A DNA stretch of 64,000 nt from assembly GCA_003056085.1 (NCBI GenBank), contig LSNK01000001.1, positions 8,481-72,480 on the forward strand, written 5' to 3'. The position numbers were made by a program, and so were the translations under genes. The number at the start of each line of letters is the position of its first letter. Position 1 is the stretch's first letter. Below are positions 1 through 64,000 of this stretch, in pieces. The DNA is from Parcubacteria group bacterium M6-OD1-1 (lineage in GTDB: Bacteria; Patescibacteriota; Minisyncoccia; GWC2-36-17; M10-OD1-4). The notes below the pieces were generated by a model. It did not search any database. It was not told the DNA's origin and saw only the letters and a list, made by a program, of their open reading frames with translations.

Positions 1-320
1 ATCAATATAATTTTCTAGATTTTTGCTAATGTTGTTTGGGTCGTCCAAAAGTTTTTCAAAAGTAAAAAATGAAGTATTATAAAAATCATATCCGGATTTT
101 GATTTCAAAATATCCAAGCTCAAACCCTTTCCTGCCAAGTCATTGTACATCCCAATCACATCAGCCTTTGTTGGTTCCAGCACAGTATCAAGTCTTTTCA
201 GTACCAAAAAAGGCAAGATAACATCTTGATATTCATATGACTTCCAGCCTCCGCGAAGCAAATTTGCAATCGCTTTTGAAGTACTTACTATTTTTTTAAA
301 TTCTTGATTGTTCATAATAA
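1..320 (-). CDS. N6-adenine DNA methyltransferase, N-terminal part (type I HsdM-like); 3' portion lies left of the window
   Basis: Minus-strand translation from ATG at 318-320 gives MNNQEFKKIVSTSKAIANLLRGGWKSYEYQDVILPFLVLKRLDTVLEP...; the FLVLKRLD segment and layout resemble the HsdM N-terminal domain. Frame stays open to the window edge. Confidence 0.55.
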
Positions 321-515
321 TTATTTTATTAAATCATCAACACTCATTTCAAGCGCTTTGGATACTTTTTGCAAAGTATCAAGTGTAGGATTTTGATTCG
401 CGCCGTTTTCTATCTTTACAATGGTATTGAGAGACAAATCAGCAAGACGAGCGACCCTTTCGAGAGAGTAGCCTTTTTCGGCACGTATCTTTTTTAAATT
501 ATTCGCTATGCTCAT
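321..515 (-). CDS. XRE-family helix-turn-helix transcriptional regulator (candidate R-M controller protein)
   Basis: 64 aa with a classic HTH_3 pattern (EKGYSLERVARLADLSLNTIVKIENG). It abuts the start of the methylase gene, as C proteins of R-M systems do. Confidence 0.8.
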   Translation of the reverse strand: MSIANNLKKIRAEKGYSLERVARLADLSLNTIVKIENGANQNPTLDTLQKVSKALEMSVDDLIK

Positions 516-640
516 AGTGATATTGTATAATTTAGTATATAGAATATAATATAAAGTATGAAAGCTTTACATCTTAATCATAACGGATTTCTTGAATTTT
601 GCAAAGGTTATGACGAAAGCAAAACCATAAAATTTCACCA

Positions 641-742
641 AAGGCACTGCGTTTTGTTGCTAAATTAAAAATTTAGACAAAACGGGAGGCTAAAGCACTG
701 CATTTTGTTGCTAAATTAAAAATTTAGACAAAACGGGAGCCT
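641..742. repeat. Tandem direct repeat (2 x ~48 nt), each unit a hairpin (GTTTTGT..CTAAATT AAA AATTTAG ACAAAAC) followed by CGGGAG
   Basis: Two near-identical units are visible at 641-690 and 689-742. They sit between the XRE gene start and the GC-rich region. Confidence 0.6.
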
Positions 743-784
743 TCCAATCTTTCGCGGCTCCCTCCTGCGTCCCCCGTTTTTTTA
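733..784 (+). terminator. Terminator/attenuator-like stem (GGGAGCC..GGCTCCC inside AAAACGGG..CCCCCGTTTTTTT)
   Basis: Nested inverted repeats followed by a T-run on the plus strand. Confidence 0.35.
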
Positions 785-794
785 AGGATAAGGA

Positions 795-1100
795 AATTTT
801 GGTTTTGCGCGGAGCGGAGGACGAATGGAGGCAAGCGGAGTGTGTGCGCTTGCGCGCACACGGAGTTTGCCGAAGTAAGGACGGAGCGACCCCCGAGGCA
901 CGGTGGAGTTGGCATTATCACGCGCTCCGAGCGTGAGATTAGGTTCAGAGCTACCACGCCGCGTGGCGCGTGCGAGTTATTAATCGCTCTGCGATTGTTG
1001 TTCAAAAAAGGTTCGAGCAAAGGATACAATCTCAATCAGGTGACTGTGTTACGTGGGGAGTTGGCGGTTGCGACGATGACTAATAACAGTTTACGACATC
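795..1100 (+). ncRNA. Candidate structured RNA of unknown class (GC-rich island in an AT-rich genome; strand uncertain)
   Basis: About 58% GC over ~300 nt, with many local hairpins (GTGTGCGCTTGCGCGCACAC; CGCGCTCCGAGCG; CCACGCCGCGTGG). It ends at a strong intrinsic terminator. The overlapping ORFs (842-1105 +, 724-1035 -) are Arg/Gly-rich and look like GC artefacts. Confidence 0.35.
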
Positions 1101-1105
1101 AATAA

Positions 1106-1139
1106 AAAGCTCTGTTTTATATAATCAGAGCTTTTTTCT
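1106..1139. terminator. Bidirectional rho-independent terminator (AGCTCTG..CAGAGCT + T-run, A-run on the other side)
   Basis: Perfect 7-bp stem flanked by A- and T-runs. It serves the plus-strand GC-rich RNA and the minus-strand gene ending at 1125. Confidence 0.8.
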
Positions 1140-1979
1140 TTTTAAAAATTCTTTCAGTACTGATTCTTGACACACTACATGATTTTTACCAAATACGGAG
1201 AAAATATTCTTTCCCTCTTCAAAAAGCTTAATTTTAGCTAATGCAATATAAGCATCCCTTGCACTATTAAAAGCAGCTCCAATTTCATTAATAATAGTTT
1301 TTTTAATAAAAGGATTTTGAATATCTTCTATTTCTTTTATATTCCATTCTTGATTAAGTAATTCATTCTTATTCCCAAAAACAAATCCATTTCCAAATAT
1401 TTCATTAAGTTTATTTTGAAAATACAATAAATATTCATCAAATGATTTTTTTATACCAATGCTGTCCCCAATATCTTTAATTTGATTAATAATATTATCA
1501 GCATTATTAACTATATTTGTTTTTTGTGATTTTAATGCATATAATAACATATTCAGAAAAATCCATAATAAAATATCCTCTTTTTTAAAATTCCATTTTT
1601 CTATAACAAAATTCATTACTTCATTAGGTGATGGTTCTGGACATATACTTTTCACATCATACTTATTTGAAAGCCATACAAGAAATCCAGATTCTCCGTA
1701 TTTTTTAATCATATTTTTTTTGGACTCAATCTCTGGTTTAAAATTTTCTATTAGAACAACTGTGTATTCTTTACCTTTCTTTATAAAATCCTTAAATAAC
1801 GATTCAATGACCACATAATTATTATGTAGTGGATCTATTGAATGCTCAACTCCAATACACAATATTTCTCCGTCTTCATTATTTAATTTAATAACATATG
1901 GAGTTTCATAATCATCAGAATTATATTCCTGTAAAGATACAATAGAATCGAATATTGGATCATTAATATTTATTTTCAT
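1125..1979 (-). CDS. Hypothetical protein (284 aa)
   Basis: Long AT-rich ORF with a terminator; no motif recognised. Confidence 0.6.
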   Translation of the reverse strand: MKININDPIFDSIVSLQEYNSDDYETPYVIKLNNEDGEILCIGVEHSIDPLHNNYVVIESLFKDFIKKGKEYTVVLIENFKPEIESKKNMIKKYGESGFLVWLSNKYDVKSICPEPSPNEVMNFVIEKWNFKKEDILLWIFLNMLLYALKSQKTNIVNNADNIINQIKDIGDSIGIKKSFDEYLLYFQNKLNEIFGNGFVFGNKNELLNQEWNIKEIEDIQNPFIKKTIINEIGAAFNSARDAYIALAKIKLFEEGKNIFSVFGKNHVVCQESVLKEFLKRKKL

Positions 1980-2235
1980 AATATTGGATAATATAATAAA
2001 ATTATTTATATATTATATCATAAATCACACAATCCCTCCGCATTGTGTCGGAATCTGTCTTTTGACGAATTTTTGTTTCGTAACGCGCCTGCGGCGCGGT
2101 CGCGCTTCGCGCGAAAGGGGCTGATTCTGCAACGATTTGCCACGCTTTGCGTGGCAAAAAAGAAATGTTTTGGTTTTGGATTTGGAAGTTCGAACCAATC
2201 TTTTTTAGAAAATCCCGAAAGGATTCGGGATTTTC

Positions 2236-2640
2236 TTGCAAAGCGATAATTTTAATAATATTTTGACTTTTAGAAATATGGAAAAAGAAAATCAAGCCAA
2301 AAAGTTTTTTATCTACGCTCGCAAGTCAACGGACAACGAGGATAGACAAGTTCGGAGTATTGGCGACCAAATTGCTGAATTGCGGGAATTGGCGGAAAAA
2401 GAAAATTTGGAAGTTGTTGACTTGCTTGTTGAAAAACAAACCGCCAAGAGTCCGGAGCGTCCTGTTTTCGCCGAGATGTTGAATCGGATAGAAGCGGGCG
2501 AAGCGTCGGGAATTTTAGCATGGCACCCCGACAGATTAGCTCGCAATTCCGTTGATGGCGGACAAATTATTTATCTTGTTGATACTGGTGTTATTCGCGA
2601 GCTAAAATTCCCAACTTTTGGTATTATTGTGAAGGTTTTT
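2236..2640 (+). pseudogene. Serine recombinase/resolvase, N-terminal catalytic-domain fragment (truncated)
   Basis: FFIYARKSTDNEDRQVRSIGDQ...GILAWHPDRLARN matches the serine recombinase catalytic motifs (YxRxSt, DRLxRN). Homology stops after ~125 aa, and the frame then runs antisense through the neighbouring hydrolase gene. Confidence 0.7.
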
Positions 2641-3203
2641 GGCTCATCGGCATTATTAAAAATTCTTTTTACATCATCGGGAGTAATAAGTGTATCTTGT
2701 TCACCAGCAAATAAAACAATCGAGGCTGTTATTTTTGCAACATCTTCAACAACATTGTATTGTGTTCTGTCCTCTACATGCGAGAAAGGTACACGAAACT
2801 CTCGTTTTTTATCTCTGTTGCTTGGCAAATCGCGAGTAGATACACTCACGCCAATTTCTTTCCATTCTCTTTCTCTCTTTGGTGTCATTGATTCGTCCGA
2901 TGATGGCATAATGCCAAGCACTTTTGAAATTCGGTTATCACGCGCTGCATACAAAAGCGAAACCATGCCACCACGACTATGTCCGCCAAGCAAAATGTCT
3001 GTATATTCGCTTTGGGTTAGCGTATATTCAAGTACACTTTTTATATCGGAAAGATATTGCGTAATTGTATAATCAGTAATATCGCCATCACTATCCAAAA
3101 CGCCAGTTGGATCAAAGCGCACCGAAGTATATCCATGCTTAGTTAATTCATTTGCTAGTTCCGCCAATCCGACATAGTCTTTTGAGTCCAAAAGCCCGGA
3201 CAA
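2571..3203 (-). CDS. Alpha/beta-fold hydrolase (GHSRGG nucleophile elbow); the N-terminal 32 codons sit in another frame up to the ATG at 3296-3298 (frameshift in a T4 run, plus-strand A-run at 3190-3193)
   Basis: The ORF as given starts at TTG. The upstream frame reads MNITKDFIKGTKGNLSVAIHYPETKTEKLAILCPGF and joins LDSKDYVGLAELANELTKHGY if one T is added; LAILCPGFLDSKD is the typical HGF oxyanion segment. Confidence 0.75.
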   Translation of the reverse strand: MSGLLDSKDYVGLAELANELTKHGYTSVRFDPTGVLDSDGDITDYTITQYLSDIKSVLEYTLTQSEYTDILLGGHSRGGMVSLLYAARDNRISKVLGIMPSSDESMTPKREREWKEIGVSVSTRDLPSNRDKKREFRVPFSHVEDRTQYNVVEDVAKITASIVLFAGEQDTLITPDDVKRIFNNADEPKTFTIIPKVGNFSSRITPVSTR

Positions 3204-3309
3204 AGTATCGCCAGTTTTTCCGTTTTTGTTTCTGGGTAATGTATCGCAACAGAAAGATTGCCTTTTGTTCCTTTTATAAAATCTTTTGTGATGTTCATAT
3301 TGAAATTGT

Positions 3310-3909
3310 TTACTTTGTAATTTGCTCTATCAACTCTGGAAGCTCTTCAACTTGGAAGTGTCCGCTATCCTCAAAAATGTGCTTTTGTGCTCTTAACAAC
3401 TCTTCCGCGTATGCCTCAAAATCTCCGAAGTCAACAACATCGTCATCTTTTGAATGATACAAGTGTATTTCCGAAACTTGCTTTTCTATATTTTCAAGTG
3501 TGCCCGTCAATACAAAACTTGAACGCTTGATACAACTCCTATCGCCAAACGGAGCGGCGAGCAAATGCAACGACTTTATTTTTCTCAGGTATGTATTCTC
3601 TGCAAGATACTTTACAAGAAATACACCACCGAGAGAGATGCCAACAAGAACAACATCATCGTCAATATACTGCGTATATTTCTCAAACCAAATCTTCCAC
3701 TCGTTATATTTTGCATTCCAAGCACACGGCATTTGCGGTTTTATAAGTTGGTAATTTTCACCGAGATCTTCTTCAAGAGATTGACTCCATTTTTTAGGTG
3801 GCTCGTCATTCGGGTCACTTGGTTCAGTAGACTTAAGAAAATCCAAATATGCCTCGTTATTTTCCCAAGACTCACCACCGTGTATTAAAATTACTTGTTG
3901 TTTTTTCAT
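3310..3909 (-). CDS. Alpha/beta hydrolase, YdeN/RBBP9-like serine hydrolase family
   Basis: VILIHGG...W...VLVGISLGG pattern. Confidence 0.75.
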   Translation of the reverse strand: MKKQQVILIHGGESWENNEAYLDFLKSTEPSDPNDEPPKKWSQSLEEDLGENYQLIKPQMPCAWNAKYNEWKIWFEKYTQYIDDDVVLVGISLGGVFLVKYLAENTYLRKIKSLHLLAAPFGDRSCIKRSSFVLTGTLENIEKQVSEIHLYHSKDDDVVDFGDFEAYAEELLRAQKHIFEDSGHFQVEELPELIEQITK

Positions 3910-3913
3910 ATTT

Positions 3914-4123
3914 TTATTTCGTTAAATCTCCAACACTAACTCCAAGCGCACTCGCAACCTTTTCCATTGTGCTAATTGTAAGATTTTGTTTACCATTCTC
4001 AACATTACTGATATATGCTCTATCTAAATCTAACGCTCGGCAAATGTCGCCTTGCGACATTCCTTTTTCTAAGCGTATCTTTTTCATATTGTCTCCAAAT
4101 TTTTTTGCTGTATTTTGACTCAT
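3914..4123 (-). CDS. XRE-family HTH transcriptional regulator
   Basis: MKKIRLEKGMSQGDICRALDLDRAYISNVENGKQN is an HTH_3 motif. Confidence 0.85.
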   Translation of the reverse strand: MSQNTAKKFGDNMKKIRLEKGMSQGDICRALDLDRAYISNVENGKQNLTISTMEKVASALGVSVGDLTK

Positions 4124-4198
4124 GTTTTATCTAAAAGTTATCAACTTTGGTATTTTAACATACCATTATGTTATCACTCAATAGTAAGTTTCAATGTG

Positions 4199-4288
4199 CG
4201 GAGGGAACAGGATTTGAACCTGCGGTAGGCGTAAACCTACACATCCTTTCCAAGGATGCGCCTTAAACCACTCAGCCATCCCTCCAAA
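4199..4288 (-). tRNA. tRNA-Ser (anticodon GGA), long variable arm
   Basis: Reverse complement GGAGGGATGGCTGAGTGGTTTAAGGCGCATCCTTGGAAAGGATG...GGTTCAAATCCTGTTCCCTCCG folds as a class II tRNA with a 7-bp acceptor stem. Confidence 0.9.
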
Positions 4289-4331
4289 TTTGAAATTAAT
4301 TTTTATTTCGTCCTTGGAGAAAATCTTACTA

Positions 4332-4946
4332 TCATACGGACTTATATGTCAACATCTGCACAAACGCAAAAGCAACGGCGATGTAAAGAATATATTGAGC
4401 GGTTACAAGAAGCATTGAAATTGGAAATATCATATAAATAAACAAAATGCTAACACCTACAGATTGAAAAATCATTTTTACTTTTCCGAATTTTTCTGAC
4501 TGAACCGTAACACCTTGATATCTTTTTTTGTAATAAGCTCCTAAAACTATAATCAACTCTATAAGTATTATAGCAAACGCCAACCAAATGCTTAAAAACT
4601 TTGGTATTAAAACAACTGCCGTTGTTCCTATTAAAAGCTTATCTGCCAATGGATCAAAAAGTTTACCCCAATTTGTCACTTTATTTTGCGTCCTTGCCAA
4701 AGCCCCGTCCAACGCATCTGAAAATGCAGATACAATAAACAAAATAACGCCCAAAATATATTCCTCTCCGACTAAAAGCAGTAAAACAAAAGGAATAGAT
4801 AAAAAACGAAATATAGTAAGATGATTTGGAGTAACCCAAGACGGCAAAAATCTCAAAAAGACAAAAGCTAAAAATTTATCTGACTTTGTAACCTTTTTGG
4901 CTTTTTGATATGTGTAGTCTTCTCCTGTTGTGTTTTCTAAAAACAT
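4332..4946 (-). CDS. pgsA: CDP-alcohol phosphatidyltransferase (phosphatidylglycerophosphate synthase-like)
   Basis: DALDGALAR...G...DPLADK motif; multiple TM segments. Confidence 0.8.
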   Translation of the reverse strand: MFLENTTGEDYTYQKAKKVTKSDKFLAFVFLRFLPSWVTPNHLTIFRFLSIPFVLLLLVGEEYILGVILFIVSAFSDALDGALARTQNKVTNWGKLFDPLADKLLIGTTAVVLIPKFLSIWLAFAIILIELIIVLGAYYKKRYQGVTVQSEKFGKVKMIFQSVGVSILFIYMIFPISMLLVTAQYILYIAVAFAFVQMLTYKSV

Positions 4947-4996
4947 GTTTTGTTAGATTATAAATTATAGGTGTTAGGTTATAGGAAATATTATTT

Positions 4997-5908
4997 CTAT
5001 CTATCCATATCTTGTAAAGCCTTGATGCGTTCTTCCATAGGAGGGTGCGTCATAAAAAGCTTTCCCAACTTTGCTTTAAACCCCTTTTCGCGAAATGGAT
5101 TTGAAATATACATATGCGCTGTTGCGTGACTTGCTTTTTTCATCTCTCCCGGATAACTTGAGATTTTTTTAAGCGCGCTTGCAAGTCCGTCCGGATAACG
5201 CGTCATTAAAGCCCCTGACGCATCTGCTAAAAATTCTCTTTTTCTTGATATTGCAAGGTGAATCAAACTTGCGGCAATCGGCGCAAGTATAGCCATAACA
5301 ATACCCGCAACAAGAAGTATTAACTGAAGTTTTCCGTCTCCTCCGTTGTTGTTTCTTCTGCCTCCTCCAAACCAAAATGTATAACGCAAAAACATATCGG
5401 ATAAAATAGCGATAAACCCAACCAAAACGACAGAAATTGTTGAAACTAATATGTCTCTGTTTTTAACATGAGAAAGCTCATGAGCCAAAACTCCTTCAAG
5501 CTCTGACTTTTCAAGCCTTTCTAACAACCCTGAGGTCACGGCAACAGCCGCGTGTTCTGGGTCGCGTCCGGTTGCAAACGCATTTGGCGCAGGGTCGTTT
5601 ATCACATAAAGTTTTGGCATCGGAAGACCTGTTGCTATCGTTAAATTTTCAACAAGATTATACAATTCTCTGTGTGTTTTTGCATCAACTTGTTTTGCTC
5701 CTGACATTTTTATAACTATTTTGTCGGAGTTCCAATAAGAAAAAATATTCATAGCCAATGCAAAAACCACTGCAATATATAAAATAGAGGGGTTTCCCAA
5801 AATCTGCGCAAAAACCCAACCAACTAAAATAACAAAAACGAAAAACAGACTCATAATGAGCCAAGTTTTTCTCATATTCAATGATTCATAGTTATATGCT
5901 GTTGCCAT
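4997..5908 (-). CDS. htpX: Zinc metalloprotease HtpX (M48)
   Basis: HELSHVKNRD HEXXH motif; TM helices; full-length similarity. Confidence 0.9.
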   Translation of the reverse strand: MATAYNYESLNMRKTWLIMSLFFVFVILVGWVFAQILGNPSILYIAVVFALAMNIFSYWNSDKIVIKMSGAKQVDAKTHRELYNLVENLTIATGLPMPKLYVINDPAPNAFATGRDPEHAAVAVTSGLLERLEKSELEGVLAHELSHVKNRDILVSTISVVLVGFIAILSDMFLRYTFWFGGGRRNNNGGDGKLQLILLVAGIVMAILAPIAASLIHLAISRKREFLADASGALMTRYPDGLASALKKISSYPGEMKKASHATAHMYISNPFREKGFKAKLGKLFMTHPPMEERIKALQDMDR

Positions 5909-5943
5909 TTTGTTAGATTATAGGTGTTAGGTTATATGAAATT

Positions 5944-6204
5944 TTAATGCTTACTGTTCTTGTAATACAAAGACAGAAACAAAACAAGCCAAGAACCGAC
6001 TACACCAACAACAAAACTTATAACGATAGGAAAATTGCCGGTCAAAACACCGTAAACGGTCCAAGTTGCCGTGCCCGCAGAAAATATAATATAAGAAATT
6101 ATAGAAATATTTTCTGATGATTTAAGTTTATAAATTTTATAAGCTTGCGGATAATAAGCAAAGGACATCGCGACTCCCATGATAGTTGTTAGTAGTTCCA
6201 GCAT
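5944..6204 (-). CDS. SemiSWEET/PQ-loop sugar transporter (86 aa, 3 TM)
   Basis: YYPQAYKIYK PQ-loop motif; size and topology match bacterial SemiSWEET. Confidence 0.75.
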   Translation of the reverse strand: MLELLTTIMGVAMSFAYYPQAYKIYKLKSSENISIISYIIFSAGTATWTVYGVLTGNFPIVISFVVGVVGSWLVLFLSLYYKNSKH

Positions 6205-6318
6205 TGTTTATTTTTTGTTATTACGATTAACCGCTTCTTGGAGTTTTAGCAAGCATACCAACTTCAGACAGAAAGTTAGCTATATTTTTTCTATCATCTT
6301 CCATAATGAAAAGGTATT

Positions 6319-6945
6319 TTAGAAATTAACTTTAACCGGCTCTTTGGCAGCCTCTTCTTCCAGTTCAAAAAACTCTTCTTCTTTAAAGTTAAATATTCCC
6401 GCTATTAAGTTTTGAGGAAACATCTGCACGGCATTGTTCATCTCTTTTACATTTGAGTTGTAAAATCTTCTTGATGCTTGTATTTTATTTTCCGTATCTG
6501 TTAACTCCCTCTGAAGCTCCAAGAAATTCTCATTTGCCTTCAAGTCAGGATAATTCTCAGAAACTGCAAATAAACTTTTTAAAGCTCCTGTAAGCATATT
6601 TTCCGCTTCTTGTTTTTCTCCTACATTTTGTGCACCCATCGCCTTTGTTCTTGCTTCTGTAACAGCTTCCAAAACTCCTTTTTCGTGTGCAACATACCCT
6701 TTTACAGACTCTATTAAGTTCGGGATTAAGTCGTACCTTCTTTTTAACTGAACATCTATGTCAGACCACGCATCTCTTACATTGTTTTTTAGCCTAACGA
6801 ACGCATTATACATCGCAACGAGCCATAAAACGATTACAACTGCAATAGCAATGCCATTTATTTTCCAATCAATAATATCAAAAAGACCGCTTACAACAAG
6901 CGCCACAACGATTAATCCAAAAATAAAATTCCAAAAATTATTCAT
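6319..6945 (-). CDS. lemA: LemA family protein
   Basis: N-terminal TM helix, then YNAFVRLKNNVRDAWSDIDVQLKRRYDLIPNL..., the hallmark LemA pattern. Confidence 0.85.
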   Translation of the reverse strand: MNNFWNFIFGLIVVALVVSGLFDIIDWKINGIAIAVVIVLWLVAMYNAFVRLKNNVRDAWSDIDVQLKRRYDLIPNLIESVKGYVAHEKGVLEAVTEARTKAMGAQNVGEKQEAENMLTGALKSLFAVSENYPDLKANENFLELQRELTDTENKIQASRRFYNSNVKEMNNAVQMFPQNLIAGIFNFKEEEFFELEEEAAKEPVKVNF

Positions 6946-7089
6946 AAATTTTAATAAAAAAAATAATTAATTACTTTAATACATAATATCAAAACATCTG
7001 TAAAATATCAAACCAAAAACTATATTATAAATTAAAAAAATACTGTATTATATAATTAATTAGTACATTGCCAATTAGGAGAATATCTA

Positions 7090-7404
7090 ATGTCTATTGC
7101 ATACAGTAATTTTTATGTTTATTTTAAAAAACAATTTGGTGAAAAAAATATAATTATTATGCTGAAAAAATTTATAAGATATTTTTTCAAATATAATAAT
7201 CCGGAATTAATAATGTTTAGCGCCATTAAAGACAAGGAAGATTTAGGATATGAAATCATTATAACAACGAGACAAGTGCCTTCTTTAAAAATACGCAAAA
7301 CTTTTATGAGATTTTGCAGAGAAAATGGTTATCTCAAAAAGGATAAGATAATTAAAATTTCAAAAATCAAACACAAAGTAATAACAAAGAAAAGTCTTCT
7401 TTGA
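7090..7404 (+). CDS. Hypothetical Lys-rich small protein
   Basis: AGGAG RBS 8 nt upstream of the ATG; followed by a terminator hairpin. Confidence 0.5.
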   Translation: MSIAYSNFYVYFKKQFGEKNIIIMLKKFIRYFFKYNNPELIMFSAIKDKEDLGYEIIITTRQVPSLKIRKTFMRFCRENGYLKKDKIIKISKIKHKVITKKSLL

Positions 7405-7407
7405 AAA

Positions 7408-7446
7408 TTCCCCAATTATTATTATAATTAGGGGATTTTATTTTCC
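7408..7446. terminator. Bidirectional terminator (CCCCAATTATTATTATAATTAGGGG)
   Basis: Near-perfect palindrome between convergent genes. Confidence 0.6.
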
Positions 7447-7767
7447 CTTGCTCTTAAATATTATCACATTTAAATGATAAATTTTATTTTTTTCTATTTT
7501 AAGCTTTATCTCCATAAGCGAAGACCCTTCCGGGGCAGGCAATGTTTCCGCATTTCCGGTTTCCGGATTAAACAAAGCATAGTGAGTTACACACTTTAAC
7601 TTGCAATTTTCCATAGTTAGAGAACCCCCCGCATGAGTACAATAGTCAATAAAGGCATGAAAGTTGCCTTTTGTGTTTACTAAAATAGCGTCTCTGCCTT
7701 TGTATTTAAATTTTTTCAGCTCACCATCTTTTATATCTGATGTTTTTGCAATAAAAAACTGATTCAT
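7438..7767 (-). CDS. Rieske [2Fe-2S] domain protein
   Basis: CTH...(16)...CVTH is the Rieske ligand pattern. Confidence 0.8.
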   Translation of the reverse strand: MNQFFIAKTSDIKDGELKKFKYKGRDAILVNTKGNFHAFIDYCTHAGGSLTMENCKLKCVTHYALFNPETGNAETLPAPEGSSLMEIKLKIEKNKIYHLNVIIFKSKGK

Positions 7768-7819
7768 TTTTTTAGAATTTAGAGAATATAGAAGTTAGAA
7801 TTGTTAAGTAAAGTTTTAA

Positions 7820-7990
7820 GGTTTCTAAAATTGAGGTCATGTCTCCGCTAAGACTATGGCAAGCAGTATAAAATTTGTTTGAGTTGAGTGCGATTTGAGG
7901 AAGAAATAAGAAGTGAAACAAGCTGTACTAAAGGTACAGCGAGTAAGCTTCGCAACTTCTGACGAAAAAGCGTGCCAATTCAAATAAATT
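7820..7990 (+). repeat. Dispersed structured repeat, copy A (core 7897-7986)
   Basis: Shares ...GAGG.AAA..AAGTGAAA..[hairpin GCTGTAC-TAAAG-GTACAGC]..GAGTAAGC...GACGAAAAAGCGTGCCAATT with copies B-F. It abuts the stop codon of the ferredoxin gene. Confidence 0.7.
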
Positions 7991-8257
7991 TTATGGGAAG
8001 ATTATGTTTCCGTCTTCATCTTCTAATATAATAGCTTTAGTCGGGCAAGATTGCGCCGCAAGCAAAATAGTTTCATCGTCCAAATTTGTTTGGAGTTCTT
8101 TTTTTTCTGTTTCTTCAGATCTTTTCTTCCCGTTTTTTAATAAGATAACCGCTTTATTCTCATCGTCAAGCTCAAAAACTTCAGGAGCCACGACAACACA
8201 AGATGCCGCCCCTATACACAAATCTCTGTCCACTATAATTTTTTTTATTTTTTTCAT
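7991..8257 (-). CDS. Ferredoxin (single [4Fe-4S] cluster type)
   Basis: CIGAASC...AAQSCP resembles archaeal/Thermotoga-type mono-cluster ferredoxins. Confidence 0.7.
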   Translation of the reverse strand: MKKIKKIIVDRDLCIGAASCVVVAPEVFELDDENKAVILLKNGKKRSEETEKKELQTNLDDETILLAAQSCPTKAIILEDEDGNIIFP

Positions 8258-8317
8258 ATTATTTTTTAATTCTTAAGATATTAAACCTCAAACTCTTCTC
8301 CGTTTTTTAAAGCAATC

Positions 8318-9181
8318 TTATTCCTCCGGGACACCCTCTCCTTTTCCAATTTTTCTAAAACTTCCCTTACCAAAAGTATCTTCTATTAATCTGCCAATTG
8401 CCAACATTCTTCCATTTACCTTAGCATTAATGAATAGTTTTACAATATCCTCCCTATTTGAAAACTTATCTTTATTCAATTCCCAAAGTTTATTTATGAG
8501 AGAATTTATTTTATCTATTTCATCTCCTTTATAAAATTTCAGAGAACTTCTTTCTCCGTTGCTTACTTGCTCTATTTCATCTTTAAAAATCTCATTTTTC
8601 AAAACAATATTATGATAATATTGTTTTGTCATAAGTTCAGTTATGGCTTCATCAAAATCTTCAAAAAACTCCTCTTTGCCATCTCTGGACACTACTTTAA
8701 ATCCACTGCGATATTCACTTTCTGCATGATCATCTCCTTTAATTTTTTGTAAAACAACAATAGATTTTGCATGGATAAACTCATGAAACAATATTAAAGA
8801 AAATTCTATGTCAGACTTTAACCTATCAACTAAAATACCGCCTCTAACTGCAGAATGAGCTCCTGTAGAAAGCCTGCCTTCAGTGTACTCATTAGTGCCC
8901 CCATTTTTTAAAATATGGATATTTTCAATTGGAACTTCAAATACATTATCTTTTTTTAAACTTGATATGTATTCAGAAGCTTCCTTTTGAGTAAAATTTA
9001 TCACCTCTAAATCTCTTTCTGTTTTTTCTAATTCAAGGTCTTTGATATTTTCTTCATTTGCATCCTTATTAAGTAATGTTTCAGAAAACATAGATAAAGA
9101 AGCATCAAAAGCTTCTTTATCTTTTCTTTGTTCTTGTGGAATACCCACTACATTATCTATATGAGAATTAAATTTTTCCAT
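8318..9181 (-). CDS. Hypothetical protein with an HEXXH motif (SLILFHEFIHAKS)
   Basis: 287-aa ORF; possible metallopeptidase-like fold, but only the short motif is seen. Confidence 0.5.
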   Translation of the reverse strand: MEKFNSHIDNVVGIPQEQRKDKEAFDASLSMFSETLLNKDANEENIKDLELEKTERDLEVINFTQKEASEYISSLKKDNVFEVPIENIHILKNGGTNEYTEGRLSTGAHSAVRGGILVDRLKSDIEFSLILFHEFIHAKSIVVLQKIKGDDHAESEYRSGFKVVSRDGKEEFFEDFDEAITELMTKQYYHNIVLKNEIFKDEIEQVSNGERSSLKFYKGDEIDKINSLINKLWELNKDKFSNREDIVKLFINAKVNGRMLAIGRLIEDTFGKGSFRKIGKGEGVPEE

Positions 9182-9248
9182 ATATTAAAGAATACTTAAA
9201 ATTTAGCATTTTGTAAAACCAATTTAAAATTAAAATATAAAATTTTAA

Positions 9249-9420
9249 GATTTCTAAAATTGAGCACAGGTCGCAGCCTCCCGTTTTTATCCAAGAGCGC
9301 AGCGATTGGTTTTAAAACGCAGTGCTATCAGTATAAAAAGGAAGAGTGATGCTGAGCTGTATTTATAGATACAGTGAAGTTGAGCGATGAGTTTTTAGCA
9401 AGAGATGTGCCAATTTTGAA
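9249..9420 (+). repeat. Dispersed structured repeat, copy B
   Basis: GCTGTAT-TTATAG-ATACAG hairpin; ...TTTTTAGCAAGAGATGTGCCAATT 3' part. It shares TTTCTAAAATTGAG and CAGGTCGCAGC 5' segments with copies A and C. It abuts the nifU stop. Confidence 0.7.
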
Positions 9421-9424
9421 AATC

Positions 9425-10120
9425 TTATCCGAAATACTTTTCTTTATAAAAACGAAGCAGCTGTTCCGCCTCCGGAATACAAACAGGGTCACCAGTTCCC
9501 ACTTTTGTTTTTTTTTGAAGTTTTTCAAAAGTATCTGCTCCTTCAAGCACCGCTTCTTCAATATCTTTATCTGTTACATTTAAAACTTTATCTATAACTT
9601 TTTTGCCTTCCACTTTTATTCTGTCGTTTTGTCCTGTTCTTCTAAAAAAATCATTAATGGCGCTTTGAAGCGCTTTGTCTCCTAAAACAGAGCAGTGAAT
9701 TTTCCTGTTTGGAAGACCTCCTAATCTTTCCATTATGTCTTGTGGTTTTATCTTCAAAGCATCCTCCACTTTCATGCCTCCATTTTCCAAAAGCATAACA
9801 GAAAGCATAGATGTTGAAGCAATAGCGGACGCGCATCCGAAGGTCTGCCATTTTGCATCTTTTATTTTCTCTGTTTTTTCATCCACCAAAAGCCAGATTT
9901 TCATCATATCTCCGCACGCAGGAGAACCAACCATACCCAAAGCGTTGTATTTAAACTTTCCTTCCATGTCGGTCGTCAAAAAATTCCTCGGATTAAAAAA
10001 ATGATCTTTTACATTTTCCGTGTAAACCCATTTTTCTTTTTTATCATAAGAAACAACATCGGATTCACTTCTTTTATTTTTTTTATTTTCGTTTTTCATA
10101 AAATATATTCTAAATTTCAA
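9425..10120 (-). CDS. nifU: Fe-S cluster assembly scaffold, NifU/IscU family
   Basis: GSPACGD and FGCASAIAS IscU motifs; adjacent to the cysteine desulfurase gene. Confidence 0.8.
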   Translation of the reverse strand: MKFRIYFMKNENKKNKRSESDVVSYDKKEKWVYTENVKDHFFNPRNFLTTDMEGKFKYNALGMVGSPACGDMMKIWLLVDEKTEKIKDAKWQTFGCASAIASTSMLSVMLLENGGMKVEDALKIKPQDIMERLGGLPNRKIHCSVLGDKALQSAINDFFRRTGQNDRIKVEGKKVIDKVLNVTDKDIEEAVLEGADTFEKLQKKTKVGTGDPVCIPEAEQLLRFYKEKYFG

Positions 10121-10123
10121 ATT

Positions 10124-11335
10124 TTAAAGCTTCAACTTACTCATGTCTATTTTTGTCGGTGATATTTTTCTTAAATTTTCAACCACCCCCGGAAGTTTTT
10201 CCAAAACATAATCAATATCTTCTTCTGTTGTGTATCTTCCAAGAGCAAACCTCAAACTTCCATGAGCCGCCTCATACGGCAAACCAATCGCTAAAATAAC
10301 ATGCGAAGGGTCAAGGCTGTGTGAAGTGCAGGCAGAACCCGTTGAAGTATAAATTCCGTATTGATCCAAGTGAAGTATCAAAGCTTCACCTTCAATATCC
10401 AAAATCGTAATATTTATATTATTCGGCAAACGTTTCTCCGGATGTCCGTTTAAAAAAGTTTTTGGAATAGTTTTTAAAATTTCTTCTTTTAATTTCTTGC
10501 CTAATTTCAAAAGCCTTTCTGTTTCTTCTTCTTTTTTTTCATCTGCTAATTTAAGAGCTTTTGTGAGCCCCACGATTCCTGCTATATTTTCCGTTCCCGA
10601 TCTTAAATTTTTCTCCTGACCGCCACCATAAACCAATGGTTCTATTTTAACTCCTGTTTTTAAATATAAAATACCAATACCCTTCGGACCGTATATTTTA
10701 CTTCCATTTAAAGTAAGCATGTCCACCCCAAGGTCATTTATATTCAAGTTCAAATAACCCGCAGCCTGACATGCATCTGTATGAAAGTAAGGAAATTGTG
10801 TTTTGTTTTCTTTTTTGAAGTTTTTAATAACTTCAGCAATTTCAGAAATAGGCTCAATAGTTCCTATTTCATTATTGGCATACATTATAGAAACCAAAAC
10901 TGTATCTTTCCGTAATGCATTTTTTACATCTTTTGGATTCACCAAGCCATATTTATCCACCGGAAGATATGTGACTTCAAATCCTTCTTTTTCCAGCTTC
11001 TCGCAAGGATGAAGCACCGCATGATGTTCAATTTTGGAAGTTATAATATGATTCTTCTTTTCTTTATTTTTTCTTGCAGATCCTAAAATAGCCAAGTTGT
11101 CCGACTCCGTGCCTCCTGAGGTAAACAAAATCTCATCCGGACGAACACCTCCCAAAATTTTGGCTATTTCTTCCCTCGCTTCGTCAATAACCATTTTAGA
11201 TTCATGTCCAAGCTTATACATACTTGAGGGATTGCCGTAATGTTCAGAAAAATACGGCAACATAGCCTCCAAAACTTTGGGGTCTGTTTTTGTTGTTGCT
11301 GCATTGTCTAAATATACTTCCTTTGTTGTTTTCAT
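10124..11335 (-). CDS. nifS: Cysteine desulfurase (NifS/IscS)
   Basis: PLP-dependent class V aminotransferase features; full length ~400 aa. Confidence 0.9.
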   Translation of the reverse strand: MKTTKEVYLDNAATTKTDPKVLEAMLPYFSEHYGNPSSMYKLGHESKMVIDEAREEIAKILGGVRPDEILFTSGGTESDNLAILGSARKNKEKKNHIITSKIEHHAVLHPCEKLEKEGFEVTYLPVDKYGLVNPKDVKNALRKDTVLVSIMYANNEIGTIEPISEIAEVIKNFKKENKTQFPYFHTDACQAAGYLNLNINDLGVDMLTLNGSKIYGPKGIGILYLKTGVKIEPLVYGGGQEKNLRSGTENIAGIVGLTKALKLADEKKEEETERLLKLGKKLKEEILKTIPKTFLNGHPEKRLPNNINITILDIEGEALILHLDQYGIYTSTGSACTSHSLDPSHVILAIGLPYEAAHGSLRFALGRYTTEEDIDYVLEKLPGVVENLRKISPTKIDMSKLKL

Positions 11336-11561
11336 TTAATATTACTGCTAATTTTAATCTTTAATTTAATACTAATAAGAATTAAATAATAAGATAAAGA
11401 AACAAGACACGATAACCAAGCAACAAGCAAATTTCAAGAAACAATAATCAAAACGAGCCGTGTTTGTAATTTGTTGTTTGATTATCGCAGCTTGTTTGTT
11501 ACTTGTTTTTTTGTATCTTGGTTATTTCTTAAAAATTCTTTATTTTTAACTCTTAATTTTT

Positions 11562-11957
11562 TTATAAAATATCTTTTAAACTTATATTGCTCAATGTATC
11601 ATCTACACTTTTTTTCAACTTGCTCCATACTACTCTCGTTTTACATCCTTTTTCTTTCCCGCACTTGTGTCCGGAAAGGCATTTTACCGGAGCGGTATCT
11701 CCTTCAAAAATATTAATTATGTTTAAAATATTAATCTCTTCCGGGGATTTCAAAAGCATATAACCTCCGTTTCTTCCCGCCTTTGACTTTATGATTTTCT
11801 GTTTTTTTAAAAGCGCGGCTATTTCTTCAAGATACCCGTAAGATATATTTTCTTTTTTTGATACTTCCGCAAGAGAAACGACTCTTCCTTTACAAGATGC
11901 AATATACGCCAAAAGACTTAGCGCATATTCACTCCTTGTTGAAACTTTAAAAAACAT
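11562..11957 (-). CDS. iscR: Rrf2-family transcriptional regulator (IscR-like)
   Basis: TRSEYALSLLAYIA HTH; C-terminal Cys cluster; sits upstream of nifS-nifU. Confidence 0.85.
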   Translation of the reverse strand: MFFKVSTRSEYALSLLAYIASCKGRVVSLAEVSKKENISYGYLEEIAALLKKQKIIKSKAGRNGGYMLLKSPEEINILNIINIFEGDTAPVKCLSGHKCGKEKGCKTRVVWSKLKKSVDDTLSNISLKDIL

Positions 11958-12121
11958 AGATTAAATCTAATTCCAAGTTAATAGCTGTGAGTTTAATATA
12001 TAATTTTTAAAAAGTCAACTACCATTCTTAAATTAGGCTGAATATCCATAACTTGATTCTTTTAAAAAAATAATGCACAATACTTCCAGTATTTATTCAT
12101 GCAACCTTGGAGGTTAGCAGT

Positions 12122-12232
12122 GTGAAAAAAATTAAAAATAGAGCAAAGATTAAAAACGCGGCCAAAAGAAATCATCTCAACAAGCGCAGGGAAAAAATAA
12201 TCCTGAAACTCCAAAGACAACAACTCCAATAA
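12122..12232 (+). CDS. Small basic protein (36 aa, GTG start), weak resemblance to the N-terminus of ribosomal protein S20
   Basis: GGAGG sits 9 nt upstream of the GTG. VKKIKNRAKIKNAAKRNHLNKRREKIILKLQRQQLQ; a strong terminator follows immediately. Confidence 0.3.
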   Translation: MKKIKNRAKIKNAAKRNHLNKRREKIILKLQRQQLQ

Positions 12233-12249
12233 GTAAAATAAAGTCTACC

Positions 12250-12287
12250 GCCCCTCTTGTCTAAAACAGACAAGAGGATTTTTTTTG
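12250..12287 (+). terminator. Rho-independent terminator (CCTCTTGTCT AAAA CAGACAAGAGG + T8)
   Basis: Perfect 10-bp stem plus a T-run just upstream of cysS. Confidence 0.75.
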
Positions 12288-12320
12288 GATTTTTTTTGCG
12301 GTTTCTGCTAAAATAAGCTC

Positions 12321-13718
12321 ATGTTTATATATGACACTCTATCAAAAAAGAAAAAAGTATTCAGACCTCGTGATAAAAAACAAGTGACTATGTTTGTGTG
12401 CGGAATAACCCCGTATGACTCTCCTCATATAGGAAATATACGTGCTTTTTTAAATTATGACATTATAGCAAACTATCTTAGACACAAAGGCTATAAACTT
12501 AAATACATTCAAAATATAACCGACATAGACGACAAAATAATAGCAAGATCACAAGAAAAGAAACTTGACTGGGAAAAACTCGGCAATCAATACTTTGAAG
12601 AATTAAAAAATATTTTAAAAACTTTAAATATAAAAAGCGTTGATAAATACATAAAAGCAACTGACCATATCCCGCACATAATAAAACAAATAAAAACCCT
12701 CATAAAAAAAGGCTATGCTTACGAAAATAACGGCACTGTATTTTTTGATGTCAGAAAATTTAAAGATTACGGGAAACTCTCGGGACAAAATTTAAAAAAG
12801 CTCAAAAAAGCGGAACGAACAGAGAAAGACACAAATAAAAAACATCCTTACGATTTTGCTCTATGGAAAGCAAAAAAACTTTCAGAGCCTTCCTGGGACT
12901 CGCCTTTCGGACCGGGAAGACCCGGCTGGCACATAGAAGATACGGCCATAACGGAACATTACTTTGGACAGCAATATGACATACACGGAGGAGGAAGAGA
13001 CTTAATATTTCCCCACCATGAATGCGAAATAGCTCAGCAAGAATCAGCCTCCGGTAAAAAACCATTTGTAAAATACTGGATGCATTCCGGATTTGTTAAT
13101 GTAAATGGAGAAAAAATGTCTAAATCTCTTGGAAATTTTATAACTGTAAAAGAACTTTTGGAAAAAACTGAGCCGGACATTATAAGATTTATGATGCTTT
13201 CTGTGCATTACAGATCCCCCATTGACTACACAAGCAAGCTGCTTGAACAATCAAAAAGTTCTCTTGAAAAGATAACTGATTTTTCAGACAGGTTAAAAAA
13301 ATTCAAACCTAAAATCAATCCAAAAAAATCAATTTCATGCAAGTGTAAAACAATAAATGCTCAGATTAAAAAGTTTTTCTCAGAAATGGACGATGACTTC
13401 AATACGCCAAAAGCTTTGGCGGCGCTTTTTAGTTTAATTAATTTATCAAATTCAAAAATGGATAAAAACACCTTATCTGAAACAGACAAAGAAAATATAA
13501 TTTCATTTTTAAAAGACGTTGAAAATATTTTCGGAATAAAAATATTAACAAAAAAAAGAGAGAAAATCTCAGAAGACATAACCGACCTTTTGGAAGCCCG
13601 CAAAAAAGCCAGAAAAGAAAAAAATTGGAATGAGTCAGATAAAATAAGAGAGATGCTGAAAAAAAGAGGCTACTTGGTCAAAGACACCCCGCAAGGACAA
13701 AAACTCAAAAAAGTATAA
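12321..13718 (+). CDS. cysS: Cysteine--tRNA ligase
   Basis: HIGN and KMSKS motifs; 465 aa. Confidence 0.95.
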   Translation: MFIYDTLSKKKKVFRPRDKKQVTMFVCGITPYDSPHIGNIRAFLNYDIIANYLRHKGYKLKYIQNITDIDDKIIARSQEKKLDWEKLGNQYFEELKNILKTLNIKSVDKYIKATDHIPHIIKQIKTLIKKGYAYENNGTVFFDVRKFKDYGKLSGQNLKKLKKAERTEKDTNKKHPYDFALWKAKKLSEPSWDSPFGPGRPGWHIEDTAITEHYFGQQYDIHGGGRDLIFPHHECEIAQQESASGKKPFVKYWMHSGFVNVNGEKMSKSLGNFITVKELLEKTEPDIIRFMMLSVHYRSPIDYTSKLLEQSKSSLEKITDFSDRLKKFKPKINPKKSISCKCKTINAQIKKFFSEMDDDFNTPKALAALFSLINLSNSKMDKNTLSETDKENIISFLKDVENIFGIKILTKKREKISEDITDLLEARKKARKEKNWNESDKIREMLKKRGYLVKDTPQGQKLKKV

Positions 13719-13853
13719 AATAATGAACAGTTTATAAACACCTTATAAAAAAACCTTTTAAATTGGAGGGTTTTTTTGTTTAAATTACTCATTTTTGACT
13801 TCAGTTATTTTTCAAGCTATCATAGGTTTACTAAAGAATAAACTAATTTAATT

Positions 13854-15254
13854 ATGACGCAAAAAAACGAGAAAGCTGAAAATATAAAAATGCCGCCGCA
13901 TAATATTGAGGCGGAACAATCTGTTTTAGGTTCTATTTTATTGGACAAAGAGTCAATGGTAAAAGTGGCTGATATTATAACTTCAAAAGATTTTTACAAA
14001 AAAGCTCACAGACTTATTTATGAGACTATGCTTGATTTGTATCAAAACCAAGAGCCTATTGATGTTTTAAATGTAACAAACAGACTTAAAGACAAAAAAC
14101 AGCTCAAAGATGTCGGTGGCGCAAGCTACATTACTAATTTAGTAAACTCCATAGCCACCCCGGCGCATATAGCCTCCTACGCAAAAACTGTTTACAAAAA
14201 AAGAATTTTAAGAGACCTAATATCAGCATCTTATAATATAGCGGAACTTGGCTACAAAGAACACGAGGACATAGATATGCTTTTGGACGAAGCGGAAAAA
14301 AACATTTTTGGGATAACGCAGGAATCCCTTTCCCAATCATTTTCACATGTTAAAAATACACTTGATGCGGCTTTTGAAAGAATAGAAAAACTTCACCAAA
14401 ATGACCATGCTATGCGAGGAGTGGCGACAGGATTTAAAAAAATGGATAATCTTTTATCCGGACTTCAAAAATCCGACCTTGTAATACTTGCCGCAAGACC
14501 AAGTTTGGGAAAAACATCTCTTGCCTTGAACATAGCTTTAAATGCCGCAAAAAATAAAGTACCTGTCGGAATTTTTTCCCTTGAAATGTCCAGCGAACAG
14601 CTTGTAGACAGACTTATAGCCACAGAAGCAAGGGTTGATCTGTGGAAATTAAGAACTGGAAACTTATCAATGGACGGAGAGCTCAACGACTTTGCGCGTA
14701 TAAGCGACGCTTTAGGGTCTTTGTCAGAAGCGCCAATATTTTTTGAGGAATCCTCCAATCCAAACATATTGCAAATGAGAACAATGGCAAGAAGACTCCA
14801 GGCAGAACATGGACTTGGACTAATAGTGGTTGACTATCTCCAGCTTATACAGCCAAGAAACCCAAACGACTCACCTGTTCAATCAATCAGTGAAATTTCA
14901 AGATCTTTAAAGGGTCTTGCAAGAGAACTTAATGTTCCGGTTCTCGCGCTTTCACAGCTTTCTCGTGCAGTTGAACAAAGAACGGCAAGAATACCAAAGC
15001 TTTCCGACTTGAGAGATTCGGGCTCTATTGAACAGGACGCAGACGTAGTTATGTTTATTTACAGAGAGGATAAAGACAGAGAAAATACAGAAAGAAAGAA
15101 CCAAGCCGATATTATTATTGCAAAACACAGAAACGGACCTTTGGGCAATGTTGCTCTTTATTTTGACCAAGAAAGAGCAACTTTTGAAGACCTTTCGAGT
15201 GACGACTATGAAGAATCCGGAGCTAATGACGAACCACCAAAAGATGTATTCTAA
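13854..15254 (+). CDS. dnaB: Replicative DNA helicase DnaB
   Basis: DnaB N-domain, Walker A (GKTSLALN) and RecA-like C-domain. Confidence 0.95.
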   Translation: MTQKNEKAENIKMPPHNIEAEQSVLGSILLDKESMVKVADIITSKDFYKKAHRLIYETMLDLYQNQEPIDVLNVTNRLKDKKQLKDVGGASYITNLVNSIATPAHIASYAKTVYKKRILRDLISASYNIAELGYKEHEDIDMLLDEAEKNIFGITQESLSQSFSHVKNTLDAAFERIEKLHQNDHAMRGVATGFKKMDNLLSGLQKSDLVILAARPSLGKTSLALNIALNAAKNKVPVGIFSLEMSSEQLVDRLIATEARVDLWKLRTGNLSMDGELNDFARISDALGSLSEAPIFFEESSNPNILQMRTMARRLQAEHGLGLIVVDYLQLIQPRNPNDSPVQSISEISRSLKGLARELNVPVLALSQLSRAVEQRTARIPKLSDLRDSGSIEQDADVVMFIYREDKDRENTERKNQADIIIAKHRNGPLGNVALYFDQERATFEDLSSDDYEESGANDEPPKDVF

Positions 15255-15858
15255 ATCCATACAAAATTTAATAGAAAGCCTTTCAAAGCTCCCTTCCATA
15301 GGACCAAGGCAAGCATCCAGAATTGTATTTTATCTTCTTAAGAAACCTGATGACGAGATAAAATCTTTTTCTGAAAATCTATTATCACTCAAACAAAATG
15401 TGAAGCTTTGTCCTGAATGTTTTTTAAGCTATGAAGCTGACGGAGTAAAAAAAGGCTGTGATATATGCTTGAGCCATAAAAGGCTAAAAACAAAAATTTG
15501 CGTACTTCAAAAAGAGGTGGAAATAAACAACATTGAAAATACCGGAATATTTGACGGCGTTTATCATATTATTGGAGAAGATATAAATATGCTAAATGAT
15601 GAAAAACAAACCGAAACAAGCATAAAAAAATTAATAGAAAGAATAAAAAATCTTAAAAACCAAAATCAAAATGACATTGAAGTCATATTGGCGACAAATC
15701 CAACCACAGAAGGAACGGCAATGCTGATGTATTTAAATCAAAAACTAAAACCTCTTGATATTAAAATTACCGTTTTAGGCAGAGGCTTGTCATCCGGCAA
15801 TGAACTGGAATACGCCGACCAAGAAACAATAAACAATGCATTTTTAGGCAGAAACTGA
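15244..15858 (+). CDS. recR: Recombination protein RecR
   Basis: MYSKSIQNLIESLSKLPSIGPRQASRI; C4 zinc finger CPEC...CDIC; Toprim. The start overlaps the dnaB stop. Confidence 0.9.
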   Translation: MYSKSIQNLIESLSKLPSIGPRQASRIVFYLLKKPDDEIKSFSENLLSLKQNVKLCPECFLSYEADGVKKGCDICLSHKRLKTKICVLQKEVEINNIENTGIFDGVYHIIGEDINMLNDEKQTETSIKKLIERIKNLKNQNQNDIEVILATNPTTEGTAMLMYLNQKLKPLDIKITVLGRGLSSGNELEYADQETINNAFLGRN

Positions 15859-15915
15859 CAACAAAAAACCCGCTTAAACAGCGAGTTTTTTGTTGAGTTT
15901 TATTTGAGTAAGTTT

Positions 15916-16224
15916 TTATTTAATATCAGTAATTTTTACTTCAGTATGAGGCTGTCTATGCCCTCTTTTAACTCTCACTCTTTTTTTAGGTTTATACCTT
16001 AAAGATATCTTTTTTTTGTCTCTTCCTTGAGTTAATATCTCTCCGGAAACCTTAGAGCCTTCAATGTAAGGCTGACCTATTTTGGTATCTTTGTCGGAAG
16101 AAATAAGCAAAACTTTATCAAAGACAATTTTAGAACCTTCCTCACCTTTTAGTTTTTCCACTTTTATCTTGTCTCCAACAGATACTTTATATTGTTTTCC
16201 TCCTGTTTCTATTACGCTAAACAT
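15916..16224 (-). CDS. rplU: 50S ribosomal protein L21
   Basis: MFSVIETGGKQYKVSVGDKIKVEKL. Confidence 0.9.
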   Translation of the reverse strand: MFSVIETGGKQYKVSVGDKIKVEKLKGEEGSKIVFDKVLLISSDKDTKIGQPYIEGSKVSGEILTQGRDKKKISLRYKPKKRVRVKRGHRQPHTEVKITDIK

Positions 16225-16472
16225 ATTTTTATAATTTTAGTAAAACTTTAATGAAGTTGAGTATATCAAATTAACCATATTTTGTAAATAGCATATACTC
16301 TAAGTTTAAAAAACAACTAAAACACCTATATGACATAAGTATTGTCAATTTGATATTAGAATGAGAGTTAAAATTTATTCTATTAGTTTAAATTTTATAA
16401 CTTAAGTAAAAATACCGCTTCTCTTATTTTGAACCTTTGCATTTTATATATATTACTATATATAATAAAAAT

Positions 16473-17753
16473 ATGACAAAAATTGAAAAGAAAATAAAAG
16501 AAGCTCCAAAAAGCCCCGGAATATACTTTTTTAAAGACAAAAAAGGAAAAGTTATTTATATCGGCAAAGCAAATGTTTTAAAAAACAGAGTTTCTCAATA
16601 TTTTAGAAGTCCAAAAAAACATTCTCAAAAAACTAAAAAATTAGTTGAGAATATTTTTGATGTTGATTTTTTAATTTGCGACTCGGAAATAGATGCGCTC
16701 ATCAAAGAAGCCTGTTATATAAAAAAATATGATCCAAAATACAATATTCTTATGCGGGATGATAAGAATTACTTTTTTGTTGGCATCACAAAAGAAACAT
16801 ATCCCAGAATATTCATAACCCACCAACCTCTTGCCGAAGGTTCTACTGTCCGAGGTTCAACCTCGAACAATTATATTGGTCCATTTACTGAAGGATTTGC
16901 CTTAAAAGAAACTCTAAAACTACTCAGAAAAACATTCCCCTACCGGCACTGTGTAAAACTTCCAAAAAAAGCTTGTTTACAATATCACCTAAATAGATGC
17001 CTCGCTCCCTGCATAAAAGAAAATACAAAAACAAAAGTAAAGCAAAATATAAGGTATATAGAAAAAATACTCAAAGGGGAAAAACAAAGTCTTCTTAAGC
17101 AATTTGAAAAACAAATGATTAAATACGCAAAAGAAGAAAAATTTGAAAAAGCAGATGAAATAAAAAAACAAACAGAAAATATCAAAAAAATATTTAAACA
17201 CAAATACTCCCTTCAAAAATTCAAAGAAGTAAAACGAAAAACCATAAATTGGCAAGCTGCAGAAAAGTTTATTCAAAAACTTCTTAAAACAAAAAAAAGA
17301 ATATCCCGCGTAGAAGCATATGATATTTCAAATATTTCCGGAAAGCATGCTGTTGGCTCTATGGTTGTTTTTACCGACGGATTGCCTGACAAAAAAGAAT
17401 ATAGAAAGTTTAAAATAAAATTCTCGGGAAACGAACCAAATGATCCTAAAATGATGCAAGAGATTTTAGCAAGAAGATTTAAAAGAAAAGATTGGCCAAA
17501 ACCAGGACTGATAATTTTAGACGGAGGTGTAACTCAGCTTAATGCAGTAAAAAAAATAGCACCCAAAAACCAGCTTATAGCATCTTTAGCCAAACAAAAC
17601 GAAGAAATATATCTGCCGGAGAATTCCCTGCCTAACCCAACAGAAAACATGCCGGAAGATGTTAAATTTTTCTTTCAAAAAATAAGAAATGAGGCTCATA
17701 GATTTGCAATAACATTTCACAGAAATTTAAGGTCAAAGAAATTTCTAAAATAA
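16473..17753 (+). CDS. uvrC: Excinuclease ABC subunit C-like protein (GIY-YIG, Cys-rich, UVR and RNase H-like endonuclease domains; lacks the C-terminal HhH2)
   Basis: GIYFFKDKKGKVIYIGKA GIY-YIG motif; CLQYHLNRCLAPC; RVEAYDISN...ILDGG. It is about 170 aa shorter than canonical UvrC. Confidence 0.75.
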   Translation: MTKIEKKIKEAPKSPGIYFFKDKKGKVIYIGKANVLKNRVSQYFRSPKKHSQKTKKLVENIFDVDFLICDSEIDALIKEACYIKKYDPKYNILMRDDKNYFFVGITKETYPRIFITHQPLAEGSTVRGSTSNNYIGPFTEGFALKETLKLLRKTFPYRHCVKLPKKACLQYHLNRCLAPCIKENTKTKVKQNIRYIEKILKGEKQSLLKQFEKQMIKYAKEEKFEKADEIKKQTENIKKIFKHKYSLQKFKEVKRKTINWQAAEKFIQKLLKTKKRISRVEAYDISNISGKHAVGSMVVFTDGLPDKKEYRKFKIKFSGNEPNDPKMMQEILARRFKRKDWPKPGLIILDGGVTQLNAVKKIAPKNQLIASLAKQNEEIYLPENSLPNPTENMPEDVKFFFQKIRNEAHRFAITFHRNLRSKKFLK

Positions 17754-17889
17754 AAAAAATAGCTCGGCAGAATTTACATAGGTGAATTTACATAGGTGAG
17801 ACCTATGTAAAAAGATGGAATATAAAAAACTCGGCAGAAATTTCTGCCGAGCTAAACTACATTAAAATATTATTTGTTTTTTGCTTTGG

Positions 17890-19005
17890 TTAGTTTTTGC
17901 TGCAACCCGTAATCTTGTGATGAACCGGAAACAGCAGTTCATTCAACAAAAAAACGAATTTTTTTGCTTCATCGCGATGCTCTTCCGGGAAATTTTCCGG
18001 CAACCTTCCGTAGATGGCCTGCATAAGAGAAACATGCCATTTGTCTTTGTAATTATCCAGGAAACTAAAAACTCCGGAACAATCCACGGGTTTTAAAAAA
18101 GCGATAGGATGCCTCTCTTTTCCCATTTCCTGAATAAATACTTGAACGATGATGGCGCCGCCATGACGAACAGTTCTCCTGCCTTCTGTTTTGGGTTGAA
18201 GATGAAGCTTATAATGCCCTTCTTTCCCTAAAACAACAGAGGTAAGATCATCGGACGCATCCTTGCGGCTCATTAGCTCCTGAGTTTTCCGAACGATTTT
18301 TTCCCTTTTCTTAAAGGAAAATTCCTTCATTTTTTTGGAAATTTCAAGATACAGCGCCTCCTCTTCGGGAGTTTTAATGCCAAAAAAACATTCTTTGTTG
18401 GGAAAATAAACTTTATCTTCCCATAGAAAGGCACCTTCGGAAAGCTTTCCTTTATTTTCAGACTTGACTCGATGAATCTCCTCCCGAAAAACTTCCCGAT
18501 ATCTTGAAGTTTCACCGTGATTGCAAGCCAGCTCGGTTGTCAGCTTATGAACAATGCCGTTCATATCTTCCTTGGTTTTGACTGCCCGAATTTCTGACAA
18601 AAACTCATAACACTTAACAAGCTGCAAAAGAGCCTTATCCTTGACGCCTTCAATTTCTTTGATGGCATTTTGAATTTTGGCTCCCTGCTTACTTAAGGAC
18701 TCATCAAGATCCCAGTCAGGAAATTTGCTGTACAGAACCTTAAGAGACTGATGACACTCAAAAAGGCGCTCTCCGGCTTTTGTCGCCCATTCACGCTTTT
18801 TAGCAATTTCCTGAGCAGCCTTTTCAACTTCCTCCTCGTCAATGGAAAAATCCATTTGGAGGTCAATGTCAGGCAATTTTTCTGAGTCAAACTTAGCAGG
18901 GACAATGGGGACAACTTTTTCATTTTTGCCGTTAATCTTGTCCTTAATGTCGCCCATCGCGAGAGCCATGACAGTAGTTGCGCCAGCATCTTTTTCCGTG
19001 TTCAT
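17890..19005 (-). CDS. Hypothetical protein (371 aa) with atypically high GC (possible horizontally acquired gene)
   Basis: Codon/GC composition clearly differs from its neighbours; no motif recognised. Confidence 0.6.
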   Translation of the reverse strand: MNTEKDAGATTVMALAMGDIKDKINGKNEKVVPIVPAKFDSEKLPDIDLQMDFSIDEEEVEKAAQEIAKKREWATKAGERLFECHQSLKVLYSKFPDWDLDESLSKQGAKIQNAIKEIEGVKDKALLQLVKCYEFLSEIRAVKTKEDMNGIVHKLTTELACNHGETSRYREVFREEIHRVKSENKGKLSEGAFLWEDKVYFPNKECFFGIKTPEEEALYLEISKKMKEFSFKKREKIVRKTQELMSRKDASDDLTSVVLGKEGHYKLHLQPKTEGRRTVRHGGAIIVQVFIQEMGKERHPIAFLKPVDCSGVFSFLDNYKDKWHVSLMQAIYGRLPENFPEEHRDEAKKFVFLLNELLFPVHHKITGCSKN

Positions 19006-19151
19006 AATATCACCTCTTTGATATATTTTGTATTTAAAAAAACAAACTTAAATCACCAATTATACTTGGTGGTTTTTTCCTTTCTCAACGTACTAAAACA
19101 TATTATACATAAAATATTAATTATGTCAATAGTTGATTTGTTTATATTGCT

Positions 19152-19514
19152 GTGGTATTCTTACCGTTAATGAGATTTATCGCCTTAATAATTTCAAATG
19201 CATTAGCCCTTTTTCTTGCCGCTAATTTTATAGACGGCGTCACATTAAATGGAGGCTACAAAGAGCTTACTCTCGCGGCTGTTGTTATCGGCTTAATTAA
19301 CTTTTTGCTGAAACCGGTCCTAAAATTGCTATTTGGTCCATTTATTATTTTAAGTTTGGGGCTTTTTGTTATAGTTATAAATATGGGCATATTATGGATT
19401 TCTGACCTCTTATTGGAACAGGTTGCATTTTCAGGAATATCCGCCCTGTTTTTAACAACGTTGCTTTTGGGAGTAATAAATTTTATTGTATCAATATCAT
19501 TTAAAAAGCATTAG
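19152..19514 (+). CDS. Phage-holin-family 4 / DUF360-like membrane protein
   Basis: Four TM segments with an internally repeated LKPVLKLLFGPFIILSLGLF pattern. Confidence 0.55.
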   Translation: MVFLPLMRFIALIISNALALFLAANFIDGVTLNGGYKELTLAAVVIGLINFLLKPVLKLLFGPFIILSLGLFVIVINMGILWISDLLLEQVAFSGISALFLTTLLLGVINFIVSISFKKH

Positions 19515-19563
19515 GAAATTTATTCAATTTTGATTGAGTTTAATTATATAATTTAAAAAAAGA

Positions 19564-19779
19564 ATGTTTAATATAATTTTAATAATAATATCTATAGGAC
19601 TAATAACTGTGGTTTTGCTTCAGCAGAAAAATGCCGGAGGAGGATCTATGTTTGGTGGAGGTGGAGGATCTGAAAACATCTATCAAACAAAAAGAGGACT
19701 TGATAAAGTATTATTTATAGCAACAATCGTTTTATCTGCCCTTTTTATTGGGATAGCTTTTGTAAGACTATTACTTTAA
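19564..19779 (+). CDS. secG: Preprotein translocase subunit SecG
   Basis: Two TM helices flank a Gly-rich loop (LLQQKNAGGGSMFGGGGGS). Confidence 0.8.
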   Translation: MFNIILIIISIGLITVVLLQQKNAGGGSMFGGGGGSENIYQTKRGLDKVLFIATIVLSALFIGIAFVRLLL

Positions 19780-19782
19780 AGC

Positions 19783-21579
19783 ATGAGAAACAATAAAAGA
19801 AGCCTATGCTTCTTTTATTTATTGTTTTTTAAAGCTTTTAATTTAATTAATACTACACCTAAAAAATTCAAATGGCCTTTATGGTCTCAGTTAAGACAAC
19901 TGCCAAGCATATTAACCAAAAAAGAAAAATATGCTGTGTTTTTGCTTTTAATTTTATCTTTGTTTTTTGGCATCTCTTCACTCTGGAACTTTTATATAGT
20001 AAAAACTGAAGAAATACCGGCTTTCGGGAAAAGATACACAGAAGCTTTAGTTGGCGGCCCTCAATTTATAAATCCAATTTTGATAACATCAAACGATGTA
20101 GATAGAGATATTTCAAAACTCATTTATTCCGGACTTATGGAATATTCTCCGGAAGGTGACATCGTTCCCGGACTCGCCAAGTCATATAAAATATCAAAGG
20201 ATGGAAAAGAATATACATTCTTTTTAAGAGATGATATTTTTTGGCATGATGGTAAAAAATTTACTGCAGATGATGTCGTATTTACAATATCCGCCATTAT
20301 AAATCCAGCCTACTCAAGCCCTCTCAGGTATTCCTGGCAAGGAATAAAAGTGGAAAAAGTGGATGATTTTACAGTTAAATTTACTTTAAACAATGTTTAT
20401 GCTCCTTTTTTAGAAAAAACCACTTTAGGTATAATGCCCAAACATATTTGGGGGCCGATAGAGCCTAGAAACATCATATTGGCCAACCCAAACTTAAACC
20501 CTATAGGAACAGGTCCTTTCAAAATGAAAAAGATTGTAAAAAACAAAGAAGGTCAAATCACCTCTATTTATCTTGAAGCAAACGACGATTATTATAAAAA
20601 AAGGCCTTATATAAATGAAATTGTATTTTATTTTTATGACGATGAGGAGCAAGCGATAAATGCCTACCAAAAAAACGAAGTGCTCGGAGTTTCTAATGTC
20701 TCGCCTAAAAATAAATATCTTGTATTTAATAAAGAAACTAAAATCTACAATCTAAATATTCCAAAATATTTTTCTATCTTTTTCAATCAAAATCAAAGCA
20801 TAGTTTTGTCAGATAAAAAAATAAGAGAAGCATTGGCATACGCCACCGATAAAGAATATTTGAATAAAAATGTATTTTTAGGAGAAGCAAAATTAATTGA
20901 CTCACCTATTTTACCAAATCTGCCGGGTTATAATGATGAAGTTACAAAATACGAATACAATCCGCAGAAAGCAAGGGACATTTTAGAAGAAGCTGGGTGG
21001 ATTGATAAAAATGAAGATGGCATCAGGGAAAAATCTCCAGGGAAAGGAAAAGATCCTGTTGATCTTTCCATCACCTTAACAACATCTGACTTTACAGATC
21101 TTGCAAAAACAGCAGAAATTATAAAAGAACAATGGGCTCAAGTTGGAGTTAAAGTAAATGTTGAAAATTACGGAATTGACGAGCTTAAGCAAAATGTAAT
21201 AAAAACAAGAGGTTATGATGCTTTGATTTTTGGTGAAGTGTTGTCACACGAGCCGGACTTGTTCGCATTTTGGCATTCTTCACAAAAAAAAGACCCGGGA
21301 CTTAACCTTTCACTTTACAACAATAAAGATGTGGATAAGCTTTTGGAAGAGGCTCGACAAACATTAGATGTAAAAAAGAGAGAAGAAAAACTTAAAAAAT
21401 TACAAAAATTAATCGTAGATGATGTCCCCGCTATCTTTTTATATTCCCCCAATTATCTTTATCCCGTAAGCAAAAAAGTTAAAGGAATTGAAATTAAAAA
21501 TATAGCATTGCCGTCAAAAAGATTTTCAGGAATAGAAAACTGGTATATAAATACTCAAAGAATCTCAAAAAGAAAATAA
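19783..21579 (+). CDS. ABC transporter substrate-binding protein, family 5 (peptide/nickel, OppA-like)
   Basis: N-terminal signal anchor; SBP_bac_5 architecture over ~600 aa. Confidence 0.8.
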   Translation: MRNNKRSLCFFYLLFFKAFNLINTTPKKFKWPLWSQLRQLPSILTKKEKYAVFLLLILSLFFGISSLWNFYIVKTEEIPAFGKRYTEALVGGPQFINPILITSNDVDRDISKLIYSGLMEYSPEGDIVPGLAKSYKISKDGKEYTFFLRDDIFWHDGKKFTADDVVFTISAIINPAYSSPLRYSWQGIKVEKVDDFTVKFTLNNVYAPFLEKTTLGIMPKHIWGPIEPRNIILANPNLNPIGTGPFKMKKIVKNKEGQITSIYLEANDDYYKKRPYINEIVFYFYDDEEQAINAYQKNEVLGVSNVSPKNKYLVFNKETKIYNLNIPKYFSIFFNQNQSIVLSDKKIREALAYATDKEYLNKNVFLGEAKLIDSPILPNLPGYNDEVTKYEYNPQKARDILEEAGWIDKNEDGIREKSPGKGKDPVDLSITLTTSDFTDLAKTAEIIKEQWAQVGVKVNVENYGIDELKQNVIKTRGYDALIFGEVLSHEPDLFAFWHSSQKKDPGLNLSLYNNKDVDKLLEEARQTLDVKKREEKLKKLQKLIVDDVPAIFLYSPNYLYPVSKKVKGIEIKNIALPSKRFSGIENWYINTQRISKRK

Positions 21580-21619
21580 TAAATACTTCAAATTACGAAA
21601 CACTAAAATTTCCAATAAA

Positions 21620-22948
21620 ATGAATGCAAAAAATATAAATAAAATATTTAAAGCATACGATGTAAGAGGAATATATAAAGAGGAGTTTGATGAAGAAATT
21701 GCAGAAAAAACAGCAAAAGCAACTGCTGAATTTTTAAATGCAAAAACAATCTTAGTGGCAACAGACGCCAGAGATTCCTCTGAATCTCTAAGAAATTCCG
21801 TTATAAAAGGACTTTTAGATTCCGGAGTTAATATTATAAATATAGGCGTAACAACAACTCCTATGTTTTATTTTGCAGTAAATGAAGAAAAAACTGACGG
21901 CGGTATAATGATAACCGCATCTCATAACCCTCCAAAATACAACGGACTTAAAATAGTAAGAAGCGAAGCCCGCCCTATTGGAGAAGACTCCGGACTATCA
22001 GATATTAAAAACAGCGTATTGTTAAATAAATTCAAAACACCGAAAATAAAAGGAAACGAAATTAAAAAAGACCTTTTGGAAAAATATGTTAATTTCCTAA
22101 CAAAAAACATAAGTGATTTAAATATAAAAATAACAGCGGATTTTTCATGCGGAGCATCCAGCGCTGTGGTTAAAAAGTTAGCTGAAAAGTTAAATATAAA
22201 ATTAACCGCTTTATGTGAAGTCGGCAAAAAACAAACTCATGAGGGCAATCCTTTAAAAGACGAAAATGTGATTGACTTAAAAAATAAATTAAAACAAGAA
22301 AAAGTTGATTTGGGAGTTGCTTTTGACACAGACGCCGACAGAATATTTTTCTTCACACCAAAAGGCAAAAGAATAGATTCTTTTACTGTCGCTTCTCTTC
22401 TCTCAGAAAGCTATTTAAAAAACAACAAAGAACAATTCTTTGTGGGAAGTGTAAATATAAGCAAAGTATTTGAGGAAACTGTAAAAGAAAACGGAGGGAA
22501 ATACAAAAAAAGTAAAGTTGGTCATGTTTTTATGAAACAAGCCATGAGAGAAAATGATGCGGTTTTTGGCGCAGAACTTTCGGGACACTTTTACTTTAAA
22601 AACTTTTTTTATGCCGATTCCGGGATATTTACCCTAATGAAAGTTTTAGAAATTATGAAAAAAACCGGAAAATCCATATCAGAACTAACAGAAAAATATA
22701 ACAGATATTTTAGGTCAGGAGAAATAAATTTTAAAGTAAAAGATAAAGATAAATCGCTCAATGATATAAAAAATTTCTTCAAAGATGGAGAACTTTCAGA
22801 ACAAGATGGAATAACATTGAAATTCCCAAATTTCTGGCTCAATGCAAGAACATCAAACACAGAACCTCTTTTGCGGGTAAACATAGAAGCGGACACAGAA
22901 GAACTGTTAAAAGAAAAAATCAATCAAATAAATGAAATTTTAAAATAA
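21620..22948 (+). CDS. Phosphoglucomutase/phosphomannomutase (alpha-D-phosphohexomutase)
   Basis: TASHNPP active-site loop; four-domain length. Confidence 0.85.
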   Translation: MNAKNINKIFKAYDVRGIYKEEFDEEIAEKTAKATAEFLNAKTILVATDARDSSESLRNSVIKGLLDSGVNIINIGVTTTPMFYFAVNEEKTDGGIMITASHNPPKYNGLKIVRSEARPIGEDSGLSDIKNSVLLNKFKTPKIKGNEIKKDLLEKYVNFLTKNISDLNIKITADFSCGASSAVVKKLAEKLNIKLTALCEVGKKQTHEGNPLKDENVIDLKNKLKQEKVDLGVAFDTDADRIFFFTPKGKRIDSFTVASLLSESYLKNNKEQFFVGSVNISKVFEETVKENGGKYKKSKVGHVFMKQAMRENDAVFGAELSGHFYFKNFFYADSGIFTLMKVLEIMKKTGKSISELTEKYNRYFRSGEINFKVKDKDKSLNDIKNFFKDGELSEQDGITLKFPNFWLNARTSNTEPLLRVNIEADTEELLKEKINQINEILK

Positions 22949-22949
22949 A

Positions 22950-22983
22950 AAAAACCCCAATGTAATCACATCGGGGTTTTTTA
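22950..22983 (+). terminator. Rho-independent terminator
   Basis: CCCCAATG...CATCGGGG followed by a T-run. Confidence 0.6.
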
Positions 22984-23007
22984 GAGACAATTACAGAAAT
23001 AATAAAA

Positions 23008-23160
23008 TCATTTTTATAATACGAAACATCTAAATAGATGTTTCGTAAGAAATTTAAAAGAACGCAAGTCTCGAGGAGAGAGATTTTTGTCTAAAAGACA
23101 AAAAACTTACCCTTTCAAATTTCATTCCATTTAGATGTTCCGTATTATAAAAATGATATT
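23008..23160. repeat. MITE-like element: ~30-bp terminal inverted repeats (ATCATTTTTATAATACGAAACATCTAAAT / ATTTAGATGTTCCGTATTATAAAAATGAT) flanking ~90 bp
   Basis: The inverted repeats are visible directly. The interior holds a TTTTGTCTAAAAGACAAAA palindrome and a GAACGCAAGTCT motif also found at 25320. Confidence 0.5.
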
Positions 23161-23766
23161 TTAAAATATATCCATATCGCCATCTTTAGTACTGGTAAGA
23201 ACTTTCCCTGCTGATATAATTTGAGTTTTAATAAAATCAAGGACAGCATTTCTTGCAACCGTTGATCTCCATAACGGTAAGTCTCTTTTTGGATGACCTG
23301 ATAATTCTATTAATCTAATGTATGCTGTGGATACTAAATCTTCAAATTCATAAGGTTTGATACTCAAAGTATTATTTTTAAGTTTTCTTAATGCAAATTT
23401 ACTGCCTATTTCGGCAGATTTTTTAAGTATATCAACATTTTTTTCTGCCCAATCATTATCAATCATTATTACTTTCTTTTGATAATTTAAAAATAACCAT
23501 CCTTGTTTTCTCGCCCTATAAGAAGTTGCTTTCGATACATTATATTTCTCTTGAATATCTTTTGCGTTCATATCCTTAGAAATTAATATTCTTTTTCTTT
23601 CTGTTGTCCCGGCATCAATAAAAATTTCTTTCTCTATATACTTATCAGACTTATCAGAATCATTATTATTTTCTTGTCCTTCAAAATTATCTTTTTTTTG
23701 ATTATTTATAGAATCATCTTCTTTCTCAACTCCGATTGATTCATTTACATTAAATTGTTCATTCAT
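23161..23766 (-). CDS. Hypothetical DNA-binding protein with a sigma-70 region-4-like HTH followed by a region-2-like segment (permuted order)
   Basis: Acidic N-terminus; LISKDMNAKDIQEKYNVSKATSYRARKQG (HTH); C-terminal DLVSTAYIRLIEL...LWRSTVARNAVLDFIK resembles sigma region 2. Confidence 0.45.
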   Translation of the reverse strand: MNEQFNVNESIGVEKEDDSINNQKKDNFEGQENNNDSDKSDKYIEKEIFIDAGTTERKRILISKDMNAKDIQEKYNVSKATSYRARKQGWLFLNYQKKVIMIDNDWAEKNVDILKKSAEIGSKFALRKLKNNTLSIKPYEFEDLVSTAYIRLIELSGHPKRDLPLWRSTVARNAVLDFIKTQIISAGKVLTSTKDGDMDIF

Positions 23767-23895
23767 ATTTTTATATAATTAATAATATTATACCTATATA
23801 ATATATTATCCTAATAAAAAAATAATCTCAATACATCTTTTTAAAAATGAGGCAAGTTACTTGAAATATATTTCTTTCACTTGCCTTAAAAACGA

Positions 23896-24272
23896 CTAAT
23901 TTTTCGGGTAGTCAATCCCAGCAAATTCAATCGCCGAAATTATTACGGAGAATCTTTTATACCCCCTCTTACCCATCTTGTCTATCGTATACAGCCTCAT
24001 TAATTTTTTACCGTCTGAATCTTCAGCGGCAAAATAGACAAGCCTGTATCCTGTTGAGAGTAAAAATGCTCTTTTGGCTATCCAAGAAATTGACCAACCT
24101 TTCCTCTGAGCATATGCGGGAGAATTCCATTTTATTGGGATTTCCCATATAGGCAAGTCGTCAATCTCCTTGGCAAAGCCTTTCTTCACCAAAGAGTTCA
24201 AATGCACAATCCTTGCTCTCTTCTTTTTTTCAGAAGTAAAAAAGCTCCTGAGATTCATTTTCTGTACCATAA
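23896..24272 (-). CDS. RelE/ParE-superfamily toxin-like protein (orphan; no adjacent antitoxin found)
   Basis: AGGAGG RBS before MVQKMNL...; C-terminal YRLVYFAAEDSDGKKLMRLYTIDKMGKRGYKR resembles the YRIIYRV...RKDVYKR toxin core. Confidence 0.45.
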
Positions 24273-25317
24273 TTTCCTCCTTTAGGAAATTATTGCAACC
24301 TGCCACAGTTGCGAAAAAGTTTTTCTCAGGGTGGCTGTATCCTGAGAAGTATATCTACCCCTTCTTAGTTAGGGTATAAATTCTTCCTCATAAAGAGGTT
24401 TCTGGTAATCTCGGGCGGTTTAAGTCCGGGGTTGCCAGCCGATCTCCTTACGAAAACGGTTGATGAGTTGTATTTTATTATACGACTCTGCACTATCCGT
24501 TAAAAAGTTTGCTTGCATTTTAACGGCACAGATGACCCATCTTAGCAAAACTATTGAAAAGCTGAATAACTTTTCAGATTTTATCAAAAGGTTATTTTCA
24601 GTCTCTACTCTCTCCTCATTTTTGCTTCTTTGCAAAAAGAAAATAAAGACAAACTTCTAATAATATCTAACAAAGAACAATTTTTTCCCTTTTTATTAAG
24701 AGAACAACAGAGATGATACGAGATATTTAAAGTGTTTAATATGATTTCACACCCAATATTTCACACTCTTTCCTCTCTGTTGTTTTTCCAACAAATCTTT
24801 CGATTCTATGTTAAGATACAAAAAAAGCAGTTGAGAATCTTTTTCCAATAATATGAGGAAAGAGACTTTCAACTGCCTTCTAAAAACAATCAATAATATA
24901 TGTTTTCTGTATATTGTCTATATAACATAGATTATACATACATTTTTTATTTTACTTCATTTTTATACTGGTTTGTTTCCAGTCTCTCTCCTCAAAGAAT
25001 TTTTTATTTATTTTTCAAAGTTCCTTCTTTTACTGATTTGTCTATCTTTACTGTTTTTTCACAATATCATATTTTTTAAAATCTGTCAAGTATTTTTCTT
25101 TTCTGATTTATTAACGTACTTATATACTAACATAGTTTATATATACTGTCAAGGGTTTTAAAATAACCTTTCTAATGCTATTATTTTCTCATATTTTACA
25201 TTTAAGTGTAATTCTTCAGAAAAATTAACCATACAAGTAAGGATTTGAGTTTTCGAATACACTTTTTGTGAATGTTATTTAAAAGTTAACAATACAAGAA
25301 CATCAAAATCAAAAGTT

Positions 25318-25482
25318 TGAACGCAAGTCTGAAAAGTGAAATAAGTTTTATTATAACTAAAGTATGAGGGGCTTGAATATTTAAGCGCAGTTTGAGGCAA
25401 AAATGAAGAGTGCAACGAGTCGTACTGATAGGTACGACGAGTAAGCGATAAATTTTTAACGACAAAATGCACCAAATATGCA
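25318..25482 (+). repeat. Dispersed structured repeat, copy F
   Basis: GAGGCAAAAATGAAGAGTGCAACGA[GTCGTAC-TGATAG-GTACGAC]GAGTAAGCGATAAATTTTTAACGACAAAATGCACCAAAT. The hairpin shows a compensatory T/A change. It lies just upstream of ychF. Confidence 0.7.
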
Positions 25483-25497
25483 AGACCACAAAATATT

Positions 25498-26604
25498 ATG
25501 TCTTTTAGTATTGGTATCGTAGGATTACCCAACGTCGGCAAGTCCACCCTATTTAACGCCTTAACTAAAAATCCCGTGGATATCCAAAACTATCCTTTTT
25601 GCACCATCGACCCAAATGTCGGTGTTGTTACCGTGCCTGATGAAAGATTAGAAAAATTATCTGAAATATCAAATTCTGAAAAAATAATTCCCACCGTTAT
25701 TGAATTTGTTGACATCGCAGGTCTTGTAAAAGGTGCAAGTAAGGGCGAAGGTCTTGGAAATAAATTTTTGTCCCACATACGGGAAGTTAAAGCTATCTGT
25801 GAAGTTGTAAGAATATTTGATGATGAAAACATTACTCATGTTGATAAAAAAGTAGATCCTCTGTCTGATGTTCAGACCATAAACCTTGAACTTATTTTTG
25901 CAGATTTAGACACTATAAATAAGAGATTGGAAAAAACATCAAAAGAAACAAGAAGCGGCAACAAAGAAGCTCTGTTTCAGACAGAAGTGTTAAATAAACT
26001 GAAAAATCATCTTGAGAAAGAAAATATGATAAACTCTTTAGATCTTGAGGAAAAAGAAATTGAATTAGTAAAAGAGTTAAATCTTTTAAGATCAAAACCG
26101 ATTTTGTATGTTTTGAATAAAAAATTTGGAGGAGAAAATTTAGATGAAATGAACGACGAAAGATATCAAAAATTGATGGATTATTTTGAAAAAAACAACT
26201 CAAAATATATTATTTTAGATGCTGCGATAGAAGCTGAAATGAATAAATTTTCTGAAGAAGAAAAACAAGAATATAAAAAAGAATTTAATATCAGTGAAAA
26301 TTCCGGTTTGGACAGCTTAATAAAAGAAAGTTACAGTCTATTGGGACTAATAACATACCTAACTACGGGAGAAAAAGAAACAAGAGCATGGACGGTTAAA
26401 AAAGACTCCCCTGCTCCTGTTGCCGCCGCGGAAATTCATACAGATTTTGAAAAGAAATTTATAAAAGCAGAAGTTGTAACATATAAGGACTTAACAATGT
26501 CCGGATCGTACGCCCAAGCAAGAGAGAAAGGACTATTACAAACCAAAGGAAAAGAATATATAGTAAAAGATGGCGATGTTTTGGAGTTTAAAATAGCTCC
26601 TTAA
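25498..26604 (+). CDS. ychF: Ribosome-binding ATPase YchF
   Basis: GLPNVGKSTLFNALT G1 motif; TGS domain at the C-terminus. Confidence 0.9.
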   Translation: MSFSIGIVGLPNVGKSTLFNALTKNPVDIQNYPFCTIDPNVGVVTVPDERLEKLSEISNSEKIIPTVIEFVDIAGLVKGASKGEGLGNKFLSHIREVKAICEVVRIFDDENITHVDKKVDPLSDVQTINLELIFADLDTINKRLEKTSKETRSGNKEALFQTEVLNKLKNHLEKENMINSLDLEEKEIELVKELNLLRSKPILYVLNKKFGGENLDEMNDERYQKLMDYFEKNNSKYIILDAAIEAEMNKFSEEEKQEYKKEFNISENSGLDSLIKESYSLLGLITYLTTGEKETRAWTVKKDSPAPVAAAEIHTDFEKKFIKAEVVTYKDLTMSGSYAQAREKGLLQTKGKEYIVKDGDVLEFKIAP

Positions 26605-26727
26605 TTTTATTAATTTATTAAAAAATCAAAACTAATACAAGGGTTGCCATTTTGTCTATTTTATAGTAGCATATTGCTAAGACTTAAATTCGCCTTTGGT
26701 CCTAAAAATTAATAAAAACAGCTTAAA

Positions 26728-27198
26728 ATGACTGAAAATAAAAAACTATACGAATTTGCATATTTTTTATCATCATCCATATCAGAAGATGATGTCTTAA
26801 AACATGTCCAAAAACTTAGAGACATTTTAGAAAAACACTCCGGAGAGATAGTAAGGGAAGAATTGCCTCAGATAAGAAATTTAGCATATCCAATAAAACA
26901 TCAACGTCAAGGATATTTTGGATACACTCACTTTAAAACTTCAAACAATCAAATAAAAGATCTTAACATCACCCTTCAGTTATCTAAAGATATCCTAAGA
27001 TTTTTTATTATAGAAGTATCAAAAAAACAACTTGAACAATTGGCCGGAGGAAACATAAATATACCAAAAAAACAGCAAAAAGAAGCGGAAAAAGCGGTAG
27101 AATCAGTGCTTAAAAGAGGCGCAAAAAGCCAAGTGGAAGAACAGAAAGTTGAATTTGAAGAGTTGGAGGAAAAATTAGAGGAGATTTTAAATAAATAA
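26728..27198 (+). CDS. rpsF: 30S ribosomal protein S6
   Basis: S6 fold pattern with an acidic C-terminal tail; first gene of a conserved rpsF-ssb-rpsR operon. Confidence 0.85.
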   Translation: MTENKKLYEFAYFLSSSISEDDVLKHVQKLRDILEKHSGEIVREELPQIRNLAYPIKHQRQGYFGYTHFKTSNNQIKDLNITLQLSKDILRFFIIEVSKKQLEQLAGGNINIPKKQQKEAEKAVESVLKRGAKSQVEEQKVEFEELEEKLEEILNK

Positions 27199-27287
27199 TT
27201 TTACGAATCAAGAATAAAGAACCAGGAGTCAAAATAAACACAAAATAATGCACTTAATTCCTGATTCTTAATCCTTAATTCTTTTTT

Positions 27288-27713
27288 ATGAATTTAAATA
27301 AAGTAATGTTAATAGGAAATTTGACTCGTGATCCGGAGTCTAAGTCAACGACAACAGGCAGAACTGTAACGACATTTTCAATTGCAACCAACAGAATGTG
27401 GACTGATCAAGACGGTCAAAAACAACAGAAAACAGAATTTCATAATATTGTAGCATGGGGAAAAATCGGAGATATATGCGCTCAATATTTGAAAAGAGGA
27501 GGACTTGTTTATGTAGAAGGACGGCTTGAAACAAGATCATGGGACGGACAAGACGGAGTTAAAAGATATAAAACAGAAATAGTTCTTGAAAATATGCAAA
27601 TGGGACCAAGAGCTGGAGGAGCTTCTACTCAATCTGAGAAATCAGAAAATAATGCTGCCGGAGAACCGGCAAAAGCTGAAGATGAAATAAACATAGAAGA
27701 TATTCCATTTTAG
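27288..27713 (+). CDS. ssb: Single-stranded DNA-binding protein
   Basis: OB fold; Gly/Gln-rich tail ending DIPF. Confidence 0.9.
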   Translation: MNLNKVMLIGNLTRDPESKSTTTGRTVTTFSIATNRMWTDQDGQKQQKTEFHNIVAWGKIGDICAQYLKRGGLVYVEGRLETRSWDGQDGVKRYKTEIVLENMQMGPRAGGASTQSEKSENNAAGEPAKAEDEINIEDIPF

Positions 27714-27743
27714 TAAAAAATTAAAAGTTATAAAATAATAGAT

Positions 27744-27965
27744 ATGATTAATAACAAAAAAAGGCCTTGTCATTTTTGTGTAACAAACACAAAATGGATA
27801 GATTACAAAGATGCTGAAACTTTAAAAAAGTTTACATCAATGCAATCAAAAATGATGCCAAAGAAAAGAACAGGGACTTGCGCAAAACATCAAAGAGAGC
27901 TTGCAAATGCAGTAAAAAGAGCTCGATTTATGTCTTTGCTGCAATTTACGGTTATCAAAAAATAA
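27744..27965 (+). CDS. rpsR: 30S ribosomal protein S18
   Basis: CHFC...IDYKD...RARFMSLL pattern. Confidence 0.85.
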   Translation: MINNKKRPCHFCVTNTKWIDYKDAETLKKFTSMQSKMMPKKRTGTCAKHQRELANAVKRARFMSLLQFTVIKK

Positions 27966-27987
27966 ACAAAAATTCCAATCAAAATAA

Positions 27988-28020
27988 AAACCCCGCCAAA
28001 ATTGGCGGGGTTTTTATTTT
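27988..28020. terminator. Bidirectional terminator (CCCCGCC AAAATT GGCGGGG + T-run)
   Basis: Perfect stem between the convergent rpsR and recA genes. Confidence 0.75.
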
Positions 28021-28024
28021 AAAA

Positions 28025-29098
28025 TTAGTCCTCTTTCTCCTTTTCTTTTATAACAGCTTTGGTTTCTGAAAGAATTTTATTTGATAAAGTTTTGTTTGAT
28101 TTTATAAATTTTCTTGCGTTATCCATCCCTTGTCCGAGTTTTTCATCATTGTATATTATCCATGCCCCGCTTTTTTTAACCACACCATTATTTATAGCAA
28201 GATTTAAAAGATCACTTTCATAGGAGATGCCCTCGTTATACATAATATCAAATTCAGCAATCTTAAAAGGCGCTGCAACTTTATTTTTAACTATTTTCAC
28301 CTTAATTCTGTTTCCTATAACATCTTCTCCTTTTTTTATTTGAGCTTTTCTTCTTATGTCTATTCTTACTGAAGAATAAAATTTAAGAGCGTTCCCTCCG
28401 GTAGTTGTCTCAGGATTTCCAAATACAACACCTATTTTCATTCTCATTTGATTTATAAAAACAACTATCGTGTTATGCTTGGCAACAATCGCGGTTAATT
28501 TTCTTAATGCATGAGACATAAGACGAGCTTGAAGACCCATATGCTGCTGTCCCATCTCCCCTTCTATTTCAGCCCTTGGAGTTAAGGCGGCAACTGAATC
28601 AACAATAATAAGATCAACAACATCTGACTTCACTAAAGTTTCTACTATATCAAGAGCCTGTTCTCCTGTATCCGGTTGAGATATCAAAAGTTCTTTTGTC
28701 TTTACTCCTATATTTTTAGCATAAACAGGATCTAAAGCATGCTCAGCATCCACAAAAGCCGCCACTCCGCCCTTTTTCTGAGCTTCTGCCACAATATGCA
28801 GGGTAAGAGTAGTTTTCCCTGAAGATTCGGGTCCAAACACCTCTATTATCCTTCCTCTTGGGACACCACCAACTCCCAACGCCATATCCAAAGATATAGA
28901 ACCGGTAGAAATGGCATCTACATCAACTTTTTTTGCATCTCCAAGCTTCATTATCGCTCCCTCACCAAACTTACTTCTGATGCTCTCTATAGCAATGTCT
29001 AATTGTTTTGATTCTTTTGTATCCTCGACTTTCGCTGCTTTTGTTTTATCCTCCTTATCAGAATTATTTTGTTTAGCCGGTTTTTTTTCTTTTTTCAT
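28025..29098 (-). CDS. recA: Recombinase RecA
   Basis: [10 protein letters not shown] Walker A; full RecA core. Confidence 0.95.
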
Positions 29099-29159
29099 AA
29101 TTTTATTATTAACTTACTGCTCAAACAAATTTTATTGTATAAAACATTGTGCAGTAAGC

Positions 29160-29837
29160 TTATTCAAGAATTATTCGTCTTATTATTAAAGATTCTTTAT
29201 TAAGTCTGTTTAAAGCTTTAATTTTAATAGTATTAATACCGTCTTGTAAAGGTATTACTTCAAAAAAAGACCCGTCACTACTTACAAAAACATCATTTTC
29301 ATTTATAGTGATTTTGTTATCAGGCTGAGTATTTCCTGAAATTTTAATCTCTTTTGACTTTGTTATTATATCATTTTTTGGATTAGTTACAACAAGTTTT
29401 GGATCTCCCAATAGATAATTTAATTGAATAATAAAATAAAACAAAATAACCGCTATAAACAAAACAAATGAAACCTTAGCTATTATTTTCGGCGTAATAA
29501 CAAACGCTCTTTTTGAAACCTTTTTAATACTGCTGTCTTTATTGTCTTTTCCTAAAAAGATTTCCTTTTTGTATAAATCCAAGAAAAAATCTTTATTTTC
29601 TGAAAAAGCAACAGCACACTTTGCAAGAAAATCTTCAATATAAATAGAAGCCGGAAGATTTTCCCAATCTCCCATTTCAATCTTTTCAAGATTTCGTATT
29701 GAAATTCCTGTTTTTTGAGACAAACCTCTAAGAGATATTTTCTTTTCTTTTCTTTTTCTTTCAAAAACATTCTCCAAAGGAAGTTCTTCAATCCCCTTTT
29801 CGCCAAAACCTGAATTGTTTTTATTCTTCATTCTCAT
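29160..29837 (-). CDS. rodZ: RodZ-like cytoskeleton protein (HTH + TM + C-terminal domain)
   Basis: ISLRGLSQKTGISIRNLEKIE HTH, then a single TM segment. Confidence 0.65.
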   Translation of the reverse strand: MRMKNKNNSGFGEKGIEELPLENVFERKRKEKKISLRGLSQKTGISIRNLEKIEMGDWENLPASIYIEDFLAKCAVAFSENKDFFLDLYKKEIFLGKDNKDSSIKKVSKRAFVITPKIIAKVSFVLFIAVILFYFIIQLNYLLGDPKLVVTNPKNDIITKSKEIKISGNTQPDNKITINENDVFVSSDGSFFEVIPLQDGINTIKIKALNRLNKESLIIRRIILE

Positions 29838-32112
29838 ATTCTTCTTTTGATATATAAACCTCTCTTCCCTTTGAACCGTCAGCCGGACCCACTACTCCAA
29901 CATCTTCAAGCGCATCTATCAGCCTGGCTGCTCTTGAGTACCCAACTCTTAATCTTCTTTGTAAAAATGATGTGGAGGCTTTCTGATATTCAATAACAGT
30001 ATTTTTTGCTTCTTCAAAAAGCTTATCATCTTTGTCGTCAGACGATGTAAAGCTATCTAAATCTATATCCATATCAATGGTGCTTTTTTTCCTGTTTAAA
30101 GCCTCATTAAGACTCCCTGAGTCCATTTCATCATTATCTTGATTACTCTCTAAGATAGCCTCGTTTTTAAGATAATCTGTAACTTTTTTAACTTCTTTTT
30201 CAGATATAAAAGCATTTTGAATTCTCCTTGGCTTTGAAGCGTCTTGAGGCAGGTAAAGCATATCACCGTTTCCTAAAAGTTTTTCCGCTCCGGACATATC
30301 TAAAATAGTCCTTGAATCAACCAAAGAAGTAACCTGAAGCGCAATTCTGCAAGGGGTATTTGCTTTAATAAGCCCCGTAATAACATCAACGGACGGTCTT
30401 TGAGTTGAAAATATAAGATGCAGCCCGACGGCTCTGGACATTTGAGCAAGTCTTACTATAGCGGCTTCCACTTCTCTTGGAGATTCTGACATTAAGTCTG
30501 CAAGCTCATCTATAACTATAACAACATAAGGCATAATATTTTCATTTTCTTTTCCGGCAATTTTTGAATTATAAGATCCTATATTTCTAACATCATGTTC
30601 AGATAAAAATTGATACCGTCTTTCCATCTCCTTTACCGCCCAGTTTAAAGCCGCAATTGCTTTTTTTCTTTCTGTTATTACAGGAGCCAAAAGATGAGGA
30701 ATGCCGTTATACGCTGAAAGTTCAACTCTTTTTGGATCCACCAGCAAAAGCTTCAGCATCTGAGGGAAATTTTTAAATAGCAAACTATTTAAAATAGAAT
30801 GAACACAAACACTTTTCCCGGACCCTGTTGCCCCAGCGATTAAAAGATGGGGCATCTTTTCTATATCAGCATACTGGGCGTTCCCCGAAACATCTTTTCC
30901 TAAAGAAACAGTCAAAGGAGAGGATTCAATAAACGCCGGTGTATCTAATAATTCTCTCAACTTAACTACGGCAATAACCTTATTTGGTATCTCAATGCCA
31001 ACCAAAGACCTACCGGGGATTGGAGCCTCTATACGAAGCGGGTGAGCAGCTAACGCAAGCGAGAGATCATTTTGAAGAGCGATTATTCTTGCAAGTTTAA
31101 TGCCTTGAGCCGGCTTTAAAGTATATTGAGTTACAGTAGGTCCAACATTGATTTCGCCCATTTCAACATTTATGCCGAAATTTTTTAAAGTTTTTTTAAT
31201 CAAATTAGAATATGACTTAACATCTCCGGACGACGGTTTGTTTTTTTCTTTGTCCAAAAGACTTAACGGCGGAAGTTTATAAGATCTTTGATGCGTTTCC
31301 ACAATAAAATCAGAAACTGTTTTACTTTGGCTTGCCTTTTTTGGAGAATCAGTATCGGAATTTTTTATATCTAATTCTTCTTGTTTTGGCTCGGAAGATC
31401 TCTTGGTAAGCTTTTCAAAACTATTTTTAGAATTAGAAATTGCCTTTGAAATAAAACCTGTTTCCTCTTCCTCGTCTTCTTCGTCTTCTTCCTCCAAATC
31501 CTCTTCCTCATACTCCTCATCTTCTTCCAATTCTTCATCTTCTTCTGCTTCTTCTCTTCTTTCTTTTAAAGCAAGTTTTATGGGGACATTAAAAACTAAA
31601 GCAAAAGAAATTAAAATAGATGCTACAAATGTAATAACAGAAACCCAAAATCCAAAAAAATTAAAAAATGGATATGCCACTATAAAACCAACCCATCCCG
31701 CGGCAAAATCCTCGGAAGAAGATAGAGATCTGGACAAAACATCAATAAGCCCTAAAAAACTAAAGAAAAACAAAACACCTCCCAATATCATTGAAAGATA
31801 AAAATTGGTTTTTAGAGATTTAAACAACGCCGCAGCTACCATCAAAAATGTAATGGGAACGATAAAAAAACCAATACCCAAAAAGGATATCAAGGCTTCC
31901 TTGATATATGTACCCGCAATTCCGGCGGCGCCAAAATAAGCAAATAAAGAAACCAACGCGAGTGTAATAAAAATAACACCCAAAACAGATTTTTTAGTCT
32001 CAGGATTGAGCTTTCTTACATCTTCCTCCAGTTCAAAATCAATTTCCTGTTGTTCTATTTTTTGTTGTTTTTTATTCTTTTTATTCTTTTTTTTGTTCTT
32101 TTTTCTTGCCAT
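29821..32112 (-). CDS. ftsK: DNA translocase FtsK/SpoIIIE
   Basis: N-terminal TM domain; long acidic E/D-rich linker; AAA+ motor (GATGSGKS); C-terminal gamma domain. Confidence 0.9.
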   Translation of the reverse strand: MARKKNKKKNKKNKKQQKIEQQEIDFELEEDVRKLNPETKKSVLGVIFITLALVSLFAYFGAAGIAGTYIKEALISFLGIGFFIVPITFLMVAAALFKSLKTNFYLSMILGGVLFFFSFLGLIDVLSRSLSSSEDFAAGWVGFIVAYPFFNFFGFWVSVITFVASILISFALVFNVPIKLALKERREEAEEDEELEEDEEYEEEDLEEEDEEDEEEETGFISKAISNSKNSFEKLTKRSSEPKQEELDIKNSDTDSPKKASQSKTVSDFIVETHQRSYKLPPLSLLDKEKNKPSSGDVKSYSNLIKKTLKNFGINVEMGEINVGPTVTQYTLKPAQGIKLARIIALQNDLSLALAAHPLRIEAPIPGRSLVGIEIPNKVIAVVKLRELLDTPAFIESSPLTVSLGKDVSGNAQYADIEKMPHLLIAGATGSGKSVCVHSILNSLLFKNFPQMLKLLLVDPKRVELSAYNGIPHLLAPVITERKKAIAALNWAVKEMERRYQFLSEHDVRNIGSYNSKIAGKENENIMPYVVIVIDELADLMSESPREVEAAIVRLAQMSRAVGLHLIFSTQRPSVDVITGLIKANTPCRIALQVTSLVDSRTILDMSGAEKLLGNGDMLYLPQDASKPRRIQNAFISEKEVKKVTDYLKNEAILESNQDNDEMDSGSLNEALNRKKSTIDMDIDLDSFTSSDDKDDKLFEEAKNTVIEYQKASTSFLQRRLRVGYSRAARLIDALEDVGVVGPADGSKGREVYISKEEYENEE

Positions 32113-32258
32113 AACTTAAATAATTACTCATATAATAACATTTTAAAGCAAACAAATCAAAACAACAACATTGTAATTTTAAACACAATAAAAGCAAAAA
32201 ACTCAGAAATAATTCCGAGTTTTTTACTTTAACTTAAATTAAATAAATTAAAAAATCT

Positions 32259-35200
32259 TTATTTATCCTCAAGAACTTTATTAATATCAAACCCGGTTCC
32301 TGCAGGAATTAATTTACCTAAGATAACATTTTCTTTTAGCCCGCGAAGCGTATCCTCTTTGCCTGCGATTGACGCGTTAATAAGAACCTTCGATGTTTCT
32401 TGAAATGACGCTGCCGATAAAAATGATTCTGTTGAAAGAGAAACCCTTGTAACTCCCAAAAATAATTGAGCACCGGTTGCCTGAGCTACACCCTTCTTTT
32501 TTGCTTTCTTGTTTTCCCTTTTGAAAATTCCTTTTTCAACTATATCTCCCGTTATTAATCCAGTCTCTCCTGAATCTTTAACTCTGATTCTTGAAAACAT
32601 CTGTCTTACAATAACTTCAATATGTTTATCGGAAATATAAGCTCCCTCTGCCGTGTATATTTTTTGAATCTCAGAAATAATATATCTTTCAGACTGTCTT
32701 ACACCGGCAACCTTAAACAATTCACCAATCTCCAAGTGACCTTCACAAAGCTGAGTTCCTTCCAAAACCCTATCTCCTTTGGAAACCCAAAGCGCTGAAA
32801 GCAATGGAATTTTATATTCTGCGTATTGTTTTTCTTCTTTCTTGTCATTTTTCTTTTCCACCTTCATATCCGCCTCAAAAAACTCACTATCTATCTCAAC
32901 TTTAATTATGTGATTCTTATCGTCTTTTTGTATATCAATAATCTTTCCCGAAACATCAGAAATAACAGCTTTTCCTTTTGGAGGTCTTGCCTCAAAAATT
33001 TCCTCAATACGAGGAAGACCCTGAGTAATATCTCCACCTCCTGCAACTCCACCAACATGGAAAGTCCTCATAGTAAGTTGAGTTCCCGGCTCACCGATAG
33101 CTTGCGCAGCAACTATACCAACGGGTGACCCAAGATTAACAAGTTTATTATTTCCAAGGTCATAACCATAACACATTTGACAAACACCCTTGTCTGATTT
33201 GCAAAGCATTACTGACCTTACTTTAATATGATCAATCCCTTCTTTATTAATTTTTTCCGCCGCATCTTTTGTTACGAATTTTCCTTTTTTAACTATAACT
33301 TTCCCGTCTTTTCCTTTTATAGACTCAACTGCCATTCTTCCAAATACTCTTGATGCAAAATTCTGACCTAAGGCATCTGAGTCTTTTCTTAACATAACAA
33401 TGCCCCTGTCATCACCGCAATCCTCTTCTCTCACAACAACATCCTGCGCCACATCCACCAATCTTCTTGTTAAATATCCCGCGGATGCGGTTCTTAAAGC
33501 GGTGTCGGCTGTACCTTTTCTGGCTCCATGAGTGGAAATAAAGTACTCCAACACTTCAAGTCCTTCTTTGTATGATTTTTTAATAGGAAGTTCTATAATG
33601 TCTCCCGCAGGATTCACAACGGGACCTTTCATTCCGGACATCTGAACCAACTGACCAACCGAACCTCTCGCCTTTGAACTTAAAATTGTATCTATTGGAC
33701 CGTATTTTTTTAGATAATTCGGGACAAGCTCTCCTATCTCTTGTTTTGTTCTTGTCCAAACTTCAACAACTCTTCCGTATCTTTCATTGTTTGTTAAAAA
33801 CCCATCTTGATATTGCTCTTGAATTTTTTCTACTTCCTTTTCAGCAGCTTCTAATATTTCGGGTTTTTTTGGAGGAACAACAAGATCGCTCATCCCCCAG
33901 GAAATTCCTGATTTTGTAGCGTATATAAATCCAAGTTTTTTCATAGTATCAAGAACTTTAGCGGCGTCGTCTCCGTATCTTTCTATAATCTCGCCTGTTA
34001 ATTTTCTAAGCTCTGATTCATCAAGCTCTTTATTTACAAAACCAAAATCATTTGGAAGAGCTCTTGAGAAAATAATTCTTCCAACTGATGTCTCTAAATA
34101 TTTTTTATCTCCGAGCGCTTCTTTTTCTTTTGGTTTTGGCCTGATTTTTACTCTCGCATTAATATCTACAAGATTAAAATCATAAGCAAGAACAGCCTCA
34201 TTTTTTGAAGTAAATATTTTTCCTTCACCTTTTGCTCCGTCTTTAATAGCGGTCAAAAAGTAAGATCCCAACACAATATCCTGAGTTGGATTTGTAATGG
34301 GCTCACCTGATGCCGGCTTTAGAAGGTTTTTTGATGCAAGCATGAGTTCTTTTGCCTCTATTTGAGCGGTTTTTGTTAAAGGCAAGTGAACCGCCATTTG
34401 GTCTCCGTCAAAGTCTGCATTAAAAGCCGCACAAACCAAAGGATGAAGCCTAATGGCCATACCTTCTATAAGTAAAGGTTTAAACGCCTGAATACCAAGC
34501 CTATGAAGAGTCGGCGCTCTGTTTAAAAGCACATATTTATCTTTAATAATTTCTTCCAAGATAGCCCAGACTTCGTCGGGTGTATCTTCAATAAGCTTTC
34601 CCGCCCCTCTTATATTGTAAGCTAATTCTCTTTCTATTATTTTATGAATGACAAATGGCTTGAAAAGCTCCAGCGCCATTTTCTTAGGAAGCCCGCATTC
34701 TCCAAGTTTAAGTTCAGGTCCAACAACAATAACTGAACGACCGGAATAATCCACACGCTTACCAAGTAAATTTTGTCTAAACCTACCGGACTTACCCTTA
34801 AGCATATCAGCAAGCGATTTAAGTTGTCTTTTCTGACCTGTGGACGCCATAACAGCATTTCCTTTTCTTGCAGAGTTATCTATCAATGCATCAACAGATT
34901 CCTGGAGCATCCTCTTTTCATTTCTCACAATAATCTCAGGAGCATTTAACTTAATAAGTTTTTTTAGTCTGTTGTTTCTGTTAATAACTCTTCTGTAAAG
35001 ATCGTTTAAATCGGAAGATGCATATCTCCCTCCATCAAGCTGCACCATAGGCCTTAAACCTGAAGGCATAATGGGAAGCACAGTCAAAAACATTGAACTT
35101 GGATTTACGCCTGATTTCAAAAATGCTTGTACAACCCTTATTTTTTTTATAATCTGATTTTTCTGAATAGTCTTTGCTGTTTTTTCAGCTTCACTTAAGT

Positions 35201-35897
35201 CTTTTGCAAGCTTTTTTAAATCAACATTCTCTATTAATTTCTTTAACGCCACAGCGCCTATATCAGCTTTAAATATCTCCCCGTACTTTAAGCTTAAATT
35301 ATGATATTCAGTTTCTGCAATAACTTTCTTAAAAACCAATCCTTTAAGCTCATCTTTTGTTGTTGAAAATAATTCTTTCAATACATCTTTTTTCTCAGAA
35401 TCACTTTCTTGTTTTAGTTTTTGTTTGTATTCACGCTCAAGTTCTTCTAAAACCGCTTTCTTAGCACTTTCGTCTAATTCTGTAATAATGTATGAATTAA
35501 AATAAGCAACCCTCTCCAATTTATTTAAAGGCACATCAAGTAATATTCCAATCTTTGACGGAACACCTTTTAAAAACCAAATATGAGTAACAGGGGCCGC
35601 AAGCTCAATATGACCCATCCTTTCTCTTCTTACTATAGATCTTGTAACCTCAACACCGCATTTATCACAGATAATACCTTTATATCTTATTCTTTTATAC
35701 TTACCGCAATAACATTCCCAGTCTTTTTCCGGACCAAAAATCTTCTCACAAAAAAGACCGTCTTTTTCCGCTCTCTGAGTTCTATAATTTATGGTTTCTG
35801 ATTTTGTAACTTCACCATAAGACCAATCCAATATCTCCTCAGGAGACGCTAATTTTAATTTTATTGATTTGAAATCTGATACTTTTTTTAGACTCAT
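32259..35897 (-). CDS. rpoC: DNA-directed RNA polymerase subunit beta'
   Basis: NADFDGDQM catalytic motif; zinc-binding Cys residues; 1212 aa. Confidence 0.97.
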   Translation of the reverse strand: MSLKKVSDFKSIKLKLASPEEILDWSYGEVTKSETINYRTQRAEKDGLFCEKIFGPEKDWECYCGKYKRIRYKGIICDKCGVEVTRSIVRRERMGHIELAAPVTHIWFLKGVPSKIGILLDVPLNKLERVAYFNSYIITELDESAKKAVLEELEREYKQKLKQESDSEKKDVLKELFSTTKDELKGLVFKKVIAETEYHNLSLKYGEIFKADIGAVALKKLIENVDLKKLAKDLSEAEKTAKTIQKNQIIKKIRVVQAFLKSGVNPSSMFLTVLPIMPSGLRPMVQLDGGRYASSDLNDLYRRVINRNNRLKKLIKLNAPEIIVRNEKRMLQESVDALIDNSARKGNAVMASTGQKRQLKSLADMLKGKSGRFRQNLLGKRVDYSGRSVIVVGPELKLGECGLPKKMALELFKPFVIHKIIERELAYNIRGAGKLIEDTPDEVWAILEEIIKDKYVLLNRAPTLHRLGIQAFKPLLIEGMAIRLHPLVCAAFNADFDGDQMAVHLPLTKTAQIEAKELMLASKNLLKPASGEPITNPTQDIVLGSYFLTAIKDGAKGEGKIFTSKNEAVLAYDFNLVDINARVKIRPKPKEKEALGDKKYLETSVGRIIFSRALPNDFGFVNKELDESELRKLTGEIIERYGDDAAKVLDTMKKLGFIYATKSGISWGMSDLVVPPKKPEILEAAEKEVEKIQEQYQDGFLTNNERYGRVVEVWTRTKQEIGELVPNYLKKYGPIDTILSSKARGSVGQLVQMSGMKGPVVNPAGDIIELPIKKSYKEGLEVLEYFISTHGARKGTADTALRTASAGYLTRRLVDVAQDVVVREEDCGDDRGIVMLRKDSDALGQNFASRVFGRMAVESIKGKDGKVIVKKGKFVTKDAAEKINKEGIDHIKVRSVMLCKSDKGVCQMCYGYDLGNNKLVNLGSPVGIVAAQAIGEPGTQLTMRTFHVGGVAGGGDITQGLPRIEEIFEARPPKGKAVISDVSGKIIDIQKDDKNHIIKVEIDSEFFEADMKVEKKNDKKEEKQYAEYKIPLLSALWVSKGDRVLEGTQLCEGHLEIGELFKVAGVRQSERYIISEIQKIYTAEGAYISDKHIEVIVRQMFSRIRVKDSGETGLITGDIVEKGIFKRENKKAKKKGVAQATGAQLFLGVTRVSLSTESFLSAASFQETSKVLINASIAGKEDTLRGLKENVILGKLIPAGTGFDINKVLEDK

Positions 35898-35937
35898 ATT
35901 ATTAGCTTGTTAGCTTTTTAGCTTGTTAGCTTTTTAG
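35898..35937. repeat. 41-nt leader element TTATTAGCTTGTTAGCTTTTTAGCTTGTTAGCTTTTTAGA (2.5 x AGCTTGTTAGCTTTTT), abutting the rpoC start codon
   Basis: An identical copy abuts the start of the glutaredoxin-like gene at 53491-53530. Confidence 0.6.
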
Positions 35938-35986
35938 ATGCCTAATAAGCTAATTACCAATAAACTAATTCCCGTTTTAATTATTT

Positions 35987-38900
35987 TTATTTTTTATTTG
36001 CTAAAATCTTTTTTGAATCAGATTCTCCCTTTTCTTCATCTAAAATCTCTTCTTCCGTCCCCGTTAATTCAATAGAAAATCCCAACGACTTAAGCTCGTT
36101 AAGCAATACATTAAATGAAGCCGGTATGTTCGGACTACTTATTTCTTCGCCTCTTATAATAGAATCATAAGCTGCTGTTCTTCCTACAACATCATCTGAC
36201 TTAATCGTCAACATTTCTTGAAGCATATGAGCAGCTCCGTAACCCTCCAAAGCCCAGACTTCCATCTCTCCGAATCTTTGTCCGCCAAACTGCGCTTTTC
36301 CTCCAAGAGGCTGTTGGGTGATTAACGAATAAGGACCGATTGACCTCATGTGCATTTTGTCTTCCACTAAATGATTAAGCTTAAGAACATACATCACGCC
36401 AACTGTAACTTTCTGATCAAATTTTTCTCCTGTTCTTCCATCATAGAGGTCAACCTTCCCGCTTTCAGAAAAGCCAAGATTTTTAAATTCTTTTTTAATA
36501 TCTTCTTCAGACGCTCCCGCAAGAGAAGGAGTTATCGCTTGAAACTCACCATGTAAAGCGGCCCAACCAAGATGTGTTTCTAAGATTTGACCTATATTCA
36601 TACGAGAAGCAACCCCCAAAGGATTTAAAACAACGTCAACAGGAGTTCCATCTTTTAAGTGAGGCATATCTTCAACCGGTAATATTTTGGAAATAATACC
36701 CTTATTACCATGTCTTCCGGCAAGCTTATCACCAACAGATATTTTTCTCAGTTCTGCTATTTCAATTTCAATGGATTTAATAACTCCTGACTGAAGTTTG
36801 TCTCCTTTGTCTCTTGAAAAAACTTTCACACCAACAATCCTTCCTCTCTTTCCGTGCGGCACTCTTAAAGAAGTATCTTTTATATCTCTTGCATATTCAC
36901 CAAAAATCGCTCTTAAAAGCCTTTCTTCCGGAGTTAAATCAGCTTCTCCTTTTGGAGATATTTTTCCAACTAAAATATCATTTGAATGCACTTCCGCTCC
37001 AACCCTGATGATTCCATCTTCATCTAAATCTTTTAATTTATCTTCTCCGACATTTGGGATATCACAAGTGGTTACTTCAGGTCCTAATTTTGTATCACGA
37101 ACATTTATAGAAAAATTTTCAATATGCACAGATGTAAACCTGTCATCTTCAACAAGTTTTTCTGATAAAACTATAGCATCTTCAAAATTGTTTCCAAAAA
37201 ATGATAAAAAGGCTACTTTCAGATTTTGCCCTAAAGCCATTTGACCATCTTCGGTTGACGCTCCATCTGCAAGAACATCTCCCTTTTTAACTTTATCGCC
37301 TTTTTTAACAATCGGTTTTTGAGTTATACTTGAATATTGATTTGACCTTACAAATGCATGCAAGTCATAAGTTTTATTTTTTCCTTTTGGAGTTTTAACC
37401 ACAATATGTGAAGCATCAATATCAACAATTTCCCCCTCTTCTTTGGCAATAATAACTTGACCGGAATCTTTTGCAGCTTTACCTTCCGCTCCAGTAGCAA
37501 CCAAAGGAGCTTCCGGTTTAATGCAAGAAACCGCCTGCCTCTGCATATTTGAACCCATAAGAGCTCTATTTGCGTCGTCGTGCTCCAAGAACGGAATAAA
37601 ACTTGTAGCAACGGAGATAGCCTGCTGAGGTGCAATGTCCATAAAATCCAAATCTTTTACATCACAAGAACCCGCCTGTCCTTTTAGCCTTGCGTTAACT
37701 TTTTTAGGTTTTATTTTTCCACCTTCATCATATGGTGTTCCGGCATCTGCAATATTATAATTTAACTCCTCAGAAGCCAAAAGATAAACCACTTCATTAG
37801 TAACTTTTTTATCAATAACTTTTCTATATGGAGTCTCTATAAACCCAAATTCATTTACTTTTGCGTATGTTGCCATATGCCCAACAAGTCCAATATTGGG
37901 ACCTTCAGGCGTCTGAATAGGACAAATTCTTCCATAATGAGAAGGATGCACGTCACGAACTTCAAACCCGGCTCTTTCTCTTGTGAGTCCTCCGGGACCT
38001 AAAGCTGAGATTCTTCTTTTGTGCTCAAGTTCAGATAGTGGATTTACCTGATCCATAAACTGTGACAACTGATAAGATGTAAAAAATTCTTTAACTGAAG
38101 CCATTAAAGGTCTTGCGTTTATAAGCTGCGCCGGAGCAAGTGTGTGCAAGTCCAACGTACTCATTCTGTCTTTTGCAATTCTCTCCATTCTTGCAAGCCC
38201 TGCCCTTAACTTTCCTTGAAGCAATTCTCCGACTGACCTTACTCTCCTGTTTCCTAAGTGGTCAATGTCATCGGACTCTGAATTCGGATCATTATTTAAT
38301 CTTATTATTTCCGAAACTACATCTGTTATATCTTCCTTGCTTAAAAGCCTATCTTCTTTTGTAGCTTTTATTTTCCGAGCCTCTTTTGATGTAAGACCTT
38401 TAAGTCTTATATTAAATTTGTATCTTCCAACTCTTGAAAGATCAAATCTTGAAAATGAGAAAAACATTGAATCAATGAGTTGTTTTGCATTCTCAATCGT
38501 TGCCAAGTCTCCCGGTCTTATTCTTTTATATATTTCAATATATGACTCTCCTTGAGTTTTTACAGTATCCTTTGCCAATGTTGCGCTTATGTAAGAAATA
38601 TTTGGGTTTGTATCAATTTTCTTAAACGCCTTTTTAATCTCCTCATCACTCTCATAACCAAAAACTCTTAAAAGATTAGAAACAGGAATTTTTCTCTTTC
38701 TGTCTATTCTCACATGAATAGCTCCATCCATGTCTGTTTCAAACTCCATCCATGTTCCTCTGTTTGGAATAATTTTTGCACCAAAAAGTTTTTTTCCTTT
38801 TTGATAGTTGGCTGTAAATATAACACCTGATGATCTTATAATTTGAGAAACTATAACTCTCTCAACTCCATTTACTATAAATGTTCCTCTGTCTGTCATA

Positions 38901-39232
38901 ATAGGAAAATCCCCCAAGAAAATCTCTTGGTCCTTAACTTCACCTGTTTCGTTATTTTCCAATCTTAGTTTAACTCTTAAAGGAGCCTCGAAAGAAGAGC
39001 TATGGTCTTTTGCCCATTTTTCATCATGTTTTGGTTCGTCAAAATAATAATCCAAAAAGCTTAAAGAAAGTTCTTTGCCGGAATAATCTTTTATCGGAGA
39101 AATTTCATCAAAAAGTTCGGCTAAACCATTTTTTATGAACCACTTGTACGAATCCAATTGGATTTCTATCAAGTTTGGAGGTGTTAAAATACTTTTTGGA
39201 ACTGAAGAAAATACTTTGGTTTTTTTAAACAT
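35987..39232 (-). CDS. rpoB: DNA-directed RNA polymerase subunit beta
   Basis: Full-length 1081-aa rpoB signature regions. Confidence 0.97.
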
Positions 39233-39438
39233 AGAAAATAAGCAAACCCCTCTCGCCTCCTTAGGTGCAAAAAGGGGTTGAAGGGACTGTTATTAAAAAT
39301 AAATATTTAATACAAGTCCCCGTATTTAATTATTAGAAAAAAATCGCAATCAATATTGAAAAATAAGCAATAAACTTCATTACTTGAACAATAAATTCAA
39401 GTAATCTAGTTTAGTGCTTATATTAACAGTGAGCAATG

Positions 39439-39759
39439 CTATTTACTTAGTTTAATAGCCTCTACTGATGCTTTGACTATTCTGCACGAAACAGAATCTT
39501 CTTGTTCTTGACAATCCACAAAAATAGATAATATGTCTGATGTATCCATTTTATTCATTTTTAGAAATTTGTCAAGAGTTGACAAAAAGTCATCTCCCCT
39601 ATCCACCTCAAAACTGTGGATAACTCCCTCCGAGGGCAGATTGCGATTTACCCCCAAACTCAAGTCAGAAATTTGAGCAAATCGAAAACTTTTTTTAGTT
39701 TTTATGGTTATTTTAATCATAAGAAAAATATTACCACGATAAAAAGACGAGAGCAACAT
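39439..39759 (-). CDS. Hypothetical protein (106 aa)
   Basis: ORF only; the start is ambiguous (M at 39759 or MIKITIK). Confidence 0.4.
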   Translation of the reverse strand: MLLSSFYRGNIFLMIKITIKTKKSFRFAQISDLSLGVNRNLPSEGVIHSFEVDRGDDFLSTLDKFLKMNKMDTSDILSIFVDCQEQEDSVSCRIVKASVEAIKLSK

Positions 39760-39975
39760 TGTTCTGAATTTTTAATATTTTAAAAAACTTTCTGCGGCCT
39801 CTCTGACGACCATCTGATAAATCGCAAAAGGAAATGATAAATGAAATTTTGATTTTTATAGTTATTTTAAAATTTACCCAATCAATGATTGACATTATCA
39901 ATATAATGATTTATAGTATTTGTCATTGATAGTCAATCCTGAGACTTTGATCAGGAATTACAAGGAGACATAATA

Positions 39976-40269
39976 ATGTCTAAATTGTACAAGAAGGTTA
40001 CCTTGTTTGTTTCTCGCACTTATTATCATGGAGGAGATGGACTTGAAGTAGGGAGCTTAATATTTTTTAAATCAATGGAAGAATACGAGGCTCTTTCCAA
40101 AAAAAACAACTGGGAACGCGGCAGCTCTTTCAAACATAATTGGTGCGTAAAGCCAATTCAAATTATTGCTTTGGTTAACCCAAAAGATTATCGTACTTTT
40201 CTGGAAGGATGTAGACTCTCCCAAGAGAAAGTATTTTTTCCGGCAAATATACTCGGTATTTTACCGTAA
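39976..40269 (+). CDS. Hypothetical protein (97 aa)
   Basis: AAGGAG RBS; terminator downstream; paired operator-like palindromes upstream. Confidence 0.55.
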   Translation: MSKLYKKVTLFVSRTYYHGGDGLEVGSLIFFKSMEEYEALSKKNNWERGSSFKHNWCVKPIQIIALVNPKDYRTFLEGCRLSQEKVFFPANILGILP

Positions 40270-40271
40270 TT

Positions 40272-40307
40272 TAACGGCTGTCTCTATAAGGGACAGCCGT
40301 TTTTTTA
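40272..40307 (+). terminator. Rho-independent terminator (ACGGCTGTC..GACAGCCGT + T7)
   Basis: Perfect 9-bp stem plus a T-run. Confidence 0.75.
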
Positions 40308-40348
40308 AAAAAACCTAAGATAATACACATCTTTGAGTTTAGTAAAAA

Positions 40349-40687
40349 TTAGAAATTAGAACTCATATCATGACTCCGTACATCTTTTATCACTCTTATA
40401 GCAAGATTTATCATGTAATCTCTAACTTCTTCATCAAGAAGAGCATCTTCAGTAATTTTTGAAAACTGATTTATTTCCATTTCGGAAGATTGCTTTGAGT
40501 CTTCTTTTGTTATACCAAGGCATTTACACATAAGTGTCATACCTTCCAATAAAACATCCTTATAATATGGAAAATATTCAGAATTTACTGTTTGTCTTAT
40601 AAGAGACATTGATTCGTAAATACTCTTGGCATCACCCACTGTTTTGCATCCATTATTTATACTTACCGCAATATTGAATAGTGACAT
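40349..40687 (-). CDS. Hypothetical protein (112 aa)
   Basis: AAGGAGAG RBS upstream of the ATG. Confidence 0.55.
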   Translation of the reverse strand: MSLFNIAVSINNGCKTVGDAKSIYESMSLIRQTVNSEYFPYYKDVLLEGMTLMCKCLGITKEDSKQSSEMEINQFSKITEDALLDEEVRDYMINLAIRVIKDVRSHDMSSNF

Positions 40688-40857
40688 TTCGCTCTCCTTG
40701 TCATAAAAAAGAACAGGGTTATTTTTTACATATTATAATAAATTTATTGAAATATCAACATTTTTAATGCTAATACTACCAAGCTCTTTAATAAGTTGAA
40801 ATCTATGTTTCAAATTCAAATTTACCATACACTCAAAAATTTAAGATTTTGAGTGTA

Positions 40858-40950
40858 ATCCGAGGCAAAAGTCGTAAGTGAAATTAAGCCGTGCTTAATG
40901 GTACGGCGAAATGAACGTACGATTTTTAACGAAGGAGTACGCCAAAATAT
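40858..40950 (+). repeat. Dispersed structured repeat, copy E
   Basis: GAGGCAAAAGTCGTAAGTGAAATTAA[GCCGTGC-TTAATG-GTACGGC]GAAATGAACG...TTTTTAACGAAGGAGTACGCCAAAAT. It abuts the ftsW stop. Confidence 0.7.
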
Positions 40951-40959
40951 TAAGTTTTT

Positions 40960-42054
40960 TCAACTTCGGAGTTTAATGCTTTGGATAAGTCCAAGAGCAA
41001 TAAACAAAGACAACAAAGAAGATCCTCCGTAACTTAAAAATGGAAAAGTAATTCCTGTTACCGGCATTATTCCTAAATTCATTCCCGCGTTTATTATTAT
41101 TTGAACAAATATCCAACTTGCAACTCCTACGCAAAAAAGGCGCGCAAAATTATTTTCAGCAAAAATCGCCGTTTTTATAATTCTATACATTATAATGGAC
41201 AGAAGCGAAAAAATAATGATGACACCTAAAAAACCAAATTCCTCAGCAACTGAAGCAAACATGAAATCAGTGTGAGCTTCCGGTAAAAATCCAAACTGAA
41301 CTTGCGAACCAGAGCCCAACCCCTTACCAAAGAACCCTCCATCTCCAATGGCTATCATTGACTGAATAACATTATAACCCGCTCCTTGCGGGTCGTTGTA
41401 CGGATTTAAAAATGTCATTATCCTATCTTTTTGGTAAGGCAGAAAAACACTTGTCCATGCAAATGAAAATACCAAAATACCCAACAAGGCTAAAATGAGA
41501 AGATGTTTTTTAGAAATACCGGATACCAGCATCATAAATATCCAGATTCCCAAAATAATTATAGCAGACCCTAAATCCGGCTGCATAAGCACTAAAATTA
41601 ATGGCAAAGCTAAATATATTCCGGAAACAATAATATTGGAAAATCTATGCATTTCAACATGTCTTTGTGAAAAATATTTAGCAAATAAAATTATTAGCGC
41701 GATTTTTGTGAATTCAACAGGTTCTATAGAGAAAAATCCTACTTTTATCCACGCAGAAGCTCCCCTGATATCAGAACCAATAAAAAAAAGCGATATTAAA
41801 ACAAACAAAGACAAGACATAAAATATAATAGCTGCGTAAGAATTGTTCTTAAAAAATCTATAATCAAAAAAAGCTATGGCAAACATAACAGAAACTCCAA
41901 TAAACAAAGACACGAGTTGTTTAGTAAAAACAATTGACATCTCGGGATTATTCTGCACAATGGCAAAAAGCTCTAAAATCCCTAAAAAAGCCAAAAATAA
42001 AACAGACCCTATAAGGATCCAATCCATCTTTTTTAATTGAGAAAGTAGATTCAT
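40960..42054 (-). CDS. ftsW: FtsW/RodA/SpoVE family peptidoglycan polymerase
   Basis: Ten TM segments; conserved SEDS motifs. Confidence 0.9.
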   Translation of the reverse strand: MNLLSQLKKMDWILIGSVLFLAFLGILELFAIVQNNPEMSIVFTKQLVSLFIGVSVMFAIAFFDYRFFKNNSYAAIIFYVLSLFVLISLFFIGSDIRGASAWIKVGFFSIEPVEFTKIALIILFAKYFSQRHVEMHRFSNIIVSGIYLALPLILVLMQPDLGSAIIILGIWIFMMLVSGISKKHLLILALLGILVFSFAWTSVFLPYQKDRIMTFLNPYNDPQGAGYNVIQSMIAIGDGGFFGKGLGSGSQVQFGFLPEAHTDFMFASVAEEFGFLGVIIIFSLLSIIMYRIIKTAIFAENNFARLFCVGVASWIFVQIIINAGMNLGIMPVTGITFPFLSYGGSSLLSLFIALGLIQSIKLRS

Positions 42055-42095
42055 CCTGTAAAATACACCTCAAAACCTGAGGCATTTAATAAAAA

Positions 42096-42884
42096 TTATC
42101 TTAATATATTAGAATCATCCATGGCATTTACCGTTGCCTCCATTATAACTTTCGCAACAGGTCCTCCGTCAATTTTAGAAAACCAAGGCATAGTAATTTT
42201 TCTTCTTTCACCTGCTCTCAAATTATTTATTTTTGTTTGATTGATAGCCAAATAATTATCATCTTTATCCAATAAAATAGCGACTAAATCCACAGCAACA
42301 AATGAATAGTTTGATTGATTCTCAATAATCCCTGTCACCTGAGAAACTCCCGCAGACCCCGAAACAGTACTACTTTCGTATTTTTTAGAAAAAATTGGAA
42401 GCTTGATATTTGTTCTTTTTTGCTCCTCCCATTTTACCGGTTCAATTTCAAACTTAACAAAAACAGGATCTCCTATTATGTCTAAATTACTTTTTACAAC
42501 ATATTTTGTCTCTCCGGCTAAAATATAACTTTTCCCTTTTTCTTCCGAAATAAAATTATTATCCTTGTCATAAAATTTAAATTTATATTCTATACTTGAA
42601 ACCCCTTGTTGAGAATTTGAATTCTTAATTTTTGCCAAAACATCATACCTTCCTTCAAAAACCATAAGATTTGAAGAAATAACTTGAATGTCCTCAAAAT
42701 AAGATTCTATACAAGAAGAACAAAAAGCACCCCCGCAGTCTATCTGTTCCTCGCCTTGATTTAAAATATTATCAAAACAAGAAGGCGCCTCTTTACCTGA
42801 CCAAAAAAATAAAAACAAAATTAAAAGAACAACTGCAAAAAATACAGTTCCTATAGTTACCTGTCTTTTTAGTTTATATTCCAT
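42096..42884 (-). CDS. Hypothetical membrane-anchored Cys-rich protein
   Basis: N-terminal TM segment; CFDNILNQGEEQIDCGGAFCSSC. Confidence 0.55.
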   Translation of the reverse strand: MEYKLKRQVTIGTVFFAVVLLILFLFFWSGKEAPSCFDNILNQGEEQIDCGGAFCSSCIESYFEDIQVISSNLMVFEGRYDVLAKIKNSNSQQGVSSIEYKFKFYDKDNNFISEEKGKSYILAGETKYVVKSNLDIIGDPVFVKFEIEPVKWEEQKRTNIKLPIFSKKYESSTVSGSAGVSQVTGIIENQSNYSFVAVDLVAILLDKDDNYLAINQTKINNLRAGERRKITMPWFSKIDGGPVAKVIMEATVNAMDDSNILR

Positions 42885-42962
42885 TTCCTTAGTAACCGAT
42901 AATTAGTAACGAGTACCTAATAATTGGCTTTTATTCGTTACAAATTACGGATTTTAAATTAT

Positions 42963-43472
42963 TTATTTAAATATTTTTTCGGTTTTTTGATATAATTCAT
43001 CTCCAAAATTCATAGCCTTATTTAAATATTCGGCTGTTTTTTCCGGAGCTTCTTTTGCCACTTGCTCTATAACACTTCTATTTCTTTCTGATAAATTTTG
43101 AATCTTCTGAACAAGTTCTTCCGTATTTTCTTTTGTGTTCTTTATTTTTTTCATGTTTTGATTAATCTCTTTCATCAAGTTATTATAATCATCCATAATT
43201 TTTTCCGCCTTTTTTACCGTTAATTCTCCTTTGCGCTGAATTTTTTTTATTTCTGCTATTCTTTCGTTAAGATACTTTATTTCAAGCTTTATTTTCCCTT
43301 CATCAGTAAAAGTAAGCAGATTTAACTGCACCCACTCCCATGAAGTGTCTAAAAAATAAAAAACATCCCCCGGAACAAACCCGGCAGAAACATTAGAGTT
43401 GTCTTTCTGTAATTTTGGAAATCCAAAAATAATAAGACCGATAATAAAAATTAATAAAATTAATTTTTTCAT
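42963..43472 (-). CDS. Hypothetical secreted coiled-coil protein
   Basis: Signal-anchor N-terminus; K/E-rich heptad repeats. Confidence 0.55.
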   Translation of the reverse strand: MKKLILLIFIIGLIIFGFPKLQKDNSNVSAGFVPGDVFYFLDTSWEWVQLNLLTFTDEGKIKLEIKYLNERIAEIKKIQRKGELTVKKAEKIMDDYNNLMKEINQNMKKIKNTKENTEELVQKIQNLSERNRSVIEQVAKEAPEKTAEYLNKAMNFGDELYQKTEKIFK

Positions 43473-43623
43473 AATTTCAATTTTAAATTCCTAATCTCTA
43501 ATCTCTATTTTTTATATAATATCATATTTTTCTTTTCATATAAAGCAAAAAACACCCTCGCCGGATGCTTATCACATAAACCTTCAGTATTTTTAAATTT
43601 GTCCCGCACCAAGAAAATAAGAA

Positions 43624-43740
43624 ACTTGCAATGACCTACTTTCTCACAGCCTAACGCTGCAATATCATCGGCGGAGTACATCTTTACGACTCTGTTCGGA
43701 ATGGGAAGAGGTGGTTTCTATACCCTATTATCACAAGCTT
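43624..43740 (-). rRNA. rrf: 5S rRNA
   Basis: Reverse complement contains CCACCTCTTCCCATTCCGAACAGAGTCGTAAAG...GCCGATGATATTG, i.e. the 5S loop-B/C consensus. It lies downstream of the 23S on the same strand. Confidence 0.75.
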
Positions 43741-44169
43741 CTTGTTTTCTTCGTACGAAACAAATTTTAAATGTCCTTGTTTTTTTTCTTTGATCACTAA
43801 ATACAGTAAAGTTAACCTAAGGATAACCCTTAAATAACAATGGAAAAGTTACTTCCTTCTCTTACATTTTTCTGCGATTGGCTTATTAGTATTGCTCGCC
43901 TGAACACTTCACAGTGCTTACAGCTGCAACCTATCAACGTGATAGTCTTTCACGGGCCTATAGGATAAATCCAACGAGACCTAATCTTGGGTTGTGCTTC
44001 GAGTTTAGATGCTTTCAACTCTTATCACGACCGAACTTAGCTACCCAGCAATGCCCTTGGCAGGACAACTGGTACACCAGAGGTTCGTCCACTCCGGTCC
44101 TCTCGTACTAGGAGCAGCTTCCCTCAAGTCTCTACGCCTACAGCAGATAGAGAACCAACCTGTCTTACG

Positions 44170-44668
44170 CAAATGTAGCTACTAAAAATTTATTCAGTAA
44201 CGCCGCCATTACTGGCGGGATCGGACTATATCTTCATCCATCTATTTTAGATGGAGGCTAACGTTTAGTCTCTACGGGTAGTTATGAATTTTATTGAGGA
44301 GCCAACGATATTGTTGTTGGCTCTACTTAGGGTAGGAACATAGCTAAACATATTCCACATTGTGGTTTCTGCAAACGCTCATGTTCAGCACATCGGCATA
44401 TCCCAGCTATTTATCCCGTGCGTCCGCGGGATCCTTCGGGCCCCGCCTCAAGTGTGCCGGCGTGTTAATTCACACCGCTTGTCTTAGAGAATAGATATCC
44501 TCAATAAAATTCATAACCTTCCCTCGGTATTGTCCATGTTATACAACATTAGGATTTCACCGATATAAGTTAGCTTCTCATACAAAATCACTTTTGTATG
44601 CCGCCGTATATGATGTCAAACCTCGGATTCAGACTGTAAAACATCCTTTCTTTTAAAAAAGGTGCTTT
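44170..44668 (-). mobile_element. Group I intron without ORF in 23S rRNA at the E. coli U2593/C2594 equivalent
   Basis: Exon junction GGGTTCAGACCGT | ...~499 nt... G | CGTAAGACAGGTTGG aligns to GGGUUUAGAACGU|CGUGAGACAGUUCGG. The 5' exon ends in U and the intron ends in G. Confidence 0.65.
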
Positions 44669-44737
44669 ACGGTCTGAACCCAGCTCGCGTACCGCTTTAA
44701 TTGGCGAACAGCCAAACCCTTGGAAGCTTCTCCACCT

Positions 44738-44768
<31 letters not shown>

Positions 44769-44804
44769 GAACCTTGCCGTCGATATGAACTCTTAGGCAA
44801 GACC

Positions 44805-44841
<37 letters not shown>

Positions 44842-45330
44842 TTCGCACTTTCTACAAAGTTACGTCGGATCACTAAGTCCTGCTTTCGCAACTGCGCGAC
44901 TTGTTAGTCTTGCAGTAAAGCCGGCTTATGCCTTTACACTATCAGTCCGATTTCCATCCGGACCTAGCCGACCTTAATGAACGCCTCCGTTACCATTTGG
45001 GAGGCTAGCGCCCCACTAAAACTGTCTACCAGCCACTGTCCCCTTAAGGTTTTACCTTAAAAGTTAGTATTGCAATTATAAGAGAGTGGTATTTCACTGA
45101 CGACTCCATGTCACCCGAAAGCGACACTTCAAAGTCTCCCACCTATGCTACGCAATTAAAACAACAATACAATAACAAGCAACAGTAAAGCTCCCGGGGT
45201 CTTTCTGTCTAGCTGCAGGAAGAGGGCATCTTCACCCCCACTGTAATTTCACCGAGTGATTCGTTGAGACAGTTCCCAAGTCGTTACGCCATTCGTGCAG
45301 GTCGGAATTTACCCGACAAGGAATTTCGCT

Positions 45331-46072
45331 CGATCTTTGTTACTGATTCTACCTAAATAGAATTGGTGTAGTCATTTCTGCTACACTCTCTATGTCGCCA
45401 TAGAGTCCGGACTATATCATCACGCTTTTTTACAGCGCGCCTGGCGTATAGTCTCTGAGGATTCTAAAAATCTGGATTGTTTTTTTCGATTCATTAACTC
45501 TATTTTTTTTGCTATTTTCTTCATTCCTTTCATGGAAAGATGTTCTTTTTTCGTCATTATTTCCATTATTTCAGCAAAAATTTTGAAATCTTTTCTTTTT
45601 GCTGTTTTTAAAGAATTACTTCTGAAAAACGGAATTATTTTTTCATTTAAATCATCCATAGATCTTACACAAAATCTTAAAAGATTTTCTTTATGATCAT
45701 CATATCGATTATTTTTAAAAATTTTTCCGCAATTAAAATAGTCTTTAAATAAAGTTAAAGCATCTAAGCTTTTCTCCCCTTGAGTTATTACAAACTCAGG
45801 GAAAACTTGCCATCCAAGTTTGGAAGTTTTGTTTTTTATAATACTAACAGAGAAACAACCTTCTCCATCAGTAAAACCAATTATCCAACCTATAATTTTT
45901 AGCCTTTCCTGCTGATTGTCTGCACTGGATACATTTTCACTATAATAGTTTTTCATATCTATGGAATAATTATACCATAGATATTTTTCTATTATTAGTA
46001 GTACCAGATACTACAGGGTTTTACCCACAGGTGTTCCAGCATATGGCCAGGTTTTACTAAGGCAAGAAATTC
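45331..46072 (-). mobile_element. Group I intron in 23S rRNA at the E. coli U1931/A1932 equivalent (helix 69-71 region), carrying a LAGLIDADG homing-endonuclease gene
   Basis: Exon junction ...TAACTATAATCGTTCTAAGGT | ~742 nt ...AAAGATCG | AGCGAAATTCCTTGTCGGG aligns to CUAAGGU|AGCGAAAUUCC. It follows the U ... G rule. Confidence 0.75.
45420..45956 (-). CDS. LAGLIDADG homing endonuclease (single-motif, I-CreI-like)
   Basis: IIGWIIGFTDGEGCF LAGLIDADG motif; 178 aa; located inside the 23S intron. Confidence 0.85.
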   Translation of the reverse strand: MKNYYSENVSSADNQQERLKIIGWIIGFTDGEGCFSVSIIKNKTSKLGWQVFPEFVITQGEKSLDALTLFKDYFNCGKIFKNNRYDDHKENLLRFCVRSMDDLNEKIIPFFRSNSLKTAKRKDFKIFAEIMEIMTKKEHLSMKGMKKIAKKIELMNRKKQSRFLESSETIRQARCKKA

Positions 46073-47844
46073 ACCTTAGAACGATTATAGTTATCGCTGA
46101 CGTTCACCGGCGCTTCGGGCGTTAGCAGTATAATAAATTATACCACCTTCACCGTTAACGTTCCGGCACTGGTCAGGCGTCACCCCCTATACATCCTCTT
46201 ACGAGTTAGCAGAGAGCTGTGTTTTTGGTAAACAGTCGCCTGGGATACTTTCGCTGCGGCCTTAACTGAAAAACTGGATTTTGAGGGGAAGTGTACTCTT
46301 ACGCTTCCCGGATTTTAAAAATGGTCGGAAAGGATTACGCAGACATACTGCATATTTTGGGGTATTTAATCCCAAAACAGATATATCATTTTCGGTAATC
46401 CTCACCGTTTAAGCTTTACTCAAAATCCAGCTTCCCAGCAAGGCAAGCCTTATTCCGAAGTTACGGCTGCTTTTTTGCCGAGTTCCTTAACGAACTTTCA
46501 CTCGTTCACCTTGGTCTTCTCGACCTATCTACCTGTGTCGGTTTACGGTACGTGCACACTAAAAATATTCTTAGAAGTTTTTCTCGGTCGCCAGCTCATC
46601 TGAATTGGTGAAAAAACACCTCTTCTCAACTCTTGGAGTTGTGATTAAACACAGCTTTCCGGATTTACCTGGAAAACCTCCTTAAGCAAAGAACGTAAAT
46701 CCAATAATACGCTCAAACTACTTAGCCACGTCACTCCATCGATTTTTAGCATGGTGCAGGAATATTAACCTGCTGTCCATCAGCTCCGCCGTTCGGCATC
46801 GCCTTAGGTACGACTAACCCTTGGTTGATTGTCATTGCCAAGGAAACCTTAGATTTTCGGTGTACTGGGATCTCACCAGTATTGCGGTTACTTATGCCAA
46901 CATTCTCACTTCCTGACGCTCCAGCATGGCTCACGCCAACACCTTCACAGCAGACAGGAACGCTCCCCTACCACACCGCTGCAAAGCAGCGATATCCACA
47001 ATTTCGGTAGCATACTTTAGCCCCGGTACATTTTCGGTGCAAAATCTCTAAACTAGTGGGCTGTTACGCACTCTTTAAAGGATGGCTGCTTCTAAGCCAA
47101 CCTCCTAGCTGTTTAAGAAATTCTACCGCCTTTAATCACTTAGTATGCATTTTGGGACCTTAATTTGTGGTCTGGACTCTTTTCCTTTTGACCATGGAGC
47201 TTATCCCCCACAGTCTGACTCCTGAGCTATATTGAATGGAATTCGGAGTTTGATTGGGATAGACAGCTTGCGCCATTCTAACTCATCCAGTGCTCTACCT
47301 CCATTCATAAACACTCAAGGCTATACCTAAATATATTTCGGGGAGAACCAGCTATTACCAAGTTCGATTAGCTTTTCACTCCTTACCACAGGTCATCCGA
47401 ACGTGTTGCACAGCGTATCGGTTCGGGCCTCCCTTTGATTTTACTCAAAGTTCACCCTGCCCATAGTAAGCTCACTTGGCTTCGGGTTTTATGCATGCTG
47501 CATAGACTTGTCACTTAATGATTCTTTCTGCTGCAATTAATATTTTTCTACTACGCAAACCTCACCACTCGTCAGTGAATAATTTTATTCACTTCCTCGT
47601 GTTTCAGCTTGCTCATGACGAAAAATATCAATTTCGCTACGAAAAATCCATTAAGAGACAAGTCTATTTCGCCCTATTAAGACTTGGTTTCCCTACGCCT
47701 ACCCTCTTTGCGAGGTTAAACAGGCAACATACATAAACTCGTTGGCTCATTCTCCAAAAGGCACGCCGTCACCCTGATAAATCAGAGCTCCGACTAATTG
47801 TAAGTATATAGTTTCAGTTCTATTTCACTGCCCTCACCGGGCTA

Positions 47845-47885
<41 letters not shown>

Positions 47886-48654
47886 TAAAAAGTATTTAGC
47901 CTTGGGAGAGTAGTTCTCCCGGATTCCTACGGGGTTGTCTTTCCCCGCAGTACTTAGGTACAAATACTTAGAGTGTTTACTAATTTTCATTTACGGGACT
48001 ATTACCCTCTATGGTTGTCCTTTCCATGACAATTCAACTAAAAAGCAAAACTTGTTTTACTCTATTTTAAATAAATTTAAAAACGCATTTGCCCTGCAAC
48101 CCCTAATATGTGTAATAAATTATACTTATTAGGTTTAGGCTTCTACCGTTTCGCTCGCCGCTACTAAGGTAATAACTATTGTTCTCTTTTCCTCTGGTTA
48201 CTGAGATGTTTCACTTCACCAGGTTCGCTGCTTTTGATTTTAACTCAAAAGCTATCTTGATTTTACTCAAGATGGGTTCCCCCATTCGGAAATCTCCGGA
48301 TCAAAGGTTGCTGAGCACCTCACCGAAGCTTATCGCAGCCATGCCACGTCCTTCATCGCCTTTTTATGCCTAGGCATCCACTATATACCCTTATTCCGCA
48401 AAAAAATGAAAGTTAAGGAATAACTTTTCTTTTGTTTCACTCAATAAAATTTTCTCCTGCATAGAAGAAAAAATTATAATTTTTGTTATTGATAACCACC
48501 ATAAAATAAATCTTATTATTTTATAATGATTAAAGGAATAACTTTACTGTATTTAATTATCAAAGTTCTCACAGGCTCCAAACCTGTCCTAAAATAAATT
48601 TTGTTATGAAATTTATTTTAGGACAAACTTGGTACATTTTGTTTTGTATAAAGG

Positions 48655-48684
48655 GAAACAAAAAAAGCGCTTTTTGAAGCGCCT
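48655..48684 (-). terminator. Rho-independent terminator downstream of gpsA (AGCGCTTCAAAAAGCGCT + T-run on the minus strand)
   Basis: Stem plus T-run, read on the reverse complement. Confidence 0.6.
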
Positions 48685-48878
48685 GTTAAACAACGTTAAA
48701 AATCTTAACTCAGAGCGCCTCTCTTTTTTATTATTAAATTGTTGTTTTTGTTTATCATTTATACGCTATGTTATACGAAAATAAAACAAATGTCAACAGT
48801 TATAAAATTCATCACTTAAAAGTTAGATGCTGCAATCTTAATTGCCATGCTAAATTCTAAAAATTTACATAAATCATT

Positions 48879-49778
48879 CTATTTTATGCCTTGAATTTTA
48901 TCCATTAAAATCAATTTTGGATCTTCATTTTTATTTATAATTTTATCCAAAATATTTAATATTGGAAATTTTTCTAAATTCTCCCCAAGCAATTTTACAA
49001 CCGAATCTAAAGACGTCACCCCTTCACTATCTAAACTGCACACCTCTCCGCTTGCTATTTTATAACCTACTTTTCTATTTCTTGAATGCGCGCTAAAACC
49101 GGTTGTAACCAAATCACCAATACCGGACAAAGTAAAAGCGGTTTCTTTTTTACCTTCCAACAATTCTATTATTTCTGAAATTTCAGAAATAGCTTTTGTT
49201 ACAAACCAACCTTTCGTATTATCACCCAGCGAAAGACCGTCTAAAAGACCAAGTCCCAAGGTGTATATATTTTTAAGAACACTTGCAATAGCCGAACCTC
49301 TAACATCTTTTGAATATTCAAATTTTAAATTTGAATATTCAAAAAGAGAGTCTATTTTATTAAAAAAACTTTTATCTTCAGTTGCCAAAACACCTACGGT
49401 AAAAATATCTTTTGCTATTTCTTCTGATATCATCGGACCAAGACACAAAGCGAAACGATGACCGCTTGGAAGCATTTCCGCCAAAACAACATCCATAGTT
49501 TTTAATGTTTCTTTTTCAATTCCTTTTGATAAAGAAATAACTCCGGTTGAAGCTTTTAAATTTAAAAGTATGTCGGGAACAACTTCTCTTTGTGCCCAAG
49601 AAGGAACACATAAAAACAAAAAATCAGCATTGGAAACAACATCAGAAAGTTGAATTTCTGTTTTTAATTTAGAAGCATCTTTATCCCAATATAAAACCTT
49701 CAAATTTTTATTTTTTTCCAACACACCGCCAATAGCGCTCCCTATGTTTCCTGCTCCTATTATTGCTATTTTTTTCAT
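48879..49778 (-). CDS. gpsA: NAD(P)H-dependent glycerol-3-phosphate dehydrogenase
   Basis: MKKIAIIGAGNIGSAIG Rossmann motif; ~300 aa. Confidence 0.85.
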   Translation of the reverse strand: MKKIAIIGAGNIGSAIGGVLEKNKNLKVLYWDKDASKLKTEIQLSDVVSNADFLFLCVPSWAQREVVPDILLNLKASTGVISLSKGIEKETLKTMDVVLAEMLPSGHRFALCLGPMISEEIAKDIFTVGVLATEDKSFFNKIDSLFEYSNLKFEYSKDVRGSAIASVLKNIYTLGLGLLDGLSLGDNTKGWFVTKAISEISEIIELLEGKKETAFTLSGIGDLVTTGFSAHSRNRKVGYKIASGEVCSLDSEGVTSLDSVVKLLGENLEKFPILNILDKIINKNEDPKLILMDKIQGIK

Positions 49779-49837
49779 ATTATTATAACTTTAAAATATA
49801 TACTTTATTATAGTTCTTTAACCAAGGAGATTTAACA

Positions 49838-49997
49838 ATGAATACTAACCTTAAAAAAAACCAAGGAGCAATTTGAAGCAAGATGCATCAATGATGGGCT
49901 CTGCCCAAAATGCTTGGAAAAGTTGAAAAAAGAAATATCTTCATGCGGAAGTGAATACGAACTAATCTGCATAAATTGCAATCTTATAATAGACTAA
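49838..49997 (+). CDS. Small zinc-ribbon protein (~52 aa) interrupted by a frameshift in an A8 run (49853-49860)
   Basis: AAGGAG RBS, then ATG; MNTNLKK, then with 7 As ...TKEQFEARCINDGLCPKCLEKLKKEISSCGSEYELICINCNLIID (CxxC...CxxC). With 8 As the frame stops after 13 codons. Confidence 0.4.
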
Positions 49998-50124
49998 GGT
50001 TTTGTCTAAATGTATTTGAAAAATCCATTCTAAAAATATAGCGTGGATTTTTTATTTATTTTTTAACTGTTTTTCGTAAATCTTTATTAAGGGTTAAAAT
50101 TTATGAAAATAATTATTTTAGAAA

Positions 50125-50574
50125 TTATTCTTCCAACTCAGATATTTTCTGAATTCTTCTTTTATGTCTTTCCGCTTCTGAAAATGGAGTTTGAAGCCAA
50201 AGCTCAACCGCTTTTTTTACTTCTCCTTCGCTCAAAAAACGAGCACCCAAAGACAGAACATTTGCATCATTGTGCTCTCTTGAAAGGGATATAATTTCAT
50301 CGGGACCACCGTAATAAACAACAGCTCTTGCGCCTTTTATTTTATTTGCCGCTATTGCTTCTCCTTGCCCGGAACCGCCCAAAACTATCGCTCTTGAACC
50401 CTGATCGCTTGCAGCAAATCCAGCCGCTTTTGAAATAAAATCAGGATAATCGTCCGACTCGTCATAGGAAAGAGCTCCCAAATCTTCAACATCATAGCCT
50501 TTGTCCACCAAAAACCCAACAAGTTTTTCTTTAAGTTCAAATCCTGCATGATCTGCTGCTAAATATATTTTCAT
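50125..50574 (-). CDS. rpiB: Ribose-5-phosphate isomerase B
   Basis: MKIYLAADHAGFELKE...; RpiB/LacAB family. Confidence 0.9.
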   Translation of the reverse strand: MKIYLAADHAGFELKEKLVGFLVDKGYDVEDLGALSYDESDDYPDFISKAAGFAASDQGSRAIVLGGSGQGEAIAANKIKGARAVVYYGGPDEIISLSREHNDANVLSLGARFLSEGEVKKAVELWLQTPFSEAERHKRRIQKISELEE

Positions 50575-50584
50575 AGATTATAAA

Positions 50585-51610
50585 TTATAATAATTTAGAA
50601 ACTTCCACCACATGTTTAACTAAAGAATAAGTATACCCCATCTCATTGTCATACCATGCTAAAATCTTAACAAAATTTCCATCAACTACTTTTATAAAAG
50701 GCAAATCAACTATTGAAGCGTATGGAGTTCCTATAATATCAGTGGATACAAGCTGTTCATCAGAAACTGAAAAAATTCCCTGCCATTTTTCTTCTTTTGC
50801 CGCATTTCTGAAAATCTCTTGAAGCTCCTCAACGGAGGTATCTCTTTTGGCTAAAAAAGTAAAATCTGCTATTGAACCGGAAATAACAGGAACACGCATA
50901 GCAACTCCGTCAAATTTTCCTGCAAGTTCTTTCACGGCTTTTGTTACAGAAATTGCTGCGCCTGTTGTTGAAGGTATTATATTTTGCGCTGCAGCTCTTC
51001 CTTTTCTCCAGTCTTTCGCATCCGGACCATCAACTATTTTTTGAGTTGCCGTATAACCATGAATTGTATTTAAAAATGCCTTCTCTACTCCCACAGTTTC
51101 TGACATTATTTTCGCAACAGGTGATGTTGAGTTTGTAGTGCAAGATCCATTTGAAGAAACTAAACATGTTTTAAGCTCATCTTCATTTATACCCATTAAA
51201 ATTGTTTTACCCGCTTCTCCTTCTTCACCCTTCCCCGGAGCTGAAATAACGACTCTTTTTGCGCCGGCATCAATGTGCGCCTTTGCATCTTCATATTTTG
51301 TAAAAAATCCGGTGGATTCAACAACGATATCAATTCCAAGGTCGCCCCAAGGAAGATTATTTGGGTCTTTTTCTGAAACGAAATTTACCTTCTTTCCACC
51401 CACCACCAAATAAATTTTATCTCCATCTTTTTCTGTTGATATCTCAAGATCTGATTTTTTTTGTGCAGAATCATACTTTAAAAGGTAAGCAAGATTTTCT
51501 ACATCACCAAGATCATTTATCGCAACTACATCAAGCTCCGAATTTTCGAAAGCTACTTTAAAAAATTGTCGGCCTATTCTTCCAAAGCCATTTATCGCTA
51601 CTTTTTTCAT
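50585..51610 (-). CDS. gap: Glyceraldehyde-3-phosphate dehydrogenase
   Basis: INGFGRIGR NAD-binding motif; catalytic SCTTN region. Confidence 0.95.
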   Translation of the reverse strand: MKKVAINGFGRIGRQFFKVAFENSELDVVAINDLGDVENLAYLLKYDSAQKKSDLEISTEKDGDKIYLVVGGKKVNFVSEKDPNNLPWGDLGIDIVVESTGFFTKYEDAKAHIDAGAKRVVISAPGKGEEGEAGKTILMGINEDELKTCLVSSNGSCTTNSTSPVAKIMSETVGVEKAFLNTIHGYTATQKIVDGPDAKDWRKGRAAAQNIIPSTTGAAISVTKAVKELAGKFDGVAMRVPVISGSIADFTFLAKRDTSVEELQEIFRNAAKEEKWQGIFSVSDEQLVSTDIIGTPYASIVDLPFIKVVDGNFVKILAWYDNEMGYTYSLVKHVVEVSKLL

Positions 51611-51647
51611 AAAATTTTTAACTTTTAATTTTTATAATATTTTTAAA

Positions 51648-52112
51648 TTAACATTTGTCCGATTTCTTCCAGTTTTTCTTTATAAAAGAATCTATTTTTT
51701 TCGTTCTTTTAAATCCCCATTCCGCCGCTTTTTTATCGGCGTCAATTTCTAATTTATTTCCATCACTCTTTCTCCAGTTCCTTCCTTGTGTGGCATGTCC
51801 AAGCTCATGAGCTACAACAAATCTTAAAACATCTATCGGAATCCCATTTGGAATTGTCATCTGCATTATCTTAAATTTTCCTTTGGGATTTGGAAAATGC
51901 ATCATTTGACCCAACACTCCTTCATGTAATGCAACTATTATCAAATTTTTTGTCAGCAATAGAAAATCCTCCTTTGGCATATCAGAAAAAACATCCTCAA
52001 ATGCTTTTTTGGTTCTTTTATAAAACTGGAGGCTTTGCTGGGATTTCATAAAATCCTTAACCTCTTTTTTTGTCGGACTATCCTTCATTTTTAGTGATTG
52101 CTTTTTAACCAC
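51648..52112 (-). CDS. Putative zinc metallopeptidase (HEXXH; ImmA/IrrE-like)
   Basis: FVVAHELGHATQG motif; 154 aa. Confidence 0.45.
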   Translation of the reverse strand: MVKKQSLKMKDSPTKKEVKDFMKSQQSLQFYKRTKKAFEDVFSDMPKEDFLLLTKNLIIVALHEGVLGQMMHFPNPKGKFKIMQMTIPNGIPIDVLRFVVAHELGHATQGRNWRKSDGNKLEIDADKKAAEWGFKRTKKIDSFIKKNWKKSDKC

Positions 52113-53017
52113 TTATAACATTGAAGAGCCGCTTTCGCCCCCTCACCCGCTGCAATGACAGCTTGTCTTTCTTCTATGTCTGTTACATCTCCGGCCGCAA
52201 AAATTCCAGCTTTTGAAGTTGCATTTGTTCTTGGATTTATCACGATTTGCCCAAATTGATTTTTTTCACAAAAATCTCCCAAAAAATCAGTGTTTGGTAT
52301 GGAGCCGATAGAAACAAAAACTCCTGATACTTTCAACTCCTTATCTTCGTTGGATTCTTTGTCTTTGTAAATCAGAGAAGTTACAAATTGATCTCCTTTT
52401 ATTTCTTTTGTTTCAGCATTAAAAACAAATTCAACTTTTGATTCCTTTTTAAGTTTTTCATATGTTATCGGATCTCCTTTCACTTCACCTCTTACCAAAA
52501 TATAAATTTTATCGGCATATTTTGTAAGCTGCATAGCGGCATCAAGCGCTGTATTTCCCGCCCCCACCACAACAACATCTTTGCCGGAAAAAAGCGGTGC
52601 GTCACAGGTAGCGCAATATGTAACACCTTTATTGCTGAATTCTTCTTCTCCCGGGACTCCAAGTTTTCTTGGCTTTGCCCCCATCGCAAGTATTACAGAT
52701 TTTGCTTTAATTTTTTCTCCATCTTTATTTTCTAAAATAAAGAATTCTTTATCTTCTTCATTTTTTTCCAATTGTATTTTTTCTGCAACAAAACTTCTAA
52801 CTTCTGCTCCAAAGTCTGTTGCTTGTTTTCTAAAAACATCTAAAAGTTTAGCTCCGTTAAGATCGGTGTATCCCGGGTAATTCCAAATCTCAGGCTGCAA
52901 AGCCGTCTGACCTCCTTTTTCATGCTCCAAAACCAAAGTATTTAATTTTTTTCTTGACGCATAAATAGCTGCTGTCATTCCTGCGGCACCACCGCCAATA
53001 ATTAAAACATCGTACAT
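52091..53017 (-). CDS. trxB: Thioredoxin-disulfide reductase
   Basis: GGGAAG FAD motif; CATC redox centre. Confidence 0.9.
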   Translation of the reverse strand: MYDVLIIGGGAAGMTAAIYASRKKLNTLVLEHEKGGQTALQPEIWNYPGYTDLNGAKLLDVFRKQATDFGAEVRSFVAEKIQLEKNEEDKEFFILENKDGEKIKAKSVILAMGAKPRKLGVPGEEEFSNKGVTYCATCDAPLFSGKDVVVVGAGNTALDAAMQLTKYADKIYILVRGEVKGDPITYEKLKKESKVEFVFNAETKEIKGDQFVTSLIYKDKESNEDKELKVSGVFVSIGSIPNTDFLGDFCEKNQFGQIVINPRTNATSKAGIFAAGDVTDIEERQAVIAAGEGAKAALQCYKWLKSNH

Positions 53018-53151
53018 TTTGTTATACTTATCAGTTTATTAGAATGTTAGGATATTAGACATCTTATTGGGCTAAAATCCTAAAAAACTAAAAACTTTTA
53101 GATTTAAAAATAAAACTATCAACTATATAATATAAATTTTTTTAAATTTGA

Positions 53152-53250
53152 ATGCAGGTCGCAGCTAAAAAGGAAGAGCGATGGCGAGCCGTATTAAAAA
53201 TACGGTGAGCCGAGCGATGACTTTTTAGCAAGAGATGCGCCAAATATGGA
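53152..53250 (+). repeat. Dispersed structured repeat, copy C
   Basis: CAGGTCGCAGC...AAAAAGGAAGAGCGATGGCGA[GCCGTAT-TAAAAA-TACGGTG]AGCCGAGCGATGACTTTTTAGCAAGAGATGCGCCAAAT. It abuts the stop of the glutaredoxin-like gene. Confidence 0.7.
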
Positions 53251-53255
53251 AATAA

Positions 53256-53489
53256 TTACAACTTGAGTAATTCTTTCAACCTTTCCCCATCAAAACCGAC
53301 CATCATTTCATTATCAACAAAAATAACCGGGACACCCATTTGTCCGGATTTTTCAACCATTTCTTCTCTTGCTTTTTCATCTTCTGCAACATTAAAATCT
53401 GTATATTCTATTTTATTTTCATTTAAAAATTCTTTTGCCATTTTGCAATAAACACATGCAGGTGTTGAATATATTGTTACTTTTGCCAT
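53256..53489 (-). CDS. Glutaredoxin-like protein (NrdH/YruB type, CVYC)
   Basis: MAKVTIYSTPACVYCKMAKEFL thioredoxin-fold N-terminus. Confidence 0.8.
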   Translation of the reverse strand: MAKVTIYSTPACVYCKMAKEFLNENKIEYTDFNVAEDEKAREEMVEKSGQMGVPVIFVDNEMMVGFDGERLKELLKL

Positions 53490-53490
53490 C

Positions 53491-53530
53491 TTTATTAGCT
53501 TGTTAGCTTTTTAGCTTGTTAGCTTTTTAG
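53491..53530. repeat. Second copy of the 41-nt AGCTTGTTAGCTTTTT leader element
   Basis: Identical to 35898-35937. It abuts the start codon on the minus strand. Confidence 0.6.
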
Positions 53531-53770
53531 AAAAACTAACTGAACCATCAACCAACAAGGTTTTATTTAAATTATTATTGATTGTATTTTATCACATTGG
53601 ATAGTTATTGCAAATAATCTATCCATAAAAAAACCACCCATTAATCCGGGTGGTGGTTTTAAATTACGCAAACTTACGAAGTTCTTTTTCTACACGGTTT
53701 ACAGAGCGGCGGAAAGAAGATAGGTCTATCATGCCATGCACACTATTTCTTTCTTCTTTATAAATAAACT

Positions 53771-53858
53771 TTTCTCCATAAAATTTCCCACCGATGGCGA
53801 TTTAACTAAAATAGTTTATCCTTTTTGGGATGGTGTTGAGTCAAAAAGCAGCGTTATA
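53771..53858. repeat. ~88-bp inverted duplicate of an internal segment of the gene at 54367-55536 (matches 54816-54906 in reverse complement)
   Basis: Both copies encode FPTDGDLTKIVYPFWDG(V/I)ESKSSVIKRF. Confidence 0.7.
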
Positions 53859-54206
53859 AAAAGATTCTCTCATATTTCAAAAGACAAAAGAAAAATCATT
53901 ATCTATGATAATGGTACAGAATTTTCTTCTTTTAAATTCATTAAAAGGTATACAAAAATGATGATATACTTTGCATATCCTTATCATTCTTGAGAAAGAG
54001 GAACAAACGAGAATACAAATGGACTTTTAAGACAATTCTTTCCTAAAAAGAATCCTTTTGCTAATCTTAAACAATCTGATATTAAAAAAGTTGAAAAGCT
54101 CATTAACGGTAGACCCAAAAAGAGACATAACTATCTTAGTCTTTATGAAGTGTTTTATGAGAAAAGATGTTGCACTTTGGTTTAGAATTTAAGACTGTTT
54201 TAAGTA
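53859..54206 (+). pseudogene. IS30-family transposase, C-terminal remnant (degraded)
   Basis: IIYDNGTEFSS...YFAYPYHS*ERGTNENTNGLLRQFFPKKNPFANL...INGRPKKRHNYLSLYEVF matches the IS30 DDE C-terminus, but it is interrupted by a stop and a frameshift. No N-terminal part or inverted repeats were found. Confidence 0.65.
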
Positions 54207-54261
54207 CGCAGAATAAAATTTACCATGCCACACAATATAAAATTTTCAAAATTTAGTGCAA

Positions 54262-54352
54262 TTCGAGGAAAAGGTGAGGGGTGAAGTGAGCCGTATTAAA
54301 GATACGGCGAACGAACCCAGAAACTTTTGACGAAGAAGTGTGCGAATTTTGG
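54262..54352 (+). repeat. Dispersed structured repeat, copy D
   Basis: CGAGGAAAAGGTGAGGGGTGAAGTGA[GCCGTAT-TAAAG-ATACGGC]GAACGAACCC...TTTTGACGAAGAAGTGTGCGAATTTT. It abuts the stop of the gene at 54367. Confidence 0.7.
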
Positions 54353-54366
54353 AAATTTTAAGAACT

Positions 54367-55536
54367 TTAAAGTTCTATAATCAAAACTTCATCATAATCA
54401 TTTCTCGGCGACCACATCAACCAGCCTGTATTCTCCTTCCCCAAAACATCATAAGTTGCTTTTATCTGCGCCTCAATCATCGCCGGTGTATATTCAGCTC
54501 CAAGATCAAACACTTGAATCCAAGGTCTTATTTTTGGTTTTGCTTCTTCTTTTTTTTCTCCTAAAGAATCAAGTCCTTGATCTAAAGTAAGACTAACAAC
54601 CTCATAAGGGTAATCGGCCGGATTTTGAAATCCAAAATTCCCAGCACCAAAATGAGACGGATAAACCATTGGATATATATAATCAAAATTATCAAGCATA
54701 TCCACCAATTTCTGACCTATTCCCAAACCATCTCCTCTTAAAAAAGTATATCCAAAAATATCCAAAGAAAGTTTAATGTCTTTATCGTATTCTTTTAACT
54801 TCTCTTTTGAATATGCTCCAAATCTTTTTATAACGCTGCTTTTTGACTCAATGCCATCCCAAAAAGGATAAACTATTTTAGTTAAATCGCCATCGGTGGG
54901 AAATCTTATATAATCATAATTTATTTCATCAAATCCAACATCAATCGCTCTTTTTGCTATTTTAATATTATGATCCCAAGCTCCTTTTGATGCCGGATCA
55001 GACCAAGCATAACCTCTCCTGTCACGCCATATGCTTCCGTCTGATTTTTTCAAAGAGAACTCCGGGCTTGTTTTTGCCAAACCGCTATCTTGAAAAACAA
55101 CTACTCTTGCTATTGTATATATATTTTTCTTATGCAAGTCATCTATAATTTCTTTAAGATTGCTTATTTTATCAAAAATCAACTCTCCATCAGAACCTTT
55201 AACGTCAATAACGATACTGTTTAAGTCGGTACTCTCCATAAGTTTCAAAAAATACTCTCTTTTGTTTTTTGAACTTATACTCCACATAGTGGAATACACC
55301 GCACGCATAACATTCGGAGTTTTTACACGAGATACACTAACCTTCTCTTCCAAAACCTCTTTTTTTGCTGATTTTCCTTCTTCTTTTTTTCTATCATTGG
55401 TTTCCACTAAAACTGAAGCACCTGTATCCCGATAAACAAACTTGTGGCTTGTTATGTCCGGCTTGCTATACAAAAAAACTCCGGCAAAAACTCCCGTCAA
55501 AATCAATCCCAACAATAAAACATAACCATTTTTCAC
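54367..55536 (-). CDS. Putative glycoside-hydrolase-like protein (DUF4015-like), membrane-anchored
   Basis: N-terminal TM segment; conserved IDVK...NYDYIRFPTDGDL...YPMVYPSHF pattern; assignment tentative. Confidence 0.5.
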   Translation of the reverse strand: MKNGYVLLLGLILTGVFAGVFLYSKPDITSHKFVYRDTGASVLVETNDRKKEEGKSAKKEVLEEKVSVSRVKTPNVMRAVYSTMWSISSKNKREYFLKLMESTDLNSIVIDVKGSDGELIFDKISNLKEIIDDLHKKNIYTIARVVVFQDSGLAKTSPEFSLKKSDGSIWRDRRGYAWSDPASKGAWDHNIKIAKRAIDVGFDEINYDYIRFPTDGDLTKIVYPFWDGIESKSSVIKRFGAYSKEKLKEYDKDIKLSLDIFGYTFLRGDGLGIGQKLVDMLDNFDYIYPMVYPSHFGAGNFGFQNPADYPYEVVSLTLDQGLDSLGEKKEEAKPKIRPWIQVFDLGAEYTPAMIEAQIKATYDVLGKENTGWLMWSPRNDYDEVLIIEL

Positions 55537-55541
55537 TTCTA

Positions 55542-56111
55542 TTATTTTTTAATTCTCAATTCTACTTCTTCCCAGCTTATATTTTTCATAAAAGCATCTA
55601 TGTAACTTTTTTTATCCATTTTATAATCTAAAATAAAAGCATGCTCAAATACATCCATCACCAAAAGAGGTGTCGTTCCAGCGAGATACCCCAAGTCATG
55701 TTCATTTATCCAAATATTAAACAACCCATCACTGTCTTTGTCATAACACAAAACAGACCAGCCAATACCGCGCATTCCGCCTGTTGCCTTAAAATCTTCC
55801 TCCCATTTTTCAAATGACCCAAATTTTTCCACTATTTTTTTATAAATATCGCTCTCCTCATTAACCAAAACAGCATCTTTTTTTAGGTTGCCAAAATAAA
55901 GCTCATGCAAACGCATGCCATTAAACTCCCAACCAAAACGACGTTTTAATTCAGCATATTCCGGAGTTCCTGTCTTTACTTCAAAAGAAAGTTCGCCAAA
56001 TTTATTTACATTTAAAACATATCCTTCATAAAGCTTGAAATGATTTTTAAGCAAGTCATCACTAAAACCTTCCATCCCTAATAAATTATTGTATTTTTTT
56101 GCTTCGTACAT
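55542..56111 (-). CDS. Fe/Mn superoxide dismutase-like protein (divergent)
   Basis: C-terminal DVFEHAFILDY and GIGWSVLCY match SOD DVWEHAYY and GSGWAWL. Some N-terminal His ligands are not obvious. Confidence 0.6.
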   Translation of the reverse strand: MYEAKKYNNLLGMEGFSDDLLKNHFKLYEGYVLNVNKFGELSFEVKTGTPEYAELKRRFGWEFNGMRLHELYFGNLKKDAVLVNEESDIYKKIVEKFGSFEKWEEDFKATGGMRGIGWSVLCYDKDSDGLFNIWINEHDLGYLAGTTPLLVMDVFEHAFILDYKMDKKSYIDAFMKNISWEEVELRIKK

Positions 56112-56217
56112 AATAATATGAATTTCTAATAAGATTCTAATAACATAATTTTAAAACATTCAAGATTCTTAAATTTAAAATTGATTTAAAATTAAAAATT
56201 AGAAATTAAAAATTAAA

Positions 56218-57447
56218 TTAATTAATAATGTCCTTTAAATTAAAATTAACATCATTTAATTTATCAAGATAAGACGATAAGTCCATCCTCCTGTCTATCA
56301 GCATTGTAATAATTCCTTTCTCTTTATTCATATTAATCTGAGTAGCTCCCACAAGTATATTATTTCTTAAAAACAGCTGTTCGTACTCTTTATTTTCCAA
56401 ATTACCGCGTTTTACAACCTTGGTGTTTTTGTCTTTTTTTACATCGCCGATAAAAGATATGTTCAAACCAAAATTTACAACATTATACCCTGAAACATGA
56501 CGACACAAAGTTTTTTCTCCTACCATATTCAACCCGGCAATCTTCCCCTGTAAAAATGCTGCCGCCCAGTTTCTAAATAGATAATACTTTTCTAAAACAA
56601 CATCGTAAAATTCAGCCACATCTCCCGCCGCAAAAACATCGGGTACATTTGCTTCCAAATATTCATTTACAACAACCCCTTCCCTTGTCTTAATAAGAGA
56701 GTTCTCCAAAAACTTTGTATTTCTTTCAATCCCGATAGCAAAAACCAGCAAGTCAAAAGAATAGACATTTCCTTTTTTGGTTATTACGTTTTTTAGAACA
56801 TCATCTCTTTTGATTTTTTCAATCTCTTCGTTAAAAAATAAAGAAACTCCCGCTTCCTTAAGATTCTCTTCTATTATTTTATTTGAAGCATCATCAAACG
56901 CTCCACCCAAAAAAGAACACCCTCGTATTAAAAGCGAAACCTCTATGCCGTTTTTTAAAAAAGCCTCTGCAAGCTCAATGGCATTGAAACTTCCCCCAAC
57001 TAAAATAATTTTTTTAACTTCGGGAATTTTTTCTTTCAGTTTTTCTGCATCATCTATATTTTGAAAATAAAAAACATCGGGACCTTCAAAATCTGAAATA
57101 TCTATTTTTTTTGGTTTGGCTCCTGTTGCTATTAAAAGTTTTTCATAAAAAATTTCTTTTTTATCATCAAAAATTATTCTTTTCTCTTTCGTGTTTACAC
57201 TTACTGCATTATTTCCAAAAAATACATTTATATTTTTCTCTTTATAATTTTTTTCTTTCCTTAAAAAAACATCTTCTTTTTTTGCCGTTCCCTCAAGATA
57301 GTTTGGCAAAAGAACCCTTGAATATAAAGGATATTTTTCATTTCCTAAAATGGCAATGGAGCCCTCAATATCTTTTCCTCTTATGGTTTCAGCCGCCGTT
57401 GTCCCCGCTATACCACCGCCTATTATCAAATATTTGTATTTGTCCAT
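56218..57447 (-). CDS. FAD-dependent pyridine nucleotide-disulfide oxidoreductase (NADH oxidase / CoA-disulfide reductase-like)
   Basis: MDKYKYLIIGGGIAGTTAAE FAD dinucleotide motif; second Rossmann motif ILVGGSFNAIE. Confidence 0.8.
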   Translation of the reverse strand: MDKYKYLIIGGGIAGTTAAETIRGKDIEGSIAILGNEKYPLYSRVLLPNYLEGTAKKEDVFLRKEKNYKEKNINVFFGNNAVSVNTKEKRIIFDDKKEIFYEKLLIATGAKPKKIDISDFEGPDVFYFQNIDDAEKLKEKIPEVKKIILVGGSFNAIELAEAFLKNGIEVSLLIRGCSFLGGAFDDASNKIIEENLKEAGVSLFFNEEIEKIKRDDVLKNVITKKGNVYSFDLLVFAIGIERNTKFLENSLIKTREGVVVNEYLEANVPDVFAAGDVAEFYDVVLEKYYLFRNWAAAFLQGKIAGLNMVGEKTLCRHVSGYNVVNFGLNISFIGDVKKDKNTKVVKRGNLENKEYEQLFLRNNILVGATQINMNKEKGIITMLIDRRMDLSSYLDKLNDVNFNLKDIIN

Positions 57448-57646
57448 GATGCTTATCATATCACAAACCAAAGCTCTCTTGCAAAAAAGCTTATAAAAAA
57501 ACAAACCCGGCAATTGCCGGGTTTTTATCTGATTATTTATAAATGATACAAAAAGGAAGAAGCATGTTTGTATAATGAATATGCTTGTAGTGCAGTATAA
57601 AAAAGCCCTTTCTGTATTTACAGAAAGGGCTTAAAGAATTGAACGA

Positions 57647-57916
57647 TTACTGGTTTACAAAACTAAAATGTTCGGTTTTCTTGTTTTTGCGATGCGCCTT
57701 AATTACATTTCCTGAAAAATGAATCTTTTCGGAACGCAATGGTTGACACAATTGTAGTTCGCGCATTTTGGACACCTTCTCGCATTTAGAAGAGTCAAAC
57801 AATTGTTTACCGTTAAAAACTGGGCGAAACTCACTTTGTCTTTGCCCAGCATTAGCGAATGAAACAGTTAGCGACGCAACAAAAGAAAGAACAACAATAA
57901 AAAATATAGAACGCAT
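57647..57916 (-). CDS. Small secreted protein (signal peptide), hypothetical; higher GC
   Basis: MRSIFFIVVLSFVASLTVSFANA signal peptide. Confidence 0.5.
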   Translation of the reverse strand: MRSIFFIVVLSFVASLTVSFANAGQRQSEFRPVFNGKQLFDSSKCEKVSKMRELQLCQPLRSEKIHFSGNVIKAHRKNKKTEHFSFVNQ

Positions 57917-57981
57917 AAACTTCTCCTTTTAGGATTTGGATTGATTGGTGTTTTGTAAAATACAAAACACCAATATGACAA

Positions 57982-58998
57982 TTAATACAACTGGTTCCAG
58001 TCAAGCCACTGCCAGCTTGTCCATTGACCAAGATCGGGATCGTAGTAGGCAGTATTTCGCATTAGCGGGTTACTTCTATTTGTTAATTGGTTCACATATG
58101 CGGTACGCCCATCAGAAAATTTAAACTGCATCCAATGTATATCCCATGCAGAGTCAACACTCCATGGAGCCTCCTTTCCATATGTATTCACATTAACTTC
58201 TGCAAATCTCGGATCATTTTCAACTGCACGAATCATATCCAACCGAGCACGATCGTCTTGGTAGTTATTACGTGGTACTGGAATATGCAATGTGGAGCCA
58301 CTCACGTTTGAAGAAACAGCATATTGACGCCCATTCTCGAAAAAGTTATTGTCAATATCGTAGTAATAATACCACGATCCACCGTTTTCATATAACAAAT
58401 GATGCACGTCCATCCATCCCGCTTCAATTGCTTTCTTGAGCGACTTTCGTTCATTATTCCACTCAATATATGCTGTTGAAGATGGTGCGTTCCCAGACAT
58501 TGTGAATATCGTGTAGTATCCGCCAGTAGCAGCCGAGTACACAATTTCATCCCGACGATCATCAACAACAAGTGATGGAGCACGATACTTCAAAGCCTCA
58601 CTAACAGTCAGAGGGTTTTTGTAGGAATTCTCGGTAAGGCTAACTGAGCTATCCCATTGACCCTCCCAGTGCAAATGAGCAGGCCATCCTCCAGTGCCAC
58701 CAAGATAAGCAACCTCTTGCCCAGGATAAACCGTAACACCATTTCCTATTCCAGATGCAAAACCGTTCAAGTGAAAATATCCACTATCCCAAGTCTGTAC
58801 CCCATTTGAACCATGGGCATAAGGAAAGGAGTATCTGATATAAAGCTTATATCCGCCGGCAGAATTATTTACATCGTCTTTCCAGGAAACTTTCCCGTCA
58901 GCGATAGCAAATAAAGGATAGCCTGCATCTGTGTCTCCACCACAATTACCATTCCAATCCTCGCCCATATGATAGCCATAACCTACATTCAAATCCAT
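57982..58998 (-). CDS. M23 family metallopeptidase (LytM-like), secreted; the true start is probably the ATG at 59180-59182 after correcting a frameshift in the T8/A8 run at 59154-59161
   Basis: HxxxD...HLH motifs (YGYHMGEDWNG, GGWPAHLHWEG). The upstream frame gives MNIKSFFFFCIASLGVFLIGSANA signal peptide when the run is 7 nt. Confidence 0.8.
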   Translation of the reverse strand: MDLNVGYGYHMGEDWNGNCGGDTDAGYPLFAIADGKVSWKDDVNNSAGGYKLYIRYSFPYAHGSNGVQTWDSGYFHLNGFASGIGNGVTVYPGQEVAYLGGTGGWPAHLHWEGQWDSSVSLTENSYKNPLTVSEALKYRAPSLVVDDRRDEIVYSAATGGYYTIFTMSGNAPSSTAYIEWNNERKSLKKAIEAGWMDVHHLLYENGGSWYYYYDIDNNFFENGRQYAVSSNVSGSTLHIPVPRNNYQDDRARLDMIRAVENDPRFAEVNVNTYGKEAPWSVDSAWDIHWMQFKFSDGRTAYVNQLTNRSNPLMRNTAYYDPDLGQWTSWQWLDWNQLY

Positions 58999-59291
58999 AT
59001 GGTATTGTGCCTGGTAATATCCAGGGGTTCCGCAATTTGGACCTGTTTGATTTGGGTTATAGGGTAAAACAAAAGACCCAGCAGTTGGGGAGGTTGGCGT
59101 TATCGGACCTGCATTTGCAGAGCCAATTAAAAAAACGCCGAGGCTGGCGATACAAAAAAAAGAAGAATGATTTTATATTCATTCTATATCTCCTATATTG
59201 TTTATGTTAAAGTACAAGACCGATTGCCAATCAATCGGTCTTGAGATAATAACATAATAATTATACTTCTTGCAACGCTTTTAGTTGTGGA

Positions 59292-59951
59292 TTACTTTAT
59301 AAGACTGAAGGATAATAACATCTTTTCAAGAACGCTAGTTCTGTATTCATCTGTTGATGGCACATAAAAAGAAATTCTATAATTACCAACATCAAGAACA
59401 TATGTTTTTGATATCTCCCTCGTATCAGGATAAGGATAATGCTCATCCCACACTCCCAATTTAACATCAAAAATCAACCCACTAACTCCATCAACAACTA
59501 TCTCATTTCTTAGAACCTTATCTTTTAGATCTGCATCTTTTATAAAATCATCAAGAGTGGATTTTGATGAGAAAAAATAGACTCCTCCATCATCATTAGC
59601 ACCTTTTTTATCAGGAGGAATAACTACAAAAGGCTCTGAATCGTCATTAATAACCCAATCCCTTGGATAGTTGATTTCAAACCCAAACTCTTCATTTCTA
59701 TAAGTCTGCCAGTCGCTCGTATCAATAGTATTATTAGGAAAAGAAAGTTCTTTAAAATCGCCACCTATCATAGTTTCAGAAATCCGCTCAACTGGTTTAA
59801 AGTCTATTATTCCATATTCTTGTTGCTGTGGCGGACTAGTAATAACATTTGGATTTGTAGATTTTTTATTATCATCCTCAAGCAGGAATAATCCCAAAAT
59901 TCCAACAATCCCAATAAAAACAAGTATTAAAATAATATTTTTTATATTCAT
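59292..59951 (-). CDS. Hypothetical membrane-anchored/secreted protein
   Basis: N-terminal TM anchor. Confidence 0.55.
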   Translation of the reverse strand: MNIKNIILILVFIGIVGILGLFLLEDDNKKSTNPNVITSPPQQQEYGIIDFKPVERISETMIGGDFKELSFPNNTIDTSDWQTYRNEEFGFEINYPRDWVINDDSEPFVVIPPDKKGANDDGGVYFFSSKSTLDDFIKDADLKDKVLRNEIVVDGVSGLIFDVKLGVWDEHYPYPDTREISKTYVLDVGNYRISFYVPSTDEYRTSVLEKMLLSFSLIK

Positions 59952-60404
59952 TGCGTTTAATTTAGCATAAACTTATTCACAAAAGCAAATAGTACTAGCT
60001 ATTTTAACAATTGTTTCAAGTGTTAGGTTTTATTTAATTGCGGGCCCAGCAGGCTCCCGTTTTATCCAAGGGAATAAAGGTGTCAGGAACCTTTTTTAGA
60101 TATTACCCACCAATACTTTAACTATACCAGAATCAACTTAAAATAAAAACTCCATATTTAACTCTATAATTAATTATAGGTGAATAAAGGTGTTAAGAGT
60201 TAACGGGATCAGGAACCTTTTTTTACCAATCTATTATATTTTATATGTTACTCCCACGGCATATTCTAGTCAAACAAAAAAAGCCGACAACTTGCATTGT
60301 CGCCTGCCCTTTCTTTCGTTGCTCGTGTCGAAGCGAGGCACGCCCCAACCGAGTTTTATTTTAATTTTAGACTTTTTACACTTCGTTGAACTAATAAAAC
60401 ACCC

Positions 60405-60445
60405 AAAAAAACCCTTCCTTTACAAAGGAAGGGTTTTCAAAAAAA
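60405..60445. terminator. Bidirectional terminator (CCCTTCCTTTACAAAGGAAGGG flanked by A/T runs)
   Basis: Perfect palindrome immediately 3' of the gene ending at 60446. Confidence 0.7.
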
Positions 60446-61114
60446 TTACTTACCATTTACAGATTGACCTAATAAACGTTTATAGCTGTTGAAATCTTTA
60501 CTGTGAATAATATCAGCTTGAGGCAATACCTCTTTTTTATATGCTTCCTGTAGCCCTCTAATTCTGTTATCTACCTTATCATCTTTTCCATATTGATACT
60601 CAAAATTTGGATTATTACTAATCAAGAGTCTAGAGTTAGGATGCAAAATCAGAAAATGCATATCCTGTTCTTTCCAGTGGCGACTAGCTAACAAGTAAGT
60701 GCTGCCTTCTTTTAGTAGCCCCATATTATTTGACTCATCCTGTGCCCCATTTACTAAATTTAACCTTCCATTTTTATAACCTCCTTGATGTAATACTGTA
60801 ATACGCCCTACAATATCTCCTTTAATATTGTATTTTACCTCTGCTTCATATTTAGTAAATGGGATTCCATCCAAGACAACATATTCTGTCTGTTTAATGA
60901 TTTTTGCCACATAAACATTATGGGAAGCGCCAACTAATTCTTCATCAACAGAAAAATCTCCAATGTTCACAAATGACATGCCATAGCTCACACCTGGTAA
61001 TTTAATTAAATTGGCTCTTAGAGACAGCGCCATCGCTATGGATAAAGCAAGAATTATAGCAATTACTGCCACCCAACTCCAATTAATATTTGTCTTCTTG
61101 ATAATATTCATCAT
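60446..61114 (-). CDS. Hypothetical membrane-anchored protein
   Basis: N-terminal TM anchor; no motif recognised. Confidence 0.55.
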   Translation of the reverse strand: MMNIIKKTNINWSWVAVIAIILALSIAMALSLRANLIKLPGVSYGMSFVNIGDFSVDEELVGASHNVYVAKIIKQTEYVVLDGIPFTKYEAEVKYNIKGDIVGRITVLHQGGYKNGRLNLVNGAQDESNNMGLLKEGSTYLLASRHWKEQDMHFLILHPNSRLLISNNPNFEYQYGKDDKVDNRIRGLQEAYKKEVLPQADIIHSKDFNSYKRLLGQSVNGK

Positions 61115-61144
61115 ATTTTAATGTAAACACTTAATATTTATAAA

Positions 61145-61672
61145 GTTAATTCCAAAGATGATTATAATCACAAGCATCAGCAGAGCTCGGTGTTACAGTG
61201 GTAAGATATTGCCATGGATCCATTACATAGTCATTGCCAGTTCTATGATCTAAGCCTAATGCACATGCCCTAACTCATGAGAAACTATGTGAGCACGATT
61301 ACCATACGAACCTCCATCCATATAATACTTATTCAGTGTTAGGCTGTCAGAACCAAAATAATCATAATCATAAGCGCCCCACCAACCCAAATAATAATTA
61401 TCTACATCGCCTAAAGTTAAATCTTGATAAGTATATATATTATCTGGCGCTATATTAACAGCCCCAAGATTATTCCATGCATCAACAGAATCACCCCATT
61501 CCCATGAGTACTGAGTAGATCCTCCCCATCTAATTTCTCCAGCATCAACAGCATTTTCTCCAGCTGGTGTCAGATAATGAGTACCACAAGGGTAGTGTGC
61601 CTCCGCAATACTGCCTGCCATTACCAAGCCTACAAACAAAAATACTATAAATAACTTATTTAAATAAATCAT
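61145..61672 (-). pseudogene. Snapalysin-like (M7) / metzincin secreted zinc protease, frameshifted near 61256-61262
   Basis: Signal peptide, then ...RAHIVSHELGHVH* in one frame and GLDHRTGNDYVMDPWQYLTTVTPSSADACDYNHLWN in the next. Joined, they give HELGHVLGLDH, the HEXXHXXGXXH metzincin motif. Confidence 0.6.
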
Positions 61673-61949
61673 ATTTAATATAAAATTTAAATTATTAATA
61701 CAATTTAATAATAATAATTTTTATTAAATAAGTAAAAAATTTATGTGGATAATTTTTTAAAATATAAATAAAATAAAGTTTAAGTTTTTTATCTACACTC
61801 TCATACCACAACAGTTAATAGTTCCTATAATCTATACGCTGTATTACAACAAAACTGCGCTCAACAATCCAATGGCTTTTTCTAATAGCCGTCTTTTTAG
61901 ACAATCCAAGTCATTGGATTGAGTGCACCAAAGGCGGCTATTTGAGTTT

Positions 61950-62165
61950 TTTACATATTCAGACTCGGCGGAAACAAAACCGAAAATTTCCTTTCATTTT
62001 TTTTGCGGCTCCCCCACACCCCCGCCGAAAGCATAATCGGCAAGGAAATTTTCGGTTTTGTCCGCCCGAGCTTTACGAAGGGCGGGTGAGGCGCGCAGAG
62101 TTAGGAAATCGGAGCGGAAGATATTGTCTGGAGCTACATCAAAACTCGAAGCGCTCCGAATTCGT
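61950..62165 (-). ncRNA. Candidate structured RNA / att-associated structured region (GC-rich island), unknown class
   Basis: An 18-bp stem (AAAACCGAAAATTTCCTT / AAGGAAATTTTCGGTTTT), plus CCGCCC..GGGCGG and CGGAGCG..CGCTCCG stems. It lies adjacent to a tRNA-Trp 3' fragment. Confidence 0.3.
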
Positions 62166-62167
62166 TG

Positions 62168-62222
62168 TGGTGGGCCCGGCAGGACTTGAACCTGCAGTCC
62201 TGGTTTTGGAGACCAATTGGGG
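62168..62222 (-). other. tRNA-Trp 3' fragment (anticodon arm CCA + T-arm + acceptor 3' strand with encoded CCA), no 5' half
   Basis: Reverse complement TTGGTCTCCAAAACCAGGACTGCAGGTTCAAGTCCTGCCGGGCCCACCA. It shares GGTCTCCAAAACC with the intact tRNA-Trp 420 bp upstream. Confidence 0.6.
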
Positions 62223-62469
62223 CTGTTACTGAATATGCTTTCTTAGCAAAATTGATTTAATTTCAGACGAAAACGATAAAAATTGAAGAACTTATATTTT
62301 AATATAGGTGATGAAATTTTTATAGTTTGCAGGCGAAATTAAACAATTGTAGCAGAAATGATATTTAGTAATAGTCCCACTTACCAATTAACCGACGAGC
62401 CCTTAATTTAAAACATTGAAAAAACTTTGATTTTATTTGCTTTCCACATTTATTTTCGGCAAAACAAAA

Positions 62470-62616
62470 TCAAAATTCTTCTAAGATTTTTTCATAACAT
62501 CTTTTACAAAGATGAAACTTTATTACTTTATTGTCCTTGTCTGGAGGGCTCAACAAAATACCACCAAATTCATTTAGTACTTCATTGCACTTATCACAAA
62601 TAGGATCTATAGACAT
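62470..62616 (-). CDS. Small zinc-ribbon protein (48 aa, CxxC...CxxC)
   Basis: MSIDPICDKCNEVLNEFGGILLSPPDKDNKVIKFHLCKRCYEKILEEF. Confidence 0.5.
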   Translation of the reverse strand: MSIDPICDKCNEVLNEFGGILLSPPDKDNKVIKFHLCKRCYEKILEEF

Positions 62617-62641
62617 ATATGTACTGGATTAATTATTTTTG

Positions 62642-62712
62642 CGGGCCCTGAGGGAATCGAACCCCCGACCGAGGTTTTGGAGACCCCTATTATACCACTT
62701 AACTAAGAGCCC
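62642..62712 (-). tRNA. tRNA-Trp (anticodon CCA)
   Basis: GGGCTCTTAGTTAAGTGGTATAATAGGGGTCTCCAAAACCTCGGTCGGGGGTTCGATTCCCTCAGGGCCCG cloverleaf; CCA not encoded. Confidence 0.9.
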
Positions 62713-62775
62713 TAATCTGATATTATTTACAACTTTTATAAAGCAGACCCACTATTTATGCAGGTCTGCGTTTGA

Positions 62776-62934
62776 TTATTTCTTCTTTATTTCTTTATGA
62801 ACTTTGTGAGCTCTGCAAACCTTACAAAACTTTTTGTATTCCAACTTTCTTTGAACTGACTTTTTATTTTTTGTTGTCCAATAGTTGATGTTTTTGCAGT
62901 TGTCGCATTTCATCTTTATTAAGGTATCTTGTGA
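62776..62934 (-). CDS. rpmG: 50S ribosomal protein L33
   Basis: MSQDTLIKMKCDNCKNINYWTTKNKKSVQRKLEYKKFCKVCRAHKVHKEIKKK is the bL33 zinc-ribbon pattern. It lies between tRNA-Thr and tRNA-Trp, as in many bacteria. Confidence 0.85.
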   Translation of the reverse strand, partial: SQDTLIKMKCDNCKNINYWTTKNKKSVQRKLEYKKFCKVCRAHKVHKEIKKK

Positions 62935-62984
62935 CATATATTTAATCAGCTTTTAGCCTATTAGTTTTATTAATAAAATTTTGG

Positions 62985-63057
62985 AGCCGTTGTGCGGGAT
63001 TGAACCGCAGACCTCATCCTTACCATGGATGCGCTCTACCAACTGAGCTACAACGGC
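62985..63057 (-). tRNA. tRNA-Thr (anticodon GGT)
   Basis: GCCGTTGTAGCTCAGTTGGTAGAGCGCATCCATGGTAAGGATGAGGTCTGCGGTTCAATCCCGCACAACGGCT. Confidence 0.9.
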
Positions 63058-63295
63058 AAAATAGAAAAATATTCTAACTTACCCCCATTAGTAAGGAACT
63101 TCCAAATAGTAATATATTATTTAGATTTTTTCAATAGCAAGGCATAAAAAGAAAACACAAGGCTTATTTTAGACTTTTTAAATATCTTTTTGAAAATTAA
63201 AAAATACTTGACAAAATACATCTACTGGTGTATAGTTGAAGAACAGTTAGTTGAGAAATTATATTCAAATCATTATCCAAAGGAGGATTTTAGAA

Positions 63296-63648
63296 TGATT
63301 AAATTAGCAATTGGCAATAAAGAAAAAACTGTACTTTTAACAATCACCGCAATTCTACTACTTGCCCTATCGGCATACATCGGAGAACGTTTCCAGCCCT
63401 ACAAAATCACCAAAAATATCGGCTCTTATGCCGTTAAGCAGATTGCAACAGCAGACACGCACAAAAAAGCGCATGCCAGAGCATCAACCGAACGACATAT
63501 CAAATATGTCGTGAAAAAAGGCGACACTGTCTGGAATATATCCAAAAAATATAAAGTTCATCCGGAACTGTTGAAGTTTGCCAATCATCTGGGGAACAAC
63601 TCCAAAATCACCATTGGGCAAAGGCTCACAATTCCAAAAAACAGCTGA
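63296..63648 (+). CDS. LysM domain protein with N-terminal TM anchor
   Basis: AAAGGAGG RBS; C-terminal YVVKKGDTVWNISKKYKVHPELLKFANHLGNNSKITIGQRLTIP LysM motif. Confidence 0.75.
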
Positions 63649-63667
63649 GAGCAACCCTCAGCAAATT

Positions 63668-63701
63668 ACCCCGAAATCATCTGATTTCGGGGTTTTTTAT
63701 T
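63668..63701 (+). terminator. Rho-independent terminator (CCCCGAAATCATCTGATTTCGGGG + T7)
   Basis: Perfect stem plus a T-run after the LysM gene. Confidence 0.8.
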
Positions 63702-63831
63702 TAATATCAACCACATTTTCAATAACTCAACGGATTGAGTTATTGACCATATTTATTAAAAACGAGCTTCAATAAAAAAACCACTTTAAAACAAAAGCCC
63801 TAAGTGTTAACACTCGGGGTTTTTGTTTTTT

Positions 63832-63899
63832 TGGTGCGTGGTGAGGGACTCGAACCCCCGTAGGCATAAAGCCATCCCGTTATTTTAAAATTTACAGAG
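63832..63899 (-). other. Partial duplicate of the tRNA-Tyr 3' portion (anticodon-loop remnant CTGTAAAT through acceptor, with encoded CCA)
   Basis: A 38-nt identical block GGCTTTATGCCTACGGGGGTTCGAGTCCCTCACCACGC lies directly downstream of the intact gene. Confidence 0.6.
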
Positions 63900-63983
63900 T
63901 GCGTGGTGAGGGACTCGAACCCCCGTAGGCATAAAGCCGTCAGATTTACAGTCTGATGCGTTTGACCACTCCGCCAACCACGC
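63900..63983 (-). tRNA. tRNA-Tyr (anticodon GTA), long variable arm
   Basis: GCGTGGTTGGCGGAGTGGTCAAACGCATCAGACTGTAAATCTGACGGCTTTATGCCTACGGGGGTTCGAGTCCCTCACCACGCA. Confidence 0.85.
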
Positions 63984-64000
63984 ACTCTGGAAACTTTAAT

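Follow-up and report, generated by a model that had tools for sequence, protein, structure and literature searches.

An island beside tRNA-Ser in a Patescibacteria genome combines an intact restriction system, a dead serine recombinase, and a modular design that recurs in relatives

Features of the locus

The window, that is, the whole 64,000-nucleotide stretch of DNA analyzed here, carries the following features at its left end.

1..315, minus strand: HsdM, codons 1-105, type I methylase (Pfam HsdM_N, 2.5e-15); continues left of the window
321..515, minus strand: XRE1, 64-aa HTH_3 regulator (Pfam HTH_3, 1.2e-14); leads the R-M operon
619..808, plus strand: M2, long AT-rich hairpin module (arms 619-636 and 791-808)
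809..1033, plus strand: M3, core of the GC-rich repeat, copy c1; ends in ...AAAAAGGTTCGAGCAAAGGATACAATCTC
1034..2028, minus strand: probable inserted single-gene segment (70-nt GC piece, terminator hairpin, 284-aa gene, and its upstream region)
1125..1979, minus strand: 284-aa ORF, GC about 22%
2029..2042, plus strand: junction motif ACAATCCC, overlapping TCCCTCCGCA (10-mer at 2033-2042)
2043..2262, minus strand: inverted remnant of the LSR C-terminal tail (the hairpin cluster of the initial annotation)
2278..2619, plus strand: catalytic N-terminal domain of a serine recombinase (LSR), codons 1-114 (Pfam Resolvase, 5.3e-17)
2571..3298, minus strand: hyd1, alpha/beta hydrolase pseudogene (Pfam Hydrolase_4, 3.4e-14)
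3310..3909, minus strand: hyd2, Ser_hydrolase family, intact ORF (Pfam PF06821, 8.5e-9)
3914..4123, minus strand: XRE2, 69-aa regulator related to R-M controller (C) proteins; leads the hydrolase operon
4165..4197, minus strand: XRE2 promoter arm, directly after the tRNA (-35 TTGAAA, dyad ACTTA-CTAT-TGAGT, -10 CATAAT)
4198..4285, minus strand: tRNA-Ser(GGA), insertion point and right island boundary (ARAGORN and Rfam, 56.5 bits)

All features named in an initial annotation are present in the sequence, with slightly corrected coordinates. Namely, the tRNA-Ser(GGA) gene lies at 4198-4285 on the minus strand rather than at 4199-4288, and the recombinase fragment, which is indeed truncated, occupies 2278-2619, the start formerly given at 2236 being merely an upstream TTG. 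The two hydrolases and the second XRE regulator were likewise recovered.

The LSR fragment carries the catalytic Ser17 motif YARKST and is 70-90% identical to 120 database fragments. Its homology runs from the ATG at 2278 to 2619, stopping after LKFPTF, and we found no Recombinase or Zn-ribbon part of an LSR anywhere in the window, in L004, or in L013. Antisense to it lies the 3' end of hyd1, cut at ~2617, so that the last 14 hydrolase codons are antisense to LSR codons. hyd1 is also frameshifted near 3200 (ORFs 3155-3298 and 2571-3203 are in different frames), leaving 47 aa of its N terminus in another frame. The intact hyd2 is 37% identical to a Ser_hydrolase of contig L020 that closes an XRE-led operon adjoining the LSR. 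At the head of the hydrolase operon, the XRE2 promoter arm scores 10/12 in a promoter scan, and the best PDB matches of XRE2 are to the C.Esp1396I family (2.5e-11 to 1e-10), C.BclI (2.9e-10), and C.AhdI (2.5e-8).

The island ends at tRNA-Ser and extends leftwards

Three contigs (L017, L018, and L019) are collinear with window positions 16053..4189, with CDP-OH transferases 87-88% identical to that of the window, and share nothing with it past the 3' end of tRNA-Ser. Because synteny stops at this point, the comparison shows block 1-4197 to be accessory. In tblastn searches of the three contigs, the sole match to an island protein was a 42% identical paralog of hyd2, located elsewhere in the contigs (in L017). 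In L019, moreover, the tRNA 3' end is repeated over 30 nt, 40 nt downstream, an att scar. Both observations support an accessory block at a tRNA integration hot spot.

On the left, L004 is 100% identical to window positions 681..1 and carries the leftward extension, in which the HsdS (443 aa) and HsdR (980 aa) that the initial annotation suggested looking for are both found. The operon order on L004 is XRE-HsdM (686 aa)-DUF3800-HsdS (443 aa)-Fic (365 aa, SoFic)-HsdR (980 aa), and the HsdM whose N terminus lies at the window edge is full length there. PADLOC matched MTase_I, Specificity_I, and SoFic end to end and REase_I in part (residues 118-738). On L013, a 90% identical copy of window positions 4206..3901 comes after repeat copy c2, and beyond it lie ALDH and a 223-aa gene, with repeat copy c3 last. 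A second unit, XRE-ALDH-223 aa, lies left of the R-M operon; it is led by an 87% identical XRE2 copy with an in-frame TGA. The window is joined to L004 and L013 through the 681-nt identical overlap, these contigs coming from other samples. With tRNA-Ser(GGA) as the right boundary and the extension running leftwards, the island measures at least 15.6 kb, a lower bound.

A search for a direct repeat of the tRNA-Ser end was also productive: the tRNA end and XRE2 leader recur 12.6 kb leftwards. L004 positions 9074-9106 match within window 4206..3901 over 33 nt with 1 mismatch, and L013 positions 7472-7778 match window 4206..3901 over 307 nt at 90%. This far repeat is a 307-nt duplication with the XRE2 gene inside, not a clean att core. 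The 10-mer TCCCTCCGCA itself has only two sites in the 64-kb window, 2033(+) and 4197(-).

Related loci and the inverted recombinase tail

In five related contigs, a convergent tRNA gene has its 3' end next to the end of the LSR; the gene is tRNA-Ser in four of them (TGA in L014, L016, and L021; GGA in L022) and tRNA-Gln in L015. The LSR open reading frame of L014 and L016 continues into the antisense tRNA-Ser. No LSR of this clade was found intact: L014 carries an insertion and L016 an HNH replacement, the window copy has a deletion, and L015, L021, and L022 show frameshifts that may be long-read errors.

The hairpin cluster upstream of the LSR fragment includes GCCACGC-TTT-GCGTGGC at 2139-2155 and AATCCCGAA-AGG-ATTCGGGATT at 2211-2232. 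These hairpins exceed chance, since the whole stretch 2083-2255 is 78-86% conserved in two other contigs. In tblastn searches, residues 264-317 of the L014 LSR match window positions 2253..2083 (56% identity, E 5e-13), and the translated remnant (...IIALQENPESFRDFLKKIGSNFQIQNQ..PRKAWQIVAES) aligns with the LSR ends of L014, L016, L015, and L022. The alignments identify the cluster, on the minus strand, as the 3' coding end of the LSR copied in inverted orientation. Read on that strand, the cluster terminates in TCCCTCCGCA, the tRNA-Ser terminus; at the junction this 10-mer equals the final 8 nt of tRNA-Ser plus CA, inverted relative to the tRNA. Such junctions follow every GC-rich repeat copy and each tRNA-Ser in related loci. 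L014, L016, and L015 likewise have an inverted tail copy ahead of the LSR start, and tail copies are 92-96% identical within one locus and 78-87% identical between loci. For a tail copy in this position, known LSR elements offer, to our knowledge, no established role.

XRE genes head every cargo operon of the island family, whether the cargo is R-M or other (12 XRE-led operons across 8 contigs), and the GC-rich repeat closes such operons in several contigs. In nhmmer searches, the M3 core stood at operon ends in L008, L010, L012, L013 (twice), and L020. The arrangement of the window recurs in other contigs, as the 220-kb contig L016 shows: R-M, XRE, GC repeat, inverted tail, LSR fragment, tRNA-Ser. 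Since L016 7632-7797 and L008 4591-4756 are 96% identical despite unrelated neighboring genes, this segment points to recent transfer.

Proposed history of the island

A composite accessory island of a Patescibacteria (CPR) genome probably has its tRNA-proximal end at window positions 1-4197. We also consider it likely that this island belongs to a family of LSR-type integrative elements that carry defense cargo and use a tRNA 3' end, usually that of tRNA-Ser, as their site. In such a family, the LSR gene would normally end beside the tRNA 3' end, and the elements would gather cargo operons, mostly anti-phage, with a small XRE or C-protein-like regulator at the head of each and the GC-rich repeat at the end of many. 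Units may have entered serially via LSR recombination at a short core beside the tRNA, with the newest nearest the tRNA. In the window copy, the XRE2-hydrolase unit would have entered between the tRNA and the LSR, and a later deletion would have joined the hydrolase 3' end to LSR codon 114, taking away the remaining LSR and freezing the island. The 284-aa gene, which has a bidirectional terminator hairpin at 1104-1136, may have been inserted at the junction next to the inverted tail copy.

Alternative explanations

One alternative, which we regard as unlikely, is an LSR-driven cassette platform resembling integrons or recombinase-mediated cassette exchange. The XRE-led operons would be exchangeable, often between inverted repeats; the GC-rich repeat and core would be the cassette site, analogous to attC; and the LSR by the tRNA would be a resident integrase rather than part of an incoming element. 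The XRE1-R-M module does sit between inverted repeat copies c1 and c2, with their conserved ends outward, and L008 and L010 have two repeat copies head to head between cargo operons. Yet L020 and the XRE2 unit lack an inverted repeat copy, and L014 lacks the M3 core, although a boundary module of ~70 nt with the tail remnant marks three operon boundaries there. The 284-aa gene lies exactly at such a junction, between ACAATCTC and ACAATCCC; all four combinations of {tRNA end, repeat end} with {LSR tail arm, XRE2 arm} occur; and different cargo follows the same leaders. However, sites in inverted orientation would yield inversion, not excision, neither a circular cassette nor an empty site was observed, and most junctions can be explained without a new mechanism if whole elements accreted in tandem and then decayed, as in tycheposons.

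The reading of the initial annotation, a decayed integrative element in which XRE1 is a classical R-M controller and the hairpins are a former crossover site, seems rather improbable as a whole. It accounts for the position beside a tRNA, the truncated recombinase, and the pseudogenized hydrolase, but the type I R-M and SoFic genes are full length on L004. An intact recombinase and R-M system had been named as what would speak against decay; the R-M system is intact and the recombinase is not, which partly refutes this reading. The C-protein arrangement holds for position, XRE1 sitting 5 nt upstream of the HsdM start. In sequence, however, XRE1 is closer to SinR/DdrOC, its best PDB matches, than to controller proteins (C.BclI reaches only 2e-4), and an identical XRE1, with a 93% identical leader, precedes RadC and a methyltransferase-like gene in L005. 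The crossover-site proposal finds some support in the tRNA-like 10-mer at the edge of the hairpin region, but only this outer-edge 10-mer (2033-2042) matches the tRNA terminus, and the hairpins themselves fall inside the LSR coding-end remnant.

We consider it very unlikely that a structured noncoding RNA, acting as a recombinase regulator or recombination guide, is the product of the GC-rich region (619-1105) and perhaps of the hairpin region. Positions ~740-1035 have 50-65% GC in a window of 34% GC, and folding z-scores are -2.6 (plus strand) and -4.7 (minus strand); the LSR gene is GC-rich as well, so the richness may just mirror the element's own base composition. In full copies, a promoter-like AT spacer (TTGCAA-17-TTACAA) precedes M2, and in L016 the LSR directly follows the element, as it would have done in the window before the 284-aa insertion. 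Compensatory changes occur in two palindromes of the hairpin region and in the M2 arms of other copies (CCAAAA/TTTTGG versus CCGAAA/TTTCGG at window 61964-62058). Against this, the hairpin region is homologous to protein-coding sequence, and indels distinguish the repeat copies, which are built of modules. In copy c3 the M2 loop, which includes a C-rich motif and a T7 run, has the opposite orientation; a 2 x 51-nt tandem repeat in the loop (641-742) occurs in the copy at 619-808 only. The region previously called GC-rich RNA is one copy of a repeat: M3 copy c1 is 87% identical to L008 4249-4545 and 75% identical to copy c2 of L004/L013, and the M3 profile matches window 892-1035 (nhmmer, E 2e-37). 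Its designation as RNA found no backing in Rfam (no match at E<=1, no family at E<=1-5) or in RNAalifold, which for nine M3 copies gave 13 pairs forming two local hairpins; the covariation term, +0.58, amounted to no support. The repeat terminus, ...ACAATCTC(T/A)CCGC(A/C)A, has its last 8-9 nt in common with the tRNA-Ser terminus, and beyond this shared core the repeat 3' end is not significantly tRNA-like.

Finally, that the contig is a chimera joined through repeats is scarcely credible: short-read contigs from other samples do break at 681, 891, 2186, and 4174, all repeat or branch points, and none independently supports 682-890 or 2187-4173 (including the LSR/hydrolase fusion at ~2619), but independent contigs reproduce 1-681, 891-2186, and 4174-7521 at 99.6-100%, L016 shows a matching order of parts, and at 2619 the two homologous coding ends are joined cleanly and in register.

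Comparison with known systems

Tycheposons target a specific tRNA gene, newer elements displacing older ones inwards; their islands contain scattered integrase fragments and tRNA-end motifs with defense or adaptation cargo, and a minority of such elements use an LSR (Hackl et al., bioRxiv 10.1101/2020.12.28.424599). The family of the window shares the tRNA-gene site, probable successive integration, fragmented integrase, repeated tRNA-end motifs, and defense cargo. In contrast to tycheposons, the recombinase here is invariably an LSR with its 3' end against the tRNA, only 8-9 nt of the tRNA are repeated rather than a partial tRNA, units are XRE-led and closed by a long GC-rich repeat, and the elements reside in a CPR bacterium; we saw no replication module.

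Like the large serine integrases (phiC31, Bxb1, SCCmec Ccr, and TnpX), the LSR has an N-terminal resolvase domain with the YxRxST serine motif, its homologs carry Recombinase and zinc-ribbon domains, and a single specific chromosomal site is used. Characterized LSRs mostly have protein-coding or intergenic targets, with att sites of about 50 bp. In contrast, this family targets a tRNA 3' end, its reading frame crosses the junction into the tRNA, and an inverted copy of the last 25-70 codons lies upstream of the gene; the window copy lacks everything past codon 114.

With integrons, including sedentary chromosomal ones that store defense genes, the family shares a promoter-proximal cargo array, a recurring structured repeat, a recombinase at the edge, and mostly defense cargo. 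It lacks the IntI tyrosine recombinase and the R'/R'' boxes of attC, its units have their own regulator and promoter, its boundary repeat measures 300-600 bp, and cassette circles were not observed. As in C-protein R-M systems (C.Esp1396I, C.AhdI, and C.BclI), a small XRE-type HTH gene lies just upstream of, and co-oriented with, its putative targets, and XRE2 matches solved C proteins at about 1e-10 and carries a dyad separating its -35 from its -10. C proteins typically belong to type II, not type I, systems. Here, the C-like XRE2 heads hydrolases rather than R-M genes, and the XRE beside hsdM is not specifically C-like.

Overall, the island keeps an intact restriction system. Two of its genes are dead, namely the LSR, reduced to codons 1-114, and one hydrolase, which is frameshifted and 3' truncated. 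The cargo may still be expressed under its XRE regulators. The modular design of the island is little described and recurs in relatives.

The island beside tRNA-Ser(GGA) and its leftward extension

Each feature that the initial annotation had listed between the left edge of the window and tRNA-Ser(GGA) is present according to the ORF listing, Pfam, ARAGORN, and Rfam, with small corrections.

Features of the island within the window (position, strand, description)
1-315, minus: HsdM codons 1-105, the sole part of the type I restriction-modification system inside the window (Pfam/ORF listing)
321-515, minus: XRE1, a 64-aa regulator, 5 nt upstream of hsdM
~740-1035: GC-rich block, 50-65% GC against 34% GC for the window
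1125-1979, minus: AT-rich ORF of 284 aa (ORF listing)
2139-2155 and 2211-2232: perfect hairpins
2278 (ATG)-2619, plus: Resolvase-domain fragment of a large serine recombinase (LSR) (PF00239, 5.3e-17)
2571-3298 and 3310-3909, minus: alpha/beta hydrolases hyd1 and hyd2
3914-4123, minus: XRE2, a regulator leading the hydrolases
4198-4285, minus: tRNA-Ser(GGA) (ARAGORN, Rfam)

The proposal that this block is an accessory island next to a tRNA gene is right in outline, as synteny with relatives breaks at the tRNA-Ser 3' end; the island begins at 4197, directly against that end. To the right of the tRNA, the CDP-alcohol phosphatidyltransferase has orthologs that are 87-88% identical on three contigs from relatives without the island (L017, L018, and L019). 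These contigs are collinear with window 16053..4189, and nucleotide homology ends at the tRNA-Ser 3' end. Past the tRNA, L017 carries unrelated small genes and then RNHCP-DnaG-RpoD. The island proteins of the window have no counterpart in L017 except a hyd2 paralog at another position, a Ser_hydrolase 42% identical to hyd2 (8316-8921) that lies in the LemA-HtpX interval; the window has a PQ-loop gene (5944-6204) in that place. This is a small difference of the core region, unrelated to the island. In L019 (10848-10960), the tRNA-Ser(GGA) 3' end is directly repeated over 30 nt, 40 nt downstream of the tRNA. The repeat is a classical integration (att) scar with almost nothing left between its two copies, and it identifies the tRNA-Ser 3' end as an integration hot spot of the lineage.

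An exact-protein look-up with XRE1 retrieved contig L004 (9.1 kb). It is 100% identical to window 681..1 and carries, in order, XRE1, HsdM (686 aa), DUF3800 (269 aa), HsdS (443 aa), Fic (365 aa), and HsdR (980 aa). L013 is identical to L004 1603-9106 and then extends further: HsdR is followed by a copy of a GC-rich element (c2), a 307-nt, 90% identical copy of window 4206..3901, ALDH, a 223-aa protein with weak PADLOC PDC-S47 matches, and another GC-rich copy (c3). With this extension, the known island (window plus L004/L013) measures at least 15.6 kb; the continuity itself is putative, resting on the 681-nt identical overlap. L004 and L007, short-read contigs from different samples, both end at window position 4174, and this stop is the de Bruijn graph branch expected if the sequence after the tRNA occurs in two contexts.

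A candidate for the direct repeat of the tRNA-Ser 3' end anticipated at the far side of the island lies 12.6 kb away; it consists of 33 nt, namely the last 9 nt of the tRNA and 24 nt of flank, with 1 mismatch. However, it does not stop there but continues as the 307-nt duplication, which takes in the 3'-terminal 9 nt of the tRNA together with the promoter and gene of XRE2, and a further unit lies beyond. The XRE2 copy in this duplication (L013 7555-7764) carries an in-frame TGA (ICRALD to IC*ALD); barring readthrough of that stop, it is a pseudogene.

The initial annotation had also described the element as decayed, which holds for only part of it. The LSR is truncated and hyd1 is a pseudogene, but the three type I restriction-modification (R-M) proteins on L004 are all full-length: HsdM matches PADLOC MTase_I (residues 1-686 against profile positions 1-659 of 661), HsdS matches Specificity_I (residues 10-443 against 7-439 of 448), and HsdR matches REase_I and has the Pfam domains HSDR_N, ResIII, and T1R_D3. 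Fic on the same contig matches SoFic end to end in PADLOC. Judged from these sequences, the island appears largely intact to the left of the window, with cargo predicted to be functional although its recombinase is dead.

A broken recombinase and the inverted copy of its tail

The LSR fragment corresponds to the N-terminal catalytic domain and retains the nucleophilic serine; its R15-K16-S17-T18 is invariant in 14 sequences. Its relatives run on into ...WFDPTPQGKFMLSIAFGQSKYY.DNLSENIKRG... and then into the Recombinase and zinc-ribbon domains. Both domains are present in the homologs of L014, L015, and L021, and L022 has the Recombinase domain only. In the window, L004, and L013, tblastn found neither Recombinase (PF07508) nor zinc ribbon (PF13408), and codons 1-114 and an inverted tail are the only LSR parts there. 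The window gene is thus a fragment and not a functional member of the family. Among database relatives, the best 120 (70-90% identity) are without exception pieces of 100-203 aa. We inspected six LSR loci on other contigs.

LSR loci inspected (contig, state of the LSR, tRNA gene at its end)
L014, 8001-10800: interrupted after codon ~139 by a 248-aa gene of unknown function; tRNA-Ser(TGA)
L016, 8001-9460: HNH endonuclease gene in place of the LSR middle, N-terminus and tail kept; tRNA-Ser(TGA)
L021: frameshift; tRNA-Ser(TGA)
L022: frameshifts; tRNA-Ser(GGA)
L015: frameshift; tRNA-Gln
L020: contig stops before any tRNA

In the window and in the first five of these loci the LSR is broken, and no intact LSR of this clade was seen; the frameshifts of L015, L021, and L022 may be long-read errors. 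In all five loci that reach a tRNA gene, that gene and the LSR converge, and in L014 and L016 the LSR frame passes through a conserved tail (...KIIASKENP....FLKKIGSNF.LQNQ....PR.AWQI.AKS) straight into the antisense tRNA. No tyrosine recombinase was found in the window part of the island or in its extension.

The perfect hairpins just upstream of the LSR had been suggested as a possible former crossover site of the recombinase. On the minus strand, the hairpin cluster translates into the same LSR tail (...KIIALQENPESFRDFLKKIGSNFQIQNQNISFLPRKAWQIVAES), and the L014 LSR protein matches it in tblastn with an E value of 5e-13. The hairpins are therefore part of what remains, in inverted orientation, of the 3' coding end of the LSR (2043-2262), rather than a bare crossover site. 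Inverted tail copies upstream of the LSR start are likewise found in L014, L016, and L015. Upstream and downstream copies are 92-96% identical within a locus and 78-87% identical between loci, which suggests that the two copies are homogenized or used as a pair. Codon-position counts among close tail copies revealed no excess of third-position changes, so selection at the protein level does not act on them at present. Their coding origin rests on deep matches, at the protein level, between the tail and the LSRs of L015 and L022, which are more distant.

The tail copy is bordered on its outer side by TCCCTCCGCA (2033-2042), which corresponds to the 3'-terminal 8 nt of tRNA-Ser followed by CA. 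In the 64 kb, this 10-mer occurs only there and in the tRNA itself, the two being inverted relative to each other. An inversion of 2043-4196 between them would restore both canonical junctions. It leaves the fusion of LSR and hydrolase unexplained, however, and the existing junctions also conform to canonical types; we regard it as a minor alternative. The fusion, at 2619, is itself putative in the assembly. There, hyd1 loses its 3' end (~2617), ahead of where the catalytic His would be expected, and its final 14 codons are read from the antisense strand of LSR codons. A frameshift near 3200, with the 47-aa N-terminus in another frame, also marks hyd1 as a pseudogene.

A GC-rich element at the ends of cargo operons

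The GC-rich block belongs to an element that, in full copies, runs from M1 (~230 nt) through an AT-rich, promoter-like spacer and M2, a long hairpin with a C-rich loop and a T-run, to the core module M3. The 3' end of M3 is nearly invariant (AAAAAGGTTCGCGCAAAGGTTACAATCTC, then (T/A)CCGC(A/C)A), and the repeat ends in AAAGGTTCGNGCAAAGGNTACAATCTC. Pattern scans and nhmmer located one full core in the window (892-1035; copy c1), two copies in L004/L013, two head to head in each of L008 and L010, and further copies in L009, L011, L012, L016, and L020. Two conserved repeat patterns scanned against viral contigs gave nothing. The element closes a type II R-M system in L008, a reverse transcriptase operon in L010, the gene of a 1615-aa protein in L012, HsdR and the ALDH-223-aa pair in L013, and an XRE-Ham1-HIT-Ser_hydrolase operon in L020. 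In the window, L016, and L010, it also occurs inverted, preceding XRE-led operons and adjoining the inverted LSR tail. Copy c1 is 87% identical to an L008 copy, and L016 7632-7797 is 96% identical to L008 4591-4756 despite unrelated neighboring genes, which argues for recent horizontal spread.

Two other identities for the element were considered and rejected. To test it as a structured RNA, nine copies of the core were folded with RNAalifold; this yielded only two local hairpins, with +0.58 as the covariation term and a compensatory change at a single pair, and so gave the idea no support. Compensatory changes do occur, however, in the M2 arms. As a pseudo-tRNA beyond the 8-9-nt core that it has in common with the tRNA terminus, six repeat ends aligned to tRNA-Ser by Smith-Waterman no better than shuffles except c2, whose match consists of that core and the XRE2 flank. 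Given no covariation and no tRNA-likeness beyond the core, we interpret the repeat as DNA of the mobile element and not as an RNA gene in its own right. Its possible roles include recombinase arm, insulator, and terminator. Rfam searches of window 1-8000 (E<=1), L004 (E<=5), and the whole window (gathering threshold) returned only tRNAs and rRNAs. One of these, the LSU rRNA match at 43867-48404, covers 4.5 kb against a 2.9-kb model, so the 23S gene contains ~1.6 kb of insertions.

The M2 hairpin varies between copies. In c3 (L013 10130-10240), its loop is inverted and G-rich in the sense of the element; M2 therefore behaves as a small palindromic insert that can take either orientation. In the window, the M2 loop holds two tandem repeats of 51 nt (641-742; 94% identical) that are absent from all other copies, each with an imperfect palindrome, TTGTTGCTAAATT-AAAAA-TTTAGACAA; they may be an XRE1 operator. 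Window 61960-62216 holds a second M2-like long hairpin (ACAAAACCGAAAATTTCCTT...AAGGAAATTTTCGGTTTTGT, C-rich loop), followed by ~110 nt of GC-rich sequence and a 49-nt 3' fragment of tRNA-Trp(CCA) (62168-62216, minus) whose T-arm differs from that of the resident tRNA-Trp at 62641-62712. This region is probably another integration scar, left by a related element.

Between the GC-rich block and the inverted tail lies the 284-aa gene, flanked by ACAATCTC (1026-1033) and ACAATCCC (2029-2036). The gene splits a junction that is contiguous in L016, and its AT content is much higher than that of the flanking sequence, which suggests that it was inserted at a later time. The protein is an orphan with only 7 relatives in 5.8 billion clusters, and the gene context of the nearest homolog was uninformative. 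Its confidently predicted fold is TraB/ChaN/erythromycin-esterase-like, with H46, E78, E96, and H267 invariant; fold and conserved His/Glu positions agree with that superfamily.

XRE regulators as operon leaders

Twelve cargo operons, on 8 contigs, have an XRE gene as their first gene; in L005, an XRE1 with a 93%-identical leader precedes RadC and a methyltransferase-like gene. The regulator abutting hsdM had been read as an R-M controller, yet XRE1 is not specifically C-like, being closest to SinR (1.4e-7) and DdrOC and matching C.BclI at only 2e-4, and XRE genes are generic leaders of cassettes. XRE2, by comparison with solved C proteins, matches the C.Esp1396I type at 2.5e-11, C.BclI at 2.9e-10, and C.AhdI at 2.5e-8. 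Its predicted promoter starts 3 nt past the tRNA, and the dyad ACTTA-CTAT-TGAGT (4175-4188) falls between the -35 and -10 elements of that prediction; no dyad of this kind was identified for XRE1. The controller idea therefore fits XRE2 better than XRE1. By homology, XRE2 is the one related to controller proteins, a putative regulator now leading hydrolases instead of R-M genes.

Probable history of the island and its significance

In the history that we favor, an LSR element with XRE-led cargo would have integrated at tRNA-Ser, and later units would have entered at the same core, the newest nearest the tRNA. The XRE2-hydrolase unit would have come in between the tRNA and the LSR, and a deletion would then have joined the hydrolase 3' end to LSR codon 114, removing both the remainder of the LSR and the tRNA-side tail. 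The outcome would be a fixed island with working defense genes. Successive entry with the newest unit nearest the tRNA would resemble the pattern reported for tycheposons. The architecture is a variant of tRNA-targeting integrative islands; our literature search found no description of it in the Candidate Phyla Radiation (CPR).

A broader proposal, which we consider unlikely, is that CPR possess a cassette-capture system analogous to an integron but built on a serine recombinase. In it, the LSR would be anchored at tRNA-Ser, XRE-led defense operons would be the mobile cassettes, GC-rich terminal repeats ending in the tRNA-Ser core would serve as recombination sites, and the inverted LSR 3' end would contribute to the mechanism, either as an invertible switch or by providing another site for cassette exchange. 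The marks of an integron are IntI and attC; here, the boundary repeat measures 300-600 bp, unlike attC.

For annotation, both the "hairpin cluster" and the "GC-rich RNA" belong to the mobile element instead of being independent RNA genes, and the cargo of this island is predicted from sequence to be functional although its recombinase is dead. CPR (Patescibacteria) have tiny genomes and are thought to rely on R-M more than on CRISPR for defense; to our knowledge, how they acquire and exchange defense systems is poorly described. The window and about 10 related contigs repeat one design: an LSR beside or against tRNA-Ser, cargo operons with their own XRE gene, and a conserved GC-rich boundary repeat that differs little even from one genome to another, unrelated one. 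Should the LSR act on the short tRNA-like core, it would represent a compact serine integrase directed to a tRNA gene; the LSR N-terminus, the XRE leader, and the repeat end would then be markers for new CPR defense genes in metagenomes, and its activity would explain how defense islands form in CPR.

Follow-up and report, generated by a model that had tools for sequence, protein, structure and literature searches.

The window, as the term is used here, is the whole 64,000-nucleotide stretch that was analysed, and homologous loci are referred to by L numbers. Near its left end is a gene for an XRE/HTH_3 regulator (321-515, minus strand; Pfam HTH_3, E=1.2e-14). It is the first gene of an XRE-HsdM-(DUF3800)-HsdS-Fic-HsdR cassette and it is divergent from the boundary element described below. 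The operon carries on in L004, while other genes lie downstream of the XRE gene in L005 (RadC) and L012 (DUF2268). The XRE-proximal intergenic region (516-619), a candidate promoter/operator zone, is kept together with the XRE gene and is near-identical in L004, L005, L006, L012b and L015. The sequence conserved along with the gene spans 516-636. A 35-codon ORF at 558-665 is probably not coding; its substitutions are mostly non-synonymous by inspection of alignments, and its ESKTIKF is an arm of the inverted repeat P1. The likeness of this ORF to a second graspetide precursor (FLEF..KG..ESKT) is not significant (tblastn, E=67).

The sequence that follows is rich in G and C. GC content is 0.56-0.65 across 751-1000 and 0.44 across 1001-1100, against a window mean of 0.343, in agreement with a preliminary description of this DNA. 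The GC-rich stretch is the top GC peak of the window and exceeds the 23S rRNA. Local palindromes are dense in it, for example GTGTGCGCTTGCGCGCACAC at 843-862. The same description had called the region densely self-complementary. Positions 786-1140 fold just modestly better than shuffles (MFE z -1.9 on the plus strand and -2.3 on the minus strand), so this self-complementarity consists of many short local palindromes and not of one strongly folded molecule.

P1 pairs a 5' arm at 620-636 (CAAAACCATAAAATTTC, plus strand) with a 3' arm at 791-807 (GGAAATTTTGGTTTTGC, plus strand). The 3'-arm box recurs at 2162-2178. Elsewhere the arms are 17-21 bp long and occur in ten versions, in which both arms are altered together and the pairs stay perfect. 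The P1 loop (740-790, plus strand) is C-rich and then has a T-run (GGCTCCC..CCCCCGTTTTTTTAAGGATAA). Homologous loops of 47-56 nt are found in nine other loci, and in L023a, L027, L014, L019 and L022/L025 the loop is reverse-complemented relative to the arms. Two tandem hairpin units with CGGGAG are present as first described, though each has a length of 51 nt, not 48 (641-691 and 692-742, plus strand; 94% identity). In each, CGGGAG comes after a palindromic hairpin (GTTTTGT..ACAAAAC). L015 and L026 lack the units and have the equivalent of window position 636 joined straight to 740, and L012b contains a single unit with a different hairpin apex. From these alignments, the units are an optional insertion within the P1 loop. 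An attenuator-like stem had been proposed at 733-784. The stem GGGAGCC/GGCTCCC exists, along with AAAACGGG/CCCGTTTT and a T-run, but it is partly made by the tail of the second unit; the terminator-like hairpin at 733-760 is a P1 loop segment plus that tail.

A variable purine-rich GC segment (808-899, plus strand) containing GGAG/GGAA repeats and a hairpin at 830-872 comes next. It is longer in the window than at other loci and has GGAG at 811, 816, 827, 837, 862 and 883. Across copies GGAR occurs 45 times versus 10 for its complement, and G exceeds C on the same strand. The segment leads into a conserved core of ~135 nt (900-1034, plus strand; nhmmer E=9.5e-37 for the window). The core is comprised of three related GC dyads with 3-nt spacers and then the near-invariant TTCAAAAAAGGTTCGAGCAAAGGTTACAATCTCA, with an A-rich/GGTTCGAGC block as its near-invariant part. 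Its two well-kept hairpins are 6-7-bp dyads with 3-nt spacers. The core is found in at least 15 metagenome/MAG loci, with about 20 copies in L012-L027 (nhmmer E 1e-41 to 1e-20). Every one of these homologues was found with one 20-mer, and hence the apparent conservation of that 20-mer block is inflated. Core copies across hosts are 78-92% identical and differ by frame-breaking indels of 1-2 nt, but the sequence around them, from flanks and cargo to upstream modules, is unrelated; the upstream modules are of the P1 type, the L016/L013b type or the AT-rich type of L013a. Core GC is 42-51% versus 30-46% in the host loci. In most copies homology ends at the nucleotide equivalent to window 1034, and only L013a and the near-identical strain contigs L001-L003 and L007 extend past it into the peptide relic. 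A tRNA-like or T-arm reading of GGTTCGAGC was rejected, as its flanking bases are unpaired and neither ARAGORN nor Rfam detects a tRNA. Att-site symmetry across the core/flank junction was also rejected, the arm symmetry seen by eye being inconsistent between loci.

Beyond 1034 lies what remains of a gene for a graspetide (ATP-grasp RiPP) precursor, namely its 3' end (1035-1086, plus strand). Positions 1039-1080 encode GDCVTWGVGGCDDD, with an S before it, and match the C-terminal cores of precursors located near MvdD-type ATP-grasp genes. The C-terminus of the relic reads ...SGDCVTWGVGGCDDD and is followed by two stop codons. Precursors of L008, L009 and L010 match positions 1027-1080 by tblastn (E=1e-8, 8e-6 and 1e-6, respectively), and the C-terminal core motif of graspetides is present (GDCVTWGVGGCDDD in the window versus GDCVTWGSGGCDDD in L008). 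No conserved graspetide leader (..F.LDFAFELP..) lies upstream in frame, and tblastn detects no ATP-grasp homologue in 500-1200, with one weak match (E=0.02) elsewhere in the window. Because the leader and the ATP-grasp gene are missing, 1035-1086 is a relic and not a working precursor. A degraded ATP-grasp gene at 641-1034 was considered and gave no tblastn signal. The core-to-relic junction of the window is also present in L013a, where the cargo is different.

The relic is followed by a bidirectional intrinsic terminator, recognised as such from the start, with 14-nt arms at 1104-1117 and 1123-1136 (AAAAAGCTCTGTTT/AATCAGAGCTTTTT; 93% complementary), an A-tract before it and a T-tract after it. 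A consensus scan missed it, probably due to the 11-nt loop of its G+C-rich core stem. A gene for a 284-aa protein (1125-1979, minus strand) has its stop codon (1125) within the 3' arm of the terminator. This gene has six homologues with 34-44% identity, and in L008-L011 (four of four contexts) homologues are convergent with a graspetide precursor and an MvdD-type ATP-grasp gene. The terminator belongs to a lost graspetide cluster and its convergent 284-aa partner gene. A single structured RNA of ~300 nt ended by a terminator at 1106-1139 had been proposed earlier. This proposal is not supported: the conserved element stops at 1034, and the terminator, with ~50 nt before it, is part of the degraded peptide locus.

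The 1-kb peptide-locus fragment is bracketed by ACAATCTCA (1026-1034) and ACAATCCCTCCGC (2026-2038, plus strand). The latter 13-mer is also found at the core end of L016, and it is apparently the last 8 nt of a second core joined to the start of the sequence that trails cores elsewhere. GC-rich palindromes and a second GAAATGTTTTGGTTTTGG box occupy 2039-2277 (plus strand), upstream of a truncated large serine recombinase gene (2278-2620, plus strand; Pfam Resolvase E=5e-17) of which only the N-terminal ~110 codons are left. This fragment has a GC content above that of the genome. In L015 the core is followed by a 519-aa recombinase, and the fragment shares 57% identity with aa 5-110 of that protein. 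In style and position 2039-2277 resembles the 130-nt repeat before the L015, L018 and L025 recombinases; homology of 2039-2250 to that repeat was rejected, as the two are not alignable past the first 13 nt.

A second copy in the window (61974-62162, plus strand) consists of P1, a GGAR segment and a truncated core-like stretch. Its P1 arms (61974-61993 and 62042-62061) are complementary at 20 of 20 positions and enclose a C-rich loop of 48 nt. It is abutted by the 3' part of a tRNA-Trp (62168-62229, minus strand; Rfam tRNA, 18 bits, model positions 7-64), 0.4 kb from an intact tRNA-Trp (62641-62712). Cores also abut tRNA 3' ends in L014 (Ser), L017 (Phe) and L019 (Leu), and a direct repeat of 67 nt in L014 takes in 18 nt of tRNA-Ser. 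In L014, which is syntenic, the core adjoins tRNA-Ser(gga); in the window, that tRNA and the first copy are separated by 3.2 kb. As in tRNA-targeting islands, an end abuts a tRNA 3' end and a 3' fragment is duplicated.

In homologous loci the core is positioned at the outer edges of defence cargo, which includes type I, II and III restriction-modification (R-M) systems, GmrSD and helicases. The cargo comprises a TdeIII REase with two MTases, type III mod/res, an EcoRI MTase with GmrSD-HNH, ResIII with a HerA-like protein, and an SF1 helicase. In the window, L012b, L015 and L019, the neighbouring divergent gene encodes XRE. Inverted, outward-facing copies flank the cargo in at least three loci, L013 (20-154, minus strand, and 6223-6349, plus strand), L025 (238 nt, 100% identical) and L023. 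In L015 and L026 an inverted partner copy lies at the contig end. The cassette of the window extends leftward past the window's edge, and inverted pairs are known from its relatives. On the outer side, the copies are joined to tRNA 3' ends, perfect palindromes (16-26-bp arms) or a large serine recombinase cassette (L015, L018 and L025). By inspection of the junctions, there is no target-site duplication, and neither L013 nor L025 has direct repeats at its outer ends. The only recombinase is the large serine recombinase, which is located outside the repeat-bounded cargo; a cognate transposase was not found. The suggestion that the region belongs to a mobile or defence island is upheld, as copies adjoin R-M, XRE and large serine recombinase genes in many genomes.

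The region 641-1139 is thus a composite mosaic, not one gene or a single structured RNA. We lean, with modest confidence, towards reading it as the outward-facing edge of a mobile defence cassette, that is, a boundary or terminal-repeat module that works mainly at the level of DNA and has become joined to part of a peptide-biosynthesis locus. With similarly modest confidence, the cassette is taken to be that of the XRE controller and the type I R-M system in a CPR/Patescibacteria-like genome. Outward from XRE, the module would run from the 17-bp inverted repeat through the GGAG-rich GC palindromes to the 135-nt core. It would act as the terminal repeat or junction that joins cassettes to tRNA 3' ends, palindromes or a large serine recombinase cassette, and cargo might be exchanged at this boundary. 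The dyads and inverted repeats are candidate protein-binding or recombination-prone sites. The system in the window is decayed, with a 1-kb piece of a graspetide locus between core and recombinase and with the recombinase truncated. A more ambitious version is unlikely in our estimate. It would make the core and the palindrome or ~130-bp repeat after it a candidate recognition or landing site of an as yet undescribed large-serine-recombinase cassette bounded by inverted repeats. Site and cassette would jointly be a new kind of cassette exchange, in which CPR bacteria have their defence genes shuffled at hot spots linked to tRNAs; a GGAG-rich outward transcript might participate. We know of no large serine recombinase that needs or uses terminal repeats of 135-240 bp.

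Several observations run counter to a DNA-level role. Transitions compatible with G-U pairing are all that maintains one candidate helix (columns 77-85 with 145-153), and 9 of 17 copies have strong hairpins right after the core that could be transcription terminators. The strand asymmetry and high GC discussed next, the lack of target-site duplications and the position of the recombinase gene outside the cargo also count against it.

The module could instead encode an outward-reading non-coding RNA, either an sRNA or a long structured recombinase leader, that regulates the island, for example recombinase expression or read-through at the edge. This is possible, but we hold it to be rather less than probable. 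Transcription would start at an XRE-divergent or local promoter and pass through the GGAG-rich hairpins and the core to the hairpin after it; in the window, that hairpin would be lost and the terminator at 1104-1136 would substitute. High GC in an AT-rich genome is usually maintained by selection on RNA structure, and the module is GC-rich in AT-rich genomes. One strand has a bias towards GGAR and more G than C; a site that is purely double-stranded DNA would not be expected to show such asymmetry, which suits a transcript. The hairpins after the core begin 0-8 nt past it in those 9 of 17 copies, and the core is directly upstream of, and co-directional with, the recombinase gene in L015, L018 and L025b. 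In L014 the hairpin CAATCGC/GCGATTG carries one compensatory change, wobble-compatible transitions keep the candidate helix, and the MFE of 786-1140 is -120 kcal/mol on the plus strand versus -94 kcal/mol on the minus strand. However, no Rfam family matches, and covariation is weak, its score being reached by 21 of 500 shuffles. The mean MFE z across copies is near -1.5 on both strands (-1.65 plus, -1.36 minus). The long stems contain 406 Watson-Crick pairs, 5 G-U pairs and 5 other mismatches, with no G-U excess. The RNAalifold consensus contains two short hairpins and nothing more, and a hand-built five-helix model is weakly supported. The P1 loop is reverse-complemented in half of the loci, which would wholly change an RNA, and the upstream modules differ among copies, so that a promoter or 5' end shared by all is lacking. 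The terminal hairpins are not consistently followed by T-runs. Where copies form an inverted pair, one of them lies downstream of the cargo operon and its partner is divergent from that operon. The flanks of the recombinase cassette show no guide-like complementarity.

It has also to be considered that the region is functionless debris, left over from GC-richer foreign DNA and from repeated rearrangements at an integration hot spot, and conserved through recent horizontal spread of the islands. The window copy is indeed decayed, with its truncated recombinase, peptide relic and duplicated 51-nt unit. The recombinase fragment shares the GC-richness, and modules are freely gained, lost and inverted among loci. 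Against this, cores are 78-92% identical across hosts with the same end point in unrelated surroundings, they hold 42-51% GC though the host loci have 30-46%, and the P1 arms co-change to give 17-21 perfect pairs in ten versions. The identity, shared end point, steady GC and co-changing arms need selection or an active copying mechanism, and we judge the debris explanation improbable.

The tandem hairpins at 641-742 had been suggested as operator sites of the adjacent XRE controller. They are dyad-symmetric and located 125-230 nt upstream of the XRE start codon. L015, however, has a homologous XRE gene and the same intergenic region without the 51-nt units, L026 also has no units, and the one unit of L012b has a different inner-stem sequence. 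The part kept with the XRE gene is 516-636, not 641-742, and an operator role for the hairpins is very unlikely. A protein gene or pseudogene spanning the GC-rich stretch (ORF 842-1105, plus strand, or 724-1035, minus strand) can be virtually discounted: the open frames have 87 and 103 codons and the 87-aa ORF is annotated as a gene in one public assembly, yet the six frames have no homologue among 5.8 billion proteins and no Pfam match, homologous copies differ by 1- and 2-nt indels, and a peptide family is matched only by the final 16 codons of frame +1, in a part that the other copies do not share. The 87-aa ORF and a six-frame concatenate, searched against the 5.8e9 proteins, returned only the ORF itself; this search is too insensitive for a 16-codon relic, which local tblastn detected. 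The ORFs of the GC-rich part are therefore GC artefacts, as first supposed, with no six-frame homologue, no Pfam match and frame-breaking indels. The alternative of a degraded GC-rich protein gene fails for 795-1034, where the six-frame search is empty and indels occur, and a degraded small gene does explain 1035-1086.

Known RNA classes were searched for as well. In 641-1139 Rfam 15 gives nothing at the gathering score and, at E<=10, just terminator-like chance matches of at most 22 bits. RNase P, tmRNA, SRP, 6S, ROOL, GOLLD, HEARO/omega RNA and group I/II intron families are unmatched, and scans extended to 14 related loci give no Rfam match to the element in L012-L027 either. ARAGORN finds no tmRNA. 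The absence of RNase P, SRP, tmRNA and 6S RNA stated in the preliminary description is confirmed, and the match to a known class that it had allowed for did not appear at the gathering score or at E<=10. A 6S-like reading has no model support. A retron-like element had been suggested; the Pfam-scanned neighbours are XRE, HsdM, the 284-aa protein and the serine recombinase fragment, none with an RT domain, and no reverse transcriptase is evident among the ORFs within 9 kb, not all of which were Pfam-scanned. A type III toxin-antitoxin (ToxI-like) locus was rejected, as there are just two repeats, no conserved plus-strand ORF follows and the repeats are missing in homologous loci. An IS110-like guide or bridge RNA was rejected too, the longest matches between upstream sequence and flank being 7-8 nt and no better than those of shuffles. 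Phage and plasmid collections gave no relevant blastn match, and IMG/VR gave none for DNA patterns or neighbour proteins.

CPR/Patescibacteria have tiny genomes, mostly without CRISPR, and rely on R-M systems. To our knowledge, little has been established about how R-M systems move between CPR genomes. A recognisable, shared non-coding boundary module brackets very different defence cargos in the vicinity of a serine recombinase and tRNA genes. With this module, defence cassettes and exchange points would be easier to find in uncultured CPR, and it supplies defined DNA substrates for recombinase tests. It also carries lessons for annotation. ORF calls at GC-rich boundary sites are artefacts, and a structured RNA should not be assumed wherever an AT-rich genome has a GC island.

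Several known systems share features with the module. Transposon-like R-M units with long inverted repeats, and units of R-M genes and an integrase at tRNA genes, have been described (Furuta, Abe and Kobayashi, 2010; PMC2853133). As in those units, inverted repeats bracket R-M or defence genes, a recombinase and tRNA 3' ends are linked to them, a tRNA 3' fragment is duplicated at the junction (L014; window 62168-62229) and cargo varies at equivalent sites. In contrast to their cassette-specific repeats of 26-65 bp, the repeats here are modular, GC-rich, non-coding, 135-330 nt long and shared by many CPR genomes. No target duplication is seen at the junctions here, and the large serine recombinase lies outside the repeat-bounded cargo with its own ~130-bp inverted repeats. 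Large-serine-recombinase islands, such as SCCmec-type elements, carry or co-mobilise defence genes (PMC11470126). Like them, the loci here combine a large serine recombinase (Resolvase, Recombinase and Zn ribbon) with adjacent variable defence cargo at a fixed landmark, and they show tandem accretion and decay of elements. Known islands of this kind have att sites of ~50 bp and direct repeats; nothing resembling the 135-nt core, P1 or the 130-bp inverted repeats around the recombinase gene is described for them.

P1, at ~88 nt with 20-bp perfect terminal inverted repeats and at least two copies in the window, resembles MITEs and Correia/ERIC-like elements. As in MITEs and small hairpin-associated inversions, its interior occurs in both orientations and the 51-nt unit duplicates in tandem. 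Unlike MITEs, P1 always takes the same place relative to the core and is not scattered, no target-site duplication was identified, and its arms vary between genomes yet stay perfectly matched. Invertons, which are invertible promoters flanked by inverted repeats, likewise have a segment in both orientations near a recombinase gene and a regulator; in P1, by contrast, just ~48 bp would be invertible, no promoter was identified there, and the two orientations are seen only between genomes. The peptide relic differs from working graspetide precursors in having neither leader nor ATP-grasp gene, and it shares with graspetide (omega-ester peptide, microviridin-like) precursors the C-terminal core and the convergent 284-aa partner gene.

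The GC-rich part of 641-1139 is, from comparison with related loci, a recurrent element. GC content is 34% for the window, and the GC-rich island at the centre of a preliminary description, which read 641-1139 as a structured-RNA candidate, is real: it reaches 0.56-0.65 at 751-1000, the highest peak within the window, and 0.44 at 1001-1100. A 24-mer from 612-635 retrieved one MAG contig (L012), which holds the same XRE gene as the window, the whole element in a shorter form and a second partial copy. A 20-mer from 1005-1024, a block conserved between the window and L012, retrieved 15 metagenome contigs. Blastn, MAFFT and an nhmmer profile delimit a conserved non-coding core of ~135 nt (window 900-1034) with about 20 copies in loci L012-L027 (E 1e-41 to 1e-20), a small sample that overstates the conservation of the query blocks because all homologues were fished by exact 20-24-mers. 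Homology ends at the nucleotide equivalent to 1034; the exceptions are contigs of near-identical strains and L013a, from a relative, with the core-to-peptide-relic junction of the window and, across the core, different cargo.

On the inner side of the core lies an inverted repeat, P1 (arms 620-636 and 791-807), of which ten versions were found. Its arms differ from genome to genome, yet pairing is kept. The P1 loop is 47-56 nt long. Its + strand is rich in C in the window, L012b, L015 and L026, and the loop is reverse-complemented in L023a, L027, L014, L019 and L022/L025. The tandem repeat reported earlier is present within it as a direct repeat, although its unit is 51 nt rather than 48 (641-691 and 692-742; 94% identical). 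Because the units are missing from L015 and L026 and L012b has one with a different apex, they are an optional palindromic insertion and not, as had been suggested, a conserved XRE operator. The stem taken for an attenuator exists, but arises from the tail of the 51-nt unit (CGGGAGCC) pairing with the P1 loop (GGCTCCC). In independent public assemblies of near-identical strains, contigs end in this region, L004 at window 681 inside the tandem repeat and L001 at window 891 inside the GC-rich segment; the region is repeat-like or variable across natural populations. One of the ten is a second P1 copy in the window (arms 61974-61993 and 62042-62061; 20/20 pairs, 48-nt loop). It belongs to a copy of the module that reaches into a partial tRNA-Trp; the intact tRNA-Trp is 0.4 kb away. 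The stretch 61974-62229, comprising this P1 module and a truncated core-like sequence abutting the partial tRNA-Trp, is probably another decayed island end.

The right-hand end of the region belongs to other genes rather than to one structured RNA. The 284-aa gene at 1125-1979 (- strand) has six homologues at 34-44% identity, and in 4/4 fetched contexts the homologue is convergent with a 40-47-codon ORF preceded by an MvdD-type ATP-grasp gene. Such clusters are graspetide RiPP clusters, and their small ORFs end in ..DC[VI]TWG..GCDDD and a stop. Frame +1 of the window at 1036-1086 encodes ..SGDCVTWGVGGCDDD followed by two stops (tblastn E=1e-8 to the precursor ORFs), and neither the conserved leader nor the ATP-grasp gene is present at this locus. 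With a precursor-like C-terminus and lacking both, 1035-1086 is a relic of a graspetide precursor gene. The bidirectional terminator is indeed present, at 1104-1136; given the relic and the convergent 284-aa gene, it is common to these two. The family of 282-296 aa (window 1125-1979 on the - strand; L008 3961-4809; L009 5001-5855; L010 3540-4421; L011 111-1001) has no significant Pfam match, the best being DUF6911 (17.8 bits) and TraB/PrgY/GumN (13 bits), both under the cut-off. It is likely an unrecognised member of that graspetide cluster, since it is convergent with the precursor (..DCVTWG..GCDDD) and its MvdD-type ATP-grasp gene in 4/4 contexts.

The genes on the inner side of the cores are defence genes, and contig ends restrict several inferences. 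They include type I R-M (window, L004), a TdeIII REase with two MTases (L013), type III mod/res (L025), an EcoRI MTase with GmrSD-HNH (L015), ResIII with a HerA-like protein (L026), an SF1 helicase (L023) and a D12 MTase (L014). In L013, L025 (238 nt, 100% identical) and L023 the cargo lies between two inverted copies that face outward; in L015 and L026 the partner copy is at the contig end. The outer end of the core joins the 3' end of tRNA-Phe (L017) or tRNA-Leu (L019) through a 50-52-nt perfect palindrome, and that of tRNA-Ser (L014) with a 67-nt direct repeat that takes in 18 nt of tRNA-Ser sequence; further loci have other perfect palindromes at this point. The immediate divergent neighbour of the core is an XRE gene in the window, L012b, L015 and L019. 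This XRE (window 321-515) or a very similar one heads, with its upstream region, the unrelated genes HsdM, RadC and DUF2268 protease (L005 1-400; L012 1968-2171 and 3194-4082), and seems to be a portable controller; L012 also holds a different XRE followed directly by RadC. In L017 a core copy has its 5' half replaced, and directly upstream of this copy an IS110-family transposase gene (609-1676, - strand) reads in the same direction. The core is followed directly by perfect palindromes (36-52 nt, 4-nt loops) at L012 107-163, L013 6350-6399, L017 245-290, L019 89-136, L027 4135-4186 and L022 245-280. These palindromes share their outer bases (CCGCAA..TTGCGG or GCACAGAAT..ATTCTGTGC), and their inner sequences show no relationship; they may be terminators, recombinase sites or inverted-repeat pairs that have collapsed.

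A large serine recombinase gene lies 215-221 nt downstream of the core on the same strand in L015 and L018, and is likewise joined to the outer end of the core in L025b. In 3/3 of these loci the ~130-nt stretch lying between core and gene recurs, inverted, just past the gene (L015 4694-4824 and 6272-6402; L018 6064-6193 and 4491-4620; L025 1666-1797 and 122-253), at 95-100% identity. The second copy adjoins a tRNA 3' end in L018 and L025. The near copy begins exactly at the core end, and the far copy has its first nucleotide exactly at the tRNA 3' end (Arg, Trp). Gene and repeats together look like an IS-like recombinase cassette.

Judging by L015, the order expected would be cargo, XRE, P1, the purine-rich GGAR segment, core, GC repeat and recombinase. 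The window core ends in ..ACAATCTCA at 1034, and ACAATCCCTCCGC at 2026-2038 is identical to the core end of L016 with its following bases. GC palindromes lie 3' of it, then a recombinase remnant, 57% identical to the L015 recombinase over 106 residues and truncated thereafter. The 1-kb graspetide fragment lies between 1034 and 2026-2038, and the window system looks immobilised and decaying. Between the remnant and tRNA-Ser(gga), 2571-4285 holds, judged by eye, two ORFs resembling alpha/beta-hydrolases and, at 3914-4123, another HTH-like ORF. Further accretion of island material probably accounts for this stretch, because in L014, a locus syntenic with the window (both have tRNA-Ser(gga); HtpX 65% identical), the core is only 186 nt from tRNA-Ser.

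We lean towards a DNA-level role for the module, as a boundary or terminal repeat. It might instead encode an outward-reading RNA, which we consider rather unlikely. In favour of an RNA, one strand between P1 and the core has more G than C and GGAR motifs at 45 vs 10, strong hairpins come right after the core in 9/17 copies, one compensatory change is seen and a helix is kept through wobble-compatible transitions. Against it, half of the loci carry the P1 loop in inverted orientation, the 5' modules are unlike one another across copies and the T-runs past the terminal hairpins are irregular. RNAalifold retained only two 6-7-bp hairpins, and a hand-built five-helix model gave 83% paired cells vs 81% in shuffles, with a covariation score matched by 21/500 shuffles. 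Mean MFE z-scores were -1.65 (+ strand) and -1.36 (- strand), and the long stems comprise 406 Watson-Crick pairs, 5 G-U pairs and 5 other mismatches. No guide-like complementarity to the flanks of the recombinase cassettes was found. On this evidence the DNA-level role is the one we prefer. The dense self-complementarity noted earlier consists of many short local palindromes, and the overall fold of 786-1140 beats shuffled sequences by only ~2 SD, whichever strand is folded.

A known RNA family is rejected, as the Rfam scan that had been proposed matched no family in the region, whether at gathering score or with the limit relaxed to E<=10, and ARAGORN found no tmRNA. Protein coding is rejected as well: neither long ORF of the GC-rich region matched Pfam, a search of 5.8e9 proteins with the 87-aa ORF and with all six frames concatenated recovered no homologue other than that ORF, and homologous copies differ by 1- and 2-nt indels.

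Arrangements of this general kind have precedents: R-M units can have inverted repeats on both sides or be inserted, together with an integrase, at tRNA genes (PMC2853133), and islands with a serine recombinase can carry defence genes (PMC11470126). Genomic islands with R-M systems have been reported in Patescibacteria, in an account silent on recombinases, inverted repeats and tRNA junctions (PMC12455944). For the shared non-coding module, the literature searched yielded no description, which is weak evidence of absence of a precedent.

Elsewhere in the window, the 23S rRNA match at 43867-48404 (- strand) covers 4538 nt where the model has 2925, and therefore contains ~1.6 kb of insertions, which are introns or expansion segments. 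Insertions of this kind are typical of CPR/Patescibacteria.

Follow-up and report, generated by a model that had tools for sequence, protein, structure and literature searches.

Probable recent inactivation of four frameshifted accessory genes in a Parcubacteria group bacterium

In a 64,000-nucleotide stretch (the window) of the genome of Parcubacteria group bacterium M6-OD1-1, an uncultured CPR-type organism with a small genome, four accessory genes are out of frame, as read directly from the window sequence, and as many as seven further public assemblies show identical out-of-frame states. Repairing the frame of each of the four genes gave a protein that aligned end to end with intact homologues from Patescibacteria. 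Judging from these sequences, the four breaks are probably genuine mutations of the genome that reflect a recent, lineage-specific inactivation of accessory genes. Two of the four, encoding an alpha/beta hydrolase and a small secreted metzincin, are already multi-lesion pseudogenes. The other two, encoding a secreted M23-family peptidase and a small Zn-ribbon protein, each have a single lesion, are otherwise intact, and are OFF in every sampled population.

Results

A sequence-only reading of this DNA had described frame breaks in four genes, and all four were confirmed in the sequence (Table 1). It had also proposed a check of homologous loci, where we found that relatives carry intact versions of every one of the genes. 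All four thus have the defining mark of a pseudogene, a frame that is disrupted in comparison with intact orthologues. Because intact homologues exist for all four, we regard the repaired frames as ancestral; the frameshifts themselves are not shared by relatives, whose tracts at these sites are in frame or interrupted. Within the sampled lineage, the disruption is fixed across independent samples, judged from consensus sequences that come from a few, partly related datasets, several of them possibly from one study. The hydrolase break is in the same state in L004, L005, and L006, and the M23 and metzincin genes are out of frame in L001 to L003 and L044 to L046; support is weaker for the Zn-ribbon gene, with one extra assembly only (L007).

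Table 1. Coordinates of the frameshifted genes, their lesions, and adjoining features in the window
Feature	Position	Strand	Remarks
Serine-recombinase gene, truncated, N-terminal resolvase domain only	2278..2611	+	Pfam Resolvase PF00239
Alpha/beta hydrolase pseudogene	2571..3298	-	ATG at 3298; frame break at 3190-3193; 3' truncated at 2611
T4 run, site of 1-nt deletion in the hydrolase gene	3190..3193	-	L052 in frame with T6
Zn-ribbon small gene (CPKC...CINC), frameshifted	49838..49997	+	Intact homologue P0225
A8 run in the Zn-ribbon gene	49853..49860	+	In frame if A7 or A10
Secreted M23-family peptidase gene, frameshifted in signal-peptide codons	57982..59182	-	HxxxD and HxH motifs intact
Polymorphic T tract of the M23 gene	59154..59161	-	T8 here, T9 elsewhere, both out of frame
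Small secreted metzincin pseudogene	61145..61672	-	Intact homologues of 160-175 aa with HELGHALGLDH
TG to TGTG duplication (plus-strand CACA)	61262..61265	-	Splits HELGH from ALGLDH
64-bp stretch between TTATTTAA direct repeats	61668..61731	-	Deleted in haplotype B (L045, L046)

The first part of the hydrolase gene, MNIT...KLAILCPGF, and the following LDSKDY... are in adjacent frames. One T added to the run at the break joins the two, and the N terminus repaired in this way, which the sequence-only reading had predicted, agrees with the invariant KLAILCPGFLDSKDY block of the ~255-aa homologues from Patescibacteria. At the break site, the relative L052 has the in-frame sequence GGTTTTTTAGAT. 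The mutation was probably the loss of one T from a short T5/T6 run. As evidence against a chance location, the T4 run is weak, since runs of at least 4 nt hold 16.7% of the window bases.

The hydrolase gene is damaged at its other end as well. It is without its last 26 codons (the catalytic His and ~25 residues); the C terminus reads IIPKVGN-FSSR... as opposed to IIPKVGH-DYR... in the homologues. Nucleotide homology with L052 ends exactly at position 2611, where the truncated hydrolase gene is joined tail to tail to a truncated recombinase gene (its resolvase match covers profile positions 2-86 of 145), and contigs L005 and L006 both terminate at the same position. We looked for the missing C terminus elsewhere in the window and did not find it. 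Because of the T4 run and the 3' truncation, phase variation is excluded for the hydrolase, which is a plain pseudogene.

The shift that the sequence-only reading had placed inside the HEXXHXXGXXH motif of the metzincin proved to be a duplication of 2 nt that separates HELGH from ALGLDH. Without the two extra bases, the gene encodes a protein of 174 aa whose full length aligns with intact homologues. The insertion, which probably arose as a tandem duplication, is common to all six of the six other assemblies that cover the site. In haplotype B, a 64-bp deletion additionally takes out the metzincin ATG and ribosome-binding site. Phase variation is excluded here too, because the duplication lies outside any homopolymer and the start codon has been deleted in that haplotype, and the metzincin is likewise a plain pseudogene. 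The sequence-only reading had named out-of-frame runs accompanied by additional inactivating mutations as the signature of plain pseudogenes. Such further lesions are present in the hydrolase and metzincin genes and absent from the M23 and Zn-ribbon genes.

In the Zn-ribbon gene, the ATG frame reaches a stop after 12 codons, and the CPKC...CINC part lies in the +1 frame. Shortening the A8 run to A7, the repair suggested earlier, makes the gene intact, as would lengthening it to A10, and an intact homologue of 57 aa exists (74% identity). The gene has a pN of 0.11 versus a pS of 0.75, and the AAGGAG upstream and the hairpin downstream are both kept in the homologue L051, which at the tract site has AAAAAAGAAACA, an interrupted A6GA3. 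The tract is A8 in both sequences available (the window and L007). Neither the A7 nor the A10 product had an exact match among ~15 billion proteins, and simple promoter and terminator scans at the locus gave no information. We found no alternative in-frame start upstream of the first functional motif in either the Zn-ribbon or the M23 gene.

Editing the M23 tract from T8 to T7 restores MNIKSFFFFCIASLGVFLIGSANA followed by GP. This bears out the signal peptide that the sequence-only reading had expected, because M23 homologues of ~400 aa across Paceibacteria-type MAGs have an in-frame signal peptide at the tract position, and the L009 orthologue has T7 within it, in frame. The tract is T8 in four sequences (the window, L001, L002, and L044) and T9 in three (L003, L045, and L046). 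Exact repaired M23 proteins (T7 and T10 on two backgrounds) were missing from ~15 billion proteins, no full-length match above 64% identity was found, and the M23 pattern with any tract length gave 0 matches in JGI metagenomes. Relative to L001, a strain 0.6% divergent, the M23 gene has two substitutions only, both nonsynonymous, as against 11/39 in neighbouring genes, numbers too small to give a selection test any power. An observation that counts against decay is that the downstream frames of the M23 gene (~390 codons) and the Zn-ribbon gene (47 codons) are undamaged in a genome of 33% G+C.

We also considered whether N-terminal frameshifts recur among M23 homologues, and the short homologues proved to have other explanations. 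P0202 has a miscalled start, its full ORF being in frame; P0166 is on a chimeric contig; and P0207 carries TGA in frame where a Gly is conserved and probably belongs to a genetic code 25 lineage.

The genome contains 30 A/T runs of length 8, one of length 9, and none longer. About 20 of these 31 are in frame inside intact ORFs, including the 8-nt runs at 35141-35148 in rpoC and 51455-51462 in GAPDH and the A9 run at 9508-9516 in NifU. Runs of at least 8 nt cover 0.39% of the window bases yet hold two of the four breaks, which is not a chance distribution and fits slippage mutagenesis. We infer replication slippage as the mutational mechanism: at the Zn-ribbon A8 and in the M23 signal peptide (T8/T9), it would have acted at the longest A/T runs that are tolerated, and the M23 tract would then have undergone one further base change after the first inactivation. 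A scan in which every window run of at least 4 nt was edited by +/-1 was too noisy for use. Among other frameshift candidates, DnaB/RecR was an ordinary gene overlap, and NifU was a normal gene that holds the window's only A9 run, in frame.

The sequence-only reading had offered systematic homopolymer error as one explanation, which we reject. Sequencing or assembly artefacts would be in keeping with the location of three of the four sites in homopolymers, with the disagreement between assemblies (T8 versus T9) at one site, and with the possible derivation of several assemblies from one study. However, the same states were obtained from different pipelines and different runs, each M23 allele was recovered in three or more assemblies, in linkage with the 64-bp deletion, ~20 other runs of 8-9 nt are in frame, and the metzincin lesion is outside any homopolymer. 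Artefacts can hardly account for the breaks.

Transcriptional slippage is known to rescue poly(A)-frameshifted genes in insect endosymbionts. By analogy, the DNA could be out of frame here while the polymerase drops or adds a base within the A8 or T8-9 runs of some transcripts, which then encode the full protein. Runs of 8 are shorter than those at which slippage is known to be efficient, and relatives do not share the out-of-frame state: in place of a conserved out-of-frame slippery run, we found in-frame tracts in L009 (T7) and L052 (T6) and the interrupted tract in L051. In the Zn-ribbon gene, shifting by -1 at A_AAA_AAC would lead into the wrong frame. The intact downstream ORFs speak for rescue, as does the abrupt stop of A/T runs at 8, which fits a cost of slippage once a run fills the RNA:DNA hybrid, 9 nt in length (PMC5574713). 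Weighing these points, we think rescue by RNA polymerase slippage very doubtful. If the genes were expressed by this route, it should be visible in junction-spanning peptides such as SFFFFCIASLGVFLIGSANA or GPITPTSPTAGSF.

The remaining alternative is slipped-strand phase variation, in which the M23 T8/T9 tract, and possibly the Zn-ribbon A8, would be reversible switches and the sampled populations mostly OFF. In its favour, the M23 tract differs in length between near-identical sequences, and 7 kb of dense coding sequence holds no other indel. Across the 6,221 bases that include it, L045 and the window differ at the tract alone, and a tract that differs without substitutions over 6.2 kb must mutate far more readily than ordinary sites, as contingency loci do. 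The tract occupies the 5' end of a gene for a secreted hydrolase, like the poly(A) of Listeria inlA (PMC2831843), and the downstream ORFs and M23 catalytic motifs are intact. Both tract variants also seem to coexist in samples, to judge from contig breaks or Ns where the linked deletion lies: at the 64-bp stretch, L003 terminates at 61667 and L001 carries Ns across.

Against switching, no in-frame M23 allele was found in the seven consensus sequences or in any collection searched, and homologues have no comparable switch. The part of the sequence-only reading that proposed a variable tract length stands for M23 (T8/T9), but both lengths are out of frame and no ON allele was found; seven of the seven M23 consensus sequences are OFF. 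A difference in repeat length, as expected of a contingency locus, was seen in M23 only: the Zn-ribbon A8 is unvarying in one other assembly, and neither the hydrolase T4 nor the metzincin TGTG behaves as such a repeat. An otherwise intact gene, also expected, is found for M23 and Zn-ribbon and is lacking for the hydrolase and the haplotype B metzincin. M23 tract length is, moreover, always linked to the state of the 64-bp deletion, which is irreversible, and this linkage points to a pair of stable haplotypes more than to a tract that switches rapidly. T8 and T9 were seen on two SNP backgrounds, which could mean that the tract has changed recurrently; SNPs lie at 59527, 59924, and 60128.

Phase variation is thus unproven, is ruled out for the hydrolase and the metzincin, and is unlikely as the explanation of the breaks. 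For the M23 and Zn-ribbon genes, we infer decay rather than switching.

Three features had escaped the sequence-only reading: the 3' truncation of the hydrolase gene, the T9 form of the M23 tract in other assemblies, and the loss of the metzincin start in one haplotype.

Discussion

The four ORFs should be annotated as frameshifted genes or pseudogenes, neither silently corrected as sequencing errors nor called truncated proteins; public gene calls currently give a 338-aa M23 protein without a signal peptide and a 138-aa half metzincin. If the breaks are what they appear to be, the locus shows, on a small scale and clearly, how an episymbiont-type lineage is losing secreted hydrolases, with two coexisting haplotypes at different stages of decay and with slippage striking exactly at the longest homopolymers that the genome tolerates.

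A literature search for repeat-mediated phase variation in the Patescibacteria/CPR radiation found no report. Were the M23 tract to switch, which is unproven, contingency-locus biology would extend to CPR, and the switch would act on a cell-wall-degrading enzyme that the bacterium might need to attach to host cells or attack them. That M23 T8/T9, perhaps with the Zn-ribbon A8, represents true contingency switches or slippage-rescued genes in Patescibacteria/CPR strikes us as distinctly unlikely.

A close known parallel is the 5' poly(A) of Listeria monocytogenes inlA, in which A7 keeps the frame and A6 breaks it, alleles of both kinds have been observed, and reversion has been measured at ~5.5e-7 (Orsi et al. 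2010, PMC2831843). As in inlA, a gene whose product is secreted or displayed at the surface has a poly(A/T) run within its first few codons, a length change of 1 nt truncates the product after ~8 residues, the run is polymorphic among closely related strains, and relatives have an interrupted, stable run (A2GA4 in inlA, A6GA3 in the Zn-ribbon homologue). Unlike inlA, the window locus shows out-of-frame lengths only (T8 and T9), known from consensus sequences alone.

With the contingency loci of Neisseria, Haemophilus, Campylobacter, and Mycoplasma, the genes described here share a repeat within the 5' part of the coding sequence for a surface or secreted protein and, in the case of M23, length polymorphism between isolates. 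They differ in having a short A/T run in place of poly-G/C or longer repeats, in showing no ON state, and in that two of the four genes have nonrepeat or additional lesions.

Buchnera and Blochmannia have poly(A) frameshifts that are rescued by transcriptional slippage, at tracts usually of 9-10 nt or more that stay out of frame between strains. The present genome resembles theirs in being small and AT rich and in having A/T runs that break the frame of genes with no other damage, whereas its runs are 8-9 nt long and its relatives are in frame.

The remaining comparison is with recent pseudogenes of reduced or host-associated genomes. Unlike in typical cases, two of the four genes here still have one lesion, and the strains are too nearly identical to date the losses. 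In common with such pseudogenes, the genes differ from intact orthologues by single small indels, with 3' truncation and start loss as later additions, and accessory, nonessential functions are hit by lesions that are fixed across the sampled populations.

Four frame breaks and the ancestral frame

The sequence-only reading described four genes as frame-broken and offered homopolymer sequencing errors or phase-variation switches as the cause. All four breaks were found as claimed, and comparison with homologues showed that at every locus the repaired frame is the ancestral one. In the hydrolase, adding one T to the T4 run fuses MNIT...KLAILCPGF with LDSKDYVGL... within what is an invariant block of homologues of about 255 aa, several hundred of which align with the repaired protein from residue 1. 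The closest relative, on contig L052 (78% nucleotide identity), has GGTTTTTTAGAT in frame at the break site. Changing T8 to T7 in the M23 peptidase restores a canonical signal peptide ending in ANA, followed by GP; residues 1-399 then align with homologues of about 400 aa, all with in-frame signal peptides, and the HxxxD and HxH motifs are intact. In the metzincin, two extra bases inside the HEXXHXXGXXH motif part HELGH from ALGLDH; once repaired, the protein matches 160- to 175-aa homologues carrying HELGHALGLDH over its full length.

Changing A8 to A7 (or A10) at 49853-49860 joins the two frames of the Zn-ribbon mini-gene. A search of 1.84 billion cluster representatives detected just one homologue, a 57-aa protein with 74% identity, whose DNA has AAAAAAGAAACA at the position of the A8 run. 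The substitution pattern (pN 0.11; pS 0.75, saturated), together with a ribosome-binding site and downstream hairpin conserved in the homologue, shows that this is a real protein-coding gene. The protein family appears extremely narrow. The homologue lies on a 335-bp contig (accession VAPH01) from the same accession series as VAPL01 and VAPM01, assemblies that carry the window's sequence, which hints at a common study.

Coordinates of features in the window
Feature	Position	Strand	Remarks
Serine-recombinase gene, truncated	2278-2611	+	cut after ~110 codons, at resolvase-profile position 86 of 145
Hydrolase	ATG at 3298	-	frame break at T4 run 3190-3193
23S rRNA gene	43867-48404	-	4.5 kb vs 2.9-kb model
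LAGLIDADG homing endonuclease ORF inside 23S rRNA gene	45420-45956	-	PF00961, E 4e-22
Zn-ribbon gene	49838-49997		ATG frame stops after 12 codons; CPKC...CINC in +1 frame
DUF4015 putative glycosyl hydrolase gene	54367-55536		holds 34 clustered window/L001 substitutions at 54644-55450
M23 peptidase	57982-59182	-	T tract at 59154-59161
Metzincin	61145-61672	-	TG to TGTG; plus-strand CACA at 61262-61265
64-bp deletion, second haplotype (L045, L046)	61668-61731		between TTATTTAA direct repeats
LysM-domain gene, secreted cell-wall-binding protein	ATG 63295, stop 63648		2-nt T-run polymorphism upstream

Real mutations, two of them at the limit of run length

We retrieved contigs of other assemblies through exact-protein look-ups of genes neighboring the breaks; several of these assemblies probably come from the same study, so the samples are not fully independent. 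The hydrolase locus was identical to the window in three of them (two SRA runs and one GenBank metagenome assembly), the Zn-ribbon locus was the same in another (L007), and all six further sequences covering the M23 and metzincin loci carried the duplicated TG together with a T tract that was out of frame. The window has 31 A/T runs of at least 8 nt, and about 20 lie in frame within intact genes, including rpoC and that for GAPDH, where a chemistry miscounting 8-mers would have broken many. The single 9-nt run, A9 at 9508-9516, is also in frame, in a NifU-like gene. We therefore rejected sequencing error, since out-of-frame states recur in other assemblies and other long runs are in frame.

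Runs of at least 8 nt make up 0.39% of the window's bases, and two of the four breaks sit in them, which suggests that the M23 and Zn-ribbon breaks arose by slippage. A/T runs number 272, 119, and 30 at lengths of 6, 7, and 8 nt, with one of 9 nt and none of 10 nt or more; runs of 6 to 8 nt are 3 to 4 times commoner than in shuffled sequence, and those of 9 nt or more are depleted. Given this cliff, the runs in the two broken genes are about as long as the genome tolerates. Orsi et al. found that prokaryotic genes similarly overrepresent A/T runs up to about 7 to 8 nt (PMC2831843). The 9-nt length of the RNA:DNA hybrid (PMC5574713) provides a mechanistic explanation for a ceiling of around 9 nt.

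Relatives do not share the frameshifts at these sites, which speaks against programmed recoding. For the Zn-ribbon gene, a −1 shift at its A_AAA_AAC heptamer was rejected because it enters the wrong frame.

Further lesions in the hydrolase and metzincin genes

The hydrolase ends in IIPKVGN-FSSR..., where all homologues have IIPKVGH-DYR... and about 25 further residues, so the catalytic His is missing. Nucleotide homology to L052 breaks off exactly at 2611, beyond which lies a serine-recombinase gene in antisense orientation. Presumably, a deletion joined these two genes tail to tail. The missing C-terminal piece was absent from the rest of the window. Of the three contigs sharing this locus, L005 and L006 end exactly at 2611 and L004 ends at 2157, which suggests either further copies of the 455-bp segment elsewhere or a junction whose structure varies within the population.

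The 64-bp deletion takes out the metzincin ATG and ribosome-binding site. Deleted and undeleted variants probably coexist in the samples, since contig L003 stops at 61667 and L001 has Ns at the site. Frame loss with extra lesions, by the sequence-only reading's own criterion the mark of a plain pseudogene, was thus found in the hydrolase and the metzincin; the M23 and Zn-ribbon genes have single frameshifts.

A variable tract in the M23 gene

At the M23 tract, the window, L001, L002, and L044 have T8, and L003, L045, and L046 have T9. Across the 6,221 bases spanning the tract, L045 and the window differ nowhere else, and no comparison revealed another indel in about 7 kb of dense coding sequence. 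The tract is therefore far more mutable than ordinary sites. Such length variation would fit phase variation, but T8 and T9 are both out of frame; T7 or T10 would be in frame. Searches of about 15 billion proteins found no exact repaired M23 (T7 or T10, on two backgrounds), Zn-ribbon (A7 or A10), hydrolase, or metzincin protein. The best full-length M23 match had only 64% identity, and a pattern search of JGI metagenomes for the M23 gene at any tract length gave no match.

In a SNP matrix, T9 was invariably linked to the 64-bp deletion, 2.5 kb away, and T8 to its absence, each combination occurring on two SNP backgrounds (sites 59527, 59924, 60128, and 62065). This implies recombination between coexisting strains or mosaic consensus contigs. 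Because the deletion cannot revert, one of these is needed anyway, so a single tract change suffices for the T8/T9 pattern and its linkage to the deletion; these data do not require recurrent switching. We consider phase variation unlikely, the M23 tract being a more plausible candidate than the Zn-ribbon tract, and rescue by transcriptional slippage less likely still.

N-terminally short M23 homologues were rejected as signs of a recurrent switch, being explained by start calling, a chimeric contig, and an alternative genetic code; a switch across the family is not supported. In L049 and L050, an in-frame TGA precedes the called homologue P0207 by about 170 nt and occupies the position of a conserved Gly (NGxCGG), suggesting a lineage that may read TGA as glycine (genetic code 25), with the M23 gene intact and untruncated. 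Upstream of homologue P0166, positions 1-200 of L047 change abruptly to unrelated high-G+C sequence; this contig is probably chimeric.

Genome setting and strain variation

With a G+C content of about 33%, the window is AT-rich; it contains rpoB/rpoC-sized ORFs and a 5S rRNA gene. Homologues of its proteins come almost all from Patescibacteria/CPR MAGs (such as Paceibacterota, Kaiser-, Yonath-, Vogel-, and Collierbacteria), so we regard the genome as of the Patescibacteria type. The endonuclease ORF inside the 23S rRNA gene shows that this gene has at least one intron-like insertion, of a kind common in CPR rRNA genes. Group I and group II intron families all scored below the Rfam gathering score.

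The window and L001 differ at 42 positions in 7 kb, 34 of them inside the DUF4015 gene (24 synonymous), with the neighboring 4 kb near-identical. This cluster appears to be a recombination tract acquired from a more distantly related strain. At 63286-63289, ahead of the LysM-domain gene, a T run that separates the AAGGAGG ribosome-binding site from the ATG varies in length by 2 nt (GGATTTTAGAATG in the window, GGATTAGAATG in L001 and L044), altering the spacing between the two.

Probable gene decay and the closest analogue of the case

The probable explanation, in our view, is that four accessory genes decayed recently and in a lineage-specific manner. The hydrolase and metzincin are multilesion pseudogenes, and the M23 and Zn-ribbon genes would carry single slippage frameshifts at maximal-length runs, one tract having since been altered by one further base. 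Among documented systems, the 5′ poly(A) tract of Listeria inlA (PMC2831843) comes closest and has the same anatomy; for inlA, unlike here, an in-frame allele was observed and reversion was measured.

Follow-up and report, generated by a model that had tools for sequence, protein, structure and literature searches.

Six structured repeats lie between genes in the window, i.e., the whole 64,000-nt stretch of DNA analysed here. We read them, with a probability of about 0.8, as copies of a non-autonomous MITE whose family is found in many Patescibacteria (CPR) genomes and apparently has not been described so far. This reading rests on terminal inverted repeats, 5-bp target-site duplications and the presence or absence of copies between close relatives. 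MITEs have been defined by terminal inverted repeats, target duplications, a missing transposase, a long stem-loop and a length usually <200 bp (PMC3184786). The family is short, lacks a transposase gene, ends in terminal repeats, duplicates its target and occurs as dispersed copies with gain and loss. A preliminary description of the window offered three readings, among which a MITE at gene ends is now supported, whereas a small RNA or 3'UTR element and a family of protein-binding sites are disfavoured. It held that terminal inverted repeats together with target-site duplications would speak against a selected RNA, and both were found. Its remark that it did not recognise the repeat as a known class is fair for the family, which has no known match, but bacterial MITEs are a well-known kind.

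Six copies of a hairpin element in the window

A covariance model (R1) was built from the six loci and run on the window. R1 recovered all six of the intergenic loci proposed as homologous, and only these, giving exactly six plus-strand matches of 80.5-105.6 bits (7885-7990, 9319-9425, 25382-25487, 40850-40957, 53149-53255 and 54253-54358); the runner-up, at 28 bits, was the reverse strand of copy C. The elements extend past the conserved core once the outer helix is counted, and the approximate full spans below include this helix. The six copies share about 67% column identity at a density of 6 per 64 kb. They are old and diverged, and at least one of them is dispensable.

All six copies were placed on the plus strand. 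Copy A (7867-7994) is a complete hairpin element of ~128 nt (R1, 97.3 bits) with the apex GCTGTAC-TAAAG-GTACAGC; its RNA fold reaches -49.2 kcal/mol (z -7.5), compared with -29.1 for the reverse strand, and its right terminal helix includes the TAA stop codon of the minus-strand ferredoxin gene (7991-7993). Closely upstream lies a solo left-end fragment of the B type (TTTTAAGGTTTCTAAAATTGAGG..., 7809-7848, plus strand), 40 nt with 82.5% identity to the left end of copy B (repeat families D4/D19). Copy B (9246-9427; 80.5 bits) is E-like, carries the terminal repeats TAAGATTTCTAAAATTGAGCAC / GTGCCAATTTTGAAAATCTTA and folds at -52.6 kcal/mol (z -3.4) with its outer helix intact; nifU has its stop codon in the TTA at the end of the element (9425-9427). 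Within the 5' arm, a 56-nt insertion (9278-9333, plus strand) sets B apart from copy E, in which it is missing by direct comparison and which is 82% identical to B elsewhere. Insertions at the equivalent internal loop also occur in other genomes, e.g., at loci L023 and L043. Copy C (25370-25487; 98.1 bits) folds at -33.3 kcal/mol (z -3.8; reverse strand -33.8) and ends 10 nt 5' of the ychF start codon (25498), co-oriented with ychF, which agrees with the earlier placement of one copy just upstream of this gene. Copy D (40835-40959; 105.6 bits; -48.4 kcal/mol, z -7.8; reverse strand -26.9) adjoins the minus-strand ftsW stop codon (40960-40962) with its right end. Copy E (53135-53257; 95.6 bits), of the B/E subfamily, folds at -43.9 kcal/mol (z -6.9; reverse strand -28.9); a glutaredoxin-like gene has its stop codon (53256-53258) partly within the right terminal helix, and a thioredoxin-reductase gene lies to the left of the copy. 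Copy F (54238-54360; 104.8 bits), with the termini TAAAATTTTC...GGAAATTTTA, folds at -48.5 kcal/mol (z -9.8; reverse strand -26.1), and the stop codon of a DUF4015 gene (54367-54369) lies 6 nt from its right end.

The neighbouring genes had been named correctly: Pfam backs five of them (ferredoxin, NifU, FtsW, the putative glycosyl hydrolase DUF4015 and YchF), and the 77-aa ORF at 53256-53489 carries the glutaredoxin-type motif PACVYC. The extra 5' modules once attributed to subsets of copies prove to be of three different kinds. TTTCTAAAATTGAG represents the left terminal repeat of B-type elements, in copy B and in the solo fragment; CAGGTCGCAGC makes up the 5' arm in the B/E subfamily; and CCCGTTTTTATCCAAG belongs to the 56-nt insertion. 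The supposed recurrence of a module at 60040-60075 is only a similarity of ~25 nt, the 16-mer search alone being at chance level. No ORF is common to the copies, as had been stated. The Rfam search that had been advised returned no family from Rfam 15 at any copy in the window, at the gathering threshold or at E<=10, and nothing at E<=1 in six loci with representative copies. Matches to the family were absent from Rfam, the literature, plasmids, phages and E. coli genomes.

Hairpin structure and covariation

The whole ~125-nt element forms a single imperfect hairpin of 41 pairs. Its outermost part is a terminal inverted repeat of ~15 bp with the consensus TARRAYTT..., which reads TAGGACTTACG where the genome is GC-richer and TAAAATTT or TAAGATTT in the 33%-GC genome of the window. 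Next inward is a helix with conserved purine-rich internal loops, 5' TTCGAGGCAAAA facing 3' TTTTRACRAAGAA, followed by a middle helix that is unconstrained in sequence and nevertheless paired. The apex is GAGCCGTA-loop-TACGGYGA with tandem G.A/A.G mismatches on its flanks; the apical stem has 7-9 bp and no bulge, and the loop 3-7 nt.

The four variants of the central hairpin quoted in the preliminary description are all present, and GCCGTGC/GTACGGC includes a G.U pair. The covariation claimed for this hairpin is real and far above controls: in the core alignment, 90.9% of cells were paired, compared with 70.8% after shuffling and 27-42% after sliding, and double changes occurred in 22 of 28 pairs. 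The pair adjoining the conserved stem varies freely (GC 37, CG 18, UA 15). Covariation also reaches past the central hairpin over the whole element, as compensatory changes were found in 37 of the 41 pairs of a full-length 47-sequence alignment, outer terminal helix included. The argument that these changes reflect structural selection and not neutral decay holds and has gained strength. Compensatory changes alone do not prove that the six copies in the window have an RNA function in the host; the structure could be selected within the propagating element.

In 90 of 96 copies the modelled strand gave the more stable fold of the two strands, by about 7 kcal/mol and independently of the orientation of neighbouring genes. 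Selection would act on the single-stranded form, RNA or DNA, of this strand, whether during propagation, in the host, or both. Orthologous copies between pheS and pheT (n=3) show four double compensatory changes, and their single changes give 6 G.U versus 1 A.C. Identity between orthologous copies was 93%, 83% and 77%, compared with 86-88%, 80% and 65-74%, respectively, in flanking coding DNA, and the interior is conserved across CPR classes at least as well as the termini. A plain selfish DNA transposon would not be expected to show such a conserved interior, to fold strand-specifically or to undergo compensatory change at fixed loci.

Terminal repeats, target-site duplications and gain and loss

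Copies in other genomes, judged by the flanks of most of them, end in the terminal inverted repeats TAGGACTTACG...CGTAAGTCCTA, also read as TAGGACTTACGCG...CGCGTAAGTCCTA and variants; the corresponding termini in the window are TAAAATTT.../...AAATTTTA and TAAGATTT.../...AAATCTTA. A perfect 5-bp target-site duplication was found at 25 of 51 distinct insertions, against a permutation expectation of 1.9% and 0-2 of 51 when the offset was shifted, and the duplicated target is AT-rich. None was recognisable at the six diverged window copies. The insertions fall into size classes of 123 and ~166 nt; more generally, elements measure about 123-128 nt, and those that contain an additional, optional hairpin or insertion about 166-190 nt.

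Another element, whose interior is unrelated, bears the same terminal repeat and its own duplication, AATTC, which supports a shared transposase acting in trans. Such a transposase would recognise the terminal repeats and cut with a 5-bp stagger. No transposase gene was found in the window, whose sole transposase relic is a fragment of the IS30 family. Duplications in the IS30 family are 2-3 bp and those of the present family 5 bp. No transposase gene bounded by matching terminal repeats was found in 1.44 Mb of CPR DNA. The lack of an autonomous partner with the same terminal repeats in this DNA weighs against the MITE reading, as do the missing duplications at the window copies.

A pattern search through 185,579 species genomes yielded 104 stretches, which were then checked with the model. 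Outside the window, 118 full-length copies (92 + 26) were confirmed; the species genomes that carry them number about 40, and almost all have the label Patescibacteria (CPR); 4 of the ~40 assemblies bear other, non-CPR MAG labels, which we take as recorded. Five stretches, from Hymenobacter, Vibrio, Acidobacteriota, Bryobacteraceae and Alphaproteobacteria records, held no model-confirmed copy. The sampled part of JBAZQK01 contains about 26 near-identical dispersed copies, and homology runs over 106-125 nt across bacterial classes.

Close relatives of the window differ in their copies. Locus L115, 98-99% identical to the window, is without window bases 9231-9418, i.e., 188 nt of copy B; the edges of this gap are AAAAT at 9226-9230 and 9419-9423, and the last 9 nt of the right terminal repeat of copy B are kept. 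A deletion between the AAAAT repeats explains the L115 allele better than an empty site that predates insertion, and this also weighs against the MITE reading. Copy A is present in L115, where two transitions give G.U pairs on the plus strand, and missing from the same ferredoxin-Rieske spacer in L117. L116 and L117 carry a copy in the nifS-nifU spacer, where the window has none. The spacers that differ among L115-L118 and the window are nifS-nifU, nifU-downstream and ferredoxin-Rieske, and about 80 other related nifU loci (533 kb) contained zero copies. Logan contigs break within copy B, as assemblies do at repeats.

These data also bear on the possibility that the loci are non-mobile structured RNA genes or cis-acting RNA elements, duplicated and kept for a host function. 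Covariation in all helices, the more stable modelled strand whatever the neighbour orientation, the purine-rich internal loops, orthologous copies no less conserved than the coding DNA beside them, and the changes in the pheS-pheT copies would all suit such RNAs. However, half of the well-delimited insertions bear 5-bp duplications, terminal inverted repeats are present, one genome holds the near-identical copies described above, and the distribution is patchy among relatives, with copy B mostly lost in a 98-99% identical genome. In addition, no conserved promoter or terminator was found in the copies, most copies are antisense to their neighbours and Rfam gave no match. We consider this explanation improbable.

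Placement relative to genes

Copies occupy short intergenic spacers. Between co-directional neighbours, they are antisense to both in 58 cases and sense in 16. The right end points toward a gene 3' end in 80 cases and toward a gene start in 38; it usually lies at the stop codon of a convergent gene, with the left end toward the start of the next gene. The adjacency to stop codons of minus-strand genes described for the window is confirmed, but it is the 3' (right) end of the element, not its start, that abuts the stop. The terminal TAG or TAA of the element can serve as a stop codon, and the stop codon lies within the terminal helix in copies A, B and E. The surviving orientation would be the least disruptive one for the expression of neighbouring genes, or one that aids it, for instance as a 3' hairpin between transcription units.

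This placement would also be expected of ordinary intrinsic terminators or 3'-end stabilising hairpins, alike by function and not by descent. Copies stand between transcription units directly 3' of stop codons, the inner hairpin is enclosed by AAAA...TTTT in an A-tract/hairpin/T-tract order, the apical hairpin of copy A scored terminator-like on the minus strand, and promoter-like sites of downstream genes in the window lie beyond the left end. In contrast, sequence homology over 106-125 nt across bacterial classes, target duplications and terminal repeats all speak against this. The T-tract is only 4-5 nt and itself paired, the pheS-pheT operon copies of Gracilibacteria and Peribacteria are in sense orientation, and a terminator scan gave none at copy D and sub-hairpins only elsewhere. 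We consider ordinary terminators very unlikely.

Even less likely, in our judgement, are protein-binding sites at the DNA level, either a sigma-54-type promoter or an operator palindrome for a dimeric regulator. The sigma-54 consensus at -24/-12 is TGGCAC-N5-TTGC, with GG at -24 and GC at -12, and the minus strand of copies B and E reads TTGGCAC-N5-TTGCT; the apex GCCGTA...TACGGC is palindromic, and an 11-nt tandem motif (GTTTGAGCCAA/GTTCGAGGCAA) occurs in the 5' arm. Nevertheless, TTGCT is limited to B and E, the TTGC element being TTCG (TTCGT/TTTGT) in A, C, D, F and most of the 118 copies, and the sigma-54 promoter was rejected. The apical spacer is constant in neither length nor sequence, the free covariation beside the stem fits pairing and not a fixed duplex, and the middle helix keeps its pairing with unconstrained sequence. 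A relic of a catalytic or intron RNA is effectively refuted: the apex (GAGCCGTA...TACGGY) has 8 + 6 nt identical to the lower helix of Ll.LtrB group II intron domain V (34 nt, AGC triad), but Intron_gpII (RF00029) and ribozyme families gave no match (E<=10 in the window, E<=1 in the six representative loci), the stem lacks the 2-nt bulge, upper helix and GNRA loop, and neither flanking intron domains nor a nearby reverse transcriptase was found.

Comparison with known elements

The MITE reading places the family beside several known elements. ERIC is flanked by duplications, as is the CPR family; for Correia, strain presence or absence served as evidence of mobility, functional motifs are possible and no transposase is assigned; RUP (Streptococcus pneumoniae, 107 bp) and cyanobacterial Nezha are non-autonomous elements of 100-170 bp with terminal repeats and long stem-loops (PMC3184786). 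ERIC/IRU, a MITE of Enterobacteriaceae (~127 bp), is likewise an imperfect palindrome of ~125 bp in intergenic positions of several genera. It differs in its TA flanks, as opposed to a 5-bp duplication, in its terminal repeats and in its host. Membership in ERIC was rejected: blastn against 5,426 complete E. coli genomes gave no match, and the duplication is 5 bp, not TA. Wilson & Sharp in 2006 and De Gregorio in 2005 are said to have described unusually conserved ERIC orthologues and orientation-dependent effects on flanking mRNA.

Correia (CREE/NEMIS, Neisseria, ~104-157 bp) is similarly short, has terminal inverted repeats and lies in many copies beside genes. Its terminal repeats are 26 bp long, its target duplication is TA and it contains an IHF site, whereas the CPR family has a 5-bp duplication, conserved purine-rich loops, a strand-asymmetric fold and no demonstrated promoter. 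RUP and Nezha share with the CPR family their non-autonomous nature, terminal repeats and long stem-loop; their parent IS is known or proposed and their targets are of TA type. For the CPR family, in contrast, a parent IS was not found, and it spans classes of a whole radiation, not a genus. REP/BIME and the IS200/IS605-derived PATE are also intergenic hairpins, often past gene ends, with orientation bias and one strand that matters. They make no target-site duplication, their single-stranded DNA being handled by HUH (Y1) transposases, and REPs have 20-40 nt, compared with a 125-nt body here; the 5-bp duplications and single 125-nt hairpin rule out both types. The left end of ISEcp1 (IS1380 family), CCTAGATTCTACGT, verified beside an annotated ISEcp1 transposase, resembles TAGAATTTACG-type terminal-repeat variants at about 9-10 of 12 positions, gapped. 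ISEcp1 duplications are 5 bp and AT-rich. No IS1380-like gene was found in the 1.44 Mb of CPR loci, and we treat the apparent resemblance as a lead only, with no claim of membership.

Implications for CPR hosts

A few copies outside the window look domesticated. It is possible, though we hold it doubtful, that the hairpin does not serve solely as a transposase substrate but, while moving as a MITE, acts as a structured RNA or single-stranded DNA module specific to one strand and has been repeatedly domesticated by CPR hosts. If so, the pheS-pheT copy in Gracilibacteria and Peribacteria would be an example of an intercistronic or 3'-end element. The conserved purine-rich loops of the module would be a candidate protein-binding platform, and the interior would be conserved across CPR classes through function, not through recent horizontal spread.

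Window copies and their surroundings

We read the six window stretches directly and then aligned them (mean column identity, 67%). Copies A to F lie at 7867-7994, 9246-9427, 25370-25487, 40835-40959, 53135-53257 and 54238-54360, respectively. The preliminary description had claimed six homologous loci, and this was borne out: a covariance model built from the six copies picked out just these from the 64-kb window, each on the + strand and scoring 80.5-105.6 bits. The next best match in the window, on the reverse strand of copy C, reached 28 bits. All four hairpin variants quoted in that description were found in the window sequence, and its neighbour gene calls agreed with Pfam for ferredoxin, NifU, YchF, FtsW and DUF4015, with a glutaredoxin-type ORF of 77 aa adjoining copy E. 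Pfam also recognized Rieske and thioredoxin reductase among the neighbours. The family occupies ~1.2% of the window.

The stop codon of the neighbouring gene was located inside the terminal helix in copies A, B and E, directly beside copy D, and 6 nt from copy F. Copy B carries an insertion (9278-9333) at the 5' internal loop, where some copies elsewhere also carry insertions. At 60046-60075, ~25 nt (GCAGSCTCCCGTTTT(T)ATCCAAG) are held in common with this 56-nt insertion and are followed by a terminator-like hairpin, AAAGGTGTCAGGAACCTTTTTT; this stretch may be left over from the inserted sequence, or may be a small element in its own right.

Judged from its sequence, the window looks like part of a CPR/Patescibacteria genome, with a GC content of 33%, group I introns within the 23S rRNA gene, and a lineage-specific protein whose nearest relatives are in Zambryskibacteria- and Paceibacteria-type MAGs. 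The 23S rRNA gene (43867-48404) reaches 4.5 kb through the introns (44202-44622 and 45388-45545); the region holds an internal 178-aa ORF (45420-45956), and the 5S rRNA gene lies downstream (43623-43738). Two other observations were made in the window. An identical 40-nt leader, TCTAAAAAGCTAACAAGCTAAAAAGCTAACAAGCTAATAA, made of 8-nt AAGCTAAN repeats, stands at 35899-35938 and 53492-53531 (minus-strand sense), immediately upstream of the ATG of an rpoC-like gene and of the glutaredoxin-like gene. A stretch of ~1.06 kb (24307-25369), bounded by a 136-aa minus-strand gene and copy C, contains no credible ORF and no Rfam match at E<=10.

Distribution across genomes

One genome per species (185,579 genomes) was scanned with the pattern AGCCGTR-N5-8-TACGGYGA-N12-16-TTTTRRCRA. 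The scan returned 104 stretches, almost all from Patescibacteria MAGs: Saccharibacteria, Paceibacterota, Kaiser-, Kerfeld-, Doudna-, Azam-, Gracili-, Peri- and Peregrinibacteria. The covariance model confirmed 92 + 26 full-length copies in ~40 assemblies and rejected five stretches from Hymenobacter, Vibrio, Acidobacteriota, Bryobacteraceae and Alphaproteobacteria records. Four assemblies with copies bear non-CPR MAG labels in their records; in one of these (locus L033), the flanks were 68-72% identical to CPR loci. Assemblies JBAZQK01, JAHFLU01, CAYTCJ01 and CAZFTX01 are rich in copies, and one copy was present in a Nanosyncoccus MAG (L059). No copies were found in viral contigs, phage records or plasmid records, and E. 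coli genomes gave no match. The repeats had been described as belonging to no recognized class, and Rfam scans at gathering and permissive thresholds (E<=10 in the window) likewise placed no family at any copy.

Terminal repeats and target-site duplications

When the flanks of the new copies were read, the hairpin was found to end in terminal inverted repeats and to be bracketed by 5-bp direct repeats. The terminal repeats are TAGGACTTACGCG...CGCGTAAGTCCTA in several genomes (the element ends are also given as TAGGACTTACG...CGTAAGTCCTA), with AT-rich variants in AT-rich genomes. Among 51 distinct insertions with recognizable termini, 25 showed a perfect 5/5 duplication, compared with 1.9% for permuted flanks and 0-2 of 51 at shifted offsets; examples are ATAAT, ATCAT, ATAAC, GGCTA, CAAGT and ACCTA. 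The duplicated targets are AT-rich. Target-site duplications were not recognizable at the six window copies, which are therefore old insertions. The family occurs in two size classes, a basic form of 123 nt and a form of ~166 nt in which a further GC-rich hairpin separates the 3' arm from the right terminus (right being 3' on the strand on which the covariance model was built, hereafter the modelled strand).

Terminal repeats and duplications are among the defining features of a bacterial MITE (PMC3184786), and by these features the family is one. The MITE was one of the options in the preliminary description, together with a small RNA or 3'UTR element and a family of protein-binding sites, and it is the option that the terminal inverted repeats and 5-bp duplications support. 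The analysis thus shows that the covariation signal of the window repeats comes from a mobile repeat and not from a new riboswitch-like RNA gene.

A second MITE of ~140 nt in assembly JBAZQK01 (3568-3710 in locus L017; 3094-3235 in L021) has the same terminal repeat, TAGGACTTACGCG, and an unrelated interior, GTCATCCTGAAG…CTCAGAATGAC; a 5-bp duplication, AATTC, flanks one copy. From this sharing of ends, the ~17 terminal bases are probably the part that the mobilizing enzyme reads.

Gain and loss near the window genome

Scanning metagenomes with NifU yielded 80 related loci, and copies were found in the three closest only (L115, L116 and L117); the search of the remaining ~80 loci (533 kb, including five obtained with a 287-aa neighbour protein) found no copy. 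A test of orthologous sites through the 287-aa protein was dropped, as its nearest relatives were 44% identical and without synteny.

L115 matches window 7625-10440 at 98-99% identity except that 9231-9418, comprising most of copy B, is missing; AAAAT stands on both sides of the gap. The reading as an empty site was rejected because the right terminal repeat of copy B survives in L115 in its last 9 nt, including the nifU stop codon. Since these 9 nt are kept and the termini of copy B fit the terminal-repeat pattern of the lineage, we read the gap as a microhomology deletion between the AAAAT repeats. Whether L115 represents a deletion or an empty site, copy B is dispensable. Short-read (Logan) contigs break off within copy B, as is usual where an assembly meets a repeat.

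In L117 (NifU 88% identical), copy A is absent between ferredoxin and Rieske. The nifS-nifU spacer, ~25 nt long and free of copies in the window, holds a copy in both L116 and L117, and L116 has an additional copy after nifU. The two nifS-nifU copies (L116, 3738-3843; L117, 3808-3916) occupy the same site and are alike in the outer terminal repeat and apical loop; in the middle helices they fall into different subfamilies, which suggests a reused hot spot or conversion between copies.

Structure and strand asymmetry

RNAalifold predicted a long imperfect hairpin for the + strand core (28 pairs, -17.5 kcal/mol; minus strand, -10.3 kcal/mol). The compensatory changes reported for the central hairpin were confirmed and extend through the whole element. 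Across 84 distinct core sequences, 90.9% of cells were paired versus 70.8% in shuffles and 27-42% with partners slid, and both sides had changed at 22 of the 28 pairs (437 cells). In the full-length alignment of 47 sequences, 37 of 41 pairs showed compensatory changes, including the ~15-bp outermost helix. The apex is GAGCCGTA-loop-TACGGYGA, and two mostly unpaired motifs are conserved, TTCGAGGCAAAA on the 5' side and TTTTRACRAAGAA on the 3' side.

Counts of G.U versus A.C pairs (122 vs 73) were uninformative about the strand, because 53 of the G.U pairs are a single conserved pair imposed by the search pattern itself and the rest stand at 69 vs 73. We therefore compared the fold energies of both strands. 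Of 96 distinct copies, 90 folded more stably on the modelled strand than on the reverse complement (means, -31.0 vs -24.3 kcal/mol), with neighbours sense or antisense alike. For the + and - strands, respectively, the energies were -49.2 and -29.1 kcal/mol in copy A, -48.4 and -26.9 in D, -43.9 and -28.9 in E, -48.5 and -26.1 in F, and -33.3 and -33.8 in C; z-scores of the + strand folds of these five copies ranged from -3.8 to -9.8.

Orientation and conserved sites

Between co-directional genes, 58 copies were antisense and 16 sense; the right end pointed toward a gene 3' end in 80 cases and toward a gene start in 38. An orientation set by replication was unsupported, as around copies in convergent or divergent contexts the rest of the locus had no strand bias (0.45-0.52, in loci of only 8 kb). 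It is the adjacent genes that the bias tracks, not the locus as a whole.

Copies at orthologous sites were conserved at least as well as the flanking coding DNA: element and flanking identities were 93% and 86-88% for L047 and L083, 83% and 80% for L047 and L051, and 77% and 65-74% for L062 and L086. The first set of orthologous copies lies between pheS and pheT in sense orientation. Its three copies vary at 12 pairs, of which four changed on both sides and still pair; the single-sided changes on the modelled strand gave six G.U and one A.C. The strand asymmetry, the orientation bias and the conservation in place speak for selection on one strand in single-stranded form, acting in some lineages at a fixed locus.

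Alternative readings and the mobilizing enzyme

Given how widely the family is conserved across the radiation, its strand-specific structure and the copy conserved at pheS-pheT, there is room for a domesticated mobile RNA or ssDNA module, a reading we hold to be less likely than not. The closest known elements are ERIC, Correia and RUP, which are bacterial MITEs and, like the CPR family, imperfect palindromes over their full length. The CPR family is none of these: its duplication is 5 bp and not TA, and it has no match in E. coli genomes, plasmids, phages or viral contigs. A sigma-70 promoter or terminator within the element was rejected, as scans gave no consistent site and the sequences upstream of the six copies do not align with one another, as were a sigma-54 promoter on the minus strand, limited to copies B and E, and a group II intron domain V, whose resemblance at the apex was unsupported in Rfam scans.

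No transposase gene was found in the window except a C-terminal relic of the IS30 family between copies E and F (53895-54185, +; …YDNGTEF…YFAYPYHS*ERGTNENTNGLLRQFFPK…). The relic has an in-frame TGA (53991-53993) where the IS30 family has a conserved Trp, and is preceded by an inverted partial copy (53778-53894; 39 aa, 82% identical) of the DUF4015 gene segment 54793-54909. The IS30 family makes duplications of 2-3 bp. The relic was rejected as mobilizer, as its relatives are fragments and the duplication size does not fit. IS1380/ISEcp1 was rejected for weak end similarity and the absence of such a gene from the 1.44 Mb of related CPR loci searched. No autonomous partner was found in these 1.44 Mb, and a search for half-elements, for additional matches to the terminal repeat and for repeats of at least 350 bp within a genome returned only the second MITE and solo ends. 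One contig of Kerfeldbacteria JACRFM01, a genome that also has the MITE, opens part-way through the C terminus of an IS30-like transposase gene (L078, 1-137); no MITE-like terminal repeat follows its stop codon.

We propose that a transposase acting in trans would bind the terminal repeats and cut with a 5-bp stagger, and that the hairpin may be needed in a single-stranded intermediate or a transcript. Copies would persist in whichever orientation allows the flanking genes to be expressed, possibly because the element then acts as a hairpin at a 3' end or between cistrons.

Implications for CPR genomes

The class of element is an ordinary, already known one; full-text searches of the literature turned up neither an account of MITEs in CPR bacteria nor a paper with the strings of the terminal repeat or core. 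The genomes of CPR/Patescibacteria are tiny and streamlined, and little has been described of the mobile DNA in them. The MITE family accounts for assembly breaks in short-read contigs, provides stop codons, occupies intergenic spacers, and is a ready marker of strain-level gain and loss. It also offers a handle for finding a transposase active in CPR organisms. By combining transposon hallmarks, a strand-specific compensated structure and conservation at fixed loci, it presents a tractable case for studying the passage from a selfish hairpin to a host RNA or DNA signal.
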